Sequence record: MK327937.1
DNA: 64,000 nt
Reading direction: 5' to 3' (one strand)
DNA from: Escherichia phage vB_EcoM_G10400
Shown here one piece after another: positions 1-64,000 of the stretch. The notes under the pieces are model-generated. The model did not search any database. It saw nothing but the letters and a program-made list of their open reading frames with translations, and had not been told where the DNA came from. Numbering within the stretch: the stretch's first letter is position 1; every line of letters begins with the position of its first letter. The position numbers were made by a program, and so were the translations under genes.

Positions 1-80
1 ACATGGATAAAATGGCGGGTCGTTCAGATTTGTCTGTTTTATTAGGTGTTAAGCTACCAAAAATTATCATTGATGAATAA
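1..80 (+). CDS. 3' end of upstream late structural gene, probably head vertex protein gp24 (partial, runs off window start)
   Basis: Open frame 3 from window edge to TAA at 78-80; position immediately upstream of rnlB as in T4. Identity inferred from synteny only. Confidence 0.35.
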   Translation, partial: MDKMAGRSDLSVLLGVKLPKIIIDE

Positions 81-86
81 AACAAA

Positions 87-107
87 GGGACCTTTCGGTC
101 CCTTTTT
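87..107. terminator. Intrinsic terminator hairpin between convergent genes
   Basis: GGGACC-TTTC-GGTCCC stem-loop 87-102 followed by TTTTT; A-run on the other side allows bidirectional function. Confidence 0.6.
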
Positions 108-109
108 AT

Positions 110-1114
110 TTAACTTACCAATTCAATCCAAGCCGGACGAAGTACATCTTGTACCATTTTAACTAATTCCTTCTTAATCAAAGAAGGATTATCCGCTTGA
201 GTTAGAGTAATACCTTCACGAGAAGTTTCTTCCAAAATATCTTGAACCGTTAGTCCCATCACCTTTCCAAAATCTTTTGGACCAATTTCACCAATTTTAG
301 AAATAACGTTATTTACTCGGTTCAGTGTAACATAACAAGCTAAAATTCCCAGCAATTTATTATCAGCTTCTGACAACTCAACTTTAGCTTTAATAGGCTT
401 ATCAGACTTTTTCTTTTCACTAAATTTAGAGTTCTTGCATTTGATGGCTACACGATTGCGATTAGGCAGCCAAGAAGGATAACAAGGTTTCAATACATAT
501 CCTTCAGCGGTAAATACTTCGCCTTTTGCTTCAGCATTCCAAACGCATTTATTTGCATCAACTAATCCAGCATGGTCTACCGTAAAATTATAATCCTGTA
601 CGACAGAATCTAAATCATTTGGCAATTTAATAAGTTCTTCAAATTTACCACGACCTAAAAGTGGAGCCATTTTAAATTTAAATGTATTACAGAATGATTC
701 CATCATATAATCATCGACATAAATTACATCACCACTTTCTGTAGTAACAATAATGTCAAATACATAAAAATCTTTATCACCATAATCGACATTCTTCTGA
801 ATGCCAGGTCCGGCGAATTCACCAAAGACTTGATAAGATACAACCGCTGAAGTTTCCATAATATCTTGTACTGCTTTAATGGAATCAGCGTAATTCTTCA
901 AAATAATTTCATACCCAAAGAAATCTTCAGCAGGAAGAATAGGACCAGTTCGTTTAGCACAAGTTACTTTATCACGCTCAATAATCAATGAGAAATTTGT
1001 GCCGTGAATCTTTTCACGAGCTACCCATTCGCCGCCAGTCAATCCTAAACTGTAAAGTTTTTCAATAAATTTAGAGTTGTAATGATTTTCAAGACTGCTA
1101 TACTTTTTAAACAT
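110..1114 (-). CDS. rnlB: RNA ligase 2 (Rnl2)
   Basis: 334 aa; N-terminus [16 protein letters not shown] and KIHGTN adenylation motif match T4 Rnl2 as I recall it. Confidence 0.9.
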
Positions 1115-1123
1115 AATTAATCC

Positions 1124-1402
1124 TCAAAATGTAATTTCTAACCAATCACCATCACGCTGATCACTATTGACTTTAAAGCTAAATCCTTCTTTTCTCAGCC
1201 AATCACCAATTTCTTCAGTAATCAATTTATCGCGAGCAGTACAATAATAACTAAAATATGTTTTACCTTGTTCAGCTGCTTTATTAGCAAGTTCCGAAAA
1301 ATCTTTAATAAAACACTCTAGCTTAAACTGTTTACTTTTAAGTGCTTTTTCGCGTAATCGATTAGCAAAAGATTCATTTTCATAAAGATCATACTGTTCC
1401 AT
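1124..1402 (-). CDS. Hypothetical small early protein (T4 24.2-like position)
   Basis: 92-aa ORF tightly packed downstream of rnlB on same strand. Confidence 0.55.
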   Translation of the reverse strand: MEQYDLYENESFANRLREKALKSKQFKLECFIKDFSELANKAAEQGKTYFSYYCTARDKLITEEIGDWLRKEGFSFKVNSDQRDGDWLEITF

Positions 1403-1405
1403 TTT

Positions 1406-1603
1406 TCACCTTTTATTAATATGTCTTTTTCTATAGACAACTTTTTCTCGAGTTTCAAATTTATTCTTAGCAGTCATAGCTCGAGCCCATAATACAGCCA
1501 CTTCTTTCGCCTGTAAGTTTAATTCACGAGCAATTTCAATGAATGACTTTCCAGACTCATGAAGAGTAAACACCACAACCTCAGTTCTCATAATCAATCT
1601 CAT
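1406..1603 (-). CDS. Hypothetical small protein, possible HTH (T4 24.3-like position)
   Basis: 65-aa ORF; start uncertain (internal Met possible). Confidence 0.45.
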   Translation of the reverse strand: MRLIMRTEVVVFTLHESGKSFIEIARELNLQAKEVAVLWARAMTAKNKFETREKVVYRKRHINKR

Positions 1604-1670
1604 GTTATCGAGTTGATGCCATTATATACATCATTTTCTGAGTATGTTTTGTGTGCTTTCAAAATGAAGA

Positions 1671-1688
1671 AAGGGGCCGAAGCCCCTT
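1671..1688 (-). terminator. Stem-loop with tetraloop downstream of hoc
   Basis: AAGGGGC-CGAA-GCCCCTT hairpin just 3' of hoc stop on minus strand. Confidence 0.5.
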
Positions 1689-1704
1689 ATGATTATGATT
1701 ATGA

Positions 1705-3123
1705 TTATGGATAGGTATAGATGATACCAGTTTCTAAAGCAGTTTTATGAATGATGTATCCATTGCGTGATTCTTGAACATCAACTTCTGGATAGTCTTT
1801 CATCATCTTCTGAAGAGTGTAACGATGCAGGTAGTATTTACTGTCTGGATCTTCAGTTTTCCAATCTTTACCTTCTTCGGTCATTTTTTGGATTTCATCC
1901 ATAACCCACCAACCGCACCAGATATAAGCTGAAGTACGATGTGGAAGAGGATGAACATAAGGTAATTCACCTTCTGGCTCTGGAGCAACTTTATCAGTTA
2001 CCTGAACTTGACCTTCCGCCGTAATAGTTTTGCTATCATAATCAGTTGCAGTAACGACAGCAGTAACTTCAATAGTTTGACTTCCAATAGATGAGGTATC
2101 AACGGTATATACATTAGTTGACCCTTCTACAGGAGAAGAATCTTTCTTCCATGAATACGCAATTTGCGCTTCTTCTGGAGCATCAGTGACATTAGCAGTA
2201 AATGTAGCCGAAGCATCTTGTTGAACGTTAATAGAAGGAGGAGTCAATGTAACCTGTGGATTCATTGTCTTCTTATTAACTGTTAATGATACTTCATTCG
2301 AAGTAACTTCCTTTTCATTGTAATTTTCAGCAGTTACTTGGGCTACGCATTTAATTCTTTTTACTCCACTTGTAGTAGGAGTATAGCTAAATGTAGCGTT
2401 AGTTGCTTCACCCACAGGAGAATCATCTACATACCACTGATACGTAGCAGATGCCCCATCAGGTTGAGAAGCTAAGGCAGCAGTAAATTCAACGGCTGTT
2501 CCAATCACTCCAGCTGGAGGACTATCAGGAGTTACTGCCAAGGTAGTCGTCTGCGTCTTTTTATTAACAGTCAATGATACTTCATTAGAAGTAACGCTTA
2601 GTGCATCATAATCTGCCGCAGTTACTTGAGCTACACACTTGATTTTTTTAACTCCGCTTGTGTCAGGAGTGTAATTGAATGTAGCGTCAGTTGCTTCGTC
2701 TACAGGAGAACCGTCAACGTGCCATTGATACGTAGCGTTTGCACCTGATGGCTGTGAAGCTAAGGCAGCGGTAAATTCAATTGGAGTTCCAATCACTCCA
2801 GCATCAGGGCTACCAGGAGTTACAGCTAAAGTAGTTGTTTGTGTCTTATTTTGAACTGTGATAGTTGTACTAATTTCTGCTGTTTCAGGTTCAGATTCTG
2901 CAACTTGATTGGTTGCAACTACTTTAATAGTCTTTTGACCGGCAGGTCCTTTTAGTACATAACTAAAAGTTGCTGACGTTTCTTCCTGTGGAGCGTCGTC
3001 TACAGTCCAAGCATATGTAATAGGTCCATCTCCAGTTTGACCACTGGGTGTAGCAGTAAACTGCTGAGTCTGATCTATAACTCCAGTAGGTGTTTTAGGA
3101 GTTATATCAACTGTAAAAGCCAT
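1705..3123 (-). CDS. hoc: Highly immunogenic outer capsid protein Hoc, 472 aa, with five rather than four domains
   Basis: C-terminal capsid-binding block YIWCGWWVMDEIQKMTEEGKDWKTEDPDSKYYLHRYTLQKMMKDYPEV matches T4 Hoc; N-terminal Ig-like repeats; an extra ~96-aa repeat relative to the 376-aa T4 Hoc I recall. Confidence 0.9.
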   Translation of the reverse strand: MAFTVDITPKTPTGVIDQTQQFTATPSGQTGDGPITYAWTVDDAPQEETSATFSYVLKGPAGQKTIKVVATNQVAESEPETAEISTTITVQNKTQTTTLAVTPGSPDAGVIGTPIEFTAALASQPSGANATYQWHVDGSPVDEATDATFNYTPDTSGVKKIKCVAQVTAADYDALSVTSNEVSLTVNKKTQTTTLAVTPDSPPAGVIGTAVEFTAALASQPDGASATYQWYVDDSPVGEATNATFSYTPTTSGVKRIKCVAQVTAENYNEKEVTSNEVSLTVNKKTMNPQVTLTPPSINVQQDASATFTANVTDAPEEAQIAYSWKKDSSPVEGSTNVYTVDTSSIGSQTIEVTAVVTATDYDSKTITAEGQVQVTDKVAPEPEGELPYVHPLPHRTSAYIWCGWWVMDEIQKMTEEGKDWKTEDPDSKYYLHRYTLQKMMKDYPEVDVQESRNGYIIHKTALETGIIYTYP

Positions 3124-3132
3124 AAGTTATCC

Positions 3133-3813
3133 TTATTTTAATGTTACGAAAGAAGAATTACGTGTTTCACGAATTAGAACTGATCCGTCACGATTAATGT
3201 AGTAAATTAAGCTAAATAAAGTTTGGTGTGCCGACGCATGTTCAAAACTAGTTGGGTGAGATTTCCAATCTGGGGTTTCAGCAATCCATTGATAAATCCA
3301 CCAAGGAACAGTGCAGAATCCTGGATTTTTTCCAATCAGCTGAAGATTCGGACTAAAGTTTTCCGGAAGAGTAAATACAGACGGCTTTTCGGATTCAATA
3401 ATCTCAGCTACAGCCTGTTCGAATTTTTCTTCAACAAAAGGAGTATCTTCAATTAAAACAGTGGTATTTTCAGGAATTTTATCCGTTTCTACTACTTCAA
3501 TTTTAATGTCAGATTTAACCGGAGAATCAATCAGAAGTGCTGCCTCTGGATTGACTTCTTCATCGTCATATTTTAATCCGTCTGCGGCATCAGCAGCATC
3601 AATTAAGTCTTTAATAGATAACCCATCAGTCTCTGGCATAGGTTCACTAGCGAGCTTCTGGAGAGCTTCTTCAATATCATTAACGATATTATCAAAAGAT
3701 TTATTCTTTTTGACCTTTATACCAAACTGTTCAGCATATTCAGCTAATTTAGCTTTAGCTTCTTTATTATCATCAAGAGCCTTCAGCTCTGCAATATAAT
3801 CTTTATCTATCAT
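3133..3813 (-). CDS. inh: Inhibitor of prohead protease gp21 (Inh)
   Basis: 226 aa, position between hoc and segE as in T4; start ATG at 3811-3813 lies inside the duplicated 55-bp block so the true start context is ambiguous. Confidence 0.7.
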   Translation of the reverse strand: MIDKDYIAELKALDDNKEAKAKLAEYAEQFGIKVKKNKSFDNIVNDIEEALQKLASEPMPETDGLSIKDLIDAADAADGLKYDDEEVNPEAALLIDSPVKSDIKIEVVETDKIPENTTVLIEDTPFVEEKFEQAVAEIIESEKPSVFTLPENFSPNLQLIGKNPGFCTVPWWIYQWIAETPDWKSHPTSFEHASAHQTLFSLIYYINRDGSVLIRETRNSSFVTLK

Positions 3814-3835
3814 AATATTTCCTCAGTATAAATAT
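3781..3835. repeat. 55-bp direct repeat, copy 1 (flank of inserted adapter)
   Basis: Identical to 3958-4012 (cttcagctctgcaatataatctttatctatcataatatttcctcagtataaatat). Confidence 0.95.
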
Positions 3836-3901
3836 CTGTCTCTTATACACATCTCCGAGCCCACGAGACCGTACTAGATCTCGTATGCCGTCTTCTGCTT
3901 G
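3836..3901 (+). other. Illumina Nextera adapter read-through (mosaic end + read 2 adapter + 8-nt i7 index + P7), non-biological
   Basis: CTGTCTCTTATACACATCTCCGAGCCCACGAGAC (3836-3869), CGTACTAG (3870-3877), ATCTCGTATGCCGTCTTCTGCTTG (3878-3901) read directly in the sequence. Confidence 0.95.
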
Positions 3902-4012
<111 letters not shown>

Positions 4013-4039
4013 AGATATATTTATTACTCGGAAAATAGT

Positions 4040-4657
4040 ATGTACCACTTTGTATATGAAACAACAAATCTAATAAATGGTAAAAAGTATATAGGAAAAC
4101 ACTCTACTGATGACTTGAATGATGGTTACCTTGGTTCCGGTAAGGCAATTCAGCAGGCTATAAAGAAATATGGTGAAAACAATTTCTCTAGAACAATACT
4201 AAAAGAGTTTAAAACTTCCGAAGAAGCGTACATGTATGAAGAAGAAATTATAACTCCTGAAATAATAAAAAGCAAAAATTATTATAATATGAAACCTGGT
4301 GGAATTGGTGGAATTGTTATGACTACAGAGGTTATAGCAAAGATGAAAGAATCTTCCGCTAAGAGATTTGAAAACTCACCGGGCACGGTATTAGGTACAA
4401 CTTGTTACACTAATGGAACTAAAAATATTTTTATTAAACCTGGAGAACTTGTTCCAGAAGGATTTGTAAAAGGAATGGTTCATCCTAATAGAAAGTCCAG
4501 AAAAGGATGTAAAGTCAAACCGACTACCACAGGAACTTTTTGGGTCAATAACGGTGCAATAAATAAATTAATACAACCAGACGGTATTATTCCCGACGGA
4601 TTTATTAAAGGTCGTCTCATGAAAAGAGATTCTAAAGGCAAATTTAGTAAGGCATAA
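4040..4657 (+). CDS. segE: GIY-YIG homing endonuclease SegE
   Basis: 205 aa; N-terminal GIY-YIG module (YIGKHS ... GYLGSG); located between inh and uvsW where T4 segE sits. Confidence 0.75.
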   Translation: MYHFVYETTNLINGKKYIGKHSTDDLNDGYLGSGKAIQQAIKKYGENNFSRTILKEFKTSEEAYMYEEEIITPEIIKSKNYYNMKPGGIGGIVMTTEVIAKMKESSAKRFENSPGTVLGTTCYTNGTKNIFIKPGELVPEGFVKGMVHPNRKSRKGCKVKPTTTGTFWVNNGAINKLIQPDGIIPDGFIKGRLMKRDSKGKFSKA

Positions 4658-4659
4658 TT

Positions 4660-6168
4660 ATGGATATTAAAGTACATTTTCACGACTTCAGCCATGTACG
4701 CATCGATTGTGAAGAGAGCACGTTCCACGAATTAAGAGATTTCTTTTCGTTTGAGGCCGATGGATATAGATTTAATCCTCGCTTCAGATATGGCAACTGG
4801 GATGGACGAATCCGTCTTTTAGATTATAATCGTCTTCTTCCATTTGGCTTAGTCGGGCAAATTAAAAAGTTCTGTGATAACTTTGGCTATAAAGCCTGGA
4901 TTGACCCACAAATTAACGAAAAAGAAGAATTATCAAGAAAAGATTTTGATGAATGGCTTTCTAAATTAGAAATCTATTCAGGAAATAAAAGAATTGAACC
5001 GCATTGGTATCAAAAAGATGCAGTGTTCGAAGGATTAGTTAATCGTCGTAGAATTCTTAATCTTCCAACATCCGCTGGTAAATCTTTAATTCAAGCTTTG
5101 CTTGCGCGATATTATTTGGAAAATTATGAAGGCAAAATTCTTATCATTGTTCCAACAACTGCTCTGACAACTCAGATGGCTGATGACTTTGTTGACTATC
5201 GTTTATTCAGTCATGCAATGATAAAGAAAATCGGCGGTGGAGCATCAAAAGATGATAAATATAAAAATGATGCACCGGTCGTTGTTGGTACATGGCAAAC
5301 TGTAGTTAAACAACCAAAAGAATGGTTCTCACAGTTTGGAATGATGATGAATGATGAATGCCATCTTGCTACAGGAAAAAGTATTTCATCTATCATATCA
5401 GGTTTAAATAACTGTATGTTTAAATTTGGTCTATCTGGTTCATTACGTGATGGCAAAGCCAATATCATGCAGTATGTTGGAATGTTTGGTGAAATATTTA
5501 AGCCAGTAACGACTTCTAAGTTAATGGAAGATGGACAAGTAACTGAGCTAAAAATTAATAGTATTTTTCTTCGCTATCCCGATGAGTTCACTACTAAATT
5601 AAAGGGAAAAACTTATCAAGAAGAAATAAAAATTATTACTGGGCTTAGTAAAAGAAATAAATGGATCGCTAAATTAGCTATTAAGCTTGCGCAAAAAGAT
5701 GAAAACGCTTTTGTCATGTTTAAACATGTATCACATGGTAAAGCTATTTTCGATTTAATTAAAAATGAATACGATAAAGTTTATTACGTATCAGGGGAAG
5801 TTGATACCGAAACCCGCAATATAATGAAAACCTTAGCTGAAAATGGTAAAGGAATAATTATAGTAGCTAGTTATGGTGTATTTTCTACTGGTATTTCAGT
5901 TAAAAATCTGCATCACGTTGTTTTAGCGCACGGTGTTAAATCAAAAATCATTGTATTACAAACAATCGGTCGTGTATTACGTAAGCATGGTTCTAAGACA
6001 ATAGCAACCGTCTGGGACCTCATAGATGATTGTGGCGTTAAGCCAAAATCTGCTAATACGAAAAAGAAATATGTTCATTTGAACTATCTTTTAAAACACG
6101 GCATTGATCGTATTCAGCGCTACGCAGATGAAAAATTTAATTACGTAATGAAAACAGTTAATTTATAA
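4660..6168 (+). CDS. uvsW: UvsW RNA-DNA and DNA helicase
   Basis: 502 aa; SF2 helicase motifs (PTSAGKS Walker A, DECH box); synteny. Confidence 0.9.
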   Translation: MDIKVHFHDFSHVRIDCEESTFHELRDFFSFEADGYRFNPRFRYGNWDGRIRLLDYNRLLPFGLVGQIKKFCDNFGYKAWIDPQINEKEELSRKDFDEWLSKLEIYSGNKRIEPHWYQKDAVFEGLVNRRRILNLPTSAGKSLIQALLARYYLENYEGKILIIVPTTALTTQMADDFVDYRLFSHAMIKKIGGGASKDDKYKNDAPVVVGTWQTVVKQPKEWFSQFGMMMNDECHLATGKSISSIISGLNNCMFKFGLSGSLRDGKANIMQYVGMFGEIFKPVTTSKLMEDGQVTELKINSIFLRYPDEFTTKLKGKTYQEEIKIITGLSKRNKWIAKLAIKLAQKDENAFVMFKHVSHGKAIFDLIKNEYDKVYYVSGEVDTETRNIMKTLAENGKGIIIVASYGVFSTGISVKNLHHVVLAHGVKSKIIVLQTIGRVLRKHGSKTIATVWDLIDDCGVKPKSANTKKKYVHLNYLLKHGIDRIQRYADEKFNYVMKTVNL

Positions 6169-6193
6169 GGGCTTCGGCCCTTTGGAGAAAAAG

Positions 6194-6424
6194 ATGTTAC
6201 TAGAATTTAAACAATTTCTTTATGAAGCTTCTATTGATGAATTTATGGGTAAAATTGCCTCTTGTCAAACATTAGAAGGTTTAGAAGAACTTGAAGCTTA
6301 TTATAAGAAAAGAGTTAAAGAAACTGAATTAAAAGATACTGATGACATCTCTGTGAGAGATGCTTTGGCAGGAAAAAGAGCTGAATTAGAAGATTCAGAT
6401 GATGAAGTAGAAGAAAGCTTTTAA
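6194..6424 (+). CDS. uvsW.1: UvsW.1 small acidic protein
   Basis: ATG at 6194 preceded by GGAG; ORF track start at 6182 is a TTG; 76 aa as in T4. Confidence 0.7.
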   Translation: MLLEFKQFLYEASIDEFMGKIASCQTLEGLEELEAYYKKRVKETELKDTDDISVRDALAGKRAELEDSDDEVEESF

Positions 6425-6479
6425 ATTAAAAAAGGCCCAACCAAAAAGGAAGGGCCAAAACTATAGACTAAAGGTCACA

Positions 6480-6647
6480 CTATAGCAAAAGTTGTGTTTC
6501 ATTTAATTGTTCTTCCGAACTTTCTGAAACTGGTAGTTCTTTAATGTAATTATAGCAAGGCCCAGGATGTACAGGACCTTTGTCTGTTTCAACAACCAAT
6601 GCAGAATCGATTGGAGTTTTACAGACAACACAAATCTTATCTGACAT
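6480..6647 (-). CDS. Unlisted 55-aa ORF with Cys-rich zinc-ribbon-like motifs (uvsY-region small gene)
   Basis: ATG 6645-6647 preceded by AGAGGAG; MSDKICVVCKTP...PGPCYNY; below ORF-track size cutoff. Confidence 0.45.
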   Translation of the reverse strand: MSDKICVVCKTPIDSALVVETDKGPVHPGPCYNYIKELPVSESSEEQLNETQLLL

Positions 6648-6675
6648 GATTGTCTCCTCTGAATTATATATCTAT

Positions 6676-6900
6676 TTATACAACTCTCATATGCATATCA
6701 ATGCCCATATCTTTAGAATAAAAATATTCATCAAGATATCCAGCAAATTTTCCTTTAATATAAAGGACATCTTCACCACACGGGTGGTCGGCCAGGATAC
6801 GAATATCCTGACGCTTAAGATTATACTTTTTCATTAAGAATTGAATCTCAGTTTCAAATTCTTCTTCATAATTAAAAGCATCATCAATGCTATATCTCAT
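6676..6900 (-). CDS. Hypothetical small protein downstream of uvsY
   Basis: 74-aa ORF; its start overlaps the uvsY stop. Confidence 0.55.
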   Translation of the reverse strand: MRYSIDDAFNYEEEFETEIQFLMKKYNLKRQDIRILADHPCGEDVLYIKGKFAGYLDEYFYSKDMGIDMHMRVV

Positions 6901-7313
6901 TATTTTCCAGCCTCAAATGCTCGCATGTCTTGAATGTGCTTAATAGCAAATCCACGTGATTTAATAGCATCAAGAGCTCCGCTACAGAAATCTAATAAAA
7001 TCCCCCAATACTGTAACGAGGTATCAACCTTTAAAACATCCTTATCAGCTGATAGAACTGTCTTCATTTCTGATTTCTCGTAACGATCCATACTAAATTC
7101 ATCACCATCTCCTCGTCCCGAGTAGTAGTCTAATTTAGCTTTAAGAGCAACTTTCTTTTGCGCGTCAATTCTAAGCATTTCCTTTTTAATACTTGAATGC
7201 TTATTAAGCCATTTACTATATAACATCACATTATTAGCTGCTTCATACTGTAATTTAGTCGAATCTATAAACACATCTTTCTTCAATTCTTCTTGAAGAT
7301 CTTCTAATCTCAT
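6900..7313 (-). CDS. uvsY: Recombination mediator UvsY
   Basis: 137 aa; matches T4 UvsY length and position. Confidence 0.9.
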   Translation of the reverse strand: MRLEDLQEELKKDVFIDSTKLQYEAANNVMLYSKWLNKHSSIKKEMLRIDAQKKVALKAKLDYYSGRGDGDEFSMDRYEKSEMKTVLSADKDVLKVDTSLQYWGILLDFCSGALDAIKSRGFAIKHIQDMRAFEAGK

Positions 7314-7353
7314 ATTGTTCTCTATTCAATTGTTATTGGATGGACTTAGATTC

Positions 7354-7380
7354 ATTATACCACGTTTTAACGTGAAGCAT
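7354..7380 (-). promoter_or_regulatory. Candidate MotA-dependent middle promoter for uvsY
   Basis: On minus strand ATGCTTCA (MotA-box-like, 7373-7380), 13-nt spacer, then TATAAT (7354-7359) with upstream TG. Confidence 0.45.
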
Positions 7381-7778
7381 TATACTCTATTACTAGAAGC
7401 CAGTTGCAGTTTTATCTGCTCAATATCATCAGGGTTATCGATGACCGAAAAACGTATTTCTACTATCAGAGTATAATCATCATAAACGGGTATCACATTA
7501 ACTGCTAATTTATCAATACGTGGCTCATAGTTTCTTACTGCGCTTTCGATATTACGCTCAACTGTGTCAGCAGTAAGAGGAGTCATATTTTCAAAAAGCT
7601 GGTCTGATAAATCACATCCAAATTCAGGGTCAAACGGTCTTGAACCTTTTCTTGTTGTAATAATTCCCAAAAGACTGTTTTTAATTGACCTTAATCCAAG
7701 TGATCTGGAAACGTCTTTGTTCCAATCCATTTTCATTTCCGGGTCAATGTCAGAATAAAGCTTATTAATATTTGACAT
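7380..7778 (-). CDS. 25: Baseplate wedge protein gp25
   Basis: 132 aa; synteny and length match T4 gp25. Confidence 0.85.
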   Translation of the reverse strand: MSNINKLYSDIDPEMKMDWNKDVSRSLGLRSIKNSLLGIITTRKGSRPFDPEFGCDLSDQLFENMTPLTADTVERNIESAVRNYEPRIDKLAVNVIPVYDDYTLIVEIRFSVIDNPDDIEQIKLQLASSNRV

Positions 7779-8404
7779 TATAGTAACTCAAAGAACTCTT
7801 TGAGGCCTCTTATTACGTGAGCATGGGTTTTTCCACACTCTGGACACTTAATTGGAACAGCCAAATAAACAGTAGGCTTTAAAAGCATATCTTTTATAGC
7901 TACAATATCTGACTCTGTGATGATAGAATATAAATCTTCCAGTTCTTTTTCATTTAAGTCTTCAACTGGAATGCTTTCCCCGTTAGCATGAATCGTTTCT
8001 ATACATGATACTATCATGTGGGCTATATTTTTATCATCAAAAATTTTAGGGTATCGGAATTTAATTTTAATGTCACCCAGTGTATACCAGAGGTCTTCTG
8101 GTGCATCTATTTGTGTATGTAATAGATTTATATGGGTTGGTATTTCAGTTCCACAGGTGCACTTCCAGGAGTTTTCGTGATTAACTTCACCGAGAGAATG
8201 TGCCCATAAATGAATCAACAATAGTTCTGATTCTTGGCGGTTTAAATCTTTTGCATTTGTGCAGTCTTTGATTAGCTTTTTAACAATTACTTCTACGGAA
8301 CCATTATTTTTGGCAGTAATAAGTTCTAGATATTCTTTAAGCGTGAATGCGCGACAATTGATTATTTTAGAACCAACTCTCACATCAAATTTGTATTCAT
8401 ACAT
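7778..8404 (-). CDS. 26: Baseplate hub protein gp26
   Basis: 208 aa; synteny and length match T4 gp26. Confidence 0.8.
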
Positions 8405-8425
8405 ATTTAGCTCCTTTATTTATCA

Positions 8426-8437
8426 TATTTATAAATA
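8426..8437. promoter_or_regulatory. Overlapping divergent late promoter cores for genes 26 and 51
   Basis: TATTTATAAATA reads TATAAATA on plus (8430-8437) and on minus (8426-8433); sits between the divergent starts at 8404 and 8455. Confidence 0.5.
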
Positions 8438-8454
8438 GAATAAAAGGAGCATCT

Positions 8455-9204
8455 ATGGCAAACATTATTCGTTGTAAATTACCAGATGGTGTTCATCGTT
8501 TTAAACCATTTACGGTAGAAGATTATCGAGATTTTTTGTTAGTTCGAAACGATATAGAACATCGGTCACCGCAAGAACAAAAAGAAATAATTACTGATTT
8601 AATTGATGATTATTTTGGAGACTATCCGAAGACTTGGCAACCATTTATATTTTTGCAGGTATTTGTAGGGTCGATAGGTAAAACTAAAGTACCGGTCACA
8701 TTTGTATGTCCAAAATGTAAAAAAGAAAAGACAGTTCCATTTGAAATATACCAAAAAGAATTAAAGGAACCTGTTTTTGATGTAGCTAATGTTAAAATTA
8801 AATTAAAGTTTCCTTCTGAGTTTTATGAAAATAAAGCAAAGATGATTACTGAAAATATTCATTCTGTCCAAGTAGATGAAATATGGTATGATTGGAAGGA
8901 AATTAGTGAATCAAGCCAAATAGAACTTGTTGATGCCATCGAGATAGAAACATTAGAAAAAATTCTCGATGCAATGAATCCTATTAATTTAACTCTACAT
9001 ATGTCATGCTGTAATAAGTACATTAAAAAATACACTGATATAGTAGATGTGTTTAAGCTATTAGTTAACCCAGATGAAATATTTACTTTTTATCAAATTA
9101 ATCACACACTCGTAAAAAGTAATTATAGCTTAAATTCAATAATGAAAATGATTCCTGCCGAGCGCGGATTCGTATTAAAACTGATTGAGAAGGATAAACA
9201 ATAA
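8455..9204 (+). CDS. 51: Baseplate hub assembly catalyst gp51
   Basis: 249 aa; synteny. Confidence 0.8.
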
Positions 9205-10379
9205 TGAGTATGTTGCAACGCCCCGGATATCCAAATCTCAGCGTTAAATTATTTGATAGCTACGACGCTTGGAGTAATAATAGATTTGTTGAATTAGCTG
9301 CTACTATTACCACATTAACTATGCGGGATTCTCTTTATGGCCGAAATGAAGGAATGTTGCAGTTTTATGATTCTAAAAACATCCATACAAAAATGGATGG
9401 AAATGAAATAATTCAGATTTCTGTAGCTAATGCAAATGATATTAATAATGTTAAAACACGAATTTATGGATGTAAGCATTTTTCCGTGTCAGTAGATTCA
9501 AAAGGTGATAACATCATTGCTATTGAATTGGGAACTATTCATTCTATAGAAAATCTTAAATTTGGTAGACCATTTTTCCCTGATGCGGGTGAATCAATAA
9601 AAGAAATGCTTGGTGTCATTTATCAAGACCGTACACTATTAACTCCAGCAATAAATGCTATAAATGCTTATGTTCCTGATATTCCATGGACTAGCACATT
9701 TGAAAACTATTTGTCATATGTAAGAGAAGTTGCTCTAGCTGTAGGAAGTGACAAATTTGTATTTGTGTGGCAAGACATCATGGGAGTTAACATGATGGAC
9801 TATGATATGATGATAAACCAAGAACCATATCCAATGATTGTCGGCGAGCCATCTTTAATAGGTCAATTCATCCAAGAATTAAAATACCCATTAGCATATG
9901 ATTTCGTTTGGTTGACTAAATCGAATCCTCACAAACGTGACCCAATGAAAAATGCTACTATCTATGCTCATTCATTTTTAGATTCTTCATTGCCAATGAT
10001 TACTACGGGAAAGGGCGAAAACTCTATTGTAGTGTCAAGGTCAGGTGCTTATTCTGAAATGACTTATAGGAATGGTTATGAAGAAGCTATTCGTCTTCAA
10101 ACTATGGCACAATATGACGGCTATGCTAAATGTTCTACTGTCGGTAATTTTAACTTGACTCCTGGTGTTAAAATTATTTTTAATGATAGTAAAAACCAAT
10201 TTAAAACAGAATTTTACGTTGATGAAGTTATCCATGAATTATCAAATAATAATTCAGTAACTCATCTTTATATGTTCACTAATGCAACGAAACTGGAAAC
10301 AATAGACCCAGTTAAGGTTAAAAATGAATTTAAATCTGATACTACCACTGAAGAAAGTAGTTCTTCCAATAAGCAATAA
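9204..10379 (+). CDS. 27: Baseplate hub protein gp27
   Basis: 391 aa; synteny and length. Confidence 0.85.
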
Positions 10380-10857
10380 AGAAGTTTCTATTCCTAAAAT
10401 GGGTCTTAAACATTATAACATTTTAAAGGATGTTAAAGGTCCTGATGAAAATTTAAAACTTCTTATTGATTCTATTTGTCCGAATTTATCACCGGCAGAA
10501 GTTGATTTCGTTTCTATTCATTTATTGGAATTTAATGGAAAGATTAAATCTCGTAAAGAAATAGATGGCTATACTTATGACATTAATGATGTCTATGTAT
10601 GCCAAAGATTGGAATTTCAATACCAAGGAAATACATTTTATTTTAGACCTCCTGGAAAATTTGAACAATTTTTAACGGTGAGCGATATGTTATCTAAATG
10701 CTTGCTTAAGGTCAACGATGAAGTTAAAGAAATTAATTTTCTTGAGATGCCAGCATTCGTTTTAAAATGGGCAAATGATATTTTTACAACTTTAGCAATT
10801 CCTGGCCCTAATGGTCCAATAACTGGAATTGGCAATATTATTGGATTATTTGAATGA
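10324..10857 (+). CDS. 28: Baseplate hub distal subunit gp28
   Basis: 177 aa; overlaps 3' end of gene 27. Confidence 0.75.
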
Positions 10858-12626
10858 AAAAGCCACAAGAAATGCAAACGATGCGTAGAAAAGTTATTTC
10901 AGATAATAAACCAACACAGGAAGCGGCTAAATCCGCTTCCAACACTTTATCTGGACTTAATGATATATCTACGAAATTGGATGATGCTCAAGCTGCTTCT
11001 GAATTAATAGCTCAAACTGTCGAAGAAAAATCGAATGAAATAGTTGGAGCAATTGGTAACGTAGAAAGCGCAGTGAGTGATACTACTGCCGGTTCTGAGT
11101 TAATTGCCGAGACTGTTGAAATTGGCAATAATATCAATAAAGAAATAGGCGAATCACTCGGAAGTAAATTAGATAAATTAACAAGTTTACTAGAGCAAAA
11201 AATTCAGACAGCTGGAATTCAACAGACTGGAACTAGTTTAGCCACAGTTGAAAGCGCTATTCCTGTTAAAGTCGTTGAGGATGATACTGCTGAATCTGTG
11301 GGTCCTTTATTACCGGCCCCTGAAGCAGTTAATAATGATCCTGACGCTGATTTTTTCCCTACCCCTCAGCCAGTTGAACCCAAACAAGAATCGCCAGAAG
11401 AAAAACAGAAAAAAGAAGCATTTAACTTAAAATTATCTCAAGCTTTAGATAAATTAACGAAGACTGTTGATTTTGGATTTAAAAAATCCATTTCAATTAC
11501 TGATAAAATATCAAGCATGTTATTTAAGTACACCATCAGTGCTGCTATTGAAGCTGCTAAAATGACTGCAATGATATTGGCTGTTGTTGTTGGAATAGAC
11601 CTGTTGATGGTTCATTTTAAATACTGGTCAGATAAATTTTCAAAAGCCTGGGATTTATTTAATACTGACTTTACTAAATTCTCTAGCGAAACCGGAACAT
11701 GGGGTCCTTTATTACAGAGCATCTTTGATTCTATTGATAAAATTAAACAACTTTGGGAAGCGGGAGATTGGGGTGGATTGACAGCAGCTATTGTTGAAGG
11801 ACTCGGAAGTGTTCTTTTTAATTTAGGTGAACTTATTCAATTAGGTATGGCTAAATTATCTGCAGCAATTCTTCGAGTCATTCCTGGTATGAAGGATACT
11901 GCTGATGAAGTAGAAGGAAGAGCATTAGAAAATTTCCAAAATTCTACTGGAGCATCTCTCAATAAAGAAGACCAGGAAAAAGTTGCAAATTATCAAGATA
12001 AACGAATGAACGGAGACCTTGGTCCGATAGCAAAAGGATTAGATAAAATTGCTAATTGGAAAACTCGTGCATCTAATTGGATTCGTGGGGTTGATAATAA
12101 AGAAGCACTAACTACCGACGAAGAACGTGCAGCAGAAGAAGAAAAATTAAAGCAACTTTCACCTGAAGAAAGAAAAAATGCTTTAATGAAGGCTAATGAA
12201 GCCCGTGCCGCAATGATTCGCTTTGAAAAATATGCTGATTCAGCTGATATGAGTAAAGACTCAACGGTTAAATCTGTTGAATCTGCCTATGAAGACCTTA
12301 AAAAACGGATGGATGACCCGGATTTAAATAATTCACCGGCAGTTAAAAAAGAACTTGCTGCTAGATTTTCTAAAATTGATGCTACTTATCAAGAGCTCAA
12401 GAAAAATCAGCCTAATGCCAAACCTGAAACTTCTGCTAAATCGCCAGAAGCAAAACAAGTCCAGGTAATAGAAAAGAACAAAGCACAGCAAGCTCCTGTT
12501 CAACAAGCATCTCCTTCAATCAATAATACTAATAATGTTATTAAGAAAAATACTGTCGTTCATAATATGACACCTGTCACAAGCACAACTGCTCCTGGTG
12601 TATTTGATGCGACTGGGGTTAATTAA
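10854..12626 (+). CDS. 29: Baseplate hub / tail length determinator gp29
   Basis: 590 aa; synteny and length. Confidence 0.85.
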   Translation: MKKPQEMQTMRRKVISDNKPTQEAAKSASNTLSGLNDISTKLDDAQAASELIAQTVEEKSNEIVGAIGNVESAVSDTTAGSELIAETVEIGNNINKEIGESLGSKLDKLTSLLEQKIQTAGIQQTGTSLATVESAIPVKVVEDDTAESVGPLLPAPEAVNNDPDADFFPTPQPVEPKQESPEEKQKKEAFNLKLSQALDKLTKTVDFGFKKSISITDKISSMLFKYTISAAIEAAKMTAMILAVVVGIDLLMVHFKYWSDKFSKAWDLFNTDFTKFSSETGTWGPLLQSIFDSIDKIKQLWEAGDWGGLTAAIVEGLGSVLFNLGELIQLGMAKLSAAILRVIPGMKDTADEVEGRALENFQNSTGASLNKEDQEKVANYQDKRMNGDLGPIAKGLDKIANWKTRASNWIRGVDNKEALTTDEERAAEEEKLKQLSPEERKNALMKANEARAAMIRFEKYADSADMSKDSTVKSVESAYEDLKKRMDDPDLNNSPAVKKELAARFSKIDATYQELKKNQPNAKPETSAKSPEAKQVQVIEKNKAQQAPVQQASPSINNTNNVIKKNTVVHNMTPVTSTTAPGVFDATGVN

Positions 12627-12634
12627 GGAATAAT

Positions 12635-13729
12635 ATGGCAATTGTTAAAGAAATAACTGCTGATTTAATTAAAAAGTCCGGTGAGAAAATTTCAGCCGGA
12701 CAGAGTACTAAATCAGAAGTAGGAACTAAAACATACACAGCCCAGTTTCCAACTGGGCGTGCTAGTGGTAATGACACTACAGGGGACTTCCAGGTAACAG
12801 ATCTATATAAGAATGGATTATTATTTACTGCATACAATATGTCATCTAGGGATTCTGGAAGTCTTAGATCGATGAGATCTAACTACTCTTCTTCATCTTC
12901 GAGTATTTTACGTACAGCCAGAAACACTATCAGTAATACAGTATCAAAACTGTCAAATGGATTAATATCAGATAATAATTCAGGAACAATAAGTAAAGCC
13001 CCTGTTGCAAATATTCTTTTACCAAGATCTAAATCCGATGTTGATACATCATCACATAGATTTAATGATGTTCAAGAAAGTCTTATCAGCAGAGGCGGAG
13101 GTACTGCTACTGGTGTGCTAAGTAATATTGCTTCAACTGCAGTATTTGGAGCACTGGAAAGTATAACACAAGGTATAATGGCTGATAATAATGAACAAAT
13201 ATACACTACGGCTCGAAGTATGTATGGTGGTGCTGAAAATAGAACTAAAGTGTTTACTTGGGATTTGACTCCACGTTCAACAGAAGATTTAATGGCTATT
13301 ATTAATATCTATCAATATTTTAACTATTTTTCTTATGGTGAAACTGGTAAATCTCAATATGCTGCTGAAATAAAGGGGTATTTAGATGATTGGTATCGTT
13401 CTACGTTAATTGAACCTTTATCTCCGGAAGACGCAGCTAAAAATAAAACACTATTTGAGAAAATGACATCGAGTTTAACTAACGTTCTAGTAGTTTCAAA
13501 CCCGACAATTTGGATGGTGAAAAACTTTGGTGCAACATCTAAGTTTGATGGAAAAACGGAAATATTTGGCCCATGCCAAATACAAAGCATCAGATTTGAT
13601 AAAACACCTAATGGTAACTTTAACGGATTAGCTATTGCTCCAAACCTCCCTAGTACATTTACTCTTGAGATTACTATGAGAGAAATTATCACGTTAAACC
13701 GTGCTTCTTTATATGCGGGGACTTTTTAA
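12635..13729 (+). CDS. 48: Baseplate tail tube cap gp48
   Basis: 364 aa; synteny and length. Confidence 0.85.
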   Translation: MAIVKEITADLIKKSGEKISAGQSTKSEVGTKTYTAQFPTGRASGNDTTGDFQVTDLYKNGLLFTAYNMSSRDSGSLRSMRSNYSSSSSSILRTARNTISNTVSKLSNGLISDNNSGTISKAPVANILLPRSKSDVDTSSHRFNDVQESLISRGGGTATGVLSNIASTAVFGALESITQGIMADNNEQIYTTARSMYGGAENRTKVFTWDLTPRSTEDLMAIINIYQYFNYFSYGETGKSQYAAEIKGYLDDWYRSTLIEPLSPEDAAKNKTLFEKMTSSLTNVLVVSNPTIWMVKNFGATSKFDGKTEIFGPCQIQSIRFDKTPNGNFNGLAIAPNLPSTFTLEITMREIITLNRASLYAGTF

Positions 13730-14694
13730 TGTATTCTTTAGAGGAATTTAATAATCAAGCAATAAACGCAGATTTCCAACGTAATAATATGTTTAGCTGC
13801 GTTTTTGCGACAACTCCATCAACTAAAAGCTCTTCGTTGATAAGTTCAATTAGCAACTTTTCTTATAATAACTTGGGCCTAAATTCAGATTGGTTAGGAT
13901 TGACTCAAGGTGATATTAATCAGGGAATTACCACGCTAATTACTGCTGGCACACAAAAACTGATAAGAAAATCAGGGGTTAGTAAATATCTTATTGGTGC
14001 CATGAGTCAACGTACAGTTCAAAGTTTATTAGGCTCATTTACAGTTGGTACATATTTAATTGACTTCTTTAACATGGCATATAACTCATCTGGATTGATG
14101 ATATACTCTGTAAAAATGCCAGAGAATAGATTATCCTATGAAACTGACTGGAACTACAATTCTCCTAATATTCGCATAACCGGGAGAGAATTAGACCCTT
14201 TGGTTATTTCATTTAGAATGGATTCAGAAGCTTGTAACTATCGTGCAATGCAAGACTGGGTTAACTCCGTTCAAGACCCAGTAACTGGATTACGCGCTTT
14301 GCCACAGGATGTCGAGGCAGATATTCAGGTTAATCTTCATTCTCGTAATGGATTGCCTCATACTGCGGTGATGTTCACTGGATGCATTCCAATATCAGTG
14401 AGCGCTCCTGAGTTATCATATGATGGAGATAACCAAATAACTACATTTGACGTTACTTTTGCGTATAGAGTGATGCAGGCTGGAGCAGTTGATAGGCAAG
14501 CTGCGCTTGAATGGCTTGAATCTGCTGCTATAAATGGTATTCAAAGCGTTCTCGGAAATAGTGGAGGTGTTACTGGACTATCTAATTCGCTTTCACGACT
14601 CAGTAGATTAGGGGGAACTGCAGGAAGCATTTCAAACATTAATACTATGACAGGAATTGTCAATTCGCAAAGTAAAATATTAGGAGCAATATAA
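13729..14694 (+). CDS. 54: Baseplate tail tube initiator gp54
   Basis: 321 aa; synteny and length. Confidence 0.85.
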   Translation: MYSLEEFNNQAINADFQRNNMFSCVFATTPSTKSSSLISSISNFSYNNLGLNSDWLGLTQGDINQGITTLITAGTQKLIRKSGVSKYLIGAMSQRTVQSLLGSFTVGTYLIDFFNMAYNSSGLMIYSVKMPENRLSYETDWNYNSPNIRITGRELDPLVISFRMDSEACNYRAMQDWVNSVQDPVTGLRALPQDVEADIQVNLHSRNGLPHTAVMFTGCIPISVSAPELSYDGDNQITTFDVTFAYRVMQAGAVDRQAALEWLESAAINGIQSVLGNSGGVTGLSNSLSRLSRLGGTAGSISNINTMTGIVNSQSKILGAI

Positions 14695-14698
14695 CAAT

Positions 14699-14716
14699 GG
14701 GGACCTTTCGGTCCCC
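14699..14716. terminator. Bidirectional intrinsic terminator between gene 54 and the alt region
   Basis: GGGGACC-TTTC-GGTCCCC hairpin followed by T-rich run. Confidence 0.65.
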
Positions 14717-14722
14717 ATATTT

Positions 14723-15013
14723 TTATTTACGGAATGAAATAAAAGCAGCAACTGAAGCAACTAAACTGTCTTCAATATAAACCTCAATTTTTACCGGAGC
14801 TTCTGACTCAAATTTACCTGTTACTACACCTTGGAAAATACTTTCAGTCTGTTCTGGCTTTGAAAAATTTTCAGAAGGAAAAATTCCGAACTTTTTATCT
14901 GTTCCAAAAATTTTGATAAATTCATCGTAAACTGCTTCATTAAAAGCATTATCAGCAGGAATAACTCCTTCAACTACAAGTTCTTGACCTAAAAAGCGCA
15001 AAGAAGATTTCAT
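14723..15013 (-). CDS. Hypothetical early protein downstream of alt paralogs
   Basis: 96-aa ORF; GAGGA Shine-Dalgarno and ATG at 15011-15013. Confidence 0.6.
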   Translation of the reverse strand: MKSSLRFLGQELVVEGVIPADNAFNEAVYDEFIKIFGTDKKFGIFPSENFSKPEQTESIFQGVVTGKFESEAPVKIEVYIEDSLVASVAAFISFRK

Positions 15014-15044
15014 TTTGTGTTCCTCATGTTATGTCAGTAAGACT

Positions 15045-15074
15045 ACTATAACACAACACGAGGGACTTGTAAAC
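15045..15074 (-). promoter_or_regulatory. Candidate early promoter (GTTTAC -35, 18-nt spacer, TATAGT -10)
   Basis: Minus-strand GTTTAC at 15069-15074 and TATAGT at 15045-15050; part of a ~50-bp cassette repeated at 30281-30334. Confidence 0.5.
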
Positions 15075-17131
15075 TACATTTTGAACTTTTTAGACATTCC
15101 GTTGATGTTAACCAAAGAAGCCAAGATTTGAGAAACTTCATTTTCCTCTTCTTTTGATTCTTCTACAAGGAATTGATTAAATCCAGCCATTGGACGAACT
15201 TCACCAGTTTCCATTAGATGGTCTCCATCATATACTGATTCTTCTAATTGTTCAGAAGGAGGAACGATTGTACCTTCGATTAGATACTTGTTATAAGCAG
15301 TTTCTTTCATAAAGTACGTACTTACTTTATTAATCTTCAGTAAAATTCCACGTGGTAGAATAACTTCAGCTTCTGATGGAAATCCTGATAAATGACCTGG
15401 AACGATAACTTTGATTCGCTCAGCTCCTTTAATTATCATACCCACGCTAGTTTCTGCATCTTCATTAGCATATGTAGAATGACTACCCATATGCATCAAA
15501 TCTTCTGCATCAACGGAACCTTCTCCTTCACCAGAAAATACTGCGCCGGAATCATCTAGAGCCATATAGTTTTTACCATGCTCACCGAAGATATTTGGTT
15601 TAAGCGATGTGGATACGAAGTTCTTGAAATAGAACATTTTATTTTCAATGTTATGACGCAAAGTTTTAAAGGTAACTTCTTGCCCACGGTAAAGTGTAGT
15701 TCCTGGAGGAAGAACTGATCCTTTGGCAAAGGCAGAATCTAACGTCTCGATGTGCTTAATAGCTCGTTCCATGTATTCTTCACGGGTAGAATCTGGTTTA
15801 CCCAAAAGGAACGAGTTCATTTCAACATATGAATCTGCACAATAATCTTCAATTACATCAGATTCAGCCTGAGTCAGTCCTTTTGGAGCTACTTCGGTGC
15901 TTGCGTATTCATATGCCTGGGCAGCAGATTCATTAATCAATTTATAAATGCCATTCATGACAAATTGAATAATAGCTGTCTTTTCATCTGGTGTGGTTTT
16001 AGAACCTTTAACTAAATCATTAATAATTTTCTTAATAACATCAAAGCTATTAGAAATATTAATGTCAGCAAGATCGCTTAAAATTTTATCAGTTTTATAA
16101 TCAAAGAATTCTTTATTCTTTAAATATTCTTGAGAACCTTGATATGTTATATCGCTCTGCAACTTGATAGATGGATCACGTAAACGTGCATGGGCCAATG
16201 CAATATGATTTCGGAAGCTTTCTAGTTCATAATCGTTAGATTTAAAACGAGAAGCACTTCTCATACCACCGATAGCTCCTTTGCTGAAGTTTGAACCAAT
16301 CTGGATAACGCCAGAGTTCATCGGACCTTCTGCTTTATATACCGGAACTTTAGATTCAAACTCTTGATATTTCTTGGCAGCAAAGCTATCACCCTGAAGT
16401 GAAGCATCAACAGTAGAATATTGAGCTTGTGCTGCTAATCGACGACTTATTTTAGTTTTCTGAATAACAGCTTGGTCCGTGCGCTTATCATTTTCTAAAG
16501 CAATAGAAGCAGCAACAGCGACAGCTTTAGGAACAGCATTTCCTGTTTTAACGTCTACATAAACATCACCGACCTTTGATTCAACTTTTGTGAATAACTC
16601 AGTTGAAATAGGAGGTACACCTGGAATGTCTTCTAAATTGGCATTTTTACGGTAAACCATAATATATGCATATTTCTTATCATAGTCCCAGATTTCCTTT
16701 AAAAGAACATATCGACCTGCTCCTTTAGTACGTACTAAACGGTCAGCAATAACTTGCATTTGACGAGCTGCGCCATTTGTTTTACTTTTTAGTACGCGGA
16801 ATAGGCATGCGTCGATTTTATACTGTTTCATTGTTTGAAGAGCAGTATCAAAAACGGCATTAATGACACCAATTGGATTTCCACCCAAGTTTTTAAGCTT
16901 AACTAATGATAGTTTCTCATTAACACCTATCATTACGATATGCATCATTTTATCGCCTGGCTTAACGTTTTTATTCGTATCACCACCAGAGGTGTATGTA
17001 CAAAATCTAAATCCAGGAAGCACGCTTTCTTCGCCGGCTTGAATAGCAAAAATTTGTGGTATTTTATGCTTAGGATTTAAGTTAACAACCGGCGCCGAAG
17101 CGCCGTCAAATAATTCTGTAATAAGTTCCAT
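15074..17131 (-). CDS. Alt-like ADP-ribosyltransferase paralog
   Basis: 685 aa; N-terminus MELITELFD and blocks shared with the adjacent alt; ART signature residues present (TLYRGQ, FVSTSL, EAEVILPRG). Confidence 0.75.
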   Translation of the reverse strand: MELITELFDGASAPVVNLNPKHKIPQIFAIQAGEESVLPGFRFCTYTSGGDTNKNVKPGDKMMHIVMIGVNEKLSLVKLKNLGGNPIGVINAVFDTALQTMKQYKIDACLFRVLKSKTNGAARQMQVIADRLVRTKGAGRYVLLKEIWDYDKKYAYIMVYRKNANLEDIPGVPPISTELFTKVESKVGDVYVDVKTGNAVPKAVAVAASIALENDKRTDQAVIQKTKISRRLAAQAQYSTVDASLQGDSFAAKKYQEFESKVPVYKAEGPMNSGVIQIGSNFSKGAIGGMRSASRFKSNDYELESFRNHIALAHARLRDPSIKLQSDITYQGSQEYLKNKEFFDYKTDKILSDLADINISNSFDVIKKIINDLVKGSKTTPDEKTAIIQFVMNGIYKLINESAAQAYEYASTEVAPKGLTQAESDVIEDYCADSYVEMNSFLLGKPDSTREEYMERAIKHIETLDSAFAKGSVLPPGTTLYRGQEVTFKTLRHNIENKMFYFKNFVSTSLKPNIFGEHGKNYMALDDSGAVFSGEGEGSVDAEDLMHMGSHSTYANEDAETSVGMIIKGAERIKVIVPGHLSGFPSEAEVILPRGILLKINKVSTYFMKETAYNKYLIEGTIVPPSEQLEESVYDGDHLMETGEVRPMAGFNQFLVEESKEEENEVSQILASLVNINGMSKKFKM

Positions 17132-17134
17132 GAT

Positions 17135-19189
17135 TTATCCTTGAACGAACTTGTAAGGCATGTTTGCAATATCTATACAAGACGCAATAATTCCAAGAGA
17201 TGATTCTACTTTCTGTTTAACATTTGATGAAACAAATGATGCAAAGTCAACTCTGTCTTCTACTTCAATATCACCTGTCATTGTAACTACTTCGCCGGTT
17301 TCCATTAGACGGTCACCGTCATAAATTACCGATTCGGTGAGTTCTTCTGTGGTCATAACTTCAGCTTGAATAAGCTTGTTGTTAGTTTTAACTGTTCCAT
17401 CATTGTAAGATGCATCGGTTATTTTATTAACTTTGACCATTAATCCACGTGGCAAAATGACTTCCATTTCATTTGAAGGTGCTAAACTTCCACCTGGTAA
17501 AACAACATTGACTTTATCAGCCCCAGTAATAACCCATCCAATTCCAACTAAATTATCGCTAGAATTTACTAGTCCTTCATCAGTTTTATCAATAGAAACA
17601 CTTAAACGCTTTTCGTCTGGTAAAACACCCACAGATGAATCAGTCATCCAGGTACCAAAAATATTTGGATATAATGATGTTGACACAAAGTTTCTAAAAT
17701 AAAAAACTCGATTTTTTACCATTGCTTCATATATTGAAGGTAACATTCGTTGTGAACGATACAAAGTAATACCTTTTGGTAATCGTTCACCATTTTTAAA
17801 GGCTGAATCTAAATTATCAATAGCTTTTTCTATGTCAGATGCTGTCAAAATACTTGTACGCTCATCTGGATTATATAATCCCAAAAGAGCATTATTTATA
17901 TCTACATATCCTGAACCTACGTATTCACGAATTCCGCGTTTTTGCGCCGGTGTGTATTTAGATGAATCTTTATTTTCGACTATAGGATGTAATGACCATC
18001 CAGCGGTAAGAGCATATCCACGTAATTCTCTTCGAATAATCTTTGTTTTTATTGCATTCCAAGAATTTTGTACTAACTCATTTGCAGCATCTTGGTTTAA
18101 ATGCGAATGTTTGTTAATATTTCTTTCAAACCAAGCACCTTTATATTTTTCTAAGGTATCATCGACGATAGAAGCAATAGTTTCTAAAGTTTTTATTGAA
18201 GTAATAGATTCTTTTTTTAATTTTTCTAAAGCTTTATTTTTTATTTCTGCATTAATAATGGATTCTTTATCTTCAGGAATTATAGAAGCTTCTCTGAATG
18301 CCATCCCAGCTGTAACACTGCTAAGAGCATTCTCTAGTGCAAATCCTGAAGTAGAAATTACCGTTAATTCATTAGAATCAGAAATTAAAGGCGCGTCCGC
18401 TGGTTTATTTAATTCTGCCGCTGAAGCCTCAAATTTTTGAAACATCGGTGTTTCAAATCTAGAAGATTCCAATGACTGACTTTGTGCAATTGCTCTACGG
18501 GAAATTTTAACTTTAACGATTACAGCTTGGTCAGAACGTTTATCATTTTCTTGTGCAATAGATGCTGCAATTGCCTCATTTTTAGTTACTTGAGCTCCAG
18601 TATCTTTATTGATATAAACATCACCGACCTTCGATTCAACTTTAGTAAAGAGCTCGGTACTAATTTCTGGAACTCCTGGAATGTCTTCTAGTGATACATT
18701 TTTGCGATGTATAAGAATATATGCATACTTTTTATCATAATCCCAGAGTTCCTTAAGAAGGACGTATCTGCCACCTGAACGACTACGGATAAGTCTATCA
18801 GCAATAACTTGAATTTGTCGAGCTTGACCAGCGGTTTTAGACTTAAGAATACGAAGCATACAGGCATCAATTTTATACTGACGCATTGTTTGCATCGCAA
18901 CAGTAAAAACTGAATTGATATAATTAATTGGGCTTGGACCAAGACCTTTTAATTTAGCAATTGAACCTTTAGCAGTTAATGTAAAAGGAACAATATGCAT
19001 CATTTTATCGCCCATCTTTAAATCGCGATTAGTATCACCTCCAGATGTATAGGTACATAAACGAAAGCCTGGTTGTTCAATTGCATCATCAACATGAACT
19101 GAAAAAATTTGCGGTATTTTCTTCTTTGGATTTAAGTTTGTAATCGGAAGAGTAGTATCTTCGTCAAATAATTCTGTAATAAGTTCCAT
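17135..19189 (-). CDS. alt: ADP-ribosyltransferase Alt (packaged head protein)
   Basis: About 684 aa from second Met; sequence matches my recall of T4 Alt (MELITELFDEDTTLPITNL...); ART motifs TLYRSQ, FVSTSL, EMEVILPRG. Confidence 0.8.
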   Translation of the reverse strand: MELITELFDEDTTLPITNLNPKKKIPQIFSVHVDDAIEQPGFRLCTYTSGGDTNRDLKMGDKMMHIVPFTLTAKGSIAKLKGLGPSPINYINSVFTVAMQTMRQYKIDACMLRILKSKTAGQARQIQVIADRLIRSRSGGRYVLLKELWDYDKKYAYILIHRKNVSLEDIPGVPEISTELFTKVESKVGDVYINKDTGAQVTKNEAIAASIAQENDKRSDQAVIVKVKISRRAIAQSQSLESSRFETPMFQKFEASAAELNKPADAPLISDSNELTVISTSGFALENALSSVTAGMAFREASIIPEDKESIINAEIKNKALEKLKKESITSIKTLETIASIVDDTLEKYKGAWFERNINKHSHLNQDAANELVQNSWNAIKTKIIRRELRGYALTAGWSLHPIVENKDSSKYTPAQKRGIREYVGSGYVDINNALLGLYNPDERTSILTASDIEKAIDNLDSAFKNGERLPKGITLYRSQRMLPSIYEAMVKNRVFYFRNFVSTSLYPNIFGTWMTDSSVGVLPDEKRLSVSIDKTDEGLVNSSDNLVGIGWVITGADKVNVVLPGGSLAPSNEMEVILPRGLMVKVNKITDASYNDGTVKTNNKLIQAEVMTTEELTESVIYDGDRLMETGEVVTMTGDIEVEDRVDFASFVSSNVKQKVESSLGIIASCIDIANMPYKFVQG

Positions 19190-19241
19190 CATAGCCTCTC
19201 TAGTGTTTATTCTATTTATAAAATTAAAGGCCCGAAGGCCT

Positions 19242-19430
19242 TTAATAATCTAGTGGTAAGAGAGTACGGTATATTTCAAACTTTGGACCTTTTTCATAGG
19301 CATCAAATGTTTCTGTGAATTTATTATAAGCATATGCATCTACAAATTCGAGAATGACTTGTGATACAGAAGTAGAAACATCTCCACCTTCTTTTTGAGC
19401 AATGACAATTGTTTCTAAGTAAGCTTTCAT
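19242..19430 (-). CDS. Hypothetical small protein between ligase and alt
   Basis: 62-aa ORF; overlaps ligase stop. Confidence 0.5.
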   Translation of the reverse strand: MKAYLETIVIAQKEGGDVSTSVSQVILEFVDAYAYNKFTETFDAYEKGPKFEIYRTLLPLDY

Positions 19431-20890
19431 AAACCAGTTACCTCATGAAAATCACCAAATACATCCTCGAATGTATTAGCTTTAGTTTTATCTTCACGCA
19501 AACGAATCGCAATCGGAAGAAATAATTTAACGTAATCAGTGCGGCCATCAGATTTTAACCAACCGTTGCATTCGCACTCTAGAATTTTTCCAATATAATA
19601 ATTTTGGTTTTCCATAATGCGAGTACGGTCAAGTTCATGCGATTTTACACCGGCTTTATCTTTTAAGCCTGAACCAGCATTTACTTTAATTTTTCCACAC
19701 TCTGACTCAAGAATAAATCCACCTGCTTTAGTAGGGTCTTTACGGTGAGGATAAATTCCTACAATTTTTAAATCAACATCAATTACTTCTTTAAATTTAT
19801 AGAGATTTTTTGAACGAGCATTTTCCCATAATCCATCGATATTTTTGAGAATAATACCTTCAAGACCTTGGTCAATATACTTTTTATAAATTATCTTGGC
19901 TTCGTCTAGGTTATTTACTACCTGGTTTTCAATTAAAATTACTTTATCATAGCCTGATGTCATTTGTTCTAGTTTAGAAAAACGTACATCATATTTCAAA
20001 CGAAATGCAGGAAGACCGTATATTTCTACCAACGGTACATAATCCCAGACCTGAAACTTCATGCATTGTGCTTCTTTTTCAGAAATGGTTCCCTTTAAAG
20101 ATTTATTGGCGATGCCATTAGATGCAGTACGTGATTCAGCTACTTCGGCGAATTCTTTAGCTTTACTGTTTTCAGGATAAGCATCAAAAAGAAAATCTAG
20201 GCCTTCTGGCTCCTTTTTAACTTGCTCATGATATACCAATTCGCCATCAATTAACACGCCTTCTGGATGAATCTGGCGGGCTTCAGCGGTCATTTTGATT
20301 AATTCTTCCTTAAGAAGATCTAATCCTAGATATTCATTACCAGCTCGTGATAAAAGACGAACGTCATCTAATTCATCACCTCTGACTTCGGCAAAGCACC
20401 GAGCTCCATCAGCTTTTAACTGGGCAAAGGCTGGAAATTTGATATTCTTATTAATGCCTTTTTCATCATAAGAACTTGCAAGCATTTGAGGTTGTTCAGG
20501 AATTAAACCTGGCCAAACTTTGTTCGCAATAGATACTGAAGCGCCACATTCAAGGTCTCGCATCATCACTCGACGCAAAACTTCAACATCATCTTTTTTA
20601 CCGTCAGTAATATAACCTACTAATTCCTCAATTGCCGCATTTCCGGTCAATTTTCGAGTAGCTAATGTAAATTCAATGAAGTCAAGCATATCAGTAATAG
20701 TCAGCATTCCAAAACTCTGGGTAGCAATACCAGGTTTAGGCCATTTCTTGATATAATACTGTAACCCACGAGAATAAGTCAGACGATATACTCGTTTAAG
20801 CAATTCATTATCTTTATTCTTTTCAAGAATTGCTTGCTTCTGCTTAGTTGAACCAATAGATGCTATTTCGTTCAGAATTTTAAGAATCAT
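19427..20890 (-). CDS. 30: ATP-dependent DNA ligase gp30
   Basis: 487 aa; MILKILNEIASIGSTKQKQAILEKNK and KADGAR adenylation motif as in T4 DNA ligase. Confidence 0.95.
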   Translation of the reverse strand: MILKILNEIASIGSTKQKQAILEKNKDNELLKRVYRLTYSRGLQYYIKKWPKPGIATQSFGMLTITDMLDFIEFTLATRKLTGNAAIEELVGYITDGKKDDVEVLRRVMMRDLECGASVSIANKVWPGLIPEQPQMLASSYDEKGINKNIKFPAFAQLKADGARCFAEVRGDELDDVRLLSRAGNEYLGLDLLKEELIKMTAEARQIHPEGVLIDGELVYHEQVKKEPEGLDFLFDAYPENSKAKEFAEVAESRTASNGIANKSLKGTISEKEAQCMKFQVWDYVPLVEIYGLPAFRLKYDVRFSKLEQMTSGYDKVILIENQVVNNLDEAKIIYKKYIDQGLEGIILKNIDGLWENARSKNLYKFKEVIDVDLKIVGIYPHRKDPTKAGGFILESECGKIKVNAGSGLKDKAGVKSHELDRTRIMENQNYYIGKILECECNGWLKSDGRTDYVKLFLPIAIRLREDKTKANTFEDVFGDFHEVTGL

Positions 20891-21156
20891 TGTTCATCCT
20901 TTAGAGTTTGGTTTACAGCTCTATTATAAATCAATTCATCATTAAGCTCAGTCAAAGACCTGTGGTACGTTGTTCTAACTTTATTTCCTTGCATCCAGTG
21001 CTTGACGTAAATGAAACCTTGCTCTACACATTTTTTAAAAATTCGTTCGTCTTTTTGAGCTCGGAATTCTGGATTGCATCTAAAAAATTGATTTACGTGA
21101 CCGTAATCACGTGTAGTATTACCTTCATTTTCATAAATAGTGTGAACAACAAACAT
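20887..21156 (-). CDS. Hypothetical protein (30.1-like)
   Basis: 89-aa ORF in ligase-distal early cluster. Confidence 0.5.
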   Translation of the reverse strand: MFVVHTIYENEGNTTRDYGHVNQFFRCNPEFRAQKDERIFKKCVEQGFIYVKHWMQGNKVRTTYHRSLTELNDELIYNRAVNQTLKDEQ

Positions 21157-21995
21157 TAGAATGCTCCTTGGAAAATATTATTAGCACCAGTAGGTCTATT
21201 ATACAAATACTCTATGCCACCGGGTTTAATATAGTTCCATGTCTGAAACGGATGCGTCTGATATGGATGATATAGATGATTATAAGGATTAAATCCAGGA
21301 GTTCTCCAGGTAGTGTTCCAAGGAAAAGAATCGTTTTTAATCATCTTTTCAATTACATCTTTTATAGCTTTTTCACTATCAAAACTTTCTTTATTTTCCT
21401 TCGGTGAAAAAAGCTTATTTTCTACATCATTCCATGTATAAACTCGCTGAGCAGTTTTTGGAATATTGTCACGCTCTCCTCGAGCCATCCAATAAACAGG
21501 AACATTTAATATTTCACTCGCATGATCGCAATGGTGAGCGAGATCGTCAATATAACAAATCACGTTATATTTCTCTTTTGCCTTTTTAAACAACTCTTCT
21601 TTTGAAGAATCATGACCACACATCAGTACTTCTGAGAAGGCACCAGGAAAAAGAGCGTTCAAATTAAATTGACGATTCAGCAGAGCGTCAATAGAATCAC
21701 CCAATGCTGTAACAGCTACAAAATTATAATCTTCTTTTAATTTGTTAATTACACACAGAGCATCTTTATATGGAGACAAGTAACGAATAAAATCTGAACG
21801 ATTGTATTTTTCAATTAGCTTGACGCCAAGTTCTTCATCACAATTAAAAAGTTTACCTGGAGAAATAAATTTCTCATCTTGGATCATTTTTAAAATATGT
21901 TCTAATGGAAGATTATATTTCTGAGCAAAATAAGGAAGACCTGATTGCCAGCTTAAACATACTCCATCAATATCAGTTAAAATAGTAGGCTTCAT
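21156..21995 (-). CDS. HAD-family phosphatase-like protein (30.2-like)
   Basis: 279 aa; N-terminal LTDIDGV motif typical of HAD hydrolases. Confidence 0.55.
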   Translation of the reverse strand: MKPTILTDIDGVCLSWQSGLPYFAQKYNLPLEHILKMIQDEKFISPGKLFNCDEELGVKLIEKYNRSDFIRYLSPYKDALCVINKLKEDYNFVAVTALGDSIDALLNRQFNLNALFPGAFSEVLMCGHDSSKEELFKKAKEKYNVICYIDDLAHHCDHASEILNVPVYWMARGERDNIPKTAQRVYTWNDVENKLFSPKENKESFDSEKAIKDVIEKMIKNDSFPWNTTWRTPGFNPYNHLYHPYQTHPFQTWNYIKPGGIEYLYNRPTGANNIFQGAF

Positions 21996-22456
21996 AGAGA
22001 GTCTCTTAATAGGTTTAACACATCAATAAATTCAGCTTCGGTTAGTATTGTATCATCTTTTGTTAGACCACTAGCCATGCTGTGCTTCAAAACTTTTCCT
22101 TTCGAGGCTTGTAATGCATCACGAAAGCCCTTGTTTTGAATCGCTGCTTCAAAATATGCATTTGTGTATAATTCTTTCCACGCCGGGGAGTATCTTGAAA
22201 ACGGAACTCCAATCCAGAAGAGGGTCCCACGGTCCTGAGCTCTAGCATAAGACCTTCCAGCTTGTTGGGCGGCAAGCCCGGATAACCCAAATATACGACG
22301 TTGTTGTTCAACATTTTTCACCTTACACCCTTGGAGGAATCCTTCAAGACCTCCAAATTGAATACCATCCATAACGAAAGGCCATTGGGCGAAATTACTT
22401 AATGCGCATGATGGCCATCTAAAATTACTTCTAATCTCTAACTCAGACATTTTCAA
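21992..22456 (-). CDS. NADAR/YbiA-like domain protein (30.3-like)
   Basis: LSNFAQWPF motif resembles the YbiA/NADAR signature; true start probably at MSELE (22450). Confidence 0.5.
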   Translation of the reverse strand: MKMSELEIRSNFRWPSCALSNFAQWPFVMDGIQFGGLEGFLQGCKVKNVEQQRRIFGLSGLAAQQAGRSYARAQDRGTLFWIGVPFSRYSPAWKELYTNAYFEAAIQNKGFRDALQASKGKVLKHSMASGLTKDDTILTEAEFIDVLNLLRDSL

Positions 22457-22649
22457 TGCTTATAATTTCAACATCAGCCCAATGACCATAGCAAGGAAGA
22501 CGAAATTCAACTGGCCAGTTAGGGTCCTTTTCTAATATAATAGACTTAACTTGTGGTTCTTCGTGTTCATCAGTATACGGATTTTTATCTGTTACTTTAT
22601 ATGTGACCTTAATGTACTGAATTCCAAAAATCTTATTAATTATATTCAT
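22443..22649 (-). CDS. Hypothetical small protein
   Basis: 68-aa ORF, same-strand tight packing. Confidence 0.45.
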   Translation of the reverse strand: MNIINKIFGIQYIKVTYKVTDKNPYTDEHEEPQVKSIILEKDPNWPVEFRLPCYGHWADVEIISIENV

Positions 22650-22843
22650 ACTAATTCCTTTAATCCGTAGATAGGAGATAATTCATCACCCATACGAAGG
22701 TCTTCATTTCCATCTACCCAGGAAACAATATAAGCCTCTTTTATTTGAATACCACTCCATTTAAATGGAGGTAGAACCTTAGAAATTAATCCAGGTATAC
22801 CAACTCCCTTTAATTCAACGGTTTGACCTAAAAAGAATTTCAT
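22646..22843 (-). CDS. Hypothetical small protein
   Basis: 65-aa ORF. Confidence 0.45.
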   Translation of the reverse strand: MKFFLGQTVELKGVGIPGLISKVLPPFKWSGIQIKEAYIVSWVDGNEDLRMGDELSPIYGLKELV

Positions 22844-23130
22844 TAAAACCTCATCTGAAAACCATGCGATTTAACGTTACCACCGCCAATATCAGAAATA
22901 TTAATTTCACGCGCAATTGAAGGGTCAATGTCAATTTCACGATTGAGTTTAGTGATAGCTAAAGTATCGCGCCCATTTACAGTACGGAACTCTAAAGGAC
23001 AAACCACATCAACGTAGTTTTTAATCGATTCGCTAGTAGGTTGCAAATGTGCAGGAAGGTCTTTAGGCGACTTTGAGAAAACTACTTCGCAGAAGTTTTT
23101 ACGGGTATCAAAATAAGTAGTCATAAACAT
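22843..23130 (-). CDS. Hypothetical protein
   Basis: 95-aa ORF. Confidence 0.5.
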   Translation of the reverse strand: MFMTTYFDTRKNFCEVVFSKSPKDLPAHLQPTSESIKNYVDVVCPLEFRTVNGRDTLAITKLNREIDIDPSIAREINISDIGGGNVKSHGFQMRF

Positions 23131-23171
23131 AACATTTTCCTCAGTAAGGGGCCAAAGCCCCTCATTTTATT

Positions 23172-23549
23172 TTAAATATCAAATTCGTTAAGAACTACAT
23201 CAAAGATTGCTTCAAGATGCTCAGGTTTAGCTCTGTTACTCAGAATATGACGAATCCAAGTTTTAACCAAAAGCTTGCGATTAGCACCATTCCAGCAAGG
23301 ATGAGTCCCTAAATCACGTTGACGAAAATCATCATCCAGAGCGATTTTGAAGTTTGAACCTTCCATTGTGATTGAAACCGTGATGCCATTTTCAAATCGC
23401 ATATAAACGTAATTAGGAGTCATATACTGTTCAATTTCGCATACTGATCCATTTTGATGTTTCCAAAGGCAAATAGTATCAATAGAACCTGCAATACAAT
23501 TAGAAACATATTTACGTTCAAAATTGGTGTAGTTCATTTTATTCTCCAA
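23172..23549 (-). CDS. Hypothetical protein
   Basis: 125-aa ORF. Confidence 0.5.
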   Translation of the reverse strand: MENKMNYTNFERKYVSNCIAGSIDTICLWKHQNGSVCEIEQYMTPNYVYMRFENGITVSITMEGSNFKIALDDDFRQRDLGTHPCWNGANRKLLVKTWIRHILSNRAKPEHLEAIFDVVLNEFDI

Positions 23550-23604
23550 GATGTTTAATTGCGGTACAGGTATATAATATCATATCCTGTACCAAAGTAA
23601 ACAA

Positions 23605-23937
23605 TTATTTTACTACTTTCCAATGCTGCATGTCAAGTTTACCAACTTTTTTCATCTTCTCAATTAAGCGTTCTGCACGTTGGCGAGCTGTAACATAATG
23701 CCATTCGCCTAATTCATTTTGTTCAATTTTTCCAACGATTACTGTATTCAATTCATAAATCCAACCAGTAAAGAAATTATGAACTTGAATTGTAAAGGTG
23801 AAATCTGTTCCCATACCTTCTGTTGTTTCTACTTCAATAATATCACCTTCAACTGCCATTAAGAACCACATAGTTTCATCATATTTACCATTGAAGCATT
23901 TAGTTTTAACTGTAGCGTTCAGATTAATCGTTTTCAT
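23605..23937 (-). CDS. Hypothetical protein
   Basis: 110-aa ORF. Confidence 0.5.
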   Translation of the reverse strand: MKTINLNATVKTKCFNGKYDETMWFLMAVEGDIIEVETTEGMGTDFTFTIQVHNFFTGWIYELNTVIVGKIEQNELGEWHYVTARQRAERLIEKMKKVGKLDMQHWKVVK

Positions 23938-24010
23938 TTTATTCTCCTTTGTTTATGTAAGATAATACTATCACAAAGGAACTATACTGTAAACAACTTT
24001 ATGCAATCTT

Positions 24011-24042
24011 TGGAAAATAAAAAAGGACTCCCGAAGGAGTCC
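24011..24042 (-). terminator. Intrinsic terminator after small basic protein gene
   Basis: GGACTCC-CGAA-GGAGTCC hairpin (24025-24042) followed on minus strand by U-run. Confidence 0.6.
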
Positions 24043-24047
24043 TCAAC

Positions 24048-24224
24048 TTATGCTTTCTGCTTACCAAAACGAGAAGCATCATCTCGAAGAACCGCACGTG
24101 CTCGGCGCATGATCTTCTCAACAGTTTGATTGATACGAGAGTTCGACCCACGCTTGTAGCCAGCGCGTTTAGAATCACCAACTTTCTTTTCAACTGCTTT
24201 CTTTGCTTTAACTTGTTTTGCCAT
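24048..24224 (-). CDS. Small lysine/arginine-rich basic protein, function unknown
   Basis: MAKQVKAKKAVEKK...; start at 24224 preferred over ORF-track start 24266 (no SD there). Confidence 0.5.
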   Translation of the reverse strand: MAKQVKAKKAVEKKVGDSKRAGYKRGSNSRINQTVEKIMRRARAVLRDDASRFGKQKA

Positions 24225-24468
24225 TATAAATTCTCTTTTAAATGAAAATGCAGGACTTATTGGCATTGCCTGCGAAAGCCCTCAAAGGGGTACTTAGGTT
24301 TTGAATATTTACCGACAGGATAACCATAAACCCGTCATCATTCACATTCAAGAGGTACACCATAAAACTGCCGGGGTCTTAAAACTATAATGATTCGCAA
24401 ATCATTAATCAGACAGTTCGATGGCTCCTCGATTTTAGCTCACACTAAGGCAGTGAATCTCCAATAAA

Positions 24469-24717
24469 TTACTTCAGTGTTACCACAAAGTGACGAACTG
24501 CTTTTCGTGCAGCAGAAGCCAGAGGCTTAGCATACTTAAGTTCATCTTTTTCCTGAAGCTCAGCGGCTAATGCAGTTTGAGCAGGATTTAGATGTTTGAA
24601 ATAACGCAGGATTTCAAGAGCTTCGGCTTCAACATCAATAGATGCGCCATAGTTTTCGTGACCATTATTCCATGCGTTTCGTTGCAGTTCAAGAGCGTGT
24701 TGTAATTGTTTAATCAT
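24469..24717 (-). CDS. rIII: rIII lysis inhibition accessory protein
   Basis: 82 aa; position upstream of ligase cluster as in T4. Confidence 0.8.
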   Translation of the reverse strand: MIKQLQHALELQRNAWNNGHENYGASIDVEAEALEILRYFKHLNPAQTALAAELQEKDELKYAKPLASAARKAVRHFVVTLK

Positions 24718-24864
24718 TTAAAAATTCTCGTTAGAGATTAAAACTCGGTAGTCACGTTCTTCTGAATTTCATCTTCTTTCGACAGATCTCTCAGTTGTAG
24801 ACTACCACATAGAATTGTTCGGTTAACTTATTATTCCGACACCCAATTCATATTATTATTTATA

Positions 24865-25200
24865 TCACTTATAAAGACATGGAATAGCTTTATAGTGACA
24901 AGTAACGAATTTTTGTTTAATTTCTTTTGGCTGCTTAAGACCCAGAGCTACAAAAGGATGCGGAACGTTTCGAATTTGACCAACTGGAAGAGAAGTCAAA
25001 TCACCAACTTCGCAGAAACCTTCAGGAACATCAGGACCAACAGAGTGAACTACACACAATTCAGGAACTTCACCTTGAACACGTTTACCGATAATAAGCC
25101 CTGATTCTGTGACTTCTTCATCGCCAGCTTGTGCAGGTTCAGAAACTAAAATAACATATTCACCGACAGCACGAATTGGTAGCTGTTGTACTTCAGACAT
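24865..25200 (-). CDS. 31: Co-chaperonin gp31 (GroES-like)
   Basis: 111 aa; GroES-like fold signature, T4 gp31 length. Confidence 0.85.
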
Positions 25201-25256
25201 CGTTTTTCCTTTTTGTTAATAGATGAATTAATAATAACAAATAATTCTTAAAGCAT

Positions 25257-25565
25257 TTATTTACCAATAAATTGGAGCAAATGCTCAACTTTCATACCAT
25301 TAACGGAAATCAATTTGTCAATAGAAAAACCTCGCCATGCGCCAAGTTCAACATCAAATACTGGAATCATGTCAGTAGATTCTTTCCGAGTAGATTCAGT
25401 CAATTTACCAGTTTGCATGGTTGGCATAAAGTCTGCATCACGAGTACCTTTCATAGTACGAATAGTACCATCAGACTTTTCAAAAACTACGTTTGAAACA
25501 CCCATGGACAATTTAGTTTTCAAAATTTCGCGAATTGCTACTTTCTGCTCAGTTGTCAGTTTCAT
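25257..25565 (-). CDS. Hypothetical protein (31.1-like)
   Basis: 102-aa ORF. Confidence 0.5.
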   Translation of the reverse strand: MKLTTEQKVAIREILKTKLSMGVSNVVFEKSDGTIRTMKGTRDADFMPTMQTGKLTESTRKESTDMIPVFDVELGAWRGFSIDKLISVNGMKVEHLLQFIGK

Positions 25566-25802
25566 TTATTTACCTATTACAGTTTTAATATGAGTTGTTC
25601 CACGTTCTTTAAGGGTGGAAAGTAATTTTTGGCATTTTTCTAAATCAGATTTCCAACTATATGGTCTATCAATACAAACCCAATTTGTCTTATAATACTG
25701 TTTCCATTTAGAGAAAAAATATTTCTTATACTCTACAGCAAACGAGATGTTCTCATTAGAATAAGAACTAATTGCTGTGAGCTTTACCAAACGAAATTTC
25801 AT
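25566..25802 (-). CDS. Hypothetical protein (31.2-like)
   Basis: 78-aa ORF. Confidence 0.5.
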   Translation of the reverse strand: MKFRLVKLTAISSYSNENISFAVEYKKYFFSKWKQYYKTNWVCIDRPYSWKSDLEKCQKLLSTLKERGTTHIKTVIGK

Positions 25803-26383
25803 TATTCACCACAGAATTCGTTGATATTTTCCCAGTTTAACTTATTCAAGTTTTTCTTAGGAACATTAAACACTTCAATACCTGCATTTCGCAGAATATC
25901 ATCCCAGCCAGGTTTATTTTTATCGTATGTTTCGCAATAAACCAGCTTTTTAATACCAGATTGAGCTATTGCTTTTGCACAATCTGGACAGGGAGAAAGT
26001 GTTACATACATAGTAGCACCTTCAATAGAAGAACCATTTCGTGCAGCAAACAAAATTGCATTTAGTTCAGCATGAATTTCATTTTTAGATGACCATTCCG
26101 AGTGAGCACTACGATGTTCTTTTGCCAAGACAAAACGATCAGTTGAACCAAATGATACGCATTCGGGCTTATGGCCTTGAATGATAGTATGTTTAGGCTT
26201 ATTCAACAACCATCCTTGCTCAGCAGCATAATCACAACAGTTCACACCCCCTGCGGGTGAACCATTATACCCAGTAGAAATAATACGTCCATTCTTTTCA
26301 ATTACTGCTCCTACCTTCCAGGAGCAACATTTTGATTCTTGTGATACTAAATATGCAATTTGAAGTACTGTACTCGCTTTCAT
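25802..26383 (-). CDS. cd: dCMP deaminase
   Basis: 193 aa; zinc-binding HAELNAI and SPCPDCAK cytidine/dCMP deaminase motifs. Confidence 0.9.
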   Translation of the reverse strand: MKASTVLQIAYLVSQESKCCSWKVGAVIEKNGRIISTGYNGSPAGGVNCCDYAAEQGWLLNKPKHTIIQGHKPECVSFGSTDRFVLAKEHRSAHSEWSSKNEIHAELNAILFAARNGSSIEGATMYVTLSPCPDCAKAIAQSGIKKLVYCETYDKNKPGWDDILRNAGIEVFNVPKKNLNKLNWENINEFCGE

Positions 26384-26718
26384 TTCATAATCACCAGATA
26401 AGCAGATTTAGCAGTTTCAACACGATAAATTTCGTGACGAAGTTTAGTTATACTTTTAATAACAGAACTAATTATATTCTGCCCATCTTTAAAGCGGTTT
26501 TTCTTGTCAATAAAAATTGCACCAACCATCTTTTTGTGAAGCTCAACTGGATACTTCGTCACAATAATAGCATCATATACAGAAGGATGAATACTATTTA
26601 CTAGAGTGTCATTCATTAAAGTTATTCTAATGAACTGTGCTGTTTCAGAGTCAAGCGCTCTATGATCGCCAGTATCATTTTCAAGACAATTATCAATTAT
26701 ATCAGTTAAATTCATCAT
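26380..26718 (-). CDS. Hypothetical protein (cd.1-like)
   Basis: 112-aa ORF. Confidence 0.5.
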   Translation of the reverse strand: MMNLTDIIDNCLENDTGDHRALDSETAQFIRITLMNDTLVNSIHPSVYDAIIVTKYPVELHKKMVGAIFIDKKNRFKDGQNIISSVIKSITKLRHEIYRVETAKSAYLVIMK

Positions 26719-27050
26719 AGTACGCCATACACCCTTTGTGCTTCAACTAATCCATCAAAATCCAGTTTAAGATGCGATATTTGATCGCCATCGCCTGGAT
26801 TCACAATTACTAATACTGAACGAGGAGTTTCGGTAATAACACGAACCGATGTTTCAGGAAATCGTTCAGAAACCTTATTTACCAATTCCTGAGCAAATAG
26901 TTTAACTTTTTCTTGGAATTCTTTAACAGTAATTGGTTTTTCACTTAGCAGCATTTTGTTTTCCTCATTTGTTTGGTAGAGCCATAATATCACAACTCTA
27001 CCGTAAAGTAAACTATTAAATCGCTTTGAATTCCGCAGTTTGAGATTCAA
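26715..27050 (-). CDS. Hypothetical protein (cd.2-like)
   Basis: 111-aa ORF; start uncertain. Confidence 0.45.
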   Translation of the reverse strand: MNLKLRNSKRFNSLLYGRVVILWLYQTNEENKMLLSEKPITVKEFQEKVKLFAQELVNKVSERFPETSVRVITETPRSVLVIVNPGDGDQISHLKLDFDGLVEAQRVYGVL

Positions 27051-27291
27051 AGCGAATGTCGCCTTTGATAACTAGCTCAGCATCAAGACCAAATACGACA
27101 ATGATATGCGCGGAACCTGGATACAGCGTAATGGCAACAGAATCCACCTGGTCTGGAAGCAAAGTGTTTAATACATGAGTCACTTGAGCATGGATTCGAA
27201 GTTCGGCTGCGTTATCAAGCTTTTCAAACATATTATTAGCGATAATTTGGCTAAACACTACTTCTACGATTTTAGAGTAAGTCGGAAACAT
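27016..27291 (-). CDS. Hypothetical protein (cd.3-like)
   Basis: 91-aa ORF. Confidence 0.45.
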   Translation of the reverse strand: MFPTYSKIVEVVFSQIIANNMFEKLDNAAELRIHAQVTHVLNTLLPDQVDSVAITLYPGSAHIIVVFGLDAELVIKGDIRFESQTAEFKAI

Positions 27292-27293
27292 AT

Positions 27294-27494
27294 TTACCTC
27301 ACATAATTTTCTTCAAGCCAATCAATAACATCCAACGCATTATCAAAAGTTGAACCATCTACTCTGTCTTCTGTTTCATAATCAAGAACATCTAAGCCTA
27401 CTCTTCCATCAACAATAGGCCATAAACAAAATAGATATTTCTTTTCTTTTTCAATTTTATCACAAAGACGATAAATCTTTTCTATGTTATTCAT
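27294..27494 (-). CDS. Hypothetical protein (cd.4-like)
   Basis: 66-aa ORF. Confidence 0.45.
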   Translation of the reverse strand: MNNIEKIYRLCDKIEKEKKYLFCLWPIVDGRVGLDVLDYETEDRVDGSTFDNALDVIDWLEENYVR

Positions 27495-27683
27495 AAGTTT
27501 TCCATGGTAAAGGCAGTTTAGTTTTCTTTACTGTTAGTTCAACATCAGGATTCTTTTCTCTTAATTTAAGGCATTCCTCCCAAGCTCTGATTTCACTAGT
27601 GAATACACAAAATTGCCCATTACTAGTACCGACTAAACCACTATTTACAATAATAATAGCCCAAGTTTCATGGTGCAAAGCCA

Positions 27684-27684
<1 letters not shown>
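27487..27684 (-). CDS. Hypothetical protein (cd.5-like)
   Basis: 65-aa ORF. Confidence 0.45.
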
Positions 27685-28902
<1,218 letters not shown>

Positions 28903-28906
<4 letters not shown>

Positions 28907-29133
28907 TTATTTTTCTCAACCAATGATTGAATATAATCATGCAGGTCTTTAGATGCTTTACCCCACTTATTTTGATATTCATTTTTGAGATTAGCACGTG
29001 ATTGAGCTAATAAAACATCATTAGTTGGAGGTAAAGATTCTAATCGCTGAATCTGGCGTCCATAAATCATTGCAGCCATCTCGGATTCATAAATCAATCC
29101 TTTGAGATGTTCAAATTGATGCCATGAAATCAT
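28903..29133 (-). CDS. Hypothetical protein (pseT.2-like)
   Basis: 76-aa ORF. Confidence 0.5.
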
Positions 29134-29429
29134 TTACATTTATCCTCTTTTAACTCTTGACGATAATAACATATCATAGTTTTCTGGTCATGTACATATC
29201 GTTTTACATCATTAAGCCAAATACGAAATTCCTGGGAATCTTCAAATGGCATACCGACCCAAGCTTTACCATCAATAACTTTAACTTGCCAAGATAATTT
29301 AGCTTCGTCATATGACTTTATTTGTACAGGCCAATTAGGATGAATTGTTTCTTTCTTTACTTCTAGAGGCTTTGTCGAACAACCAACTAGAAGACCAATA
29401 GATAATATTACTGCTGATAGTTTAATCAT
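29130..29429 (-). CDS. Putative lipoprotein (pseT.3-like)
   Basis: Signal peptide with lipobox LLVGCS near N-terminus. Confidence 0.5.
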   Translation of the reverse strand: MIKLSAVILSIGLLVGCSTKPLEVKKETIHPNWPVQIKSYDEAKLSWQVKVIDGKAWVGMPFEDSQEFRIWLNDVKRYVHDQKTMICYYRQELKEDKCK

Positions 29430-29779
29430 TTAGAAAGGTCCTGGATGTCTTCTGCTAACTTGTTGAAGGAGTTGTTAATTTGTTTTTCAACCAATCCTGG
29501 CTTATGAGCCACCACATCCGCCTTCTTTGCGTCTTTGCGCAGTTTTTCATTTTCACGCTCAATAGCAGCAATTGCCTCACGATTTTTATTATTCATCGCA
29601 TCAATATAATTATACTGAATTCGCAAATTATTTAATGCTAAAGCGTTTTCATTGGCTGTTTTTGTAATTTCGGTAACTGATGTTTCTAATCTTTCTACCT
29701 TATTTTTTAAAATAATAGATGTTCCGCCAAATGCTATTACAAGTAATAGCAATCCAGCTGTAAAATTACTTACATGCAT
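29426..29779 (-). CDS. Membrane-anchored coiled-coil protein, hypothetical
   Basis: N-terminal hydrophobic helix followed by charged heptad-like region. Confidence 0.45.
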   Translation of the reverse strand: MHVSNFTAGLLLLVIAFGGTSIILKNKVERLETSVTEITKTANENALALNNLRIQYNYIDAMNNKNREAIAAIERENEKLRKDAKKADVVAHKPGLVEKQINNSFNKLAEDIQDLSK

Positions 29780-30273
29780 AAAGTTTTAATAACCTCTATA
29801 ATATCGTCTTGAGAAAGACCGTTAATTAAAATATGATGTTCAGCTGGAGATTTAGAAATTTTAAAGCATGCCTCAACATCTTCTGCCATATCCGATGCAC
29901 TACGATTTGGATTACTAATCCCAAGGCGATGTTTTCCCGTCAAAGGATTAACGATGATATAGCATTTGCAGCTATTGATATGAACATTGGGTTGAGTCTG
30001 ATTAATGAACACTTCACAATCATACTTAGCGAGTTGATTTTCTAAAAAGACTTTCATCTCTTCAACCGCATCAGGAAGCATATCACGGGCTTGCTCAAGA
30101 CGACGATTTCGATATTCTTTAATGGTCGTTTTCCGCTTGACTTGCTTAGCTAAATCTTTCTTAAGATCGGTGATATATCCAACTCGACGGTTTCCTTTAA
30201 ATACAGAAATCCCATCTGTAGTATCACCGTATGCTTCAACGACCATTTCAGTAGTAATACGCTGCAAATCCAT
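29770..30273 (-). CDS. alc: Alc, terminator of host (cytosine-DNA) transcription
   Basis: About 167 aa, directly downstream of rnlA on the same strand as in T4. Confidence 0.75.
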   Translation of the reverse strand: MDLQRITTEMVVEAYGDTTDGISVFKGNRRVGYITDLKKDLAKQVKRKTTIKEYRNRRLEQARDMLPDAVEEMKVFLENQLAKYDCEVFINQTQPNVHINSCKCYIIVNPLTGKHRLGISNPNRSASDMAEDVEACFKISKSPAEHHILINGLSQDDIIEVIKTLCM

Positions 30274-30304
30274 CATAAAGTCCTCATGTTATGCCAGTAA
30301 GACT

Positions 30305-30334
30305 ACTATAACACAACACGAGGGACTTGTAAAC
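30305..30334 (-). promoter_or_regulatory. Candidate early promoter (GTTTAC -35, 18-nt spacer, TATAGT -10) upstream of alc
   Basis: Near-identical to the element at 15045-15074; GTTTAC at 30329-30334, TATAGT at 30305-30310. Confidence 0.5.
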
Positions 30335-30337
30335 AGC

Positions 30338-31925
<1,588 letters not shown>

Positions 31926-31933
31926 AATAAAAT

Positions 31934-31947
31934 GGGCCTTGCGGCCC
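31934..31947 (-). terminator. Stem-loop after nrdB
   Basis: GGGCC-TTGC-GGCCC hairpin immediately 3' of nrdB stop on minus strand. Confidence 0.4.
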
Positions 31948-31952
31948 ACTCC

Positions 31953-32455
31953 TTAAAAGTATTTTTTAAAACTCATCATAACTTTATCATCAACATCATT
32001 ATCAATCTGTGCTACAAGGTAAGATGACAGTTCTACTTCTTGCGGCGCGGATTGAACATTATCAGAATTAAGGTATTCACGAATCCAAGGATATGGATGT
32101 TTAACCGGAGCATCGGTAATTGGGCATGGAAGACCGCACTGTTTCATACGAGATACAGTTAAGTAATCAATAAAGCTCCACATGCTATTTGTATTTAATC
32201 CAGGAACATCGCCGTCTTTAAATAAATGAACTGCCCAATCTTTTTCTTGGCGGTTAACTTCCATGAAAATATCAACTGCTTCTTGTTCACACTCTTGAGC
32301 AATTTTAACCCATTCATCGCCGTCAGTGCCAAGTTGAAGTTGACGAATAATATATTGGGTGCCTTTAAGATGAAGCTGCTCATCACGTGCAATGAACTTC
32401 ATAATCTTGGCATTACCTTCCATGATTTCCATGTTCTTATGGAAGTTAAAGGTAC
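31953..32455 (-). CDS. nrdB: Ribonucleotide reductase small subunit NrdB, exon 2
   Basis: Encodes ...TFNFHKNMEIMEGNAKIM... to C-terminus; 3' splice site placed after intron terminal G (32456) so that exon junction reads GCG-UGU-ACC (A-C-T). Confidence 0.75.
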
Positions 32456-33545
32456 CGTATGTTCGATTGAGTTCGCTAATTCTCAACCCGTTCTCTTATG
32501 AACTGCTGCATGTTACCATGCAGTCCAGACTATATCACAATCCCGGAGGGATTCTCCCCATTTCGAGTCGCTTGACCCTACGTCCGAAGACTAGTCGTTG
32601 AACCTTGTTTTGCAATTGTCGCCGTGCCATCGTTTATATGTTGATGGTGATAAATCTTTCTTATCACAATATGGACAATTCAATTGAATTCTATTTGGAT
32701 TTAATTTACATCTGTCATTATGTTTTAGATAAAATCCAGGACCTTTACCAATGTGACCACAAAAATCACATGTGATTTCTTTTTGTGCAGGATGGGTCCC
32801 GTTCTTAACCATTTCTAATGTTTTTGCTGATGTTCTTTTCTTATGGTCTTCTGATAAGAAATGATGTGAACCGTCATTTACCCGTTTTGATTGAGTTTCT
32901 GACTGCATTTTACCACCGCAAAATACATGAGTACCTTCTTTTATAGCTGCAATATTGCGTTCTTTAACTTTTGCAATATGCTCAGCTTGTTGAAAATTAT
33001 GTATACCTAATGCAACTCTATTTAAATTAGATTTACGCTGTATTTCACCATCTAAAAGATGAAATGTACCATTTTCTATCTTAGATTTAATAGAGGCAAT
33101 ATTTTTAGCTCGTACTTCAGGGATATTAAAAATCTGGATTTCTCTAGATTTTGCGGCTTTAGAAGCTAATTCAGAAATTTCTTCAGGAGAATATTTCATT
33201 CTAAGCTTTATAGCATGACAAGCCTTGTAATCTTTTTGAGCTAAATGTATATCATAATGTTCCTGTATAGAAAGGCACATCAAATTATCTAAATCATTAT
33301 TTTCACGGTTACCGTCTTTATGATGGATTTCGTATGTTCTTCCATCAGAATCTTTAGGTATAGGTCCGTTAGCATCTATCCAAATTTTTCTATAGTTCAA
33401 TTGTGCATCCTCTTAAAAGTATAATCATATTTATATTATACTAATTAAAGGTGCAAGCAAAACCTTGGCTGCTAGTTTTCCTATAAAGGACTTTCCAGCA
33501 ATTAAAGGAGTTTTCGATAAACGTTACCGTTTAAAGGCGCATTTT
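32456..33545 (-). mobile_element. Group I self-splicing intron in nrdB (1090 nt) carrying I-TevIII
   Basis: Exon 1 ends in U, intron ends in G; 3' region shares conserved core (GAUAUAGUC...GCAUGG...CAUGCAG) with the td intron; splice junction restores NrdB frame. Confidence 0.75.
32591..33400 (-). CDS. HNH homing endonuclease I-TevIII (full length)
   Basis: 269 aa inside nrdB intron; EIHHKDGNRENNDLDNL HNH motif and C-terminal zinc-finger-like Cys pairs. Confidence 0.8.
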   Translation of the reverse strand: MNYRKIWIDANGPIPKDSDGRTYEIHHKDGNRENNDLDNLMCLSIQEHYDIHLAQKDYKACHAIKLRMKYSPEEISELASKAAKSREIQIFNIPEVRAKNIASIKSKIENGTFHLLDGEIQRKSNLNRVALGIHNFQQAEHIAKVKERNIAAIKEGTHVFCGGKMQSETQSKRVNDGSHHFLSEDHKKRTSAKTLEMVKNGTHPAQKEITCDFCGHIGKGPGFYLKHNDRCKLNPNRIQLNCPYCDKKDLSPSTYKRWHGDNCKTRFND

Positions 33546-34221
33546 ACGCAAAAGATACATAAAAACGAATAGCTTCTAAGGCATTAATAACGTGCAAACA
33601 GAGGTAAAGAGATTTCATTAAAGCACGTTTAGCTTCGGCTTCTTGTTTAATAGCTCGGTTTAAACGAAAGACGGCATCAGGAGATTCTTTAGCTAGTTCT
33701 ACAAATTCTTTAGCATTTTCCCATTCACGAGTTTTAATCAGAACATCATCATAATAACGTCCAATGGATTCAGCACGTTTCATAATAGCTTCATCTAATA
33801 CAATCTCATCAAATACCTTTGACGGATCAGTATAAAGATTTCGCATGATATGAGTATATGAACGACTATGAATAGTTTCACTAAAAGTCCATGTAGCAAC
33901 CCATGTATCAAGGCTTGGGTCTGAAATTAATGACATAAGTACAGCAGATGGCGCACGACCCTGAATGCTATCCAAAAGTGATTGATACTTCAGGTTATTA
34001 GTAAAAATATCTTGCTGATATTGAGGAAGCTTGTTAAATTGTGCAGCATCCATCATCAAGTTTACTTCTTCAGGACGCCAGAAAAATGACAATTGCTTTT
34101 CGGTTAAATCTTCAAAAACTTTATGGCGTTGAATATCATAACGCGCAATACCAAGACCTGAACCAAAAAACATAGGTTCTTTTAAAACATCAACTGGATT
34201 TGTATTAAAAACTGTGCTCAT
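33546..34221 (-). CDS. nrdB: Ribonucleotide reductase small subunit NrdB, exon 1
   Basis: MSTVFNTNPVDVL... through ...EAIRFYVSFA; class I R2 ferritin-like fold residues. Confidence 0.8.
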
Positions 34222-34272
34222 AAATTTTCCGCTTAGTTAATAGTTGGTGACTCGTCCGTGAGTCAAATTATA

Positions 34273-36537
34273 TCATAATTTACAGGATGAACAATCTTCA
34301 GCTTTTGGAGTTTCTATTTCATAATCATCAGTACCAGAACCATCGCGGGTATTATGATAATAGAAATTTTTAATGCCATAATACCATCCGTATAGCATAT
34401 CATCAATCATTATTGACATTGGAACCTTTCCTTTTGGAAAAATCTGCGGGTCATAATATGTATTCGCTGAAGCTGATTGACATACCCATTTCAGCATAAT
34501 AGCTACCTGCGTAAGATAAGGTTTATTACCTTTCTTAGCTAATTTCCATGTATAATCATATAGGTCTATGTTATGTTCAATATTGGGCACGACTTGATTA
34601 AAGGAACCCTCTTTTGATTCTTTAACAGAGACTGGTCCACGTGGAGGCTCGATACCGTTTGTACTGTTAGAAACTTGGGAAGATGACTCACATGGCATAA
34701 GTGCTGATAGTGTGCTATTACGGATGCCAAAGAGCTTAAGGTCTTCCCGCAGCGACGACCAGTCACAAACGTATTTTGGAGCTGCGATTTGGTCAATCTT
34801 TTTATTGTACCAGTCGATAGGTAATTCGCCTCGAGACCAACGAGTGTCTGAATAATATTCACAAGGTCCTTTTTCTTTGGCGAGTTTAATGGATGCTTTA
34901 ATGAGTCCATACTGTAATCTCTCAAATAGTTCATGTGTTAAATCGTTAGCATCTTCATAAGAAGCAAAGTTACTTGCCAACCAAGCTGCATAGTTAGTAA
35001 CACCTACACCGAGGTTACGACGCTTTTTAGCTTTTTCTGCTTCAGGAACTGGATATCCTTGGTAATCCAAAAGATTATCAAGAGCACGAACCTGGACTTC
35101 TGCCAATTCATTAATTTTATCTTGGTCTTGCCAGTCAAAATTATCCAGTACGAATGCAGAGAGAGTACACAATCCAATTTCAGCATCAGGACTATTCACA
35201 TCATTTGTTGGAATAGCAATTTCACAGCACAAGTTACTCTGACGAATAGGTGCCTTTTCACGAATAAACGGAGTATAGTTATTCGTATTATCAATGAACT
35301 GTACATAAATCCTTGCTGTTCCTGAGCGTTCAGTCATGAGCAATTCAAATAGTTCACGAGCTTTAATACGCTTTTTACGAATATTAGGGTCTTTTTCTGC
35401 TGCTTCGTACAATTCACGGAAACGGTCTTGGTCTTTAAAATAAGAATAATAAAGTTCGCCACCCATTTCATGCGGACTAAACAAAGTAATGTAATCGTTC
35501 TTTCCGAATCGTTCCATCATTAGGTCATTCAGCTGGACGCCATAATCCATATGACGGATACGGTTTTCTTCTACACCTTTGTTATTTTTCAAAACGAGAA
35601 GATTTTCAACTTCCAAATGCCAAATAGGATAATAAGCAGTAGCAGCGCCGCCACGAATTCCACCCTGTGAGCATGATTTAACTGCAGTCTGAAAATGTTT
35701 CCAAAAAGGAATAACACCGGTATGGCGTACTTCACCCATGCCAATCTTAGAACCTTCGGCACGAATCATACCAACGTTAATACCAATTCCAGCGCGTTTA
35801 GAGATATATTCAACAATCGAAGCGGAAGCCTTATTGATAGACTTCAGCGAATCACCTGCCTCAATAACAACACATGAACTAAACTGTCGAGTCGGAGTAC
35901 GACAACCAGCCATAATAGGAGTTGGTAATGAAATCTGTCGAGTAGATACTGCTTCATAAAAACGAATAACATGTTTTAATCTATCAACAGGTTCATCTTG
36001 ATGCAATGCCATTCCAATAGTCATAAATGCAAACTGCGGAGTTTCATAAATTTGACCAGTGGTTTTATCTTTAACTAAATATTTTTCTTTTAATTGCATC
36101 GCCCCGGAATAAGTAAATTCCATATCCCGCTCGTGCTTAATTTTTGATTCTAAAAATGTAATTTCTTCTGCTGAATATTTTGACAACAATTCAGGGTCAT
36201 ATTTACCTGCATTTACACAGTAAGAAATATGGTCAATAAATGAACGTGGTTCATACTGCCCATAAACATGCTTACGAAGAGCAAACATTAAACAGCGTGC
36301 AGCTACATATTGATAATCAGGTTCTTCAACCGAAATAGAATTCGCAGCAGCCTTAATGACAATAGTCTGAATATCATCAGTTGTCATTCCATCACGGAGA
36401 TATGATTTAATATTTTCATATAATTCATAAGGATCTACTGATGTTCCCTCAGATGCCCAAGATAAAACTTTAATAATTTTTTGCGGGTCAAAGCTCTGAG
36501 AAACACCACTACTTTTGATAACATTAATTAATTGCAT
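34273..36537 (-). CDS. nrdA: Ribonucleotide reductase large subunit NrdA
   Basis: 754 aa; ATP-cone N-terminus and class I RNR catalytic motifs (NLCCEI). Confidence 0.9.
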   Translation of the reverse strand: MQLINVIKSSGVSQSFDPQKIIKVLSWASEGTSVDPYELYENIKSYLRDGMTTDDIQTIVIKAAANSISVEEPDYQYVAARCLMFALRKHVYGQYEPRSFIDHISYCVNAGKYDPELLSKYSAEEITFLESKIKHERDMEFTYSGAMQLKEKYLVKDKTTGQIYETPQFAFMTIGMALHQDEPVDRLKHVIRFYEAVSTRQISLPTPIMAGCRTPTRQFSSCVVIEAGDSLKSINKASASIVEYISKRAGIGINVGMIRAEGSKIGMGEVRHTGVIPFWKHFQTAVKSCSQGGIRGGAATAYYPIWHLEVENLLVLKNNKGVEENRIRHMDYGVQLNDLMMERFGKNDYITLFSPHEMGGELYYSYFKDQDRFRELYEAAEKDPNIRKKRIKARELFELLMTERSGTARIYVQFIDNTNNYTPFIREKAPIRQSNLCCEIAIPTNDVNSPDAEIGLCTLSAFVLDNFDWQDQDKINELAEVQVRALDNLLDYQGYPVPEAEKAKKRRNLGVGVTNYAAWLASNFASYEDANDLTHELFERLQYGLIKASIKLAKEKGPCEYYSDTRWSRGELPIDWYNKKIDQIAAPKYVCDWSSLREDLKLFGIRNSTLSALMPCESSSQVSNSTNGIEPPRGPVSVKESKEGSFNQVVPNIEHNIDLYDYTWKLAKKGNKPYLTQVAIMLKWVCQSASANTYYDPQIFPKGKVPMSIMIDDMLYGWYYGIKNFYYHNTRDGSGTDDYEIETPKAEDCSSCKL

Positions 36538-36854
36538 AAGTCCTCAACTTGAAAATCGTCTTTAAACAATCGGTTAACTATATGAGCTATTATATCACCA
36601 TGACACGGCTTTGGTTTACATGTGCATCCTAGCCTCATTCCACGTAAAGGCTCTAAATGTGCTTTAGTTATTTCTCCGGATTTAATTCGACGTATAAAAT
36701 CTTTTTTGAATAATTCAATGGCAGCCTCCCGGCTGCCAGCATCTTTACCGACGTAATTTCCCCAAAATGTACCACGGTGAATATTAACATCAAAGTCGGA
36801 TTTATATTTATTCACTACCTGGCATAGACGGCCCGCGCGGTGATAATTCGTCAT
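36528..36854 (-). CDS. Hypothetical protein (nrdA.1-like)
   Basis: 108-aa ORF. Confidence 0.5.
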
Positions 36855-37071
36855 ATTGTTTTTCCGTTAAAACAGTAATATCATAGTAACAATCAGAAGA
36901 AGTTTTAACTGTAGAAATTTTATTATCAAAATACTCACGAGTCATTTTATGAGTATAATATTTTTTGCCATAAATGATAATAGGCTGATTTGGTCCTGGA
37001 ACTTCTAACTCACTTGGGTTAGGAAGTGTAAAAAGAACTACACCAGAAGTATCTTTAAATCGTAAAATCAT
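36808..37071 (-). CDS. Hypothetical protein (nrdA.2-like)
   Basis: 87-aa ORF. Confidence 0.45.
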
Positions 37072-37094
37072 AAATCCTCACAATTAAATTAAAA

Positions 37095-37406
37095 TTACAC
37101 CGCCATTTTTCCTTTCAAGACGCCGTGGGGCTGATAATCTTTGAGAACGAAATCTTTAGGCCTGAGTTTAAGAATGTATTCCAATTGTTCTTTAGTAGAA
37201 AGATAGCGGAATTTATAAGGCAATCCGCCTATTACCAGTTCACAAAGCTCTTTAGGTTCACGACGCAAAATTTCTTTACATTGTTCTACGTGATTCATAT
37301 AGATATGAGTATTACCACCGGAAAATATCAAATCTCCCGGAATAAGATTACACATCTTAGCTACAATATGAACTAACGTAGCATATGATGCAATATTAAA
37401 TGGAAG
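37095..37406 (-). CDS. td: Thymidylate synthase, exon 2
   Basis: Encodes LPFNIASYATLVHIVAKM... C-terminal TS segment; ATG at 37407-37409 in ORF track is the intron 3' end (AUAAUG). Confidence 0.9.
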   Translation of the reverse strand, partial: LPFNIASYATLVHIVAKMCNLIPGDLIFSGGNTHIYMNHVEQCKEILRREPKELCELVIGGLPYKFRYLSTKEQLEYILKLRPKDFVLKDYQPHGVLKGKMAV

Positions 37407-38422
37407 CATTATGTTCAGATAAGGTCGTTAATCTTACCCCGGAATTATATCCAGCTGCATGTCACCATGCAGATCAGACTATATCTCCAACTTGTTAAAG
37501 CAAGTTGTCTATCGTTTCGAGTCACTTGACCCTACTCCCCAAAGGGATAGTCGTTAGGCATTTATGTAGAACCAATTCCATTTATCAGATTTTACACGAT
37601 AAGTAACTAATCCAGACGAAATTTTAAAATGTCTAGTTGCATCTGCTGCACAATCAAAAATAACCCCATCACATGAAATCTTTTTAATATTACTAGGCTT
37701 TTTACCTTTCATCTTTTCTGATATTTTAGATTTAGTTATGTCTGAATGCTTATGATTAAAGAATGAATTATTTTCACCTGAACGATTTCTGCATTTACTA
37801 CAAGTATAAGCAGAAGTTTGTATGCGAACACCGCACTTACAAAACTTATGGGTTTCTGGATTCCAACGCCCGTTTTTACTTCCGGGTTTACTGTAAAGAG
37901 CTTTCCGACCATCAGGTCCAAGTTTAAGCATCTTAGCTTTAACAGTTTCAGAACGTTTCTTAATAATTTCTTCTTTTAATGGATGCGTAGAACATGTATC
38001 ACCAAACGTTGCATCAGCAATATTGTATCCATTAATTTTAGAATTAAGCTCTTTAATCCAAAAATTTTCTCGTTCAATAATCAAATCTTTCTCATATGGA
38101 ATTTCTTCCAAAATAGAACATTCAAACACATTACCATGTTTGTTAAAAGACCTCTGAAGCTTTATAGAAGAATGGCATCCTTTTTCTAAATCTTTAAAAT
38201 GCCTCTTCCATCTCTTTTCAAAATCTTTAGCACTTCCTACATATACTTTATTGTTTAAAGTATTTTTAATCTGATAAATTCCGCTTTTCATAAATACCTC
38301 TTTAAATATAGAAGTATTTATTAAAGGGCAGTCCTACAATTTAGCACGGGATTGTCTACTAGAGAGGTTCCCCGTTTAGATAGATTACAAGTATAAGTCA
38401 CCTTATACTCAGGCCTCAATTA
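37407..38422 (-). mobile_element. td group I intron (1016 nt) carrying I-TevI
   Basis: 5' end UAAUUGAGGCCUGAGUAUAAGGUGACUUAUAC... and 3' end ...GAACAUAAUG match the T4 td intron as I recall; exon 1 ends GGU. Confidence 0.9.
37554..38291 (-). CDS. GIY-YIG homing endonuclease I-TevI
   Basis: 245 aa; MKSGIYQIKNTLNNKVYVGSAKDFEKRWKRH GIY-YIG domain; C-terminal DNA-binding region with zinc finger. Confidence 0.9.
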   Translation of the reverse strand: MKSGIYQIKNTLNNKVYVGSAKDFEKRWKRHFKDLEKGCHSSIKLQRSFNKHGNVFECSILEEIPYEKDLIIERENFWIKELNSKINGYNIADATFGDTCSTHPLKEEIIKKRSETVKAKMLKLGPDGRKALYSKPGSKNGRWNPETHKFCKCGVRIQTSAYTCSKCRNRSGENNSFFNHKHSDITKSKISEKMKGKKPSNIKKISCDGVIFDCAADATRHFKISSGLVTYRVKSDKWNWFYINA

Positions 38423-38971
38423 ACCCAAGAAAACATCTACTGATCGTTGATACCACTGCAAATCCAAATAGCCATTACGCACATTAAACTGATAGAACAT
38501 ATGACAAGGCGGTAATGCCATTTGCTTAAGTTCTGCCGGATTCCATGCTGAAACAATTTGACGCCTATCATTTGGCAGTTTTTTAATACGATCAATAACT
38601 TCTATAATTTGGTCTACACCGCCAAAATCACGCCATTGTTTTCCATAAATTGGACCAAGTTCACCGCTATGGTATCCTAAATCTTTTGCTTGATTTTCGT
38701 AATTTTCATCCCAGACTGTTTTGCCTTGAATTAATGAATTATGTTGAATTAATCGCAAATCATTTACGTTAGTACTTCCTGATAAGAACCACAATAACTC
38801 AGAAATACATGCATTCCAGGCGAGCTTCTTAGTTGTTACTGCAGGAAAACCTTTAGTTAAATCCCAGCGTAATTTAGTACCGAACAAAGCAATTGTTCCT
38901 GTGCCCGTTCGGTCATCAGTTTCATAACCATTTTCAAAAATGTCTTTAATTAAATCTTGGTATTGTTTCAT
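38423..38971 (-). CDS. td: Thymidylate synthase, exon 1
   Basis: MKQYQDLIKDIFENGYETDDRTGTGT... through ...DVFLG; catalytic PPCH motif present. Confidence 0.9.
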
Positions 38972-39016
38972 TTAGTACCTTATATAAATTATAATACATT
39001 TTATGAAGCTAAATAA

Positions 39017-39376
39017 TCAATACGGTTTAGCATCAAATTTTCTCTCAATTTCAGGCGTGAAATATAATTCTTTACCGCGTTTGGAAAAGCGACCAATAAT
39101 ATGATAATTATTCTCATCAAACGTGATATTACCAATATCCATAGCTTTCAACCAAATATCGATATTTCTATCCAGCTTTATGTCAAAATTCCAATACGGA
39201 GAACTATTACCGAAAATACTGCAAGCGGATTCAGTGAAACAACTGCTATAAATCTTGTCTTTAGGAACTACTAATTGATAGACACCTTTAATAAACTGAG
39301 GACCCTGCCACTTTGGCTGTTTCGCGTCTTCTTCTAATAGAATAGGGTAATAATTAAAATTCATATTTTCCGCCAC
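39017..39376 (-). CDS. Hypothetical protein between td and frd
   Basis: 119-aa ORF. Confidence 0.5.
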   Translation of the reverse strand: MAENMNFNYYPILLEEDAKQPKWQGPQFIKGVYQLVVPKDKIYSSCFTESACSIFGNSSPYWNFDIKLDRNIDIWLKAMDIGNITFDENNYHIIGRFSKRGKELYFTPEIERKFDAKPY

Positions 39377-39384
39377 GTGTTATT

Positions 39385-40211
<827 letters not shown>

Positions 40212-40222
40212 ATTATCTCCTA

Positions 40223-40555
40223 TTAAAAAGGATCAGGAATATATCCGCTAGCTTTAATCATTTTAATTAACGTTAGCATTCCTTTATTAACCGCTCGTGA
40301 GATTTCATCAAAAACTTCATCACTAAAAAGTTCTAACACACCCTTCTGAACTTTTAATTTACAGCCAACAATTTCGTCATCGCCTATAGTAAATTCATTA
40401 CCACCAATTCCTCCGAAAAACTTAATTACACCAGTTAACTGTCTTCCACGAGAATATGGGTCGTGTGATAAATTAATATGAGTCACCCCGGGTACAGTTT
40501 TAAATTGGCAGCGAATGTTTACTTGGGAAATTCCAGTTACATGAATATCAGACAT
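40223..40555 (-). CDS. Hypothetical protein (frd.2-like)
   Basis: 110-aa ORF. Confidence 0.5.
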   Translation of the reverse strand: MSDIHVTGISQVNIRCQFKTVPGVTHINLSHDPYSRGRQLTGVIKFFGGIGGNEFTIGDDEIVGCKLKVQKGVLELFSDEVFDEISRAVNKGMLTLIKMIKASGYIPDPF

Positions 40556-40565
40556 AATATTTTCC

Positions 40566-40808
40566 TCAAACAGACTTTTTCACAATTTTCCAATCAGCTT
40601 TAAACTGTTCAACGTCAGAATGGTAAATCCAGAATCCTGCGCTTTCTCCATCCTCATAAAGAGGGCATCCATCACATTCATCTTCCCATCCCATATCACG
40701 CAAAAGACGTTCAGCTTTTTCAACAAGTTCAGAATCTTTACCAATAATATTAAAATACCATTTACCTCTAACTTCTGAATCTTTGATACTCTGACGTTGT
40801 AATCTCAT
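40566..40808 (-). CDS. Hypothetical protein
   Basis: 80 aa from MRLQRQ with AAGGAGAA SD; longer ORF-track version would overlap the promoter element. Confidence 0.5.
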   Translation of the reverse strand: MRLQRQSIKDSEVRGKWYFNIIGKDSELVEKAERLLRDMGWEDECDGCPLYEDGESAGFWIYHSDVEQFKADWKIVKKSV

Positions 40809-40833
40809 TTTATTCTCCTTAGTTGATAAGGCT

Positions 40834-40863
40834 ATAGTATCACTACCATAGCCTGTTGTAAAC
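40834..40863 (-). promoter_or_regulatory. Candidate early promoter (GTTTAC, 18-nt spacer, TACTAT)
   Basis: Minus-strand GTTTAC 40858-40863 and TACTAT 40834-40839; member of repeated promoter family. Confidence 0.45.
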
Positions 40864-40865
40864 AA

Positions 40866-41159
40866 TTATTTTTGAATTTTATCGAGCCACTTACCAAGCT
40901 TAATCATTTCTTTAGTAGCCTTTTCCATACTTCTGAACTTAACCAATAGAGGATAGGTATCGACACCCATAACTAAACTGGTTACAAGACTGTGTTCACC
41001 CACAAGCCATAACGAATACGTTTGAATATCGAGCCCGTAATTTCTGTCTTTGTGGACCCGTACACCTATCACTTCAAATTTCTCACTAGCTTTTTCTACC
41101 GCATCCAGGAAATCATCTTTAGTCATATTAGGCCTTAAAAGTTTTTCGCAAAAGTTCAA
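40866..41159 (-). CDS. Hypothetical protein
   Basis: 97-aa ORF. Confidence 0.45.
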   Translation of the reverse strand: MNFCEKLLRPNMTKDDFLDAVEKASEKFEVIGVRVHKDRNYGLDIQTYSLWLVGEHSLVTSLVMGVDTYPLLVKFRSMEKATKEMIKLGKWLDKIQK

Positions 41160-41550
41160 TGATTTCGTCTACATTGTTTTCATCTACAATGCAGTGAATT
41201 TTTGTTACGCCAGAAACCTTGTCTTTGACTTCATCTTCTTCAGAAGTCGGTTCTTTATACTCGCGAAAACAATGAAATTCGTCTTCACAAACGTTAAAGT
41301 AAAAATGCTTTCCATTTGCGCATTCAATGTGTTTTATTACTCTAAATCCATCAACAAAGAAAGCTTCTTTAACTTCAAACCATCCGCCGTTTTCTTGAAT
41401 AATTTTAACTATTGATGAATTAGAACGTGGGCGATAATTAATAAATGTATCAATAAGTCTTGGAACAAGCTCATACTTTTTGCCGATATACATTACGGTT
41501 TCCTCATTTTGATAGGGGCTTGATAGAGCCCCTTGATAATTATTGTTCAA
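41128..41550 (-). CDS. Hypothetical protein
   Basis: 140-aa ORF. Confidence 0.5.
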
Positions 41551-41767
41551 TCAGTCCCATGTAAAATTCTGCGTCTTCAGAATCCATGCCATCACAATAT
41601 TCATTAGCCATAAAGCGGGTGAGGTCTTCAAGAGGACCTTCAATAACGATTTGAATACTCCAAAACTTAGAATCTTGTACGCTTGTGATACTAAGTTCAG
41701 GATAACGATTACGAATAATTTCTTCAATATATTCAAAATCAACGATGTCAATATCAACTTTAGCCAT
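41540..41767 (-). CDS. Hypothetical acidic small protein
   Basis: 75 aa from MAKVDIDIV with AAGAGGA SD; ORF-track start 41830 would include the promoter -10. Confidence 0.5.
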
Positions 41768-41810
41768 ATTATTTTCCTCTTTAATTATCAGCAGTATTGC
41801 CGATAGTTGT

Positions 41811-41840
41811 ATAGTACCATGGAAGGACAAGGATGTAAAC
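41811..41840 (-). promoter_or_regulatory. Candidate early promoter (GTTTAC, 18-nt spacer, TACTAT)
   Basis: Minus-strand GTTTAC 41835-41840, extended TG, TACTAT 41811-41816; conserved flanks shared with elements near 58500, 61640, 62150. Confidence 0.5.
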
Positions 41841-41859
41841 CGTTTTGTGAAAAATTTTT

Positions 41860-41889
41860 AAAATAAAAAAGGGGACCCTAGAGGTCCCC
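41860..41889 (-). terminator. Intrinsic terminator downstream of gene 32
   Basis: GGGGACC-CTAGA-GGTCCCC hairpin followed on minus strand by U-run. Confidence 0.6.
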
Positions 41890-41911
41890 AATTAATTAGT
41901 AATATAATCTA

Positions 41912-42820
41912 TTAAAGGTCATTCAAAAGGTCATCCAGGTCCGTGTCATCAGCACTAGATGAACTGCCAGAGCTTGAGCTCATAAAATCATCTTCAGTTT
42001 TTGTATTGAAGTCATCAACATTGAATGCATCCAAATCATCAGCAACTTTATCAGCTTTCTTAGCAGCAGTTGCAGCGGCACCGCCCATCACAGCAGTTCC
42101 CATAACTTGACCGAATTTAGTGCTCAGTTCTTCAAATGATTTGAATTTATCTTTAGAAGTCATTTCAGAAAGGTCAACCATTTGTTCGAACAGTTCTTTC
42201 TGAAAAGATTCATCATCAATGTTTGGAATCGCAGATTGATTCAGGAATTTAGATTCATCGTAGTTACTAAATCCAGAAACCTGTTTAACTTTCAGTACAA
42301 AGTTAGCACCTTCCCACGGACAAGTTACATCAACCGGAGTTTCACCCATTTCAACATCAACTGCAATCATTGCATTGATTTTATCCCAGATTTTCTTACC
42401 GAAACGGTATTTAAATACTTTACCTTCATTTTCTGGAGCAGCTGGGTCTTTTACAACAAGAATGTTAGCCCAGTAAGAAGTTTTACGTTTAACAAGACTG
42501 TACTCTTTATTGTCAGTGTTGTACAGATCATTTTTACTGATGTATTGACATACTGGGCAAGAATCGTAATCACCGTGGGTAGATGAACAGTTTTCAATAT
42601 ACCATTTACCATTTTTCTTGAAACCGTGATTTACAAGAATTGCGAATGGTGCTTGTTCATCATTTTTAGACGGAAGAAAACGAATTACTGCTTGACCGTT
42701 ACCCGCATTGTCGAGTTTCAGTTTCCACTCGCCTTTATCTTCAGAAGAAAAACCACCTTTATTTCCAGCCAGTTTAGCCATTTGCGCAGCGAGTTCAGCA
42801 GTAGATTTACGTTTAAACAT
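41912..42820 (-). CDS. 32: Single-stranded DNA-binding protein gp32
   Basis: About 301 aa; [17 protein letters not shown]... and acidic C-terminal tail ...[15 protein letters not shown] as in T4 gp32. Confidence 0.95.
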
Positions 42821-42895
42821 TTTTATTTCCTTTTTAATTTAATTAACAGTTGGTGCTATGACGATGTATGACCTCATAGCTGGTCAATGAGATAA
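42821..42895 (-). promoter_or_regulatory. Gene 32 translational operator (5' leader pseudoknot plus A/U-rich gp32 binding tract)
   Basis: Leader reads ...AGCUAUGAGGUCAUACAUCGUCAUAGCAC... followed by UUAAUUAAAUUAAAAAGGAAAUAAAAAUG, matching the autoregulatory leader as I recall it. Confidence 0.55.
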
Positions 42896-42919
42896 TTATA
42901 ATCTATTTATAATAAGCAA

Positions 42920-43573
42920 TTAATACTTACAAGATTTCACAGTTTCAATGAAAACATTTTTAGCTTTCTGTGAATCAATATTTAAAATTTTTCTATAAGC
43001 CTTTAACTTTATAGAATAATTATTCCAGACTAAATTATCAGTCTGTTCATCATGTTTATCAATTATATTTAAAAATGAATCAAGCAAGATAAACGTCTCA
43101 AACGAAATTATGTTCGATTGCAGAAGTTTAAAAATATAACTTGACTGAACCTTTGGATTATATTCAAAGATTTCTTTAAAAGCAGAAACTTCAACTTTTT
43201 TACTAAAATAGTAAATATTGCGAATATCTTCTTCAAACTTAAACTTAATTTGCTTTAAGCGTCCGATATATTCACGATAAAACACAAGTGCATCAGCGTC
43301 AGAGATGTCACCAATCCAAGCATCTTGGTTAGCAACCAAATTACTTATAAAGATTAAAGCAAGTTCCTTTAATTTATATTTTTCTGATAACTTCTGGAAA
43401 AAATACTTATCCCTTCGCTTTTGATAAGCGGCATCAGACACCCGCATGCACCAATTATACTTAATTACATCATACTTTCCATTCATATGCTGTTTTATCA
43501 TTAAGTATAATTTATAAACTGATTTACCATCAATGTATCTTTCACCACCAGCAGGCATGCGGAGTTTAATCAT
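42920..43573 (-). CDS. 59: Helicase loader gp59
   Basis: 217 aa; synteny next to gene 32. Confidence 0.85.
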   Translation of the reverse strand: MIKLRMPAGGERYIDGKSVYKLYLMIKQHMNGKYDVIKYNWCMRVSDAAYQKRRDKYFFQKLSEKYKLKELALIFISNLVANQDAWIGDISDADALVFYREYIGRLKQIKFKFEEDIRNIYYFSKKVEVSAFKEIFEYNPKVQSSYIFKLLQSNIISFETFILLDSFLNIIDKHDEQTDNLVWNNYSIKLKAYRKILNIDSQKAKNVFIETVKSCKY

Positions 43574-43908
43574 AGCAGAAAATCTAATGTATTAGTTTTT
43601 TCACAACGAACAACAGAAGGACGTAAAAGATTTTCGTCAATAGCTTCTGACTGAATTTTTTCAATTATACCCGAAGGAATAAATTTAGCAAATTGAGTTT
43701 CAGGAATAGAATTTTCTTCCAAGAATGCTGTTGTAGCTTCAAGATAACTCATTCCAAACTCTTCTACCATTTTTTCAATAATAAATCCGTTTTCTTGACG
43801 ATCAAGAAGCTTTGCTATTTCATCCTTTTCTTTCTTGATTGAAAGTTCTTTTTCTGAAAGACCGGTCTCATCGACCGGACGAATATCATTTAGAGAAAAC
43901 TGTGTCAT
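43570..43908 (-). CDS. 33: Late transcription co-activator gp33
   Basis: About 112 aa from MTQFSLNDIR; synteny. Confidence 0.75.
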   Translation of the reverse strand: MTQFSLNDIRPVDETGLSEKELSIKKEKDEIAKLLDRQENGFIIEKMVEEFGMSYLEATTAFLEENSIPETQFAKFIPSGIIEKIQSEAIDENLLRPSVVRCEKTNTLDFLL

Positions 43909-44155
43909 AAAGTTCAACTACCTCTTCAGTTTCAGCTTCAAACACATCACGGTTATCTTTATGATACAAAGCTAATAGACGATTAAACATCTTACCATCA
44001 ACGCCAAGTTCATCTTTAGCACGAATTCGAATATCTTTAATTAGTTCATTATAACCGGAAATTTTCAGTTTATGATCAGATGCTTCTTTAATAAATTTAG
44101 CCAAGTCTTCGCCATGGATAGCTTCATCAAATTCAACCATTTCTTTTTTAGCCAT
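43886..44155 (-). CDS. dsbA: dsDNA-binding protein DsbA
   Basis: 89 aa; synteny between rnh and 33. Confidence 0.75.
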   Translation of the reverse strand: MAKKEMVEFDEAIHGEDLAKFIKEASDHKLKISGYNELIKDIRIRAKDELGVDGKMFNRLLALYHKDNRDVFEAETEEVVELYDTVFSK

Positions 44156-44163
44156 TATTCACC

Positions 44164-45081
44164 TCAAAATTCATTAATGCTATTAGTTAATTTAGAAAGA
44201 CCCGCTTTTACAAAATATGAATAAATTTTGCCACGCGGTGGTAATTTATATGAATTATAGTAATTCACAATGTTTGAAGCAATATTATCAGGAATATAAT
44301 CAAAATCAATTAGAACTAAATTTTCTTTATAACGATTATATTCAGATTCTGTGAGAAGCACCTTAGCTTGCTCACGGTCATTAGCAATAGCTTCAACGAT
44401 TGAAGTTTTCATTGAAGGAGTTCGTTCACCTTCAACTTTGGTAAACCAAAAGTCAGATCGTACTTTAACTGAAGCAACGTTATCCTTTTTGTCGCCTTTA
44501 AGGATTTTAGTCATACAGTCAATTTCAGCAGAACCGCTTTTAATTTTAACCCATTTCTTGTGCATCGGTGACCATTGCTTAACATTTGGATATTTGTGAA
44601 GCTGTGTAAAGTCACCATCCGATGAAATGATTAAAATCTTGTGTCCTTCTAAAGAGAACTTTTTAACAAGAACAGCAATGTGGTCATCTGCTTCATACTT
44701 ATCAATATCCATAACAATGTATGGCATATAAGCTTTCAATTCATCTATGACTTTATGACTGGATTCAAAATAACCTTCCCAGTCCCAAGTAGATTCTTCT
44801 CGTGCTTTTCCGCGGTTTTTCTTGTAATAGTAAGCAAAATCACGACGCCAATATCCAGATTTCGCATTATCAATACACAGTACAATTTTAGTGTATCCAA
44901 GCGTTTTTGCTTTTTTGACATTAAACTTAATTGAGTTCAATATCAAATGACGAACCATTGATAAATTAATTTTTTCTTTATCTGGGAAGTTTACCAAAGC
45001 AGTTGAAAGCGCAATTTGACTAAAGTCAATAAAGCAAATTCCTTCTTTGTAATCTTCATCCAACATCATTTCTAAATCCAT
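44164..45081 (-). CDS. rnh: RNase H (5'-3' exonuclease / flap endonuclease)
   Basis: 305 aa from MDLEMMLDEDYKEG; matches my recall of T4 RNase H. Confidence 0.9.
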   Translation of the reverse strand: MDLEMMLDEDYKEGICFIDFSQIALSTALVNFPDKEKINLSMVRHLILNSIKFNVKKAKTLGYTKIVLCIDNAKSGYWRRDFAYYYKKNRGKAREESTWDWEGYFESSHKVIDELKAYMPYIVMDIDKYEADDHIAVLVKKFSLEGHKILIISSDGDFTQLHKYPNVKQWSPMHKKWVKIKSGSAEIDCMTKILKGDKKDNVASVKVRSDFWFTKVEGERTPSMKTSIVEAIANDREQAKVLLTESEYNRYKENLVLIDFDYIPDNIASNIVNYYNSYKLPPRGKIYSYFVKAGLSKLTNSINEF

Positions 45082-45143
45082 ATGAACCTCGTTCAATTAG
45101 TGAGATTTCTATTATATACCATCCAAATCTTAAAGTAAACAAG

Positions 45144-45151
45144 TATAAATA
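45144..45151 (+). promoter_or_regulatory. Late promoter core TATAAATA for gene 34
   Basis: TATAAATA about 35 nt upstream of gene 34 ATG (45186), SD TAGGAG. Confidence 0.6.
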
Positions 45152-45185
45152 CTTATTATTGAAAACACAATAGGAGCCCGGGAGA

Positions 45186-48100
45186 ATGGCCGAGATTAAA
45201 AGAAAGTTCAGAGCAGAAGATGGTCTGGACGCAGGTGGTGATAAAATAATCAACGTAGCTTTAGCTGATCGTGCCGTAGGAACTGACGGCGTTAACGTTG
45301 ATTACTTAATTCAAGAAAACACAGTTCAACAATATGATCCAACTCGTGGATATTTAAAAGATTTTGTAATCATTTATGATAACCGCTTTTGGGCTGCTAT
45401 AAATGATATTCCAAAACCAGCAGGAGCTTTTAATAGCGTACGATGGAGAGCGTTACGTACTGATGCAAACTGGACAACTGTTTCATCAGGACCTTATCAA
45501 TTAAAATCGGGCGAATCAATTTCAGTTGATACTGCAGCTGGTAATGACATTACATTTACTTTACCATCTTCTCCAATTGATGGTGATACCATCGTTCTCC
45601 AAGATATTGGAGGAAAACCTGGAGTTAATCAAGTTTTAATTACAGCTCCGGTACAAAGCATTGTAAATTTTAGAGGTCAGCAAGTACGTTCAGTACTAAT
45701 GACTCATCCAAAATCACAGATAGTTTTAATTTTTAGTAATCGTCTGTGGCAAATGTATGTTGCTGATTATAGTAGAGAAGCTGTAGTTGTAACTCCTGCG
45801 AGTCTCTATCAGGCACAATCAAACGATTTTATCGTACGTAGATTTACTTCTGCTTCAGCAATTAATATTAAACTTCCAAGATTTGCCAATCATGGCGATA
45901 TTATTAATTTCGTTGATTTGGATAAATTAAATCCTCTTTATCACACAATTGTTACTACATATGATGAAACAACTTCAGTACAAGAAGTTGGAACTCATTC
46001 CATTGAAGGTCGTACATCGATTGACGGTTTCTTGATGTTTGATGATAATGAGAAATTGTGGAGATTGTTTGACGGGGATAGTAAAGCACGTTTACGCATT
46101 ATAACAACTAATTCTAATATTCGTCCAAACGAAGAAGTCATGGTATTTGGCGCGAATAATGGAACAACCCAAACAATTGAACTTCAGCTTCCGACTGATA
46201 TTTCTGTTGGTGATACTGTCAAAATTTCCATGAATTACATGAGAAAAGGACAAACGGTTAAAATCAAAGCTGCAGGTGAAGATAAAATTGCTTCTTCAGT
46301 TCAATTGCTGCAATTCCCAAAACGCTCAGAATATCCACCTGAAGCTGAATGGGTAACAGTTCAAGAATTAGTTTTTAATGGTGAAACTAATTATGTACCA
46401 GTTTTGCAACTTGCTTATATTGAAGATTCTGATGGAAAATACTGGGTTGTACAGCAAAATGTTCCAACCGTAGAAAGAGTAGATTCTTTAAATGATTCTA
46501 CTAGAGCAAGATTAGGCGTAATTGCTTTAGCTACACAAGCTCAAGCTAATGTCGATTTAGAAAATTCTCCTCAAAAAGAATTAGCAATTACTCCAGAAAC
46601 GTTAGCTAATCGTACTGCTACAGAAACTCGCAGAGGTATTGCAAGAATAGCAACTACTGCTCAAGTGAATCAGAACACCACATTCTCTTTTGCAGATGAC
46701 CTTATCATTACTCCTAAAAAGCTGAATGAAAGAACTGCTACAGAAACTCGTAGAGGTGTCGCAGAAATTGCTACGCAGCAAGAAACTAATACAGGTACTG
46801 ATGATACTACAATCATTACTCCTAAAAAGCTTCAAGCTCGTCAAGGTTCTGAATCATTATCTGGTATTGTAACCTTTGTATCTACTGCAGGAGCTACTCC
46901 AGCTTCTAGCCGTGAATTAAATGGTACGAATGTTTATAATAAAAACACTAATAATTTAGTTGTTTCGCCTAAAGCTCTGGATCAGTATAAAGCTACTCCA
47001 ACGCAACAAGGTGCAGTAATTTTAGCAGTTGAAAGTGAAGTAATTGCTGGACAAAGTCAGGAAGGATGGGCAAATGCGGTTGTAACGCCAGAAACGTTAC
47101 ATAAAAAGACATCAACTGATGGAAGAATTGGTTTAATTGAAATTGCTACGCAAAGTGAAGTTAATACAGGAACTGATTATACACGTGCAGTCACTCCTAA
47201 AACTTTAAATGACCGTAGAGCAACTGAAAGTTTAAGTGGTATAGCTGAAATTGCTACACAAGTTGAATTCGACGCGGGCGTCGACGATACTCGTATCTCT
47301 ACACCATTAAAAATTAAAACCAGATTTAATAGTACTGATCGTACTTCTGTTGTTGCTCTATCTGGATTAGTTGAATCAGGAACTCTCTGGGACCATTATA
47401 CCCTTAATATTCTTGAAGCAAATGAGACACAACGTGGTACACTTCGTGTGGCTACACAAGTAGAAGCTGCTGCTGGAAAATTAGATAATGTTTTAATAAC
47501 TCCTAAAAAGCTTTTAGGTACTAAATCTACTGAAGCACAAGAAGGTGTTATTAAAGTTGCAACTCAGTCTGAAACTGTGACTGGAACGTCAGCAAATACT
47601 GCTGTATCTCCAAAAAATTTAAAATGGATTGTGCAGAGTGAACCTACCTGGGCAGCTACTACTGCAGTAAGAGGCTTTGTTAAAACTTCATCTGGTTCAA
47701 TTACATTTGTCGGTAATGATACAGTCGGTTCTACCCAAGATTTAGAACTGTATGAGAAAAATAGTTATGCAGTATCACCATATGAATTAAACCGTGTATT
47801 AGCAAATTATTTGCCATTAAAAGCAAAAGCTGCGGATAGTAATTTATTGGATGGTCTAGATTCATCTCAGTTCATTCGTAGGGATATTGCGCAGACGGTT
47901 AATGGTTCACTAACCTTAACTCAACAAACGAATCTGAGTGCCCCTCTTGTATCATCTAGTACTGCTACGTTTGGTGGATCAGTTTCGGCAAATAGTACAC
48001 TAACTATTTCTAATACTGATAGAACAGCAACTCGTCTGATTTTTGAGAAAGGATCTCAAACTGGAACGAACCCGGCTCAAACGATGACAGTCAGCGTGTG

Positions 48101-49058
48101 GGGGAATCAATTTAGTGGGGAATCAAACACAACACGTTCTACCGTATTTGAAGTTAGTGATGAAACATCTTATCACTTTTATTCTCAACGCGATAAAGAT
48201 GGTAATATAGCATTTAGCATTAATGGTACTGTAATGCCAATAAATGTGAATGCTTTAGGAACATTGAATGCAAATGGTGTAGCAACATTTGGTAATTCAG
48301 TCACTGCAAGTGGTGAAATTATTTCTCGAAGCGCAAATGCTTTCCGTGCTATTAACGGAAATTATGGTTTTATTGTTCGCAATGACGGGTCAGTAACGAA
48401 TTTTATGCTTACTGCATCGGGCGATCAGACTGGTGGATTTAATGGATTACGTCCATTAACTATTAATAATGCATCTGGTCAAGTAACGATTGGTGAAAGC
48501 TTAATCATTGCCAAAGGTGCTACTATAAATTCAGGCGGTTTAACTGTTAACTCGAGAATTCGTTCTCAGGGCACTAAAACATCTGACTTATATACCCGTG
48601 TGCCGACATCTGATACTGTAGGATTCTGGTCAATTGACATTAATGATTCAGCTACTTATAACCAATTCCCGGGTTATTTTGAAATGGTTGAAAAAACTAA
48701 TGAAGTGACTGGACTTCCATACTTAGAACGTGGCGAAGAGGTTAAATCTCCTGGTACATTGACTCAGTTTGGTAACACACTTGATTCGCTTTACCAAGAT
48801 TGGATTACTTATCCAACTACCCCAGAAGCTCGCACCACTCGCTGGACACGCACATGGCAGAAAACAAAAAACTCTTGGTCGAGTTTTGTTCAGGTATTTG
48901 ATGGAGGTAACCCTCCTCAGCCATCTGATATTGGTGCTTTACCATCTGATAATGCTATAATGGGGAATCTTACTATTCGTGATTTCTTACGAATTGGTAA
49001 TGTTCGCATTATTCCTGACCCAGTGAATAAAACGGTTAAATTTGAATGGGTTGAATAA
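45186..49058 (+). CDS. 34: Long tail fibre proximal subunit gp34
   Basis: 1290 aa; synteny and size. Confidence 0.9.
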   Translation: MAEIKRKFRAEDGLDAGGDKIINVALADRAVGTDGVNVDYLIQENTVQQYDPTRGYLKDFVIIYDNRFWAAINDIPKPAGAFNSVRWRALRTDANWTTVSSGPYQLKSGESISVDTAAGNDITFTLPSSPIDGDTIVLQDIGGKPGVNQVLITAPVQSIVNFRGQQVRSVLMTHPKSQIVLIFSNRLWQMYVADYSREAVVVTPASLYQAQSNDFIVRRFTSASAINIKLPRFANHGDIINFVDLDKLNPLYHTIVTTYDETTSVQEVGTHSIEGRTSIDGFLMFDDNEKLWRLFDGDSKARLRIITTNSNIRPNEEVMVFGANNGTTQTIELQLPTDISVGDTVKISMNYMRKGQTVKIKAAGEDKIASSVQLLQFPKRSEYPPEAEWVTVQELVFNGETNYVPVLQLAYIEDSDGKYWVVQQNVPTVERVDSLNDSTRARLGVIALATQAQANVDLENSPQKELAITPETLANRTATETRRGIARIATTAQVNQNTTFSFADDLIITPKKLNERTATETRRGVAEIATQQETNTGTDDTTIITPKKLQARQGSESLSGIVTFVSTAGATPASSRELNGTNVYNKNTNNLVVSPKALDQYKATPTQQGAVILAVESEVIAGQSQEGWANAVVTPETLHKKTSTDGRIGLIEIATQSEVNTGTDYTRAVTPKTLNDRRATESLSGIAEIATQVEFDAGVDDTRISTPLKIKTRFNSTDRTSVVALSGLVESGTLWDHYTLNILEANETQRGTLRVATQVEAAAGKLDNVLITPKKLLGTKSTEAQEGVIKVATQSETVTGTSANTAVSPKNLKWIVQSEPTWAATTAVRGFVKTSSGSITFVGNDTVGSTQDLELYEKNSYAVSPYELNRVLANYLPLKAKAADSNLLDGLDSSQFIRRDIAQTVNGSLTLTQQTNLSAPLVSSSTATFGGSVSANSTLTISNTDRTATRLIFEKGSQTGTNPAQTMTVSVWGNQFSGESNTTRSTVFEVSDETSYHFYSQRDKDGNIAFSINGTVMPINVNALGTLNANGVATFGNSVTASGEIISRSANAFRAINGNYGFIVRNDGSVTNFMLTASGDQTGGFNGLRPLTINNASGQVTIGESLIIAKGATINSGGLTVNSRIRSQGTKTSDLYTRVPTSDTVGFWSIDINDSATYNQFPGYFEMVEKTNEVTGLPYLERGEEVKSPGTLTQFGNTLDSLYQDWITYPTTPEARTTRWTRTWQKTKNSWSSFVQVFDGGNPPQPSDIGALPSDNAIMGNLTIRDFLRIGNVRIIPDPVNKTVKFEWVE

Positions 49059-49066
49059 GAGGTATT

Positions 49067-50182
49067 ATGGAAAAATTTATGGCAGAGTTTGGACAAGGAT
49101 ATGTCCAAACGCCATTTTTATCGGAAAGTAATTCAGTAAGATATAAAATAAGTATAGCGGGTTCTTGCCCGCTTTCTACTGCAGGACCATACGTCAAATT
49201 TCAGGATAATCTTGTTGGAAGCCAAACATTTAGCGCAGGTCTTCATTTAAGAGTTTTTGACCCTTCTACAGGAGCATTAGTTGATAGTAAGTCATATGCT
49301 TTTTCAACTTCAAATGATACTACATCAGCTGCTTTTGTTAGTTTCATGAATTCTTTGGCGAATAACAGACTTGTTGCTATATTAACTAGCGGAAAGGTTA
49401 ATTTTCCTCCTGAAGTAGTATCTTGGTTAAGAGCAGCAGGAACGTCTGCTTTTCCATCTGATTCTTTATTGTCAAGATTTGACGTATCATATGCTGCCTT
49501 TTATACTTCTTCCAAAGGAGCTATTGCATTAGAACATGTTAAACTAAGTAATAGAAAAAGCACAGATGACTATCAAACTATTTTAGATGTTGTATTTGAC
49601 AGTTTAGAAGACGTTGGAGCTACGGGATTTCCTAAAAGAACATATGAAAGCGTGGAGCAATTTATGTCAGCAGTCGGTGGAACTAATAACGAAATTGCAC
49701 GTTTACCAACTTCATCCGCAATAAGTAAACTCTCTGATTATAATTTAATTCCTGGCGATGTTCTTTATCTTAAAGCGCAGTTATATGCTGATGCAGATTT
49801 ACTTGCGCTTGGAACTACAAATATATCTATCCGTTTTTATGATGAATCGAATGGATATATTTCTTCAACACATGCCGAGTTTACTGGACAAGCTGGGTCA
49901 TGGGAATTAAAGGAAGATTATGTAGTTATTCCAGAAAATGCAGTAGGATTTACGATATATGCACAAAGAACTGCGCAAGCAGGTCAAGGTGGCATGAGAA
50001 ATTTAAGCTTTTCTGAAGTATCAAGAAATGGAGGAATTTCAAAACCTGCTGAATTTGGCGTCAATGGTATTCGAGTTAATTATGTCTGTGAATCTGCTTC
50101 ACCTCCGGATATAATGGTACTTCCTACACAAGCATCGTCTAAAACTGGTAAAGTGTTTGGACAAGAATTTAGAGAAGTTTAA
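49067..50182 (+). CDS. 35: Long tail fibre hinge protein gp35
   Basis: 371 aa; synteny and size. Confidence 0.85.
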   Translation: MEKFMAEFGQGYVQTPFLSESNSVRYKISIAGSCPLSTAGPYVKFQDNLVGSQTFSAGLHLRVFDPSTGALVDSKSYAFSTSNDTTSAAFVSFMNSLANNRLVAILTSGKVNFPPEVVSWLRAAGTSAFPSDSLLSRFDVSYAAFYTSSKGAIALEHVKLSNRKSTDDYQTILDVVFDSLEDVGATGFPKRTYESVEQFMSAVGGTNNEIARLPTSSAISKLSDYNLIPGDVLYLKAQLYADADLLALGTTNISIRFYDESNGYISSTHAEFTGQAGSWELKEDYVVIPENAVGFTIYAQRTAQAGQGGMRNLSFSEVSRNGGISKPAEFGVNGIRVNYVCESASPPDIMVLPTQASSKTGKVFGQEFREV

Positions 50183-50187
50183 ATTGA

Positions 50188-50210
50188 GGGAGCCTTCGGG
50201 TTCCCTTTTT
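50188..50210 (+). terminator. Intrinsic terminator after gene 35
   Basis: GGGAGCC-TTCG-GGTTCCC hairpin followed by TTTTT. Confidence 0.6.
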
Positions 50211-50213
50211 CTT

Positions 50214-50221
50214 TATAAATA
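50214..50221 (+). promoter_or_regulatory. Late promoter core TATAAATA for gene 36
   Basis: TATAAATA 24 nt upstream of gene 36 ATG. Confidence 0.6.
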
Positions 50222-50244
50222 CTATTAAAATAAAGGGGCATACA

Positions 50245-50901
50245 ATGGCTGATTTAAAAGTAGGTTCAACAACTGGAGGCTCTGTCATTTGGCATCAAGG
50301 AAATTTTCCATTGAATCCAGCCGGTGACGATGTACTCTATAAATCATTTAAAATATATTCAGAATATAATAAGCCACAAGCTGCCGATAACGATTTCGTT
50401 TCTAAAGCTAATGGCGGTACGTATTTAAATAAAGTAATTTTTAATAAAGGAATGACTGTTCCTGGCGCAGGGTCAGGTGATAATGGTATTTTTGCTGGTC
50501 CTGGTGATAGTGCCACGTATGATACTACAAATATGGATATTGTTTCGTGGTATGGTATTGGTTTTAAATCATCACAAGGAACAGCAGGTAGAACTGTAGT
50601 AATTAACACGCGAAATGGAGATATTAGCTCAAAGGGTGTAATTGAAGCATCACAAATCCGTGTAACTTCGTTATCACCAGTAAATAATTATGACCTTACG
50701 CGGAAAGATTATGTTGATGGAGCAATAAATATTGTTACAGCAAACGCAAACTCTAGGGTATTACGCTCTGGAGACACTATGACAGGAAATTTAACTGCGC
50801 CAAACCTTTTTTCACAGAATCCTGCATCTCAACCCTCGCATGTTCCACGATTTGACCAAATTGTTATTAAGGATTCTGTTCAAGATTTCGGCTATTATTA
50901 A
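50245..50901 (+). CDS. 36: Long tail fibre distal connector gp36
   Basis: 218 aa; synteny. Confidence 0.85.
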   Translation: MADLKVGSTTGGSVIWHQGNFPLNPAGDDVLYKSFKIYSEYNKPQAADNDFVSKANGGTYLNKVIFNKGMTVPGAGSGDNGIFAGPGDSATYDTTNMDIVSWYGIGFKSSQGTAGRTVVINTRNGDISSKGVIEASQIRVTSLSPVNNYDLTRKDYVDGAINIVTANANSRVLRSGDTMTGNLTAPNLFSQNPASQPSHVPRFDQIVIKDSVQDFGYY

Positions 50902-50909
50902 GAGGACTT

Positions 50910-53900
50910 ATGGCTACTTTAAAACAAATACAATTTAAAAGAAGCAAAACTGCAGGAGCACGTCCTGCCGCTTCAGTATTAGCCGAAGGTGAATTGGCTA
51001 TAAACTTAAAAGACCGTGTACTTTTTACTAAAGATGACCAAGGAAATATTATTGATCTGGGTTTTGCTAAAGGCGGTAGTATTGACGGGAATGTTATTCA
51101 TACAGGCAATTATAACCAAACTGGCGATTATACTTTAAATGGTGTCTTCACTCAGACTGGTAATTTTAATTTAACTGGTATTGCTCGAGTAACTCGCGAT
51201 ATTATTGCCGCTGGGCAGATTATGACTGAAGGCGGAGAACTTATTACAAAAAGTTCAGGTACAGCGCATGTTCGTTTTTTCGATAACAATAGTCGCGAAC
51301 GCGGAATCATTTATGCCCCGGCTAATGATGGTTTAACTACACAAGTACTTAATATCAGGGTTCAAGACTACGCCGCTGGTAGCGAAAGCACTTATGCATT
51401 TTCAGGCAGTGGACTATTTACTTCACCTGAAGTATCAGCATGGAAATCTATTTCGTCTCCACAAATTCTAACCAACAAAGTCATTACTAATAATAAATCT
51501 ACGGGTGATTATGACATCTATTCGATGGCAGACAATGTTCCATTGTCTGAAAGCACTACTGCTATTAATCATCTTCGTGTCATGCGTAATGCCGTTGGTT
51601 CTGGTATTTTCCATGAAGTTAAAGATAATGATGGAATAACTTGGTATGCAGGTGATGGACTTGACACCTATCTTTGGTCATTTACTTGGAGCGGCGGAAT
51701 TAAATCGAGTCACTCAATTTCTATTGGTTTAACACCTGGTAATAAAGATTATTCAATATTAGGACCATCTAGTATTGCTTTAGGAGATAATGATACTGGA
51801 TTTAAATGGCATCAAGATGGATATTATTTTAGCGTTAATAATGGAACAAAAACGTTTTTATTTAGTCCTAGCGAAACAACTAGCCTAAGAAAATTTGTAG
51901 CTGGATATTCTACTAACGGAACCGATTTAACTACTCCTCCAACTGAAAACTATGCATTAGCCACTGTTGTTACTTACCATGATAATAACGCATACGGCGA
52001 CGGTCAAACTCTTTTAGGATATTATCAAGGCGGTAACTATCATCATTATTTCCGCGGTAAAGGTACTACAAACATTAATACTCACGGCGGTTTGTTAGTT
52101 ACTCCTGGTAATATTGACGTTATTGGTGGTTCTGTTAATATCGATGGTAGAAATAATAATTCAACTTTAATGTTTAAAGGCTATACCATGGGTCAAAGCT
52201 CCGTTGATAACATGTATATAGCTGTTTGGGGAAATACTTTTACTAATCCAAGTGAAGGCACCCGTAAAAATGTCATGGAAATTTCTGATGATATTGGATG
52301 GATGCATTATATTCAACGAACAACTGCAGGTAAAGTCGAATCGGTTCTAAACGGCACCCAGATTGTTAATGAAAACTTGACCGTAGTAAAAAATGCTACA
52401 TTTGATGGTACAATCAGCGCAGCAGGTGAAATTTCATCTGGGGCTGTGAATGCGCTTCGTATTTGGAACGCAGATTATGGAGCTATTTTTAGACGTTCAG
52501 AAGGCAGTCTTCATATTATTCCAACTGCTTACGGTGAAGGTAAATATGGCGATATCGGTCCACTTCGCCCGTTTAGTATGGCTTTAGATACCGGTAAAGT
52601 TACTATTCCAGATTTACAATCAAGTTACAATACGTTTGCTGCTAACGGTTATATTAAATTTGTTGGTCATGGAGCGGGTGCCGGCGGTTATGACATTCAA
52701 TATGCTCAAGCGGCTCCTATTTTCCAGGAAATTGATGATGATGCTGTAAGCAAATATTATCCTATTGTTAAACAGAAGTTTTTAAATGGTAAAGCTGTTT
52801 GGTCTTTAGGTACTGAAATTAGTTCAGGTACATTCGTTATTCATCATCTGAAAGAAGATGGTTCACAAGGCCATACGTCTCGTTTTAATCAAGACGGTAC
52901 TGTTAACTTCCCAGATAACGTTTCTGTCGGCGGCGGTGAAGCTACTATTGCTCGCAATGGTAATATCTGGTCTGATATCTGGAAAACGTTTACTTCAGCA
53001 GGCGACGTAACTAATATTCGCGATGCAATAGCTACTCGTGTTGCTAAAGAAGGTGATACGATGACCGGTAGGTTGACTTTATCTGCTGGAAATGATGCCC
53101 TTGTTTTAACTGCAGGCACGGGCGCTTCATCGCACATCCGTAGTGATGTAGGTGGTACAAATAATTGGTTTATAGGCAAAGGCGGCGGCGACAATGGTCT
53201 AAGTTTTTACAGTTACATTACACAAGGCGGTGTGAACATAACAAATAACGGCGAAATAGCGCTTTCTCCTCAAGGACAAGGAGCGTTTAATTTTAATAGA
53301 GACCGCCTTCATATAAACGGTACACAATGGACCGCACACCAGGCTGGCGATTGGGGAAATCAATGGCGCCAGGAAGCTCCTGTATTTGTGGATTTTGGTA
53401 ATGTCGGTAATGATAGTTATTATCCTATTATTAAAGGAAAATCTGGTATTACTAATGAAGGGTATATATCTGGTGTAGATTTTGGTATGCGACGCATTCC
53501 TAATAACTGGGCACAAGGTATTATTCGTGTAGGTAATCAGGAAAACGGTTCCGACCCACAAGCTGTCTTCGAATTCCACCATAATGGAAACATGTACGTT
53601 CCTGACATGGTTAAAGCTGGAGTAAGAATATCAGCTGGTGGAGGTGACCCTGCATGGACAGACGCATGTGTTGTTATTGGTGATAATGACACCGGATTAG
53701 TTCATGGTGGTGACGGCCGAATCAATATGGTTGCCAATGGTATACATATTGCAAACTGGGGAGCAGGCTATCAATCTCATCCTGGGCTTTGGGATTCAAC
53801 CGGTGCTTTTTGGACAGAAGTTGGAAGAGCTATCGTTTCTCATGGGCATCTCGTTCAGGCAAATGATAGTTATTCAACGTTTGTCCGTGATGTTTATGTC

Positions 53901-54239
53901 CGTTCTGATATTCGTGTTAAAAAAGACCTTGTTAAATTTGAAAATGCTTCTGAGAAGCTTTCAAAAATTAATGGTTACACTTATATGCAGAAGCGAGGCC
54001 TAGATGAAGAAGGTAATCAAAAATGGGAACCTAATGCCGGTTTAATTGCCCAAGAAGTTCAAGCTATTTTACCTGAATTAGTTGAAGGCGATCAGGATAG
54101 TGAAGCTTTACTTCGTTTGAACTATAACGGTGTAATTGGTTTAAATACAGCTGCAATCAATGAGCATACTGCAGAAATTGCAGAACTTAAATCAGAAATT
54201 GAAGAACTTAAAGCATTAGTTAAATCATTGTTAAAATAA
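50910..54239 (+). CDS. 37: Long tail fibre distal subunit gp37 (T2-type, with C-terminal coiled-coil chaperone-like extension)
   Basis: 1109 aa, longer than the 1026-aa T4 gp37 I recall; C-terminus ...[26 protein letters not shown]. Confidence 0.85.
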
Positions 54240-54244
54240 TAAGA

Positions 54245-54258
54245 GGGGCTTCGGCCCC
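54245..54258 (+). other. GC stem-loop with UUCG tetraloop in the 37-38 intergenic region
   Basis: GGGGC-TTCG-GCCCC immediately before the gp38 SD GGAGG; only a short T-run, so attenuator or RNA stability element rather than strong terminator. Confidence 0.45.
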
Positions 54259-54270
54259 TTGGAGGTTTAT

Positions 54271-55047
54271 ATGGCAGTAACAGGACCGTGGGTAGGATCG
54301 TCTGCAGTAGTTAATACAGGACAAAATTGGATGGGTGGTGCCGCGCAGAGATTGAGAATGGGAATTCCGTTTTGGATGAGTAATATGATAGGTAGATCTG
54401 TTGAAATAATTCACACGCTTGGAGCAGACCATAACTTCAATGGTCAATGGTTCCGAGATAGATGTTTTGAGGCAGGTAGTGCACCTATAGTGTTTAATAT
54501 CACTGGAGATTTAGTATCATATTCTAAAGATGTTCCTTTATTCTTCATGTATGGAGATACACCGAATGAATATGTTCAGTTGAATATACACGGCGTAACG
54601 ATGTATGGACGTGGCGGTAATGGCGGTAGCAATAGTCCTGGTTCAGCTGGAGGTCATTGTATTCAAAACGATATTGGTGGGAGACTAAGAATTAATAATG
54701 GCGGAGCTATTGCTGGAGGTGGCGGCGGTGGCGGTGGCGGATATTATTCTCCTTTTTCACAAATGAGATTGACTTTTGGAGGTGGCGGCGGGCGTCCGTT
54801 TGGCGCACCGGGCGGATCTATTGATATGCAATCAGGAGCAACTGCTGGTACTATTTCTGCGCCTGGCGCAGGGTCTGTGAACGGTATCTATAGCGGCGGT
54901 GGCGGTGGCGAAGTTGGCTCCGCAGGAGGTAGATGTAATATTCGTGGTCAAGGATATGAATACGATGGCGGAGCTGCTGGTTATGCCGTCATAGGGTCTA
55001 CACCGACATGGCAAAACGTTGGAGCAATATATGGTCCAAGAGTATAA
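54271..55047 (+). CDS. 38: T2-type receptor-recognising adhesin gp38 with glycine-rich motifs
   Basis: 258 aa from ATG 54271 (ORF track starts at a TTG); multiple poly-Gly stretches ([28 protein letters not shown]) separated by variable segments. Confidence 0.8.
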
Positions 55048-55066
55048 TTTGATAAAAGGAGGGTCT

Positions 55067-55723
55067 ATGGCAGCACCTAGAATATCATTTTCGCCCTCTG
55101 ATATTCTGTTGGGTGTTCTAGATCGCTTGTTCAAAGATAACGCTACCGGGAAAGTTCTTGCTTCCCGGGTAGCTGTCGTAATTCTTTTATTTATGATGGC
55201 GATTGTTTGGTATAGGGGAGATAGTTTCTTTGAGTACTATAAGCAATCAAAGTATGAAACATACAGTGAAATTATTGAAAAGGAAAGAAATGCACGCTTT
55301 GAATCTGTCGCCCTGGAACAACTCCAGATAGTTCATATATCATCTGAGGCAGACTTTAGTGCGGTGTATTCTTTCCGCCCTAAAAACTTAAACTATTTTG
55401 TTGATATTATAGCATACGAAGGAAAATTACCTTCAACAATAAGTGAAAAATCACTTGGAGGATATCCTGTTGATAAAACTATGGATGAATATACAGTTCA
55501 TTTAAATGGACGTCATTATTATTCCAATTCAAAATTTGCTTTTTTACCAACTAAAAAGCCTACTCCCGAAATAAACTACATGTACAGTTGTCCATATTTC
55601 AATTTGGATAATATCTATGCTGGAACAATAACCATGTACTGGTATAGAAATGATCATATAAGTAATGACCGCCTTGAATCAATATGTGCTCAGGCGGCCA
55701 GAATATTAGGAAGGGCTAAATAA
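55067..55723 (+). CDS. t: Holin T
   Basis: 218 aa from MAAPRISFSPSDIL with AAAGGAGGG SD; single TM segment then periplasmic domain; matches T4 holin. Confidence 0.9.
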   Translation: MAAPRISFSPSDILLGVLDRLFKDNATGKVLASRVAVVILLFMMAIVWYRGDSFFEYYKQSKYETYSEIIEKERNARFESVALEQLQIVHISSEADFSAVYSFRPKNLNYFVDIIAYEGKLPSTISEKSLGGYPVDKTMDEYTVHLNGRHYYSNSKFAFLPTKKPTPEINYMYSCPYFNLDNIYAGTITMYWYRNDHISNDRLESICAQAARILGRAK

Positions 55724-55996
55724 TTATTTGTTCGTATACATCTCTAGATATCGATATACACCCTCAAAACCCTCGTTGAATTCGTCGATGAGGGTTTTCT
55801 TATCTTCTTGAGTTAATTCAGAAACAATTTTACGGAATGAATTCTGATTTAATTTTCTACCTTCATGCGTTACTCCAATCTCATTCAGAAATGCAATAAA
55901 ATTAGCACGATTTTCAACAATATCTTCTCTGGAAAATTTAATCAAAATAGACGCAACAGTAATAATTTCACGAACTGTATCAATGTTTTTATTCAT
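55724..55996 (-). CDS. asiA: Anti-sigma-70 factor AsiA
   Basis: 90 aa; MNKNIDTVREIITVASILIKFSREDIVENRANFIAFLNEIG matches T4 AsiA as I recall it. Confidence 0.9.
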   Translation of the reverse strand: MNKNIDTVREIITVASILIKFSREDIVENRANFIAFLNEIGVTHEGRKLNQNSFRKIVSELTQEDKKTLIDEFNEGFEGVYRYLEMYTNK

Positions 55997-56008
55997 TAAC
56001 TATACCAC

Positions 56009-56161
56009 TCAATTAGTTGACTTTGTTATAATATCATCAGACGTTTGATTTGTAAACTGGTCTGTGTTATTTTCTTCAAAAATTTTTTCTACGAATTCTT
56101 TGAACGACTCACGTTCCTGAGCTACATTATGCTCGATTACCATTTCAAGATTATGACTCAT
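56009..56161 (-). CDS. Unlisted 50-aa acidic ORF (asiA.1-like)
   Basis: ATG overlaps stop of upstream gene (ATGA); MSHNLEMVIEHNVAQERESF...; below ORF-track cutoff. Confidence 0.4.
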   Translation of the reverse strand: MSHNLEMVIEHNVAQERESFKEFVEKIFEENNTDQFTNQTSDDIITKSTN

Positions 56162-56436
56162 TCGAAATAATCTTCAATTTCGTAATCATGGACATAAATC
56201 ATTATAGTTTTTAATACATCATCGATACTTTTTCCCGGAGCTGGAATTACGTAAAAATATCCTGCTTTTGAGAGGTCTTTATAAGTTCCAACCAAGAAAT
56301 CATTATTCTCAAGATGCAGTTCTTCAACTAATTCATTAACAATTGAACGGTATAAATTTGGTAAAAACTTATATAGCTTTTCTAGAATATCAATTTTGAT
56401 TGTATATTGAACCACGGACTGAGAATCAATAATCAT
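56158..56436 (-). CDS. arn: Probable anti-restriction nuclease Arn (acidic DNA-mimic-like protein)
   Basis: 92 aa, net acidic, located between asiA and motA as arn is in T4; assignment by size and synteny only. Confidence 0.5.
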   Translation of the reverse strand: MIIDSQSVVQYTIKIDILEKLYKFLPNLYRSIVNELVEELHLENNDFLVGTYKDLSKAGYFYVIPAPGKSIDDVLKTIMIYVHDYEIEDYFE

Positions 56437-56519
56437 AGACCTTCCCCTTATGTTTCTGTTTGCGATTAGATTCTTTAAACGCTTTCTTCTTATCCTTATG
56501 AACAGAAGCTTTATTAAAA

Positions 56520-56738
56520 TTATGTTTTGCGACTAAATTGTTCATAGTGCTGAATTACCTCTCTTAAACATTTGCATGTGAATGAAAACTTTTTAGCTAC
56601 ACCACATTCAAATATATGTTCTCTTAAATCGCGTGTATCGGTATATCCCATCTCAACAATAAAATGCCGTATTAGATTTTTATCTTTATCATTGAGAGAA
56701 TTAAAATAATCAGATTTTGAATTAATTTCCCTGGCCAA
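56520..56738 (-). CDS. Hypothetical protein with Cys pairs
   Basis: 72-aa ORF. Confidence 0.45.
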   Translation of the reverse strand: MAREINSKSDYFNSLNDKDKNLIRHFIVEMGYTDTRDLREHIFECGVAKKFSFTCKCLREVIQHYEQFSRKT

Positions 56739-57018
56739 ATTGAATCACCTTCAGTTGACGTTTTAATTCTTTTATCATTTCTTCGTTCATCGCAATATAA
56801 AGATCGCGTAAAGCAGGTTTTAGCATTCCATTTACCGGAGAACTAAATGGGCATACATAATCTTTTCCTACGAGCTTTTTAGTGAATTCCATATCACAGA
56901 ACTTAAATCCCGGCTCATTGGTATAAATTCCCCAATTAGTTGACATCATTTTATTGGCATATTCTAGTGCCTGGATTTGATTCATAATTCCATCAATTTG
57001 AAACTTTTTAATATTCAT
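56722..57018 (-). CDS. Hypothetical protein
   Basis: 98-aa ORF. Confidence 0.45.
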   Translation of the reverse strand: MNIKKFQIDGIMNQIQALEYANKMMSTNWGIYTNEPGFKFCDMEFTKKLVGKDYVCPFSSPVNGMLKPALRDLYIAMNEEMIKELKRQLKVIQFGQGN

Positions 57019-57479
57019 TAGTAAAGGTCCTCAGAGTAAAGTTCTTTTTCACTACCACCACGTTCAATACGTACTTGTCCGGCATAAGTTGCAATAATCA
57101 TTGCTTCTTCACGTGTCCAATAATTACTATATTGGTCAATAAATCCTTGGTCATCATCACAAACTTGCTGAGTAACTAATTGAGGTTTAACTACATCTAA
57201 AACTTCTGCCATATCTTTAGAATAATGACGAGCACCTGGAATAATAAGAGTTCGTCCATCTTTTAATTTAAAGCGATTTGCTGCACAGACAATTCGTCGT
57301 TGATACTTTTGGTTTTCATCCCAATATGCAGTCTGCCAACAGATTTCAGGAACTTCTTTCAGAATATCTTCTTCTGTGCATTTATAACCATGCGCTTTAA
57401 ATTTTTGAACAAGACTCTCCGGAGTCTCACGAGATAAAGGAACATTCAGCATTTTTAAACGATTGATAAATGGGTTCAT
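57018..57479 (-). CDS. Hypothetical protein
   Basis: 153-aa ORF. Confidence 0.5.
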
Positions 57480-57805
57480 TTAAACCATCCTTTAATACGC
57501 TGCCACAAAGTTTTCTGTTGAGCTTTGTTAACACCAATTGAGCGAATAACTGGTTGAGATTCCTGGAATTCTTTATAATCAGCAAGGTAAATTTCGTAAG
57601 CTGCATCCGTAAATGAACTTATCGCTGCCATAAAATTATTGCGAATACCTACTGGAGCATCTTTACTTTCACGAATAATCATGTATTTACCAGTCTTAAT
57701 CTTTACGATAGTTCCAAGATAAGCTCCATGATACCAGATGTCCCACCCCTCTTGAGTGGGTTCTGCACAACGACGAAGTTCATTGACAATTTCTAACTTG
57801 TTCAT
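57476..57805 (-). CDS. Hypothetical protein (motA.1-like)
   Basis: 109-aa ORF. Confidence 0.5.
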
Positions 57806-57815
57806 TATTTATTCC

Positions 57816-58451
57816 TCACAGTTCAGATGCTACAGTGATTACAGCTTCAATGTTTTCTGCCGAGCGTTTAATGTCAAGATACACATTACCGTTTTTAGCG
57901 ATTTTACATGACATTCCGATATCAGTAAATTTCTGAATATGATGTTCCATCATTTTGTATCCAAAAATTCGCATATTTCCATTGTTGTTAATTTCAAAAT
58001 TACGAATTCCGTGAGTGCGTTTTTCTAAAATAGCGAGATAATTACTACGATAAGTTTCAACCTTTTTAAGAACAAATCCATTTTCATCTAAAAGTTTTAA
58101 CATGAGGTCTTTATCTTCTTCCATATCGGAAGTAATCTCGCGAGCTTTACGAGTTGCTCGTTTTTTCAGCAGTTCCGGAGCATTTTCCTGTGCATATAAA
58201 GTTGCTGCATTTGAAATAATATCCTGAGCTTCACCAGTAATGATTAATCCATCACCAGATTTCTCCACCAGGCCTTTTTTAATCAATACCCCAATATTAC
58301 TATTAACTACTGCGTTACCTAAATCTGGATGCACCTCACGAACTTCTGCAGCTGTAATGAAATCTTTCTTAGCAATGGTAATTAAAATCGCAGCAGTTTT
58401 TTCATTCAGAACATCGTTAGAAGCTTTGATGATGTAAGTTACTTTAGACAT
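57816..58451 (-). CDS. motA: Middle-transcription activator MotA
   Basis: 211 aa; MSKVTYIIKASNDVLNEKTAAILITIAKKDFITAAEVREVHPDLGNAV matches T4 MotA as I recall it. Confidence 0.9.
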   Translation of the reverse strand: MSKVTYIIKASNDVLNEKTAAILITIAKKDFITAAEVREVHPDLGNAVVNSNIGVLIKKGLVEKSGDGLIITGEAQDIISNAATLYAQENAPELLKKRATRKAREITSDMEEDKDLMLKLLDENGFVLKKVETYRSNYLAILEKRTHGIRNFEINNNGNMRIFGYKMMEHHIQKFTDIGMSCKIAKNGNVYLDIKRSAENIEAVITVASEL

Positions 58452-58492
58452 TTTCTAATCTCCGTAATTCTGTATCAGTAGTTGATAGTTGT

Positions 58493-58522
58493 ATAGTACC
58501 ACAGTATGCTTTGGTTGTAAAC
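58493..58522 (-). promoter_or_regulatory. Candidate early promoter for motA (GTTTAC, 18-nt spacer, TACTAT)
   Basis: Minus-strand GTTTAC 58517-58522, TACTAT 58493-58498; motA SD GGAG and ATG follow. Confidence 0.5.
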
Positions 58523-58552
58523 CGTTTTGTGAAAAAATTTTAAAATAAAAAA

Positions 58553-58570
58553 GGAGAGCCGAGGCTCTCC
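58553..58570 (-). terminator. Intrinsic terminator downstream of gene 52 operon
   Basis: GGAGAGCC / GGCTCTCC inverted repeat followed on minus strand by U-run. Confidence 0.55.
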
Positions 58571-58576
58571 CTAAAA

Positions 58577-58726
58577 TTACTGCATGACAGTTATCACAGT
58601 CATGATAACACGTTGAATTCCGAACGCAAGAAGACCTCCTGCTACGGCTGGAACAACACCTAAACCCGCCAGTAAAATGCTACCAGATACTAATGCAGCG
58701 CTTGTAATACCTATGAATGGACTCAT
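58577..58726 (-). CDS. Unlisted 49-aa hydrophobic membrane peptide (52.1-like)
   Basis: ATG overlaps gene 52 stop (ATGA); MSPFIGITSAALVSGSILLAGLGVVPAVAGGLLAFG...; two predicted TM helices. Confidence 0.45.
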   Translation of the reverse strand: MSPFIGITSAALVSGSILLAGLGVVPAVAGGLLAFGIQRVIMTVITVMQ

Positions 58727-60051
58727 TTGATTTCCTCTAAATCTTTGGTGTATTCTGTAACTACATCAGTAGTTTTCCAATATTCGTTTTCTTCTTTTTT
58801 AGCTTTAGCTTCTTCAGCAAGTTTCTTCGCTTCATCGGAAGTCATATGAAAAATATTCATTCCAACTAGTTTATCAACATAAGAAGAATACATATCGATT
58901 TTCGAAAGTTCTTCGGTCAGTTCTTTACGAGTTTTACCCTGTACAACAATTTCACCTGAAATTACTTTCTTAATGAAATGTGCCTTGGCAAAGGCTAAAC
59001 GAAATGCTGATTCAGTTTCTTTAATTTTGTTATCAATTCGTTTTTGGACATAAGTTTTACGAACTTCAACGAAGTCTTTAATTAAATCGACTACGTTATC
59101 GTAAACTTGTAGTTTTCCTTTCTCATTAATAACCGTAATATTCTGAGAACGACGCTCAATCAACCCGAAGTCTTTCATAATTTTTGCATGGCGTTCTTCT
59201 TCGTTATTGCTCAAAGAGTATTCTTTGCGGAATTTAACTTTGAAGCCAAAACCATGCTCACCGCAAGCATCATCCCATGTAATGAAGCCTTTATCTTCAA
59301 GTGGGTCTAAGATTTTACTCACATAAGTTTCACGATCATACTTATATGGAATCTCAGTGATATGCATTTGAGTTCGTGAAGTAAACTTATATGTTCCACG
59401 AATTTCATACTGCCCATCAATTTCAACAACTTCACCACGAAATTCTGGGAATTCTACCTTCGGTTTAGTTACTTTCTTTCCTTGAAGAGCTTGCAGTACA
59501 GCTTTCTTAACAGAAGAAACACTATGAGGAAGAATGTAAGTTGCATAACCAGTTGCAATACCGGAAACGCCATTAAGAAGAACAGTAGGAATAATAGGCA
59601 AATAGAAAGCAGGCGGAATGTGTTCTTTATCTTGATGTACCGGAGCATATTCAGTATCTTTATATACGTTATAGAAATTTTTACTTACACGAGCAAAAAT
59701 ATAACGACTTGCCGCTGCCTTTTGGACAGTACGAGAACCGAAGTTTCCTTGGCCATCTAACAAAGGAAAGTTATTATTCCAAGTGTTAGCCATCAAAGCA
59801 CCTGCGTCTTGTGCAGAGTTTTCGCCATGGTGATATCCAAGGTCCGCTACACCACCTGCAATAGAAGCGAGTTTGTGAAACTTATCTTTATTTCCTCGTG
59901 CCAAATCAAGAGCTCGAGCAATAACAAATCGTTGAACTGGCTTAAATCCATCAATCATATTTGGGATAGCACGATTTTCAACCGTGTACATAGCATAAGC
60001 CAATGCTTCATTATCAATGATACTTTTTAAATCGCGATTATTCAGTTGCAT
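58723..60051 (-). CDS. 52: DNA topoisomerase II medium subunit gp52
   Basis: 442 aa; GyrA/ParC-like N-terminal breakage-reunion domain (AMYTVENRAIP..., active-site Tyr region). Confidence 0.9.
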   Translation of the reverse strand: MQLNNRDLKSIIDNEALAYAMYTVENRAIPNMIDGFKPVQRFVIARALDLARGNKDKFHKLASIAGGVADLGYHHGENSAQDAGALMANTWNNNFPLLDGQGNFGSRTVQKAAASRYIFARVSKNFYNVYKDTEYAPVHQDKEHIPPAFYLPIIPTVLLNGVSGIATGYATYILPHSVSSVKKAVLQALQGKKVTKPKVEFPEFRGEVVEIDGQYEIRGTYKFTSRTQMHITEIPYKYDRETYVSKILDPLEDKGFITWDDACGEHGFGFKVKFRKEYSLSNNEEERHAKIMKDFGLIERRSQNITVINEKGKLQVYDNVVDLIKDFVEVRKTYVQKRIDNKIKETESAFRLAFAKAHFIKKVISGEIVVQGKTRKELTEELSKIDMYSSYVDKLVGMNIFHMTSDEAKKLAEEAKAKKEENEYWKTTDVVTEYTKDLEEIK

Positions 60052-60055
60052 AAAT

Positions 60056-60196
60056 TTACCATACTAGTGAATGTAGTGCCATAATAACATCAGAAATGAA
60101 AAGCACGACTTGAATTAATCCGAACATTACTCCATAATATAGTGCTACTAATAAAGTAGCAAGGGCTAATGAATAGCCCAAGATTTTCTTAATCAT
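60056..60196 (-). CDS. Unlisted 46-aa hydrophobic peptide upstream of gene 52
   Basis: MIKKILGYSLALATLLVALYYGVMFGLIQVVLF...; overlaps the next upstream small ORF by 8 nt. Confidence 0.4.
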   Translation of the reverse strand: MIKKILGYSLALATLLVALYYGVMFGLIQVVLFISDVIMALHSLVW

Positions 60197-60347
60197 TAGT
60201 AGATAACAACACAAATGTTAAATATGCACACATACCCTGAGCTAAAGCTTGTGAAAACACGCTGCTGGCATCAATACAGATAGTTAAAACACATGCTACT
60301 ATCCAACAAATAAATGAAATAACTCCTAATAATTTTGCAATATTCAT
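60189..60347 (-). CDS. Unlisted 52-aa membrane peptide (possibly ac, acridine sensitivity locus)
   Basis: GAGGA SD then MNIAKLLGVISFICWIVACVLTIC...; lies between stp and 52 where T4 ac maps; assignment tentative. Confidence 0.4.
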   Translation of the reverse strand: MNIAKLLGVISFICWIVACVLTICIDASSVFSQALAQGMCAYLTFVLLSTND

Positions 60348-60354
60348 ATTTTCC

Positions 60355-60435
60355 TCACTGGCGTCCGAAGACGCCTTTAGTTTTAAGATTATTACGATAG
60401 AACTGCATCACGTGTTCGTTGTGGAAATTACTCAT
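60355..60435 (-). CDS. stp: Stp peptide (26 aa), activator of the host PrrC anticodon nuclease
   Basis: Translates exactly to [26 protein letters not shown]; start ATG shares a base with ndd stop (TAATG). Confidence 0.85.
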
Positions 60436-60893
60436 TAATATGCCTGCAAAACGAATTTAAAATTATCAGCCAACATACGGTTCATTTCTTCAAGTGTTTG
60501 ATACTCAGAATGATGATTACGAGTAAACGCTAAAGCTAACTGTCCTTTTCCAAATCCCGTCGTCAGAGGTTTCATCTTAGAAGCAGGCAGATAAAATACT
60601 GTGTATGGAACATTGTTATTTGCAATAGTACGTGCAAGCTGAGACCGACGTTGACGAATATGACTTAGAACTGCACTGAATCCTTGCTTAGAACGCTGAT
60701 TACCTACATAAAATCGTGCTGACACACATGGATTACTAAATGGACGACCATCTAATTTACTTACTAAAAAGTAAAATCCAGGTTTAGATAAAATATCTTT
60801 ATGCGGGGTTCCCAAAAACCATTCACCACCCTTGATTGTACCAATAACAGTAGCGCCTGCGTTGTTCAGATCAGTAACAGTCATGTATTTCAT
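60435..60893 (-). CDS. ndd: Nucleoid disruption protein Ndd
   Basis: About 151 aa from [18 protein letters not shown]; matches my recall of T4 Ndd; ORF-track start 60947 is an extension. Confidence 0.8.
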
Positions 60894-60951
60894 ATTAATT
60901 TCCTCTAAATTATTTTCTACTCCATGGCCGCATGAATACACGGCCATTAAA

Positions 60952-61167
60952 TTAATCGTCGCAGTCGACGCTCAATTCCCAAAACTCTTCTACGGTATAA
61001 GTTTCAGTATCATTTTCAATACAGAAACGTTCATTACTGTTATTTACTAAAGTAGCGTTAACTGTCATTTTCTCGCTGGTGCTCTTAAGAGGCGAAATAC
61101 GAATTAACTGATCACCGTTATCTAAACAGAAAATTTCGCCAACTTTTACATCTTTAAAACTTTTCAT
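60952..61167 (-). CDS. Hypothetical protein (ndd.1-like)
   Basis: 71-aa ORF. Confidence 0.5.
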
Positions 61168-61282
61168 AATTCACCTCAAGGAGTATAAAATCCAAACGCA
61201 GTTGTTGACCATCCCATCCAATATGGAAAATTTGCACCAATGTAAAACATAAGAATATAAAACCAACCGCTCAGCAAATTCA

Positions 61283-61501
61283 TCATTTTACACCATTCCA
61301 AATTGTTTCAACCACGGATTTTAAACCATTTTGATGAATATCCATTCCGACTACTGCCATCAAATAGATTCCAACTACAACTGAACCTAAGGCAAAAATC
61401 AGCATGAAAATGAATAAAGCCGGAAAAATATTATCGAAAAACCATTCAATAAATGTAAAAGCACTGCGTTTACGCTTCATATTTTCCTCACATAAATCCA
61501 A
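61283..61501 (-). CDS. Small membrane protein, hypothetical
   Basis: Hydrophobic core FPALFIFMLIFALGSVVVGIYLMAVVG; start uncertain. Confidence 0.45.
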   Translation of the reverse strand: MDLCEENMKRKRSAFTFIEWFFDNIFPALFIFMLIFALGSVVVGIYLMAVVGMDIHQNGLKSVVETIWNGVK

Positions 61502-61601
61502 AGTAAACGTTTAATACATCAATCATTAAAACGATTGGGAATATACTCAAAACTATTAGTATTATAACTACATTCCATATAGCTTTAACAATCTTTTTCA
61601 T
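61488..61601 (-). CDS. Small membrane peptide (37 aa), hypothetical
   Basis: GGAGG SD then MKKIVKAIWNVVIILIVLSIFPIVLMIDVL; ORF-track longer version would include promoter. Confidence 0.45.
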   Translation of the reverse strand: MKKIVKAIWNVVIILIVLSIFPIVLMIDVLNVYFGFM

Positions 61602-61629
61602 TTTCTGTTCCTCCGTAGTTGATAGGGTA

Positions 61630-61659
61630 ATAGTACCACGGAAGAACAGTCTTGTAAAC
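61630..61659 (-). promoter_or_regulatory. Candidate early promoter (GTTTAC, 18-nt spacer, TACTAT)
   Basis: Minus-strand GTTTAC 61654-61659 and TACTAT 61630-61635. Confidence 0.45.
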
Positions 61660-61843
61660 AACTTTTTAAAAATATTCGTAATAAATGTGAATACCAACTA
61701 CTACCGCTGAAACTTGCACAACCCACCACGCACAAGCAATAAGTACAGAATTCAAAATTTTCATAATAACCTCATTACAAAAGTAAATGTTAAACAAATT
61801 ACTGGAATACTAATTAACCAAACAAAACACCACCACAGTGAAC

Positions 61844-62107
61844 TCATAGTTCAATCTCAGCGATTTTCATTTCATTATTGTTAATAGCATTTTTAAGACT
61901 ATCCGAAAGAATTACATTCCAGTGGTCATTCATATGACCATTAACTAAGCGTGTAATTTCTTCGGGAGTTGAAAAATAAGGCGTATCAGACTCCCAATGC
62001 GATAATCCTAAGCGAGTATAAATCATACCTTCATCATCGCTAGAATATTCAACTGACACAAACTCATCAGTTATTTTATGCTTAGCATAATAAAATTTAA
62101 ATTTCAT
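61844..62107 (-). CDS. Hypothetical protein (87 aa)
   Basis: GGAGAG SD then MKFKFYYAKHKITDEF...; ORF-track start 62206 would include promoter. Confidence 0.5.
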   Translation of the reverse strand: MKFKFYYAKHKITDEFVSVEYSSDDEGMIYTRLGLSHWESDTPYFSTPEEITRLVNGHMNDHWNVILSDSLKNAINNNEMKIAEIEL

Positions 62108-62141
62108 TTTACTCTCCAAATCAGTATCAGTTGATAGTTGT

Positions 62142-62171
62142 ATAGTACCACGGTCCTTGTGGTATGTAAAC
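62142..62171 (-). promoter_or_regulatory. Candidate early promoter (GTTTAC, 18-nt spacer, TACTAT)
   Basis: Minus-strand GTTTAC 62166-62171 and TACTAT 62142-62147. Confidence 0.5.
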
Positions 62172-62187
62172 TGTTTTGTGAAATTTT

Positions 62188-62745
62188 TTAAATGGAAAGA
62201 TACCATCCGTTGTAGTTGCTTTTTCTTACAACCTTACGAAGGTCTTCTCTGTCACCGATGAACTTCGGAGTGTACTGGATGACACCTGGATGAATTTCTT
62301 TAGTGTTGAATATAATTATACAGTCAGCGACTTGATGATTTAGAATGGGCCCTAGATTTATTCCAGAACCGTATGGATACTCTCCGCTGCATCCTGTTGT
62401 TACAGAAATCCAACGTGAGTCAGTTTGATGTGTCTTAACTTCTACACGAAGCCCGCAGTATTTTGGATGCGCCAATACATCCCATGCATATGTGTACGGA
62501 TCATCGACATCTTCTTGGCCTTTATTGACATATCCGCTTAGCCAATCTGCCACAAAAAACTCTGCGTACACAGCGATACGGCATCTTTCGATAACTTCTG
62601 CCTTATCCTGATTTGGGTTTTGTTTTAAAGAGTATCTTGCAGTATCAGCAATTTTGACCTTCATTTCATTGGTTAAATCGCTGTTCGATAGAGTAAATGT
62701 CGGAATCTGAAATAGTCTCTGTAACCCAGGATTCGTTTTCTGCAT
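62188..62745 (-). CDS. denB: Endonuclease IV (dC-specific ssDNA endonuclease)
   Basis: 185 aa; synteny adjacent to rIIB; matches T4 denB length. Confidence 0.8.
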   Translation of the reverse strand: MQKTNPGLQRLFQIPTFTLSNSDLTNEMKVKIADTARYSLKQNPNQDKAEVIERCRIAVYAEFFVADWLSGYVNKGQEDVDDPYTYAWDVLAHPKYCGLRVEVKTHQTDSRWISVTTGCSGEYPYGSGINLGPILNHQVADCIIIFNTKEIHPGVIQYTPKFIGDREDLRKVVRKSNYNGWYLSI

Positions 62746-62810
62746 TTAAACTTTCCTTTATGTCGGAATCACTGATATTCATATAAATCATAATTTCTCT
62801 TAAAACAAAA

Positions 62811-62822
62811 GGGCCGAAGCCC
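62811..62822. terminator. GGGC-CGAA-GCCC hairpin with flanking T/A runs
   Basis: Tetraloop hairpin between denB and upstream small ORF. Confidence 0.5.
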
Positions 62823-62827
62823 TTATT

Positions 62828-63022
62828 TTATTTGAATTGTGCAATTCTTTTCTCTAAACAGTCAGCATAAGATTTCATTGAGATAAACTGCGAAAGTAAT
62901 AGTTCTTGCTCAACTGCGTTAACTGTTAGAAATTTTGCGCTTTCTAAAAATTTACTCAGTGCATTAATTTTGAGCATTAATTGATCGTATTCTTCTTTTA
63001 CTCGTGCTTGATAACCTAACAT
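62828..63022 (-). CDS. Hypothetical protein (denB.1-like)
   Basis: 64-aa ORF. Confidence 0.5.
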   Translation of the reverse strand: MLGYQARVKEEYDQLMLKINALSKFLESAKFLTVNAVEQELLLSQFISMKSYADCLEKRIAQFK

Positions 63023-63038
63023 AATTTTCCTTAGTTAA

Positions 63039-63050
63039 GGGCCGAAGCCC
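63039..63050 (-). terminator. GGGC-CGAA-GCCC hairpin immediately after rIIB stop
   Basis: Same hairpin sequence as at 62811-62822. Confidence 0.5.
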
Positions 63051-63989
63051 TTATTTAAATTGTTCAGTAACGTCTTCAACTACTTCGTATTGGCAGGTAC
63101 GCATTTTAGCATCGTTGTAATCAATCGGAATTGATACTACATCGCGAGGATGAACTTTAACTTTTACAACTCGGCTGGTTGAACTGCCAAAGTGACGAAT
63201 ATAAGATTTAGAACACACATGCAGACCGCGAGAACAAGTCTGTGTATCATCGTCATTCACACGAGTACGTGGCATTTTAACTACTTTACCGGGACTGTTA
63301 TCAAAAGTATTTGAGTGGCAGTCAAAGTAATTGCTGCGAACTACTTTCCAAGCATAGAAGTAACCATCTTCTGTAATTTCAATATCGTTTGCTACCAAGA
63401 AATCAAAGAGTCGAGATACCGCTTTTTGGCTCGGGTTTTCCAACAGATTTTCCAAGAACGGAAAATAAAATTCAAAGTTTTCGCCTTTTTCCATCGAATC
63501 GAGAATACGATCAACTAAACCAGATCGCAATTCAATATTTTGATAGAACAAGCTTCCACCTTCAATTCGAACATCACCGGAAATATATTTTTCAACAGCG
63601 CGACGAACATTAATTTTTTGTGCCGCTTCTTCCAATTTATCTGCAACAAGCAGATTAAGAATTTCCTGGAAGTTTGAATGAGTATTAGGAGTTGCGTTAT
63701 AAGTTACACCGTCAACAGTAATTGAAATGAATTTTTTAGATGCATTCCAAATAATGTCAGATTTAGCAACTGGAGCAATAACTGCATCGCTATTAACTTT
63801 AACTGTAATATCACCACTAATAGTAACTTTAGAGCGCTCAGCTTCTTCAGCATTTTTCAAAACACGACGGATTGTGTCCACCGATACACCTTGCCAATCA
63901 GCCAATTCCTGTTGGGTGTAATTACCACTTGAATACAGTTTGACAATTTCAGATTGTTCGTTTTTGGTCAGGCATTTAATATTGTACAT
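63051..63989 (-). CDS. rIIB: rIIB membrane-associated rapid-lysis protein
   Basis: 312 aa; MYNIKCLTKNEQSEIVKLYSSGNYTQQELADW matches T4 rIIB as I recall it. Confidence 0.9.
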   Translation of the reverse strand: MYNIKCLTKNEQSEIVKLYSSGNYTQQELADWQGVSVDTIRRVLKNAEEAERSKVTISGDITVKVNSDAVIAPVAKSDIIWNASKKFISITVDGVTYNATPNTHSNFQEILNLLVADKLEEAAQKINVRRAVEKYISGDVRIEGGSLFYQNIELRSGLVDRILDSMEKGENFEFYFPFLENLLENPSQKAVSRLFDFLVANDIEITEDGYFYAWKVVRSNYFDCHSNTFDNSPGKVVKMPRTRVNDDDTQTCSRGLHVCSKSYIRHFGSSTSRVVKVKVHPRDVVSIPIDYNDAKMRTCQYEVVEDVTEQFK

Positions 63990-64000
63990 AATTTTCCTTA

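Follow-up and report, generated by a model that had tools for sequence, protein, structure and literature searches.

Five probable T4-type early promoters with a TACTAT -10 element in Escherichia phage vB_EcoM_G10400

Five minus-strand elements in a Tequatrovirus genome

The stretch of DNA analysed here, referred to as the window, comprises 64,000 nucleotides of Escherichia phage vB_EcoM_G10400 (MK327937.1) and is 64% A+T over its whole length. The window is that of a Tequatrovirus and is collinear with T4 108.5-168.9 kb. Tequatrovirus genomes are 97% identical to it, and that of vB_EcoM_G2540 is 100% identical (two loci tested). No Rfam family scored above threshold anywhere in the window. 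At least five copies of an element consisting of GTTTAC, 18 nucleotides and TACTAT had been proposed for the minus strand, and the pattern is indeed exact at all five listed positions. The candidate early promoter cores, together with the predicted transcription start (+1), the gene that follows and the position of the T4 orthologue, are as follows:

40834..40863, minus strand: site 1, GTTTACA, 17-bp sigma-70 spacer, TGA, TACTAT; +1 at A 40827; frd.1 homologue, ATG 40808; T4 146114-146143
41811..41840, minus strand: site 2, GTTTAC-N18-TACTAT, TGG; +1 at A 41804; frd.3 homologue, ATG 41767; T4 146846-146875
58493..58522, minus strand: site 3 (motA early promoter), GTTTAC-N18-TACTAT, TGG; +1 at A 58486; motA, ATG 58451; T4 163644-163673, 100% identical
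61630..61659, minus strand: site 4, GTTTAC-N18-TACTAT, TGG; +1 at A 61623; ndd.4 homologue, ATG 61601; T4 166778-166807
62142..62171, minus strand: site 5, directly after denB, GTTTAC-N18-TACTAT, TGG; +1 at A 62135; 87-aa ORF 62107..61844, deleted in T4; T4 167057-167086

The -35 side reads GTTTACA at every site, and the TG-N expected before the -10 hexamer is present throughout, as TGA at site 1 and TGG at sites 2-5. The 18-nt spacer holds in the GTTTAC framing that is the convention of the T4 literature; in sigma-70 terms the elements are TTTACA-N17-TACTAT with the optimal 17-bp spacer. TACTAT matches TATAAT at four of six positions, with the three critical positions kept and TGn present, and T-12, A-11 and T-7 of the hexamer are found at all five sites. 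The 25 nt upstream of the sites form an A/T-rich, UP-like tract (76-84% A+T vs 64% for the window).

The flanks are less uniform than the original prediction had it. Only sites 2 and 3 carry the upstream AAAACGG unchanged, site 5 having AAAACAG and sites 1 and 4 differing, and only sites 3 and 5 have the downstream flank ACAACTATCAAC intact. The five share the block TATC, most copies having the longer form cTATCaaC. In ungapped comparison over -60..+20 the sites are 49-70% identical, compared with 27 +/- 5% for random 80-mers of the window, and the spacers vary freely, so that "near-identical" is too strong a description.

The sites all lie between genes or where a gene ends and, as had been stated, just upstream of a Shine-Dalgarno (SD) sequence and ATG, which is 26-44 nt from the -10 element and 19-37 nt from the predicted +1, an A located 7 nt past the -10 element in each case. 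The further claim that ORF starts in this region are over-extended applies to four of the five mechanical ORFs (40566..40865, 41540..41830, 61488..61697 and 61844..62206), which begin inside or upstream of the promoter and for which SD-preceded ATGs occur at 40808, 41767, 61601 and 62107; it does not apply to motA (57816..58451). For annotation, the sites are reliable 5' boundaries of small early genes, and four ORF calls in the window are corrected. The ndd.4 start in T4 itself also appears, on this evidence, to be five codons too long.

In T4, positional orthologues of all five sites, with the same hexamers, precede frd.1, frd.3, motA, ndd.4 and the ORF that comes first after denB, genes that carry early-function annotation. 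The T4 records NC_000866 and AF158101 contain no promoter features, except for one note naming Pe133295.

Frequency of the pattern and further promoters in the window

In a genome of 64% A+T the sites might be functionless chance matches, and generic promoter-like hexamer pairs do occur at shuffle frequency: a generic sigma-70 consensus scan showed no overall enrichment over shuffled sequence (28 vs 25.7; 36 vs 35.2), although it independently called TTTACA-17-TACTAT with TG at each of the five sites. Support for the promoters therefore comes from the specific extended pattern and not from generic promoter-likeness. GTTTAC-N18-TACTAT with at most one mismatch has 10 matches in the window against 0.52 +/- 0.66 in shuffles (maximum 2), and the sites are strictly biased to the minus strand, avoid gene interiors, precede SD-ATG starts and are conserved in T4 and across genera. 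The chance-match reading, to which a negligible probability is assigned, is refuted by the pattern excess, the T4 orthologues, the cross-genus footprint described below and the strand bias.

With the position weight matrix that had been suggested as a check, used in leave-one-out form, the left-out site ranks 5th-6th of ~128,000 positions for each of the five. A matrix built solely from the five copies overfits, giving them scores of 66-87 and the next match 18, and for this reason the general T4-type pattern was used in its place. TTTACW-N17-TAnnnT has 12 minus-strand matches in the window (null 1.7, maximum 5), with TG in 10 of them, and is at chance level on the plus strand; one additional minus-strand promoter, with a 16-nt spacer, falls outside these 12. 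Early promoters number about 12 in the window, and the five sites are those among them with TACTAT as the -10 element. Early promoters that the original prediction did not list are:

15045..15074, minus strand: early promoter, GTTTACA-N17-TATAGT with TG; T4 orthologue 123064-123093
23574..23602, minus strand: early promoter, GTTTACT-N16-TATTAT with TG; 8-bp inverted repeat across the -10 element
23965..23994, minus strand: early promoter, GTTTACA-N17-TAGTAT with TG; T4 orthologue 130281-130310
26984..27013, minus strand: early promoter, GTTTACT-N17-TATTAT with TG; orthologue of Pe133295 (name in the T4 record)
30305..30334, minus strand: early promoter, TATAGT with TG; T4 orthologue 136307-136336
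45111..45140, minus strand: early promoter upstream of rnh, GTTTACT-N17-TATAAT; T4 orthologue 150734-150763, which is Pe148.6
56028..56057, minus strand: early promoter upstream of asiA, GTTTACA-N17-TATTAT with TG; T4 orthologue 161182-161211

The promoter at 15045..15074 is nearly identical to that at 30305-30334 over the core and the next ~20 nt.

Assignment to the T4 early class

The T4 early consensus has GTTTAC at -36..-31, the -10 element at -12..-7, a GT-rich run before -12 and A-rich sequence at -40..-44 (Nolan 2006), and the class has been described as "UP/-35/TGn/-10" promoters (Hinton 2010). The anatomy of the five sites agrees with both descriptions, which bears out the original assignment to this class. 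Published T4 transcript starts at 150,727, 35,662, 41,225 and 27,044 all lie exactly 7 nt past the -10 element of promoters with the same pattern; the first is that of Pe148.6, and the promoter starting at 27,044 has the TACTAT-ACAACTATCAAC block in common with sites 3 and 5. Promoter names in the literature follow older map units and are offset by ~2.1 kb, as illustrated by Pe148.6 with its start at 150,727; by this offset, Pe144.6 would be the T4 orthologue of site 2. The coordinate-based names Pe146, Pe163, Pe166 and Pe167 were not found in the literature searched, nor did the literature search return a genome-wide study of T4 transcription start sites.

The product of motA is an early one, and RegB cleaves the motA mRNA within the SD, which at site 3 contains GGAG. 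Among the motA upstream regions of eight genera, with MotA identity down to 42%, only T.TAC, TG, TA..AT, GGAG and ATG are invariant; the distances between these columns are fixed, whereas the spacer and flanks have diverged. Within the promoter, the columns conserved across genera are exactly those of the polymerase-contact positions.

Sigma-70-type -10 elements, often with TGn, are also common to middle promoters, which raises the question of whether the sites could be MotA/AsiA-dependent middle or gp55-dependent late promoters. In middle promoters a MotA box, (a/t)(a/t)(a/t)TGCTTtA centred at -30, replaces the -35 element (Hinton 2010), whereas all five sites possess a -35 element and none has TGCTT at about -30. 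The late element TATAAATA (-13..-6) is absent within +/-30 nt of the five sites. Moreover, site 3 drives motA itself, which needs to be expressed before MotA exists, and this counts against the middle-promoter reading. A middle or late assignment is accordingly considered very improbable. It is considered highly probable that the five elements are early promoters (Pe) of the sigma-70-dependent type, belonging to a T4-like coliphage.

Given what is established for such promoters, the host RNA polymerase holoenzyme would bind the sites in its unmodified form as soon as the phage DNA has been injected. Its alpha C-terminal domains would touch the A/T-rich tract at -40..-60, and sigma region 4 would recognize TTTACA, region 3 TGn and region 2 TACTAT. 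The predicted transcription start is the conserved A that follows the -10 element by 7 nt, and a leader of 19-37 nt would lead to a strong SD, usually with GGAG, and to the ATG of the early gene, be it frd.1, frd.3, motA, ndd.4 or the 87-aa ORF after denB. At sites 2 and 3 the promoter stands directly behind the intrinsic terminator of the upstream operon, in the composite arrangement published as a PeSL cassette (see below).

Compared with the T4 Pe class, the window sites share genus, positions, architecture and downstream genes, and nothing essential differs. The commonest -10 element in T4 is TATAAT-like, the five sites representing a TACTAT sub-type of which T4 itself has at least eight copies. 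Escherichia coli extended -10 and UP-element promoters (the rrnB P1 UP element; TGn promoters) would make the same polymerase contacts, namely alpha-CTD with the A/T tract and sigma region 3 with TG, along with a 17-bp spacer. The window sites differ in that all four elements are united in one promoter and in having phage-specific conserved positions: a G at -36, a T in place of G at -33, and CTATC as the context of the start.

The five motifs are well-known, strong T4-type early promoters; they are already known and represent nothing new biologically. As each site has a direct T4 counterpart, the finding is correct but ordinary. T4 early promoters have been described for decades and PeSL cassettes for years. 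Compilations of the former were reportedly made by Wilkens and Rueger and by Miller et al. in 2003. What distinguishes the window phage from T4 is local detail, such as one swapped spacer, flipped terminator loops, and tiny promoter-adjacent ORFs that are present or absent.

Cassette organization and exchange among copies

Promoter-early stem-loop (PeSL) cassettes of T4-type phages (Arbiol et al. 2010; Comeau, Arbiol & Krisch 2014) have the PST/T4 consensus TTTACW-N17-TAYWAT with an upstream stem-loop and a 3' SD and ATG (Comeau, Arbiol & Krisch 2014). TTTACW-N17-TAYWAT followed by an SD and start codon is found at all five sites. Terminator regions adjoin two of them:

41841..41889, minus strand: gene-32 intrinsic terminator, T-run and A/T-rich UP-like tract, adjoining site 2; hairpin 41871-41889, GGGGACCTCTAGGGTCCCC, dG -15.2, z -2.3
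58523..58572, minus strand: intrinsic terminator, T-run and A/T-rich tract, upstream of site 3; hairpin 58551-58572, dG -19.4, z -4.8

Sites 1, 4 and 5 have no convincing stem-loop (z -0.45, -1.95 and -1.43) and no T-run terminator. By their sequence anatomy sites 2 and 3 qualify as PeSL-type cassettes with all of the published parts, and the site-3 orthologue bears the depositors' annotations "terminator" and "promoter".

Like PeSL cassettes, the window copies are dispersed repeats beside variable small genes, and the likeness of the copies beyond the polymerase-contact positions (the shared T-run/UP tract, the ATCAACTACTGATAC leader and the GGAGARTAAAATG start block) may be kept mainly by recombination or gene conversion, and not by per-base selection. 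The copies would then act as portable, PeSL-type regulatory cassettes that shuffle small genes, an explanation that complements promoter function and is given a little less than even odds. It is favoured by the recurrence of the 111-nt site-3 unit, with about 7-8 matches per genome in >470 genomes, and by a mosaic at T4 27.08 kb that combines the spacer of the 166.8 copy with upstream sequence of the 163.7 copy and downstream sequence of the 167.1 copy. At site 2 the window and T4 differ by replacement of the whole spacer within flanks that are about 98% identical, and site 1 is an island of similarity amid flanking cassettes that differ between the two phages. Sites 1 and 5 adjoin window-vs-T4 differences, site 5 being followed by another first ORF than in T4, and sites 3 and 4 are without rearrangement, and 3 of 22 alignment break edges lie <=40 nt from an early promoter, where rough chance expectation is about 0.5. 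The interval after site 5 takes four forms in relatives (both a 68-aa and an 87-aa ORF, either one by itself, or neither); for PST and RB32 the comparison is based on annotation tables, not alignments. A published recombination model takes the stretch from site 4 to site 5 as its example locus (Comeau 2014, Fig. 6A).

Against this, the site-5 differences are deletions between 8-12-nt SD-ATG microhomologies, so that the rearrangements resolvable here differ from promoter-promoter or whole-cassette crossovers; a stem-loop is present at only two of the five sites; and most window-vs-T4 indels are attributable to homing endonucleases, introns or tail-fibre swaps. The cross-genus footprint indicates that selection on the contact positions alone can keep the core. 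Mini-circle formation has been demonstrated for RB49/phi1 only, by inverse PCR.

Some T4-type early promoters, site 1 among them, have an inverted repeat that brackets the -10 element and is kept through compensatory changes. Examples of the repeat pairs are AGGCTAT/ATAGCCT in the window and AGGGTA/TACCCT in T4, with similar pairs in other genera. Enrichment of repeats spanning the -10 element is weak when stems of >=6 bp are counted (4 of 18 promoters vs 1.4 expected, P about 0.05), and mean stem length gives P = 0.001. The upstream terminator hairpins occur in nature in two exactly inverted orientations, their loops being flipped in the window phage relative to T4, and spacers are exchanged between paralogous copies. 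It is conceivable, if unlikely, that the cassettes are structurally dynamic modules, with hairpin control acting on read-through transcripts or promoter DNA and with ongoing templated exchange among copies; neither layer features in the PeSL literature consulted. A scan of IMG/VR for natural spacer variants of the frd.3 promoter returned one contig, and among about 480 GenBank phages, with alleles taken together, the frd.3 promoter locus is polymorphic at 86-100% identity.

Motif, promoter class and conserved footprint

Exact copies of GTTTAC-N18-TACTAT were read directly from the minus strand at all five proposed coordinates. The window is collinear with T4 108,527-168,903 by BLAST, and each site has a positional T4 orthologue.

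Sites of the motif in the window, with their T4 orthologues
40834-40863, minus strand: site 1, before the frd.1 homologue; T4 146114-146143, between frd.2 and frd.1
41811-41840, minus strand: site 2, before the frd.3 homologue; T4 146846-146875, between gene 32 and frd.3
58493-58522, minus strand: site 3, before the motA homologue; T4 163644-163673, upstream of motA
61630-61659, minus strand: site 4, before the ndd.4 homologue; T4 166778-166807, upstream of ndd.4
62142-62171, minus strand: site 5, before an 87-aa ORF; T4 167057-167086, after denB

The motif is real and far above chance, because the copies are exact, a search returned five exact and five one-mismatch copies where shuffled sequences gave 0.52 +/- 0.66 (maximum 2), and in a leave-one-out position weight matrix check each site still ranked 5th-6th when all positions of both strands were scored. 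Every site reads GTTTACA, carries TG two bases ahead of the -10, and is followed 26-44 nt downstream by an ATG preceded by a Shine-Dalgarno (SD) sequence. The description of the copies as near-identical was overstated: from -60 to +20 they share 49-70% identity, against 27% for random 80-mers of the window, and this identity is confined to functional blocks instead of extending over whole elements. The flanks quoted as conserved each occur exactly in two copies but are not common to all five; the shared downstream block is TATC, and most copies have the longer form cTATCaaC.

The T4 early consensus comprises GTTTAC at -36 to -31, T-12/A-11/T-7, a GT-rich run before -12 and A-rich sequence at -40 to -44 (Nolan et al. 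2006); members of the class are described as 'UP/-35/TGn/-10' promoters that also have further conserved positions (Hinton 2010). All elements of this consensus are matched by the five sites. The 18-nt spacer holds in the GTTTAC framing, but a shift of one base gives a sigma-70 hexamer, TTTACA, that agrees with TTGACA at 5/6 positions and leaves the optimal spacer of 17 bp. A generic sigma-70 scan independently calls all five sites in this form, with TG; as a whole that scan showed no enrichment over shuffles, so it is the extended pattern that carries the evidence. TTTACW-N17-TAnnnT has 12 minus-strand matches where 1.7 are expected, with TG in 10, whereas plus-strand matches are at chance level and lack TG. 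The prereplicative genes of T4 run counter-clockwise, in keeping with this bias. Assignment as middle or late promoters was rejected, the MotA box and the late element TATAAATA being absent at all five sites. The original prediction was thus right in both observation and interpretation: the elements are T4-type early promoters, already known as such, and two are also known as promoter-early stem-loop (PeSL) cassettes, in which a terminator is joined to an early promoter.

Regions upstream of motA were aligned from seven other genera (Jiaodavirus, Gelderlandvirus, Karamvirus, Tegunavirus, Dhakavirus, Biquartavirus and one unclassified phage), across which MotA identity falls from 67% to 42%. 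The sole invariant columns are T.TAC of the -35, TG at -15/-14, TA at -12/-11, AT at -8/-7, GGAG and the ATG; the spacing of these blocks is fixed, and spacer and flanks are free. Such a footprint is what selection on RNA-polymerase contacts would predict.

Transcript starts, leaders and start codons

Transcript starts have been published for four T4 early promoters (150,727, 35,662, 41,225 and 27,044), with primer extensions on three of them (Patterson-West et al. 2018). When T4 was scanned, each start fell exactly 7 nt past a -10 hexamer belonging to a promoter of the present pattern, and the promoter starting at 27,044 carries the TACTAT-ACAACTATCAAC block seen in sites 3 and 5. By analogy, transcription from sites 1 to 5 is predicted to begin at a conserved A at 40827, 41804, 58486, 61623 and 62135, respectively. 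'Pe144.6' of T4 was also primer-extended (Patterson-West et al. 2018), and is probably the site-2 orthologue, judging from the offset of about 2.1 kb between old names and current coordinates.

Over-extension of the mechanically called ORFs held for four of the five, whose starts lie inside or upstream of the promoters, but not for motA.

Over-extended ORFs and their SD-preceded start codons
40566..40865: ATG at 40808
41540..41830: ATG at 41767
61488..61697: ATG at 61601
61844..62206: ATG at 62107

From these ATGs, the frd.1 and frd.3 products have the lengths of the T4 genes. The annotated T4 ndd.4 start codon (T4 166764) lies only 8 nt past the predicted transcript start and overlaps the GGAGG SD; the equivalent position in the window is ACG. 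The true start is likely the ATG that follows 15 nt later (window 61601, minus strand), and the T4 annotation is therefore probably 5 codons too long.

GGAG, the motif of the RegB endoribonuclease, occurs in the SD regions of sites 1, 3, 4 and 5, within 5′ leaders at 40808-40827, 58451-58486, 61601-61623 and 62107-62135. RegB cleavage within the motA SD is documented in T4.

Terminator-promoter cassettes and possible exchange among copies

Strong hairpins followed by a T-run precede two of the sites; upstream of sites 1, 4 and 5 no convincing hairpin was found.

41871-41889, minus strand: hairpin and T-run before site 2 (dG -15.2, z -2.3)
58551-58572, minus strand: hairpin and T-run before site 3 (dG -19.4, z -4.8)

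In the T4/PST pair, a PeSL has a stem-loop and then an AT-rich tract directly ahead of TTTACW-N17-TAYWAT, with an SD and an ATG after it (Comeau, Arbiol and Krisch 2014), and sites 2 and 3 show exactly this composite layout. More than 470 phage genomes contain matches to the site-3 unit, at about 7-8 places in each, and one depositor annotated 'terminator' and 'promoter' at this unit. Each hairpin is the exact reverse complement of its T4 orthologue, and the loops are therefore flipped. Both orientations of the gene-32 terminator, the hairpin before site 2, circulate: 86 phage records have the window form and 382 have the T4 form.

An exchange involving PeSLs has been illustrated at ndd.4/ndd.5, the locus that separates site 4 from site 5 (Comeau, Arbiol and Krisch 2014). 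A PeSL reading is a plausible complement to promoter function instead of a mechanism demonstrated in the window. It is favoured by a mosaic T4 copy at 27.08 kb that combines parts of three others, by a site-2 spacer wholly different between window and T4 within flanks about 98% identical, by site 1 forming an island of similarity amid different neighbours, and by the variable genes after site 5. There, slur04 and PST carry 68-aa and 87-aa genes, the window only the latter, RB32 only the former, and T4 neither; T4 keeps only the last 8 codons of the 87-aa ORF, following a deletion of about 228 bp between AAATGAAA repeats. The resolvable junctions, however, fall in short repeats of 8-12 nt located at the SD-ATG block (AAATGAAA; GAGTAAAATG), and none is at a promoter-promoter crossover. 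GGAGARTAAAATG occurs four times in the window, each time just downstream of an early promoter.

Several small ORFs lie at or near these sites.

40223-40555, minus strand: 110-aa ORF between frd and frd.1, in a segment of about 0.5 kb absent from T4
40866-41126, minus strand: 86-aa ORF (MTKDDFLDAVEK...) lying between site 1 and frd.2, to which TAATATG joins it; not in T4
61844-62107, minus strand: 87-aa ORF (MKFKFYYAKHK...MKIAEIEL) directly after site 5
T4 about 146028-146096: unannotated 22-aa hydrophobic ORF (MFAPYIMAAVMLVCLYLLIKAC) between the promoter and frd.1

Two further early promoters, at 15021-15077 and about 30281-30337 (minus strand), are almost the same in core and start region (GTTTACAAGTCCCTCGTGTTGTGTTATAGTAGTCTTACT...), and their orthologues in T4 (123.1 and 136.3 kb) resemble each other likewise; the window promoter at 15021-15077 adjoins a segment of 1.7 kb (15093-16784) that is not collinear with T4.

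Genome relationships and minor observations

Many Tequatrovirus genomes are 97% identical to the window at its right end, and Escherichia phage vB_EcoM_G2540 is 100% identical at the two loci tested. Relative to T4, the homing-endonuclease genes mobE and segG are missing and the distal tail-fibre/adhesin segment (gene 37-38 region) differs; these differences lie at 34221-34277, 42883-42919 and 51076-55053. The plus strand at 3836-3957 holds adapter-like sequence, which we take to be Illumina Nextera read-through (CTGTCTCTTATACACATCTCCGAGCCCACGAGAC, index CGTACTAG, then ATCTCGTATGCCGTCTTCTGCTTG), followed by a poly-A run of about 56 nt. Directly repeated 36-nt copies lie on either side of it (3800-3835 = 3977-4012), and the alignment to T4 is interrupted exactly at 3835/3958; the segment looks like an assembly artefact of the source genome and not biology.

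Inverted repeats bracket the -10 of some early promoters (window 40827-40857, 23574-23602 and 26984-27013, minus strand; T4 20.6 kb), and are weakly enriched over shuffled spacers (4/18 against 1.4 expected, P about 0.05). They differ in a compensatory manner between phages: site 1 has AGGCTAT/ATAGCCT and its T4 counterpart AGGGTA/TACCCT, the motA promoter of Aeromonas phage UP87 has AGGCTAT/ATAGCCT, and IME341 has GGTCTAT/ATAGACC.

Follow-up and report, generated by a model that had tools for sequence, protein, structure and literature searches.

Organization of the long tail fibre locus

The window analysed here is a stretch of 64,000 nucleotides from Escherichia phage vB_EcoM_G10400 (MK327937.1), in which the genes 34-35-36-37-38-t follow one another in the T-even order. 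On the + strand, gene 36 (50245..50901, 218 aa) encodes the distal hinge connector of the long tail fibre (Pfam Phage_T4_gp36, 1.5e-28), gene 37 (50910..54239, 1109 aa) the distal half-fibre subunit, gene 38 (54271..55047, 258 aa) a receptor-recognising adhesin, and gene t (55067..55723, 218 aa) the holin (Pfam Phage_holin_T, 2.6e-117) that forms the downstream boundary of the cassette. The 1109-aa gene 37 frame at 50910-54239, already called in a first-pass annotation made from the sequence alone, was confirmed on the + strand, and phrog_1699 ('long tail fiber protein distal subunit') covers residues 1-1108 of its product end to end. Since gp37 and gp38 both have full-length homologues (phrog_1699 and Pfam GP38) and the DNA is matched by 647 phage records, 122 of which cover at least 80% of its length, the two genes are not chance open reading frames.

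The closest record is that of Escherichia phage 4E10 (99.2% nucleotide identity). The two phages have 100% identical gp38 proteins, and gp37 shares 98.9% identity with its 4E10 counterpart and about 86% with the gp37 proteins of RB27 and FL23. The same layout, with the gp38 gene between a chaperone-ended gene 37 and t, is found in T2, T6, RB27, FL23 and 4E10. The source phage is very probably a Tequatrovirus with a fibre tip of the adhesin-carrying design of T2, T6 and S16, not of the T4 design.

An exact match to the T4-type late promoter box TATAAATA, which on the basis of the T4 late-promoter consensus we take to act as a late promoter, is located upstream of gene 36 (50214..50221, + strand), and a second copy is present at 45144, ahead of gene 34. 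An exact-match search found no further TATAAATA between the 50214 box and gene 38, and no exact late-promoter box stands directly before gene 38; a late transcript of genes 36-37-38 likely starts at the 50214..50221 box. A sigma-70 promoter scan remained at background (25 found versus 21.8 expected), and no RNA genes were revealed when the whole window was scanned for tRNAs and Rfam families.

A G+C-rich hairpin with a UUCG tetraloop (AGGGGC UUCG GCCCCU; 54244..54259, + strand; fold -15.1 kcal/mol) lies between the stop codon of gene 37 and the ribosome-binding site of gene 38. It has no downstream T-run on the + strand and appears in the terminator listing as terminator-like on the - strand only. 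Gene 38 is listed as an open reading frame of 262 aa starting from a TTG at 54259. However, we place its start at the ATG at 54271, which gives the 258-aa gp38 of the first-pass annotation, because a Shine-Dalgarno sequence GGAGG (54261..54265, + strand) lies 5 nt before this codon and the Gp38_N alignment begins at residue 1 of its product. Local G+C content reaches 0.49 in the glycine-rich part of gene 38, compared with a background of about 0.37, because of the glycine content of the protein.

Sequence and predicted fold of the gp38 adhesin

gp38 belongs to the polyglycine adhesins, as had been proposed from its glycine-rich motifs. Pfam GP38 (PF05268) matches residues 45-258 over the complete profile (1-218 of 218, 1.2e-70) and Gp38_N (PF21721) matches residues 1-40 (1.5e-21); besides these adhesin families, no Pfam family was matched. 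Sequence comparison with PDB retrieved the gp38 proteins of PP01 (9v85, 1e-81) and S16 (6f45_D, 1e-51), and the same two entries were the only PDB fold matches of the AF2 model (pLDDT 88.9). The best structural match was the PP01 receptor-binding domain (TM-score 0.88 on target, rmsd 2.3 Å, 68% identity), with a nearly identical β-helix portion, whereas the hypervariable loops diverge from those of PP01, which binds OmpC of E. coli O157 (PMC12892980). Identity to S16 gp38 is 46% over the structural alignment to 6f45_D, and the loops are unlike those of S16, whose receptor is Salmonella OmpC.

Residues 1-40 (54271..54390, + strand) form the gp37-attachment domain (Gp38_N) and contain W7, W20 and W35. 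All three tryptophans are invariant in an alignment of six phages including T2, T6, RB27, FL23 and 4E10, and among 74 gp38 homologues W7 never varies and W20 hardly does. In S16, gp38 is a monomer that consists of an attachment domain docking via three tryptophans, a β-helix and a polyglycine sandwich (PMC6851490), and by analogy gp38 of G10400 is expected to be monomeric as well. The specificity domain (residues 113-258; 54607..55044, + strand) is built of glycine-rich motifs alternating with hypervariable segments, and the share of glycine amounts to 38% in residues 113-237. The C-terminal motif of the family (…P.W.NVG.IYG.RV) is present, with W247, G251, I253, Y254 and G255 as well as position 245 invariant or nearly so.

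Specificity subtype and predicted receptor

The specificity domain of gp38 is most similar to those of RB27 (145/146 residues, 99.3%), FL23 (94.5%) and T6 (93%, 9-10 residues differing), followed by M1, FL18 and Ac3 (70-77%), FL08 and AV119 (55%) and T2 (51%). With Gly-Gly columns excluded, the identities are 99% for RB27, 92% for FL23, 90% for T6 and 32% for T2. The domain shares the T6 set of hypervariable segments and does not carry T2-like ones, and a T2 subtype was rejected on the basis of 51% identity to T2 in this domain versus 93% to T6. The label 'T2-type' given earlier to the tip thus holds in the generic sense of a fibre with an adhesin, but the specificity domain is of T6 type (93-99% identity to T6, FL23 and RB27). 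T2 shares this generic design; its gp38 is 49% identical overall, and its receptors are FadL and OmpF.

Over its full length gp38 is 98% identical to RB27 gp38, and it has the Gly9 tract length, hypervariable segments and C-terminal motif of the RB27, 4E10 and T6 adhesins. In contrast to the specificity domain, residues 1-112 with the attachment domain are of the RB27/FL08 subtype and only 76% identical to T6. The sole specificity-domain difference from RB27 is S229Y, which lies in a variable segment, is common to 4E10 and also distinguishes gp38 from the T6 and FL23 proteins.

Tsx is reportedly required for infection by RB27 and T6 (PMC3157838) as well as by FL23 and FL44 (PMC12032242), and on E. 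coli every T6-like adhesin tested in the former study used this receptor (PMC3157838). Because the gp38 loops are nearly identical to those of RB27, FL23 and T6, the outer-membrane nucleoside channel Tsx is most probably the receptor of this phage. The earlier proposal that the variable loops set host range agrees with published work on homologues (PMC3157838, PMC12032242). The receptor panel suggested along with it comprised OmpA, OmpC, OmpF and FadL, and Tsx was missing from it.

Identity of about 93-99% does not guarantee receptor use, because in the T6-like adhesin of phage PST three substitutions relative to T6 are reported to add recognition of OmpA and of Yersinia (PMC3157838). The same architecture might serve a receptor other than Tsx or one in addition to it (OmpA, for example, or OmpA or LPS alongside Tsx), as a consequence of S229Y or of other substitutions relative to T6. 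The position of S229Y in a variable segment and the placement of 'type 2' OmpA adhesins near the Tsx adhesins (PMC12032242) point in this direction. However, the OmpA-type adhesins that we compared are much less similar to gp38 (FL18 73%, M1 70%, FL08 and AV119 55%), and the uniform use of Tsx by the T6-like adhesins tested on E. coli also speaks against this explanation, which we regard as unlikely. Recognition of Tsx by the gp38 loops is the reading that we retain.

Conservation of the Gly9 tract

The longest glycine-rich motif of gp38 is a run of nine glycines (G149-G157; 54715..54741, + strand), essentially where a stretch of GGN repeats had been placed before (about 54715-54745). Its aligned counterpart in S16 gp38 is the long poly-Gly run 151-GGGGGGGG-158, helix 3 of the polyglycine sandwich (PMC6851490), with eight glycines compared with nine here. 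The first-pass annotation had suggested that this stretch could undergo slippage, and we considered whether it might be a contingency locus at which slippage varies the length or phase of the adhesin and thereby diversifies host range. Short GGCGGT repeats are indeed present at 54724-54740 and 54895-54910, an 18-nt exact direct repeat occurs at 54722 and 54893, and three of the 120 homologue clusters (P0008, P0014 and P0029) show in-frame deletions of 20-22 aa from the tract to the next glycine motif, with junctions inside GGY repeats in both DNAs that were read (P0008 and P0014).

The tract itself, however, is encoded by mixed codons (GGA GGT GGC GGC GGT GGC GGT GGC GGA) with a longest perfect unit of only 2.8 copies of GGCGGT. 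Nine glycines are kept in 27 of the 30 closest homologue cluster representatives, and the tracts of 4E10, RB27, FL23 and T6 differ by synonymous changes at constant length. A survey of 120 homologue clusters and of DNA from five relatives revealed no polymorphism of tract length among intact close relatives, and the glycines have a structural role in the polyglycine-II lattice (PMC6851490). The P0008 and P0014 variants were traced to contigs of single short-read (Logan) assemblies, and the P0008 contig also encodes a gp37 that a collapse between two GDNDTG motifs has reduced to 477 aa; the three deletion variants may be defective genomes or assembly artefacts and are not reliable evidence. Slippage as a regular process was rejected as lacking comparative support, and a contingency locus at this tract appears very improbable. 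Two more speculative ideas, to which we give a low probability, are that S229Y, which among the compared sequences is shared with 4E10-like phages only, might shift or widen receptor use beyond simple dependence on Tsx and, separately, that loops might in fact be deleted in frame at the GGY tracts with high frequency, giving rise to natural adhesin variants, if the three variants are genuine.

Shaft, tip and C-terminal chaperone of gp37

With 1109 aa, gp37 is unremarkable in length compared with the T6 (994 aa), T4 (1026 aa) and T2 (1341 aa) proteins, and its earlier description as 'elongated' was dropped after this comparison. Residues 450-556 (52257..52577, + strand) resemble the C-terminal trimerisation domain of gp34 (Pfam Gp34_trimer, 6.9e-08, 33.4 bits with a cut-off of 27), and residues 418-567 match the T4 gp34 structures 5nxf and 4uxe (about 5e-16). 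T6 gp37 can be aligned only at residues 1-67, 706-898 and the chaperone, with 35-73% identity, so that by sequence the shaft and tip of gp37 are not T6-like and may provide additional, shaft-mediated binding. The distal tip (residues 917-998; 53658..53903, + strand) can be aligned with the tip fragment of S16 gp37 (PDB 6f45_A), and the alignment with the S16 tip and chaperone extends over residues 917-1109 (E 1e-44). By analogy with the S16 structure (PMC6851490), residues 917-998 are expected to be the gp38 docking surface once gp37 is cleaved.

The last 111 residues of gp37 (999-1109; 53904..54236, + strand) constitute a Peptidase_S74 intramolecular chaperone domain, in agreement with the first-pass annotation of the C-terminus. 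Pfam PF13884 matches residues 999-1058 over profile positions 1-57 of 58 (1.1e-12, 48.4 bits with a cut-off of 22), and the S16 chaperone alignment runs to the last residue and spans the cleavage motif, which reads DVYVR^SDIRVKK here and DLNVS^SDRRIKK in S16. The SDxxxK motif has both its Ser and its Lys, with S999-D-I-R-V-K1004 aligned to S-D-R-R-I-K of S16, and R998^S999 is the predicted site of autocleavage. We presume from endosialidase work that S999 and K1004 act as a Ser/Lys dyad; this assignment in endosialidases was reportedly made by Schwarzer et al. in 2007 and Schulz et al. in 2010 (cited in PMC7289586). With the S74 chaperones of endosialidases, T5 pb1 and MYRF, the domain has in common the full-length Pfam match, the SDxxxK motif at the domain start and a C-terminal helix with heptads, but only the S16 chaperone is close to it by sequence. 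When the last 130 residues of gp37 were compared with PDB as a single sequence, they matched S16 and, weakly and marginally, the MYRF S74-like domain (7dc3, E 0.02), but no endosialidase or T5 chain at E ≤ 1.

The terminal helix (residues 1088-1109; 54171..54236, + strand) aligns with EINELKKQLKELKDIVKFLTK of S16, and its heptad hydrophobics (I1090, L1093, I1097, L1100, V1104 and L1107) show a clean 3-4 spacing. Part of this helix is encoded by a 21-nt tandem repeat (54172-54212, 2.0 copies, 95% matches). The heptads noted in the earlier annotation are therefore real, but they belong to the C-terminal helix of the S74 domain and do not form a separate coiled-coil extension. That the clean heptads mark a structural coiled-coil extension, with all 111 residues kept uncleaved in the virion, is highly unlikely in view of the complete Peptidase_S74 match with its Ser and Lys in place. 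Moreover, S16 gp37 loses its last 113 residues by autocleavage at DLNVS^SDRRIKK, a step required for the docking surface of gp38 to become accessible (PMC7917993), and T2 gp37 is also processed at its C-terminus according to Drexler et al. 1986 as cited in PMC3157838. Autocleavage of gp37 as in S16 is the reading that we adopt.

The idea that gp38 is only an assembly chaperone as in T4, with gp37 itself binding the receptor, draws on nothing more than a common gene name and position between genes 37 and t, and it is already refuted at the sequence level, with next to no probability left: T4 gp38, which is not in the virion, is not related to gp38 of G10400 (BLASTP, E = 1.9, 12 residues), the latter lies fully in the adhesin family by sequence and fold, as the first-pass annotation had proposed, and gp37, which aligns with T4 gp37 at residues 1-646 only, does not have the C-terminal receptor-binding needle of T4 type.

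Proposed model and implications

In the model that we propose, gp37 would trimerise from its C-terminus, templated by its own Peptidase_S74 chaperone (residues 999-1109), of which the last 22 residues are the heptad helix. After folding, the S999/K1004 dyad would cut the R998/S999 bond, releasing the 111-residue chaperone and exposing the tip (residues ~917-998). A single gp38 monomer would then cap the trimeric gp37 tip through its N-terminal three-helix domain with W7, W20 and W35. The β-helix of gp38 would bear a polyglycine-II sandwich, in which the glycine-rich motifs serve as the scaffold, and the receptor, most probably Tsx, would be contacted by the hypervariable loops that lie between these motifs. 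Nothing in the sequence contradicts this mechanism.

The locus encodes a long-tail-fibre tip of the ordinary kind that is already known and well described for T-even coliphages. No new biology comes with it, since GenBank already contains the same gp38 and a gp37 of 98.9% identity (phage 4E10), and the tip architecture has been known from genetic work since the 1980s and from structures since 2018. The value of the finding lies in annotation and host-range prediction only. gp38 can be annotated as a receptor-recognising adhesin of T6 type that is expected to bind Tsx, and the last 111 residues of gp37 as a self-cleaving intramolecular chaperone, which gives guidance on the receptor mutants to choose and on the module to swap in host-range engineering.

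Locus, gene order and expression signals

The window is part of a T4-like (Tequatrovirus) genome and carries on its plus strand gene 34 (45186-49058, 1290 aa), gene 35 (49067-50182), gene 36 (50245-50901), gene 37 (50910-54239, 1109 aa), gene 38 (54271-55047, 258 aa), and the holin gene t (55067-55723). The two ORFs of the tip were re-read, and the coordinates, lengths and gp37 C-terminal peptide reported by the first-pass annotation were all found to be right. The start of gene 38 was assigned to ATG 54271 and not to the TTG 54259 chosen by the ORF finder, because GGAGG lies 5 nt upstream and the Pfam N-terminal profile begins at residue 1 of the 258-aa protein. At the DNA level, the 4.1-kb region of genes 37-38 matches 647 phage records, of which the nearest are Escherichia phage 4E10 (99.2% nucleotide identity) and phage 121/2022-2B (98.9%).

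Exact matches to the T4 late-promoter box TATAAATA are present at 45144 before gene 34 and at 50214 before gene 36. No exact box was found directly ahead of gene 38, suggesting that genes 36-37-38 may be co-transcribed. A G+C-rich hairpin with a UUCG tetraloop (54244-54259, plus strand, -15 kcal/mol) separates the stop codon of gene 37 from the ribosome-binding site of gene 38, with no T-run after it on the plus strand. A second G+C-rich, UUCG-capped hairpin occupies the intercistronic region after gene 35 (50186-50207, plus strand) and leads into a T-run, beyond which lies the late-promoter box at 50214.

gp38 belongs to the family of receptor-binding adhesins

The gp38 protein matches the full Pfam profile GP38 (1.2e-70) and Gp38_N (1.5e-21), as well as two solved adhesins, the receptor-binding domain of PP01 gp38 (9v85, 1e-81) and gp38 of the Salmonella phage S16 (6f45_D, 1e-51). 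An AlphaFold2 model built with 74 homologues as input (mean pLDDT 88.9) retrieved these same two entries, and only these, from the PDB, and superimposed on 9v85 with a TM-score on target of 0.88 and an rmsd of 2.3 Å. S16 gp38 plugs into gp37 through three tryptophans (PMC6851490), which correspond to W7, W20 and W35 of the window gp38 and are invariant in T2, T6, RB27, FL23 and 4E10. The alternative that gp38 is an assembly chaperone of the T4 type finds no support in the alignment of the two proteins (BLASTP E = 1.9), and the earlier assignment of gp38 as an adhesin holds. One database homologue of gp38 (P0073, 303 aa) has a Peptidase_S74 match fused ahead of the GP38 domains, and this fusion is probably due to a gene call that spans the end of gene 37 and enters gene 38.

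Adhesin subtype and expected receptor

Specificity domains were compared over gp38 residues 113-258, which begin at the first GRGG motif and extend to the C-terminus, with the window as reference. The highest identities were obtained with RB27 (145/146, 99.3%), FL23 (94.5%) and T6 (93%), all with Tsx as the reported receptor. Lower values were found for Ac3 (77%), for FL18 (73%), M1 (70%), and FL08 and AV119 (55%), the last four with OmpA reported, and for T2 (51%; FadL/OmpF reported). The tip had been described as T2-type, which stands as regards an adhesin-bearing fibre but not as regards the subtype, which is that of T6 and Tsx (93% identity to T6 versus 51% to T2). Trojet et al. placed RB27 among phages with T6-like adhesins, all said to recognize Tsx on E. 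coli (PMC3157838), and the Tsx dependence of FL23 and FL44 has been shown by experiment (PMC12032242). Given this similarity to the RB27, FL23 and T6 adhesins and their reported use of Tsx, the expected receptor of the window adhesin is Tsx, a prediction from sequence that we consider quite likely to be correct. Tsx was missing from the panel proposed initially for adsorption assays (OmpA, OmpC, OmpF and FadL). Two points call for caution over this assignment. The sole difference from RB27 in the specificity domain, S229Y, is common to 4E10, and in phage PST, which has a T6-like adhesin, three substitutions can add recognition of OmpA and Yersinia (PMC3157838).

gp37 and its C-terminal chaperone

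The gp37 protein matches phrog_1699 ('long tail fiber protein distal subunit') from end to end. Pfam identified two domains in total, a gp34-like trimerisation domain (residues 450-556) and Peptidase_S74 ('chaperone of endosialidase', residues 999-1058; 48.4 bits against a cut-off of 22). The crystallised fragment of S16 gp37 (6f45_A) aligns with residues 917-1109, up to the final residue (E 1e-44). In S16, the intramolecular chaperone comprises the last 113 residues (PMC7917993), and the counterpart of its autocleavage site DLNVS^SDRRIKK in this alignment is DVYVR^SDIRVKK, whose SDxxxK motif contains S999 and K1004. Cleavage at this site is thus predicted to yield a mature gp37 (residues 1-998) and to release the last 111 residues as the chaperone (999-1109, nt 53904-54236). 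Drexler et al. reported C-terminal processing of T2 gp37 in 1986, as cited in PMC3157838.

The heptad pattern of the segment 1088-1109 is formed by the hydrophobic residues I1090, L1093, I1097, L1100, V1104 and L1107. The segment aligns with S16 EINELKKQLKELKDIVKFLTK and includes two heptads encoded by a 21-nt tandem repeat. It had been interpreted as a coiled-coil extension with the character of an intramolecular chaperone. The heptads and the chaperone character are borne out, but the segment is the terminal helix of the Peptidase_S74 chaperone domain and not a separate extension. Nor is gp37 elongated, since 1109 aa is an ordinary length for this protein (T6 994, T4 1026 and T2 1341 aa).

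Glycine tract and candidate deletion variants

The GGN repeats of gene 38 had been proposed to undergo slippage. The Gly9 tract (54715-54741) has mixed codons, and the only repeat found there by Tandem Repeats Finder is GGCGGT x 2.8. Among 120 listed representatives of 90%-identity gp38 homologue clusters, exactly nine glycines are present in 27 of the 30 closest, and 8, 7 or 6 in more distant groups. The tracts of 4E10, RB27, FL23 and T6 differ from that of the window by synonymous GGT/GGC changes with length unchanged. The counterpart run in S16 forms a polyglycine-II helix within a saturated hydrogen-bond lattice (PMC6851490), and tract length is therefore under structural constraint. Slippage is unsupported, and nothing indicates a variation system driven by it.

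Repeat-mediated deletion in gene 38 is possible. In-frame deletions of 20-22 aa, from the Gly9 tract to the next glycine motif, occur in three clusters (P0008, P0014 and P0029), and in the two whose DNA was read, P0008 and P0014, each represented by a single short-read contig, the junctions lie within GGY repeats. Among contigs of related phages, Logan contig L007 (SRR30543803, 33-2217) lacks 20 aa of gp38 between two glycine tracts and has gp37 shortened in-frame to 477 aa through the fusion of two GDNDTG motifs (residues ~300 and ~920 of the window gp37), the collapse seen in the P0008 contig. In Logan contig L008 (ERR14716713, 1501-2151), gp38 is 22 aa short at the same place. These deletions may be real mutants or assembly artefacts. 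Two of the glycine-rich motifs encoded by gene 38 share an exact 18-nt direct repeat, GCGGCGGTGGCGGTGGCG (54722-54739 and 54893-54910, plus strand; 171 nt apart, in frame), whose copies could serve as a substrate for the deletion or exchange of loops.

Other features of the window

Two tandem 685-aa ORFs on the minus strand (15074-17131 and 17135-19192; 41% mutual identity), each with an ADP-ribosyltransferase exoenzyme domain (Alt-like), look like a duplicated alt gene and adjoin a DNA ligase (19427-20890). Also on the minus strand, a thymidylate synthase reading frame ends after 183 aa (38420-38971) and is followed by a complete homing endonuclease of the GIY-YIG, I-TevI type (245 aa, 37554-38291), which is how the td group I intron of T4 is laid out. 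At gathering thresholds, Rfam returned no group I intron for any part of the window. On the same strand, an ORF for part of the ribonucleotide reductase small subunit (225 aa, 33544-34221) precedes an HNH_3 endonuclease ORF (269 aa, 32591-33400), an arrangement similar to that of an nrdB intron whose I-TevIII-like gene is full-length. A SegE-like GIY-YIG endonuclease ORF (205 aa, 4040-4657, plus strand) lies directly upstream of a 502-aa ORF (4660-6168). A 472-aa ORF (1705-3123, minus strand) with several weak Ig/PKD-type domain matches may encode a Hoc-like decoration protein, as gene order suggests; T4 Hoc is shorter (about 376 aa).

Modularity and standing of the tail-fibre tip

The flanking sequence (genes 34-36, t, asiA and further on) shares mostly 85-100% nucleotide identity with T2, T4 and T6, apart from a few short stretches of lower identity. 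Gene 37 is largely unalignable with these phages at the nucleotide level over ~51000-54250, and forms a patchwork of 63-99% nucleotide identity with RB27 and FL23. The N-terminal part of gp38 belongs to the RB27/FL08 subtype, sharing 94-96% identity with RB27 and FL23 and 76% with T6. FL08 combines such an N-terminal part with an OmpA-type specificity domain. A modular design, in which an attachment domain paired with the gp37 tip subtype is joined to an exchangeable specificity domain, has already been described (PMC3157838), and the layout read from the window is that known design.

The tail-fibre tip observation is confirmed, and its main interpretation is supported. All findings on this gp37-gp38 tip are already known. 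Sequences deposited for 4E10 include the identical gp38 and a gp37 of 98.9% identity, and genetic and structural work on T2, T6, S16 and PP01 has established the mechanism of such tips.

Follow-up and report, generated by a model that had tools for sequence, protein, structure and literature searches.

The stretch of DNA analysed here, hereafter the window, comprises 64,000 nucleotides of Escherichia phage vB_EcoM_G10400 (record MK327937.1). Between positions 60,056 and 60,893 it carries the genes ndd, stp, ac and 52.1, all read leftward from the minus strand, with ndd.1 as their upstream neighbour and gene 52 following (Table 1). This layout was taken directly from the letters, by listing every open reading frame (ORF) of at least 20 aa on both strands between 59400 and 61500. 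The preliminary description, made from the sequence and a program-made list of ORFs, had counted stp and three other small ORFs as missing from that list. There are two besides stp in 60056-60893, namely ac and 52.1, and not three; stp and both of these would be missed by an ORF listing with a default floor of 60 aa.

Table 1. Position of the genes and RNA features discussed in the text.
Feature	Position in window	Strand	Match or remark
rnlB, RNA ligase 2, 334 aa	110..1114	-	PDB 2hvq (T4 RNA ligase 2), E 5.8e-224
pseT, polynucleotide kinase/3'-phosphatase, 301 aa	27684..28589	-	PDB 1ltq (T4 PNK), E 1e-190
rnlA (gene 63), RNA ligase 1, 374 aa	30338..31462	-	PDB 2c5u (T4 Rnl1), E 5.5e-253
gene 52, topoisomerase II medium subunit	58723..60051 (ATG 60051)	-	440/442 identical to T4 gp52
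52.1, hydrophobic, 46 aa	60056..60196 (ATG 60196)	-	DUF7396 (PF24129), E 3.5e-23, full length
ac, 'acridine resistance' locus, hydrophobic membrane peptide, 52 aa	60189..60347 (TAA 60191-60189)	-	T4 Ac
GAGG Shine-Dalgarno of ac	60353..60356	-	duplex with 16S 3' end -6.5 kcal/mol, top ~5% of background
stp, 26 aa	60355..60435 (ATG 60435-60433, TGA 60357-60355)	-	26/26 identical to T4 Stp
C(UUCG)G tetraloop hairpin, GGCGUC-UUCG-GACGCC	60360..60375	-	stp codons 21-26, GGC GUC UUC GGA CGC CAG
ndd, nucleoid disruption protein, 152 aa	60435..60893 (ATG 60893, TAA 60437-60435)	-	PF06591, E 1.4e-95
10-bp hairpin between ndd.1 and ndd	60924..60947	-	60890-60960 folds at -16.0 kcal/mol
ndd.1, same direction as ndd, 71 aa	60952..61167	-	69/71 identical to T4 Ndd.1; phrog_2183

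The 838-base region is 100% identical to the one in Escherichia phage vB_EcoM_G2540, 98-99% identical to those of RB27, RB3, PP01 and RB14, and present in 548 phage records. Over the first 25 kb of the window, the best deposited genome reaches 97.6%, and the phage is therefore a mosaic Tequatrovirus, which follows neither T4 nor G2540 throughout. Each of the four ORFs has a full-length match in Pfam or PHROG: Ndd to PF06591 (317.8 bits for a cut-off of 25), Stp to PF08133 over residues 1-26 of 26 (75.3 bits for a gathering cut-off of 25), gp52.1 to DUF7396 (81.9 bits for a cut-off of 27) and Ac, which has no Pfam or NCBIfam model, to phrog_2501 (E 3.7e-25). NCBIfam holds no model for Ndd, Stp, gp52.1 or the siphovirus Stp-like peptides described below either, and a scan of the entire window against Rfam at the gathering threshold gave no match.

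The corresponding segment of T4 (NC_000866.4, 163876-166040) has the same genes from ndd to 52 in the same order and on the same strand. It also has the same junctions, i.e. the 1-nt overlap of ndd and stp, the stp UGA within the Shine-Dalgarno (SD) of ac and the 8-nt overlap of ac and 52.1, and an identical hairpin sequence in stp. Stp is identical in the two phages, whereas the other proteins are 97-99% identical: Ndd matches at 149 of 151 residues plus one insertion (152 vs 151 aa, dN/dS 0.03), gp52.1 at 45 of 46, and the 52-aa ORF, for which an alignment to T4 Ac had been proposed as a check, matches Ac at 51 of 51 residues plus one inserted Thr (52 vs 51 aa). Hence, this ORF is Ac. About 2-7% of the nucleotides differ from T4, nearly all synonymously. 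In the records of T4, PP01 and RB27, the genes of this block are annotated with these very overlaps. We are thus highly confident that the window carries the canonical T4-type early gene block. The block is not new, being annotated in full in T4; it is textbook biology and no discovery.

The arrangement extends beyond close relatives of T4. A Gaprivervirus and a Klebsiella phage both have ndd, a small ORF, an Ac-like ORF, 52.1 and gene 52 in this order; in the Klebsiella phage, a 57-aa hydrophobic ORF with the same TAATG junction takes the place of stp. A search of viral contigs with Ndd returned only five loci, all near-identical, and divergent matches from a phage collection were used for comparison instead. 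Relative to T4, T2, REP4, the Gaprivervirus and the Klebsiella phage, dN/dS (Nei-Gojobori) ranges from 0 to 0.38 across ndd, stp, ac and 52.1, with pS up to about 0.7. All four ORFs are under purifying selection, and since dN/dS remains this low even with synonymous sites near saturation, chance ORFs are excluded.

Junctions and translation of the small genes

The preliminary description had given the 26-residue translation of stp and its one-nucleotide overlap with the ndd stop, and direct reading of the minus strand bears out both: the junction reads TAT TAA TG A, base 60435 being common to the TAA of ndd and the ATG of stp. Its placement of the stp stop codon within the SD of the 52-aa ORF is also right, as the last two bases of the stp UGA overlap the GAGG (60356-60353), which is followed by AAAAU (5 nt) and then by the ac ATG at 60347. 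So is the 8-nt overlap that it reported between the 52-aa and the 46-aa ORFs. The latter is gp52.1, whose ATG lies 8 nt inside ac (AATGATTAA; ...ACT AAT GAT TAA), an overlap shared with T4, the Gaprivervirus and the Klebsiella phage.

SD strength was computed as the duplex of the 16S 3' end with the 20 nt that precede each start codon; the background 5th percentile is -6.0 kcal/mol. Strong SDs are found only at ndd (AGAGGAAA, -6.0 kcal/mol) and ac. There is no SD of its own at stp (duplex of only -2.5 kcal/mol) or at 52.1 (+0.9 kcal/mol), and a weak one (-2.8 kcal/mol) at gene 52, whose ATG is 4 nt past the 52.1 stop. The SD-poor cistrons are precisely those that begin at or just past the preceding stop. 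Judged solely from this geometry and from SD strength, the simplest reading is that stp, 52.1 and gene 52 are translationally coupled. Ribosomes ending ndd would restart on stp at UAAUG, and ribosomes loaded at the ac SD would enter 52.1 through the 8-nt overlap and would probably cross the 4-nt gap to gene 52. At the upstream end of the block, a further ATG at 60947 is in frame with ndd and extends the mechanical ORF to 170 aa. We rejected it as the ndd start: it has no SD (+0.3 kcal/mol), lies in the stem of the 10-bp hairpin and is not matched by an in-frame ATG in T4, from which a 2-nt difference upstream of ndd opens this extension.

Proteome methods tend to miss peptides that are short and hydrophobic. 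In the time-resolved omics of T4, the transcripts of stp, ac and 52.1 are classed as early, and the proteins Ndd and Ndd.1 are detected early, whereas Stp, Ac and gp52.1 are undetected (Class_P = NA; PMC9697503 Table S2). One might then suspect that ac, 52.1 or both are untranslated chance frames in an AT-rich spacer, the more so as 52.1 or stp is left unannotated in many deposited genomes. Yet, tblastn recovers both frames intact and ungapped, ac in 471 phage records and 52.1 in 910, down to about 50% identity (50% for 52.1 in Klebsiella T4-like phages). Their dN/dS values near synonymous saturation are 0.09-0.38 (0.09-0.28 for gp52.1), ac has no non-synonymous change relative to T4 or fHoEco02, and their start/stop overlap is conserved across genera. 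Given, in addition, the strong SD of ac and an ac phenotype that is genetically defined in T4, we find chance frames barely credible.

The roles of these proteins can be proposed by sequence identity with their T4 counterparts. Ndd would disrupt the host nucleoid. Ac would be a small membrane protein that causes the acridine sensitivity of infection; by a simple hydropathy measure, its GRAVY is 1.42 and its 15-residue Kyte-Doolittle windows reach 2.8. In T4, wild-type ac makes infection sensitive to acridine and acriflavine and its loss gives resistance, and in a 2025 preprint Ac is proposed to enter the membrane and to block efflux through AcrAB-TolC (bioRxiv 10.1101/2025.06.30.662393). The name 'acridine resistance' is thus misleading, as the wild-type gene gives sensitivity. 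Since gp52.1 is hydrophobic (GRAVY 1.68) and invariably coupled to ac, it may be a membrane protein that is produced along with Ac as its partner.

Stp, tRNA repair and relatives of Stp

In T4, Stp alone is necessary and sufficient for the activation of PrrC (PMC3014915). Stp acts directly on the type Ic enzyme EcoprrI. PrrC senses the inhibition of this enzyme and cuts the anticodon loop of tRNA-Lys; Stp also inhibits EcoR124I, and does not inhibit type Ia enzymes (PMC3014915). How it inhibits EcoprrI is still described as unknown (PMC12707154). The activity resides in the N-terminal 18 residues, with suppressor mutations clustered at residues 4-14, and the loss of the eight C-terminal codons lowers it only moderately (PMC3014915). 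These 18 residues are fully conserved in the window. Stp of this phage, being identical to the T4 peptide, would thus inhibit type Ic restriction (EcoprrI, EcoR124I) through them and, in prr+ hosts, unleash the PrrC anticodon nuclease. The earlier statement that Stp triggers PrrC agrees with this literature, with the qualification that it does so through EcoprrI.

The preliminary description had also named pseT and rnlA as encoding the tRNA repair enzymes that counter PrrC, and had added that rnlB is present. The matches to structures of the T4 enzymes confirm the positions it gave for pseT and rnlA and the presence of rnlB. Both activities of the kinase/phosphatase are represented (Pfam HAD_PNKP and AAA_33), and so are the ligase and C-terminal domains of RNA ligase 1 (RNA_lig_T4_1 and T4_Rnl1_C). 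The literature agrees with the function proposed for pseT and rnlA: in T4, Pnk and Rnl1 heal and seal the tRNA cut by PrrC, while Rnl2 goes unmentioned in that account (PMC3014915), and we found no support for a link between rnlB and PrrC. By identity with T4, the Pnk and RNA ligase 1 of this phage would likewise repair the cut tRNA. Some 29-32 kb separate pseT and rnlA from stp, and some 59 kb separate rnlB from it, so that the link is a functional one and these genes form no cluster with stp.

There is another allele of stp, the T2 type (T2, SHFML-26, fHoEco02). Its first 18 residues are identical or almost identical to those of the window (SHFML-26 has one substitution), stp has the same position after ndd and the same TAATG overlap, and ac has an SD. 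The C-terminus differs (...KNFGILGFKK or ...KNS, for a total of 27-28 aa) and is encoded by AT-rich sequence.

Relatives of Stp also occur well outside T4-like phages. A tblastn search with Stp matched residues 1-19 in about 190 genomes of 40-50 kb, and the four of these records that we read contain unannotated ORFs of 26-27 aa, each beginning with a start codon of its own and in most cases preceded by an SD. Scanning viral contigs with a degenerate DNA pattern yielded 50 loci. The contigs measure 30-53 kb for about 40 of these, and the set includes Kagunavirus (RP180) copies nearly identical to T4 Stp. The siphovirus members of the family, from Kagunavirus (such as RP180), Drexlerviridae (such as phSE-2, Samwise and SA30RD; a 26-residue peptide) and Skatevirus D10 (MSNWHNEHIMQWYRRRIKAITNSYEVQ), have 25-27 aa and share the core S-x-[FW]-HNEH-[VI]-MQ-[FW]-YR. 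They pass the gathering score of PF08133 (35-70 bits for a cut-off of 25). Their genomic context is unrelated to that of the T4 block (after the lysis genes in Kagunavirus), and ndd, ac, 52.1 and the hairpin are absent from it. By homology to T4 Stp, these peptides may act against type Ic enzymes and PrrC. The core pattern had no match in 185,579 representative bacterial and archaeal genomes and a single one among plasmids, in a 44-kb record, the size of a Kagunavirus. In the searchable literature we found no report of siphovirus homologues of Stp.

In Drexlerviridae, a homologue of the phosphatase domain of Pnk (annotated 'polynucleotide kinase', a HAD phosphatase) is encoded 0.5-1.3 kb downstream of the Stp-like ORF. 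Neither a kinase domain nor a ligase homologue was found at these loci, and the proximity of the two ORFs may be lineage synteny only.

A C(UUCG)G hairpin within the end of stp

The last codons of stp fold into a hairpin of six Watson-Crick pairs capped by a C(UUCG)G tetraloop, which alone has a predicted stability of -11.5 kcal/mol and which ends 3 nt before the ac SD. This motif was first described in 1988 in T4 mRNA (recounted in PMC4371310), and the stp hairpin has the same C-G-closed UUCG loop, GC-rich stem and unusual stability as the hairpins of T4 mRNAs. The window contains 13 C(UUCG)G hairpins, compared with 0.73 in shuffled sequences, an enrichment of about 18-fold that agrees with the discovery of the motif in T4 mRNA. 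Unlike several of the other copies (AAGGGC-UUCG-GCCCUU, terminator-like in our scan), the one in stp is inside coding sequence. No larger structure surrounds it, as the 131-nt fold around stp is not more stable than shuffles (z = -0.30). We also considered a longer hairpin in which the ac SD would be sequestered, and dropped it because the added pairs contribute only about 0.8 kcal/mol.

Could the hairpin be a Rho-independent terminator of ndd-stp, with ac, 52.1 and 52 expressed from a separate promoter? The G2540 record annotates exactly this position as 'putative transcriptional terminator, -10.30', the stem is GC-rich and stable, and a promoter-like sequence (TTGCTA-17-TATTAT) lies inside 52.1 at 60162-60134. 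Yet, the sense (minus) strand continues after the stem with AGUGAGGAAAAUAUG, which has no U-tract, and the hairpin is terminator-like in the scan only on the plus strand, where it is followed by the T-run of TTTAGTTTTA. A Rho-independent terminator would have its U-tract on the transcribed minus strand, and there it is AGUGAGGAAAAU that follows the stem. The 13 nt between the hairpin and the ac ATG hold no good promoter. A scan for sigma-70 promoters over 58500-64000 found 24 where 19.5 are expected, which is not above chance, and we claim no promoter here. Termination at this hairpin is in our view quite unlikely.

A second possibility is that the hairpin has no role as RNA and is an accident of the C-terminal peptide of Stp or of local drift. 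Several observations are compatible with this. The T2-type alleles lack a stable hairpin (-3 to -7 kcal/mol), from which it follows that the hairpin is not essential. The eight C-terminal codons are largely dispensable for activity, which leaves the region free to drift. Finally, the stem offers no compensatory change that would reveal selection on pairing: it is invariant apart from a terminal G-C to G-U change, and covariation gives no support. Codon choice points the other way. Among the 3,072 synonymous encodings of KGVFGRQ, the one in the window ties for the most stable (-12.3, for a mean of -4.4 and a standard deviation of 1.9), and its five hairpin codons, which are rare and GC-ending in a genome of 36% GC, have a probability of about 2e-4 under local codon usage. 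The stem is kept in all the T4-like loci examined that have the GVFGR tail, with the terminal G-U as its only variant and UUUG replacing the UUCG loop in a Gaprivervirus. The Stp of a Gaprivervirus is identical to that of the window at only 20 of 26 residues, and yet the whole stem is kept. The excess of such hairpins in the window also speaks against an accident, which we hold to be improbable.

The siphoviruses bear on the converse idea that the tail of Stp is dictated purely by the hairpin. In Kagunavirus, a near-identical tail (...KTKGVFGK) is encoded as GGG GTG TTT GGA and forms no hairpin. Since KGVFG is kept there hairpin-free, we rejected this idea; the tail can exist without the hairpin, which is an overlay at the RNA level specific to the T4 type. 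We note that such an overlay on the tail fits the moderate loss of activity upon deletion of the eight C-terminal codons (PMC3014915).

The reading that we favour is that the stp hairpin may be a selected RNA element, either a barrier that would stabilise the 3' end of the ndd-stp mRNA or a modulator that would tune initiation at ac. One can combine this with the distribution of Stp into a broader proposal. The 3' end of stp would have a dual use, its pre-existing KGVFG tail being recoded into a C(UUCG)G hairpin that controls the fate of the ndd-stp mRNA or gates the ac SD and hence the ac-52.1-52 train. Stp itself would be widespread, and mostly unannotated, in virulent enterobacterial phages (Tevenvirinae, Drexlerviridae, Kagunavirus, Skatevirus), where, by homology to T4 Stp, its target would be type I restriction and PrrC would be the guard against it. 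We put forward this joint proposal tentatively, as plausible and somewhat short of probable.

Implications for annotation and for the Stp family

The phage thus carries the standard Stp/Pnk/Rnl1 set of offence and repair, and the standard membrane pair of Ac and gp52.1. There is value in this for annotation. The G2540 record, 100% identical over the region, leaves stp and 52.1 uncalled and labels the stp hairpin a terminator, and many further records omit or mislabel these genes. The hairpin formed by codon choice and the wider Stp family, in T1-like phages, Kagunavirus and Skatevirus, are modest additions to a known block. Natural variants of Stp would help to define the mechanism by which type Ic enzymes are inhibited.

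Stp homologues outside the T4-like phages

Siphoviruses of the Drexlerviridae, Skatevirus and Kagunavirus carry unannotated homologues of the anticodon nuclease activator peptide Stp, 25-27 aa long, in about 190 phage records. These homologues exceed the gathering score of Pfam family PF08133, each ORF has its own start codon, and most have a Shine-Dalgarno sequence (SD). Homologues of this type were not found in the representative bacterial genomes searched, nor are they reported in the searchable literature. In Drexlerviridae, the Stp-like ORF is followed on its own strand, at a distance of 0.5-1.3 kb, by a 178-aa homologue of the 3'-phosphatase (HAD) domain of Pnk, labelled 'polynucleotide kinase' in the records. 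Neither a kinase domain nor an RNA ligase homologue was found in the same loci, and hence this proximity may reflect lineage synteny only.

Reading frames and signals around the block

A 2-nt difference from T4 creates an in-frame ATG upstream of ndd, and the mechanical ndd ORF is therefore 170 aa long. This ATG lacks an SD and lies within the stem of a 10-bp hairpin, immediately followed by a GGAG motif. At the other end of the block, 52.1 contains a promoter-like site, TTGCTA-17-TATTAT, with the ATG of gene 52 some 85 nt downstream. The site could serve gene 52 as a promoter of its own, but it is a match to consensus only, and in our scan promoter consensus matches in the region around 52.1 were not above chance. 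Counting stems of 4 bp or more, C(UUCG)G hairpins number 13 in the window, where shuffled sequence would give 0.73. Several are of the AAGGGC-UUCG-GCCCUU form, which the scan scored as terminator-like.

Coordinates of features in the window and in comparison loci from other phage records (L-numbers; positions within the locus after the colon)
Feature	Location	Strand
Upstream extension of ndd, ATG at 60947	60894-60947	minus
10-bp hairpin	60924-60947	minus
GGAG motif	60923-60920	minus
Promoter-like site in 52.1	60134-60162	minus
C(UUCG)G hairpins	6167-6182, 24618-24629, 50186-50207, 54243-54260, 61954-61971	plus
C(UUCG)G hairpins	1671-1688, 4214-4227, 17090-17105, 19223-19246, 24023-24044, 60360-60375, 62809-62824, 63036-63053	minus
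Siphovirus Stp-like ORFs	L015:1201-1281, L016:1201-1281, L017:1201-1284, L018:1201-1281; many among L020-L068	
Pnk-phosphatase homologue	L018:1758-2294, L016:2080-2454; 12 more Drexlerviridae loci	
T2 ac	L014:1501-1653	
Extra 53-aa ORF and divergent Ac	L012:1316-1659 (phage REP4); also L019, L024, L059	
57-aa ORF of vB_Kpn_K65_evo1	L013:1195-1368	
Uncalled stp and 52.1 in G2540	L001:1959-2039 and 2198-2338	

Variation, annotation and mosaicism among T4-like phages

The ac gene of the deposited T2 genome (AP018813.1) is a null allele, because codon 11 is nonsense (TCA to TAA). In some Tequatroviruses, stp and ac are separated by an additional hydrophobic ORF of 53 aa. Their Ac is divergent (global alignment gives 25/53 identical residues, and tblastn 48%) and adjoins a gp52.1 identical at 45/46 positions, a pairing that is a sign of local mosaic exchange. 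In the T4-like Klebsiella phage vB_Kpn_K65_evo1, the place of stp is taken by a 57-aa hydrophobic ORF whose overlap with ndd is again TAATG; next come Ac-like and 52.1 ORFs, which overlap each other by the same 8 nt.

Public records, OL964735.1, NC_055723.1 and OP168898.1 among them, contain annotation gaps and errors at the ndd-stp-ac-52.1 locus. The record of phage vB_EcoM_G2540 (MK327936.1) leaves stp and 52.1 uncalled and gives the stp hairpin as a terminator. Elsewhere the annotation over the locus reads 'naphthalene 1,2-dioxygenase', 'sugar ABC transporter permease' or 'D5 protein'.

The best match of positions 1-25000 among deposited phage genomes is vB_EcoM_G4507, at 97.6%, with none higher, while 60056-60893 is 100% identical to G2540. 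On these sequence identities, the source of the window is a mosaic Tequatrovirus.
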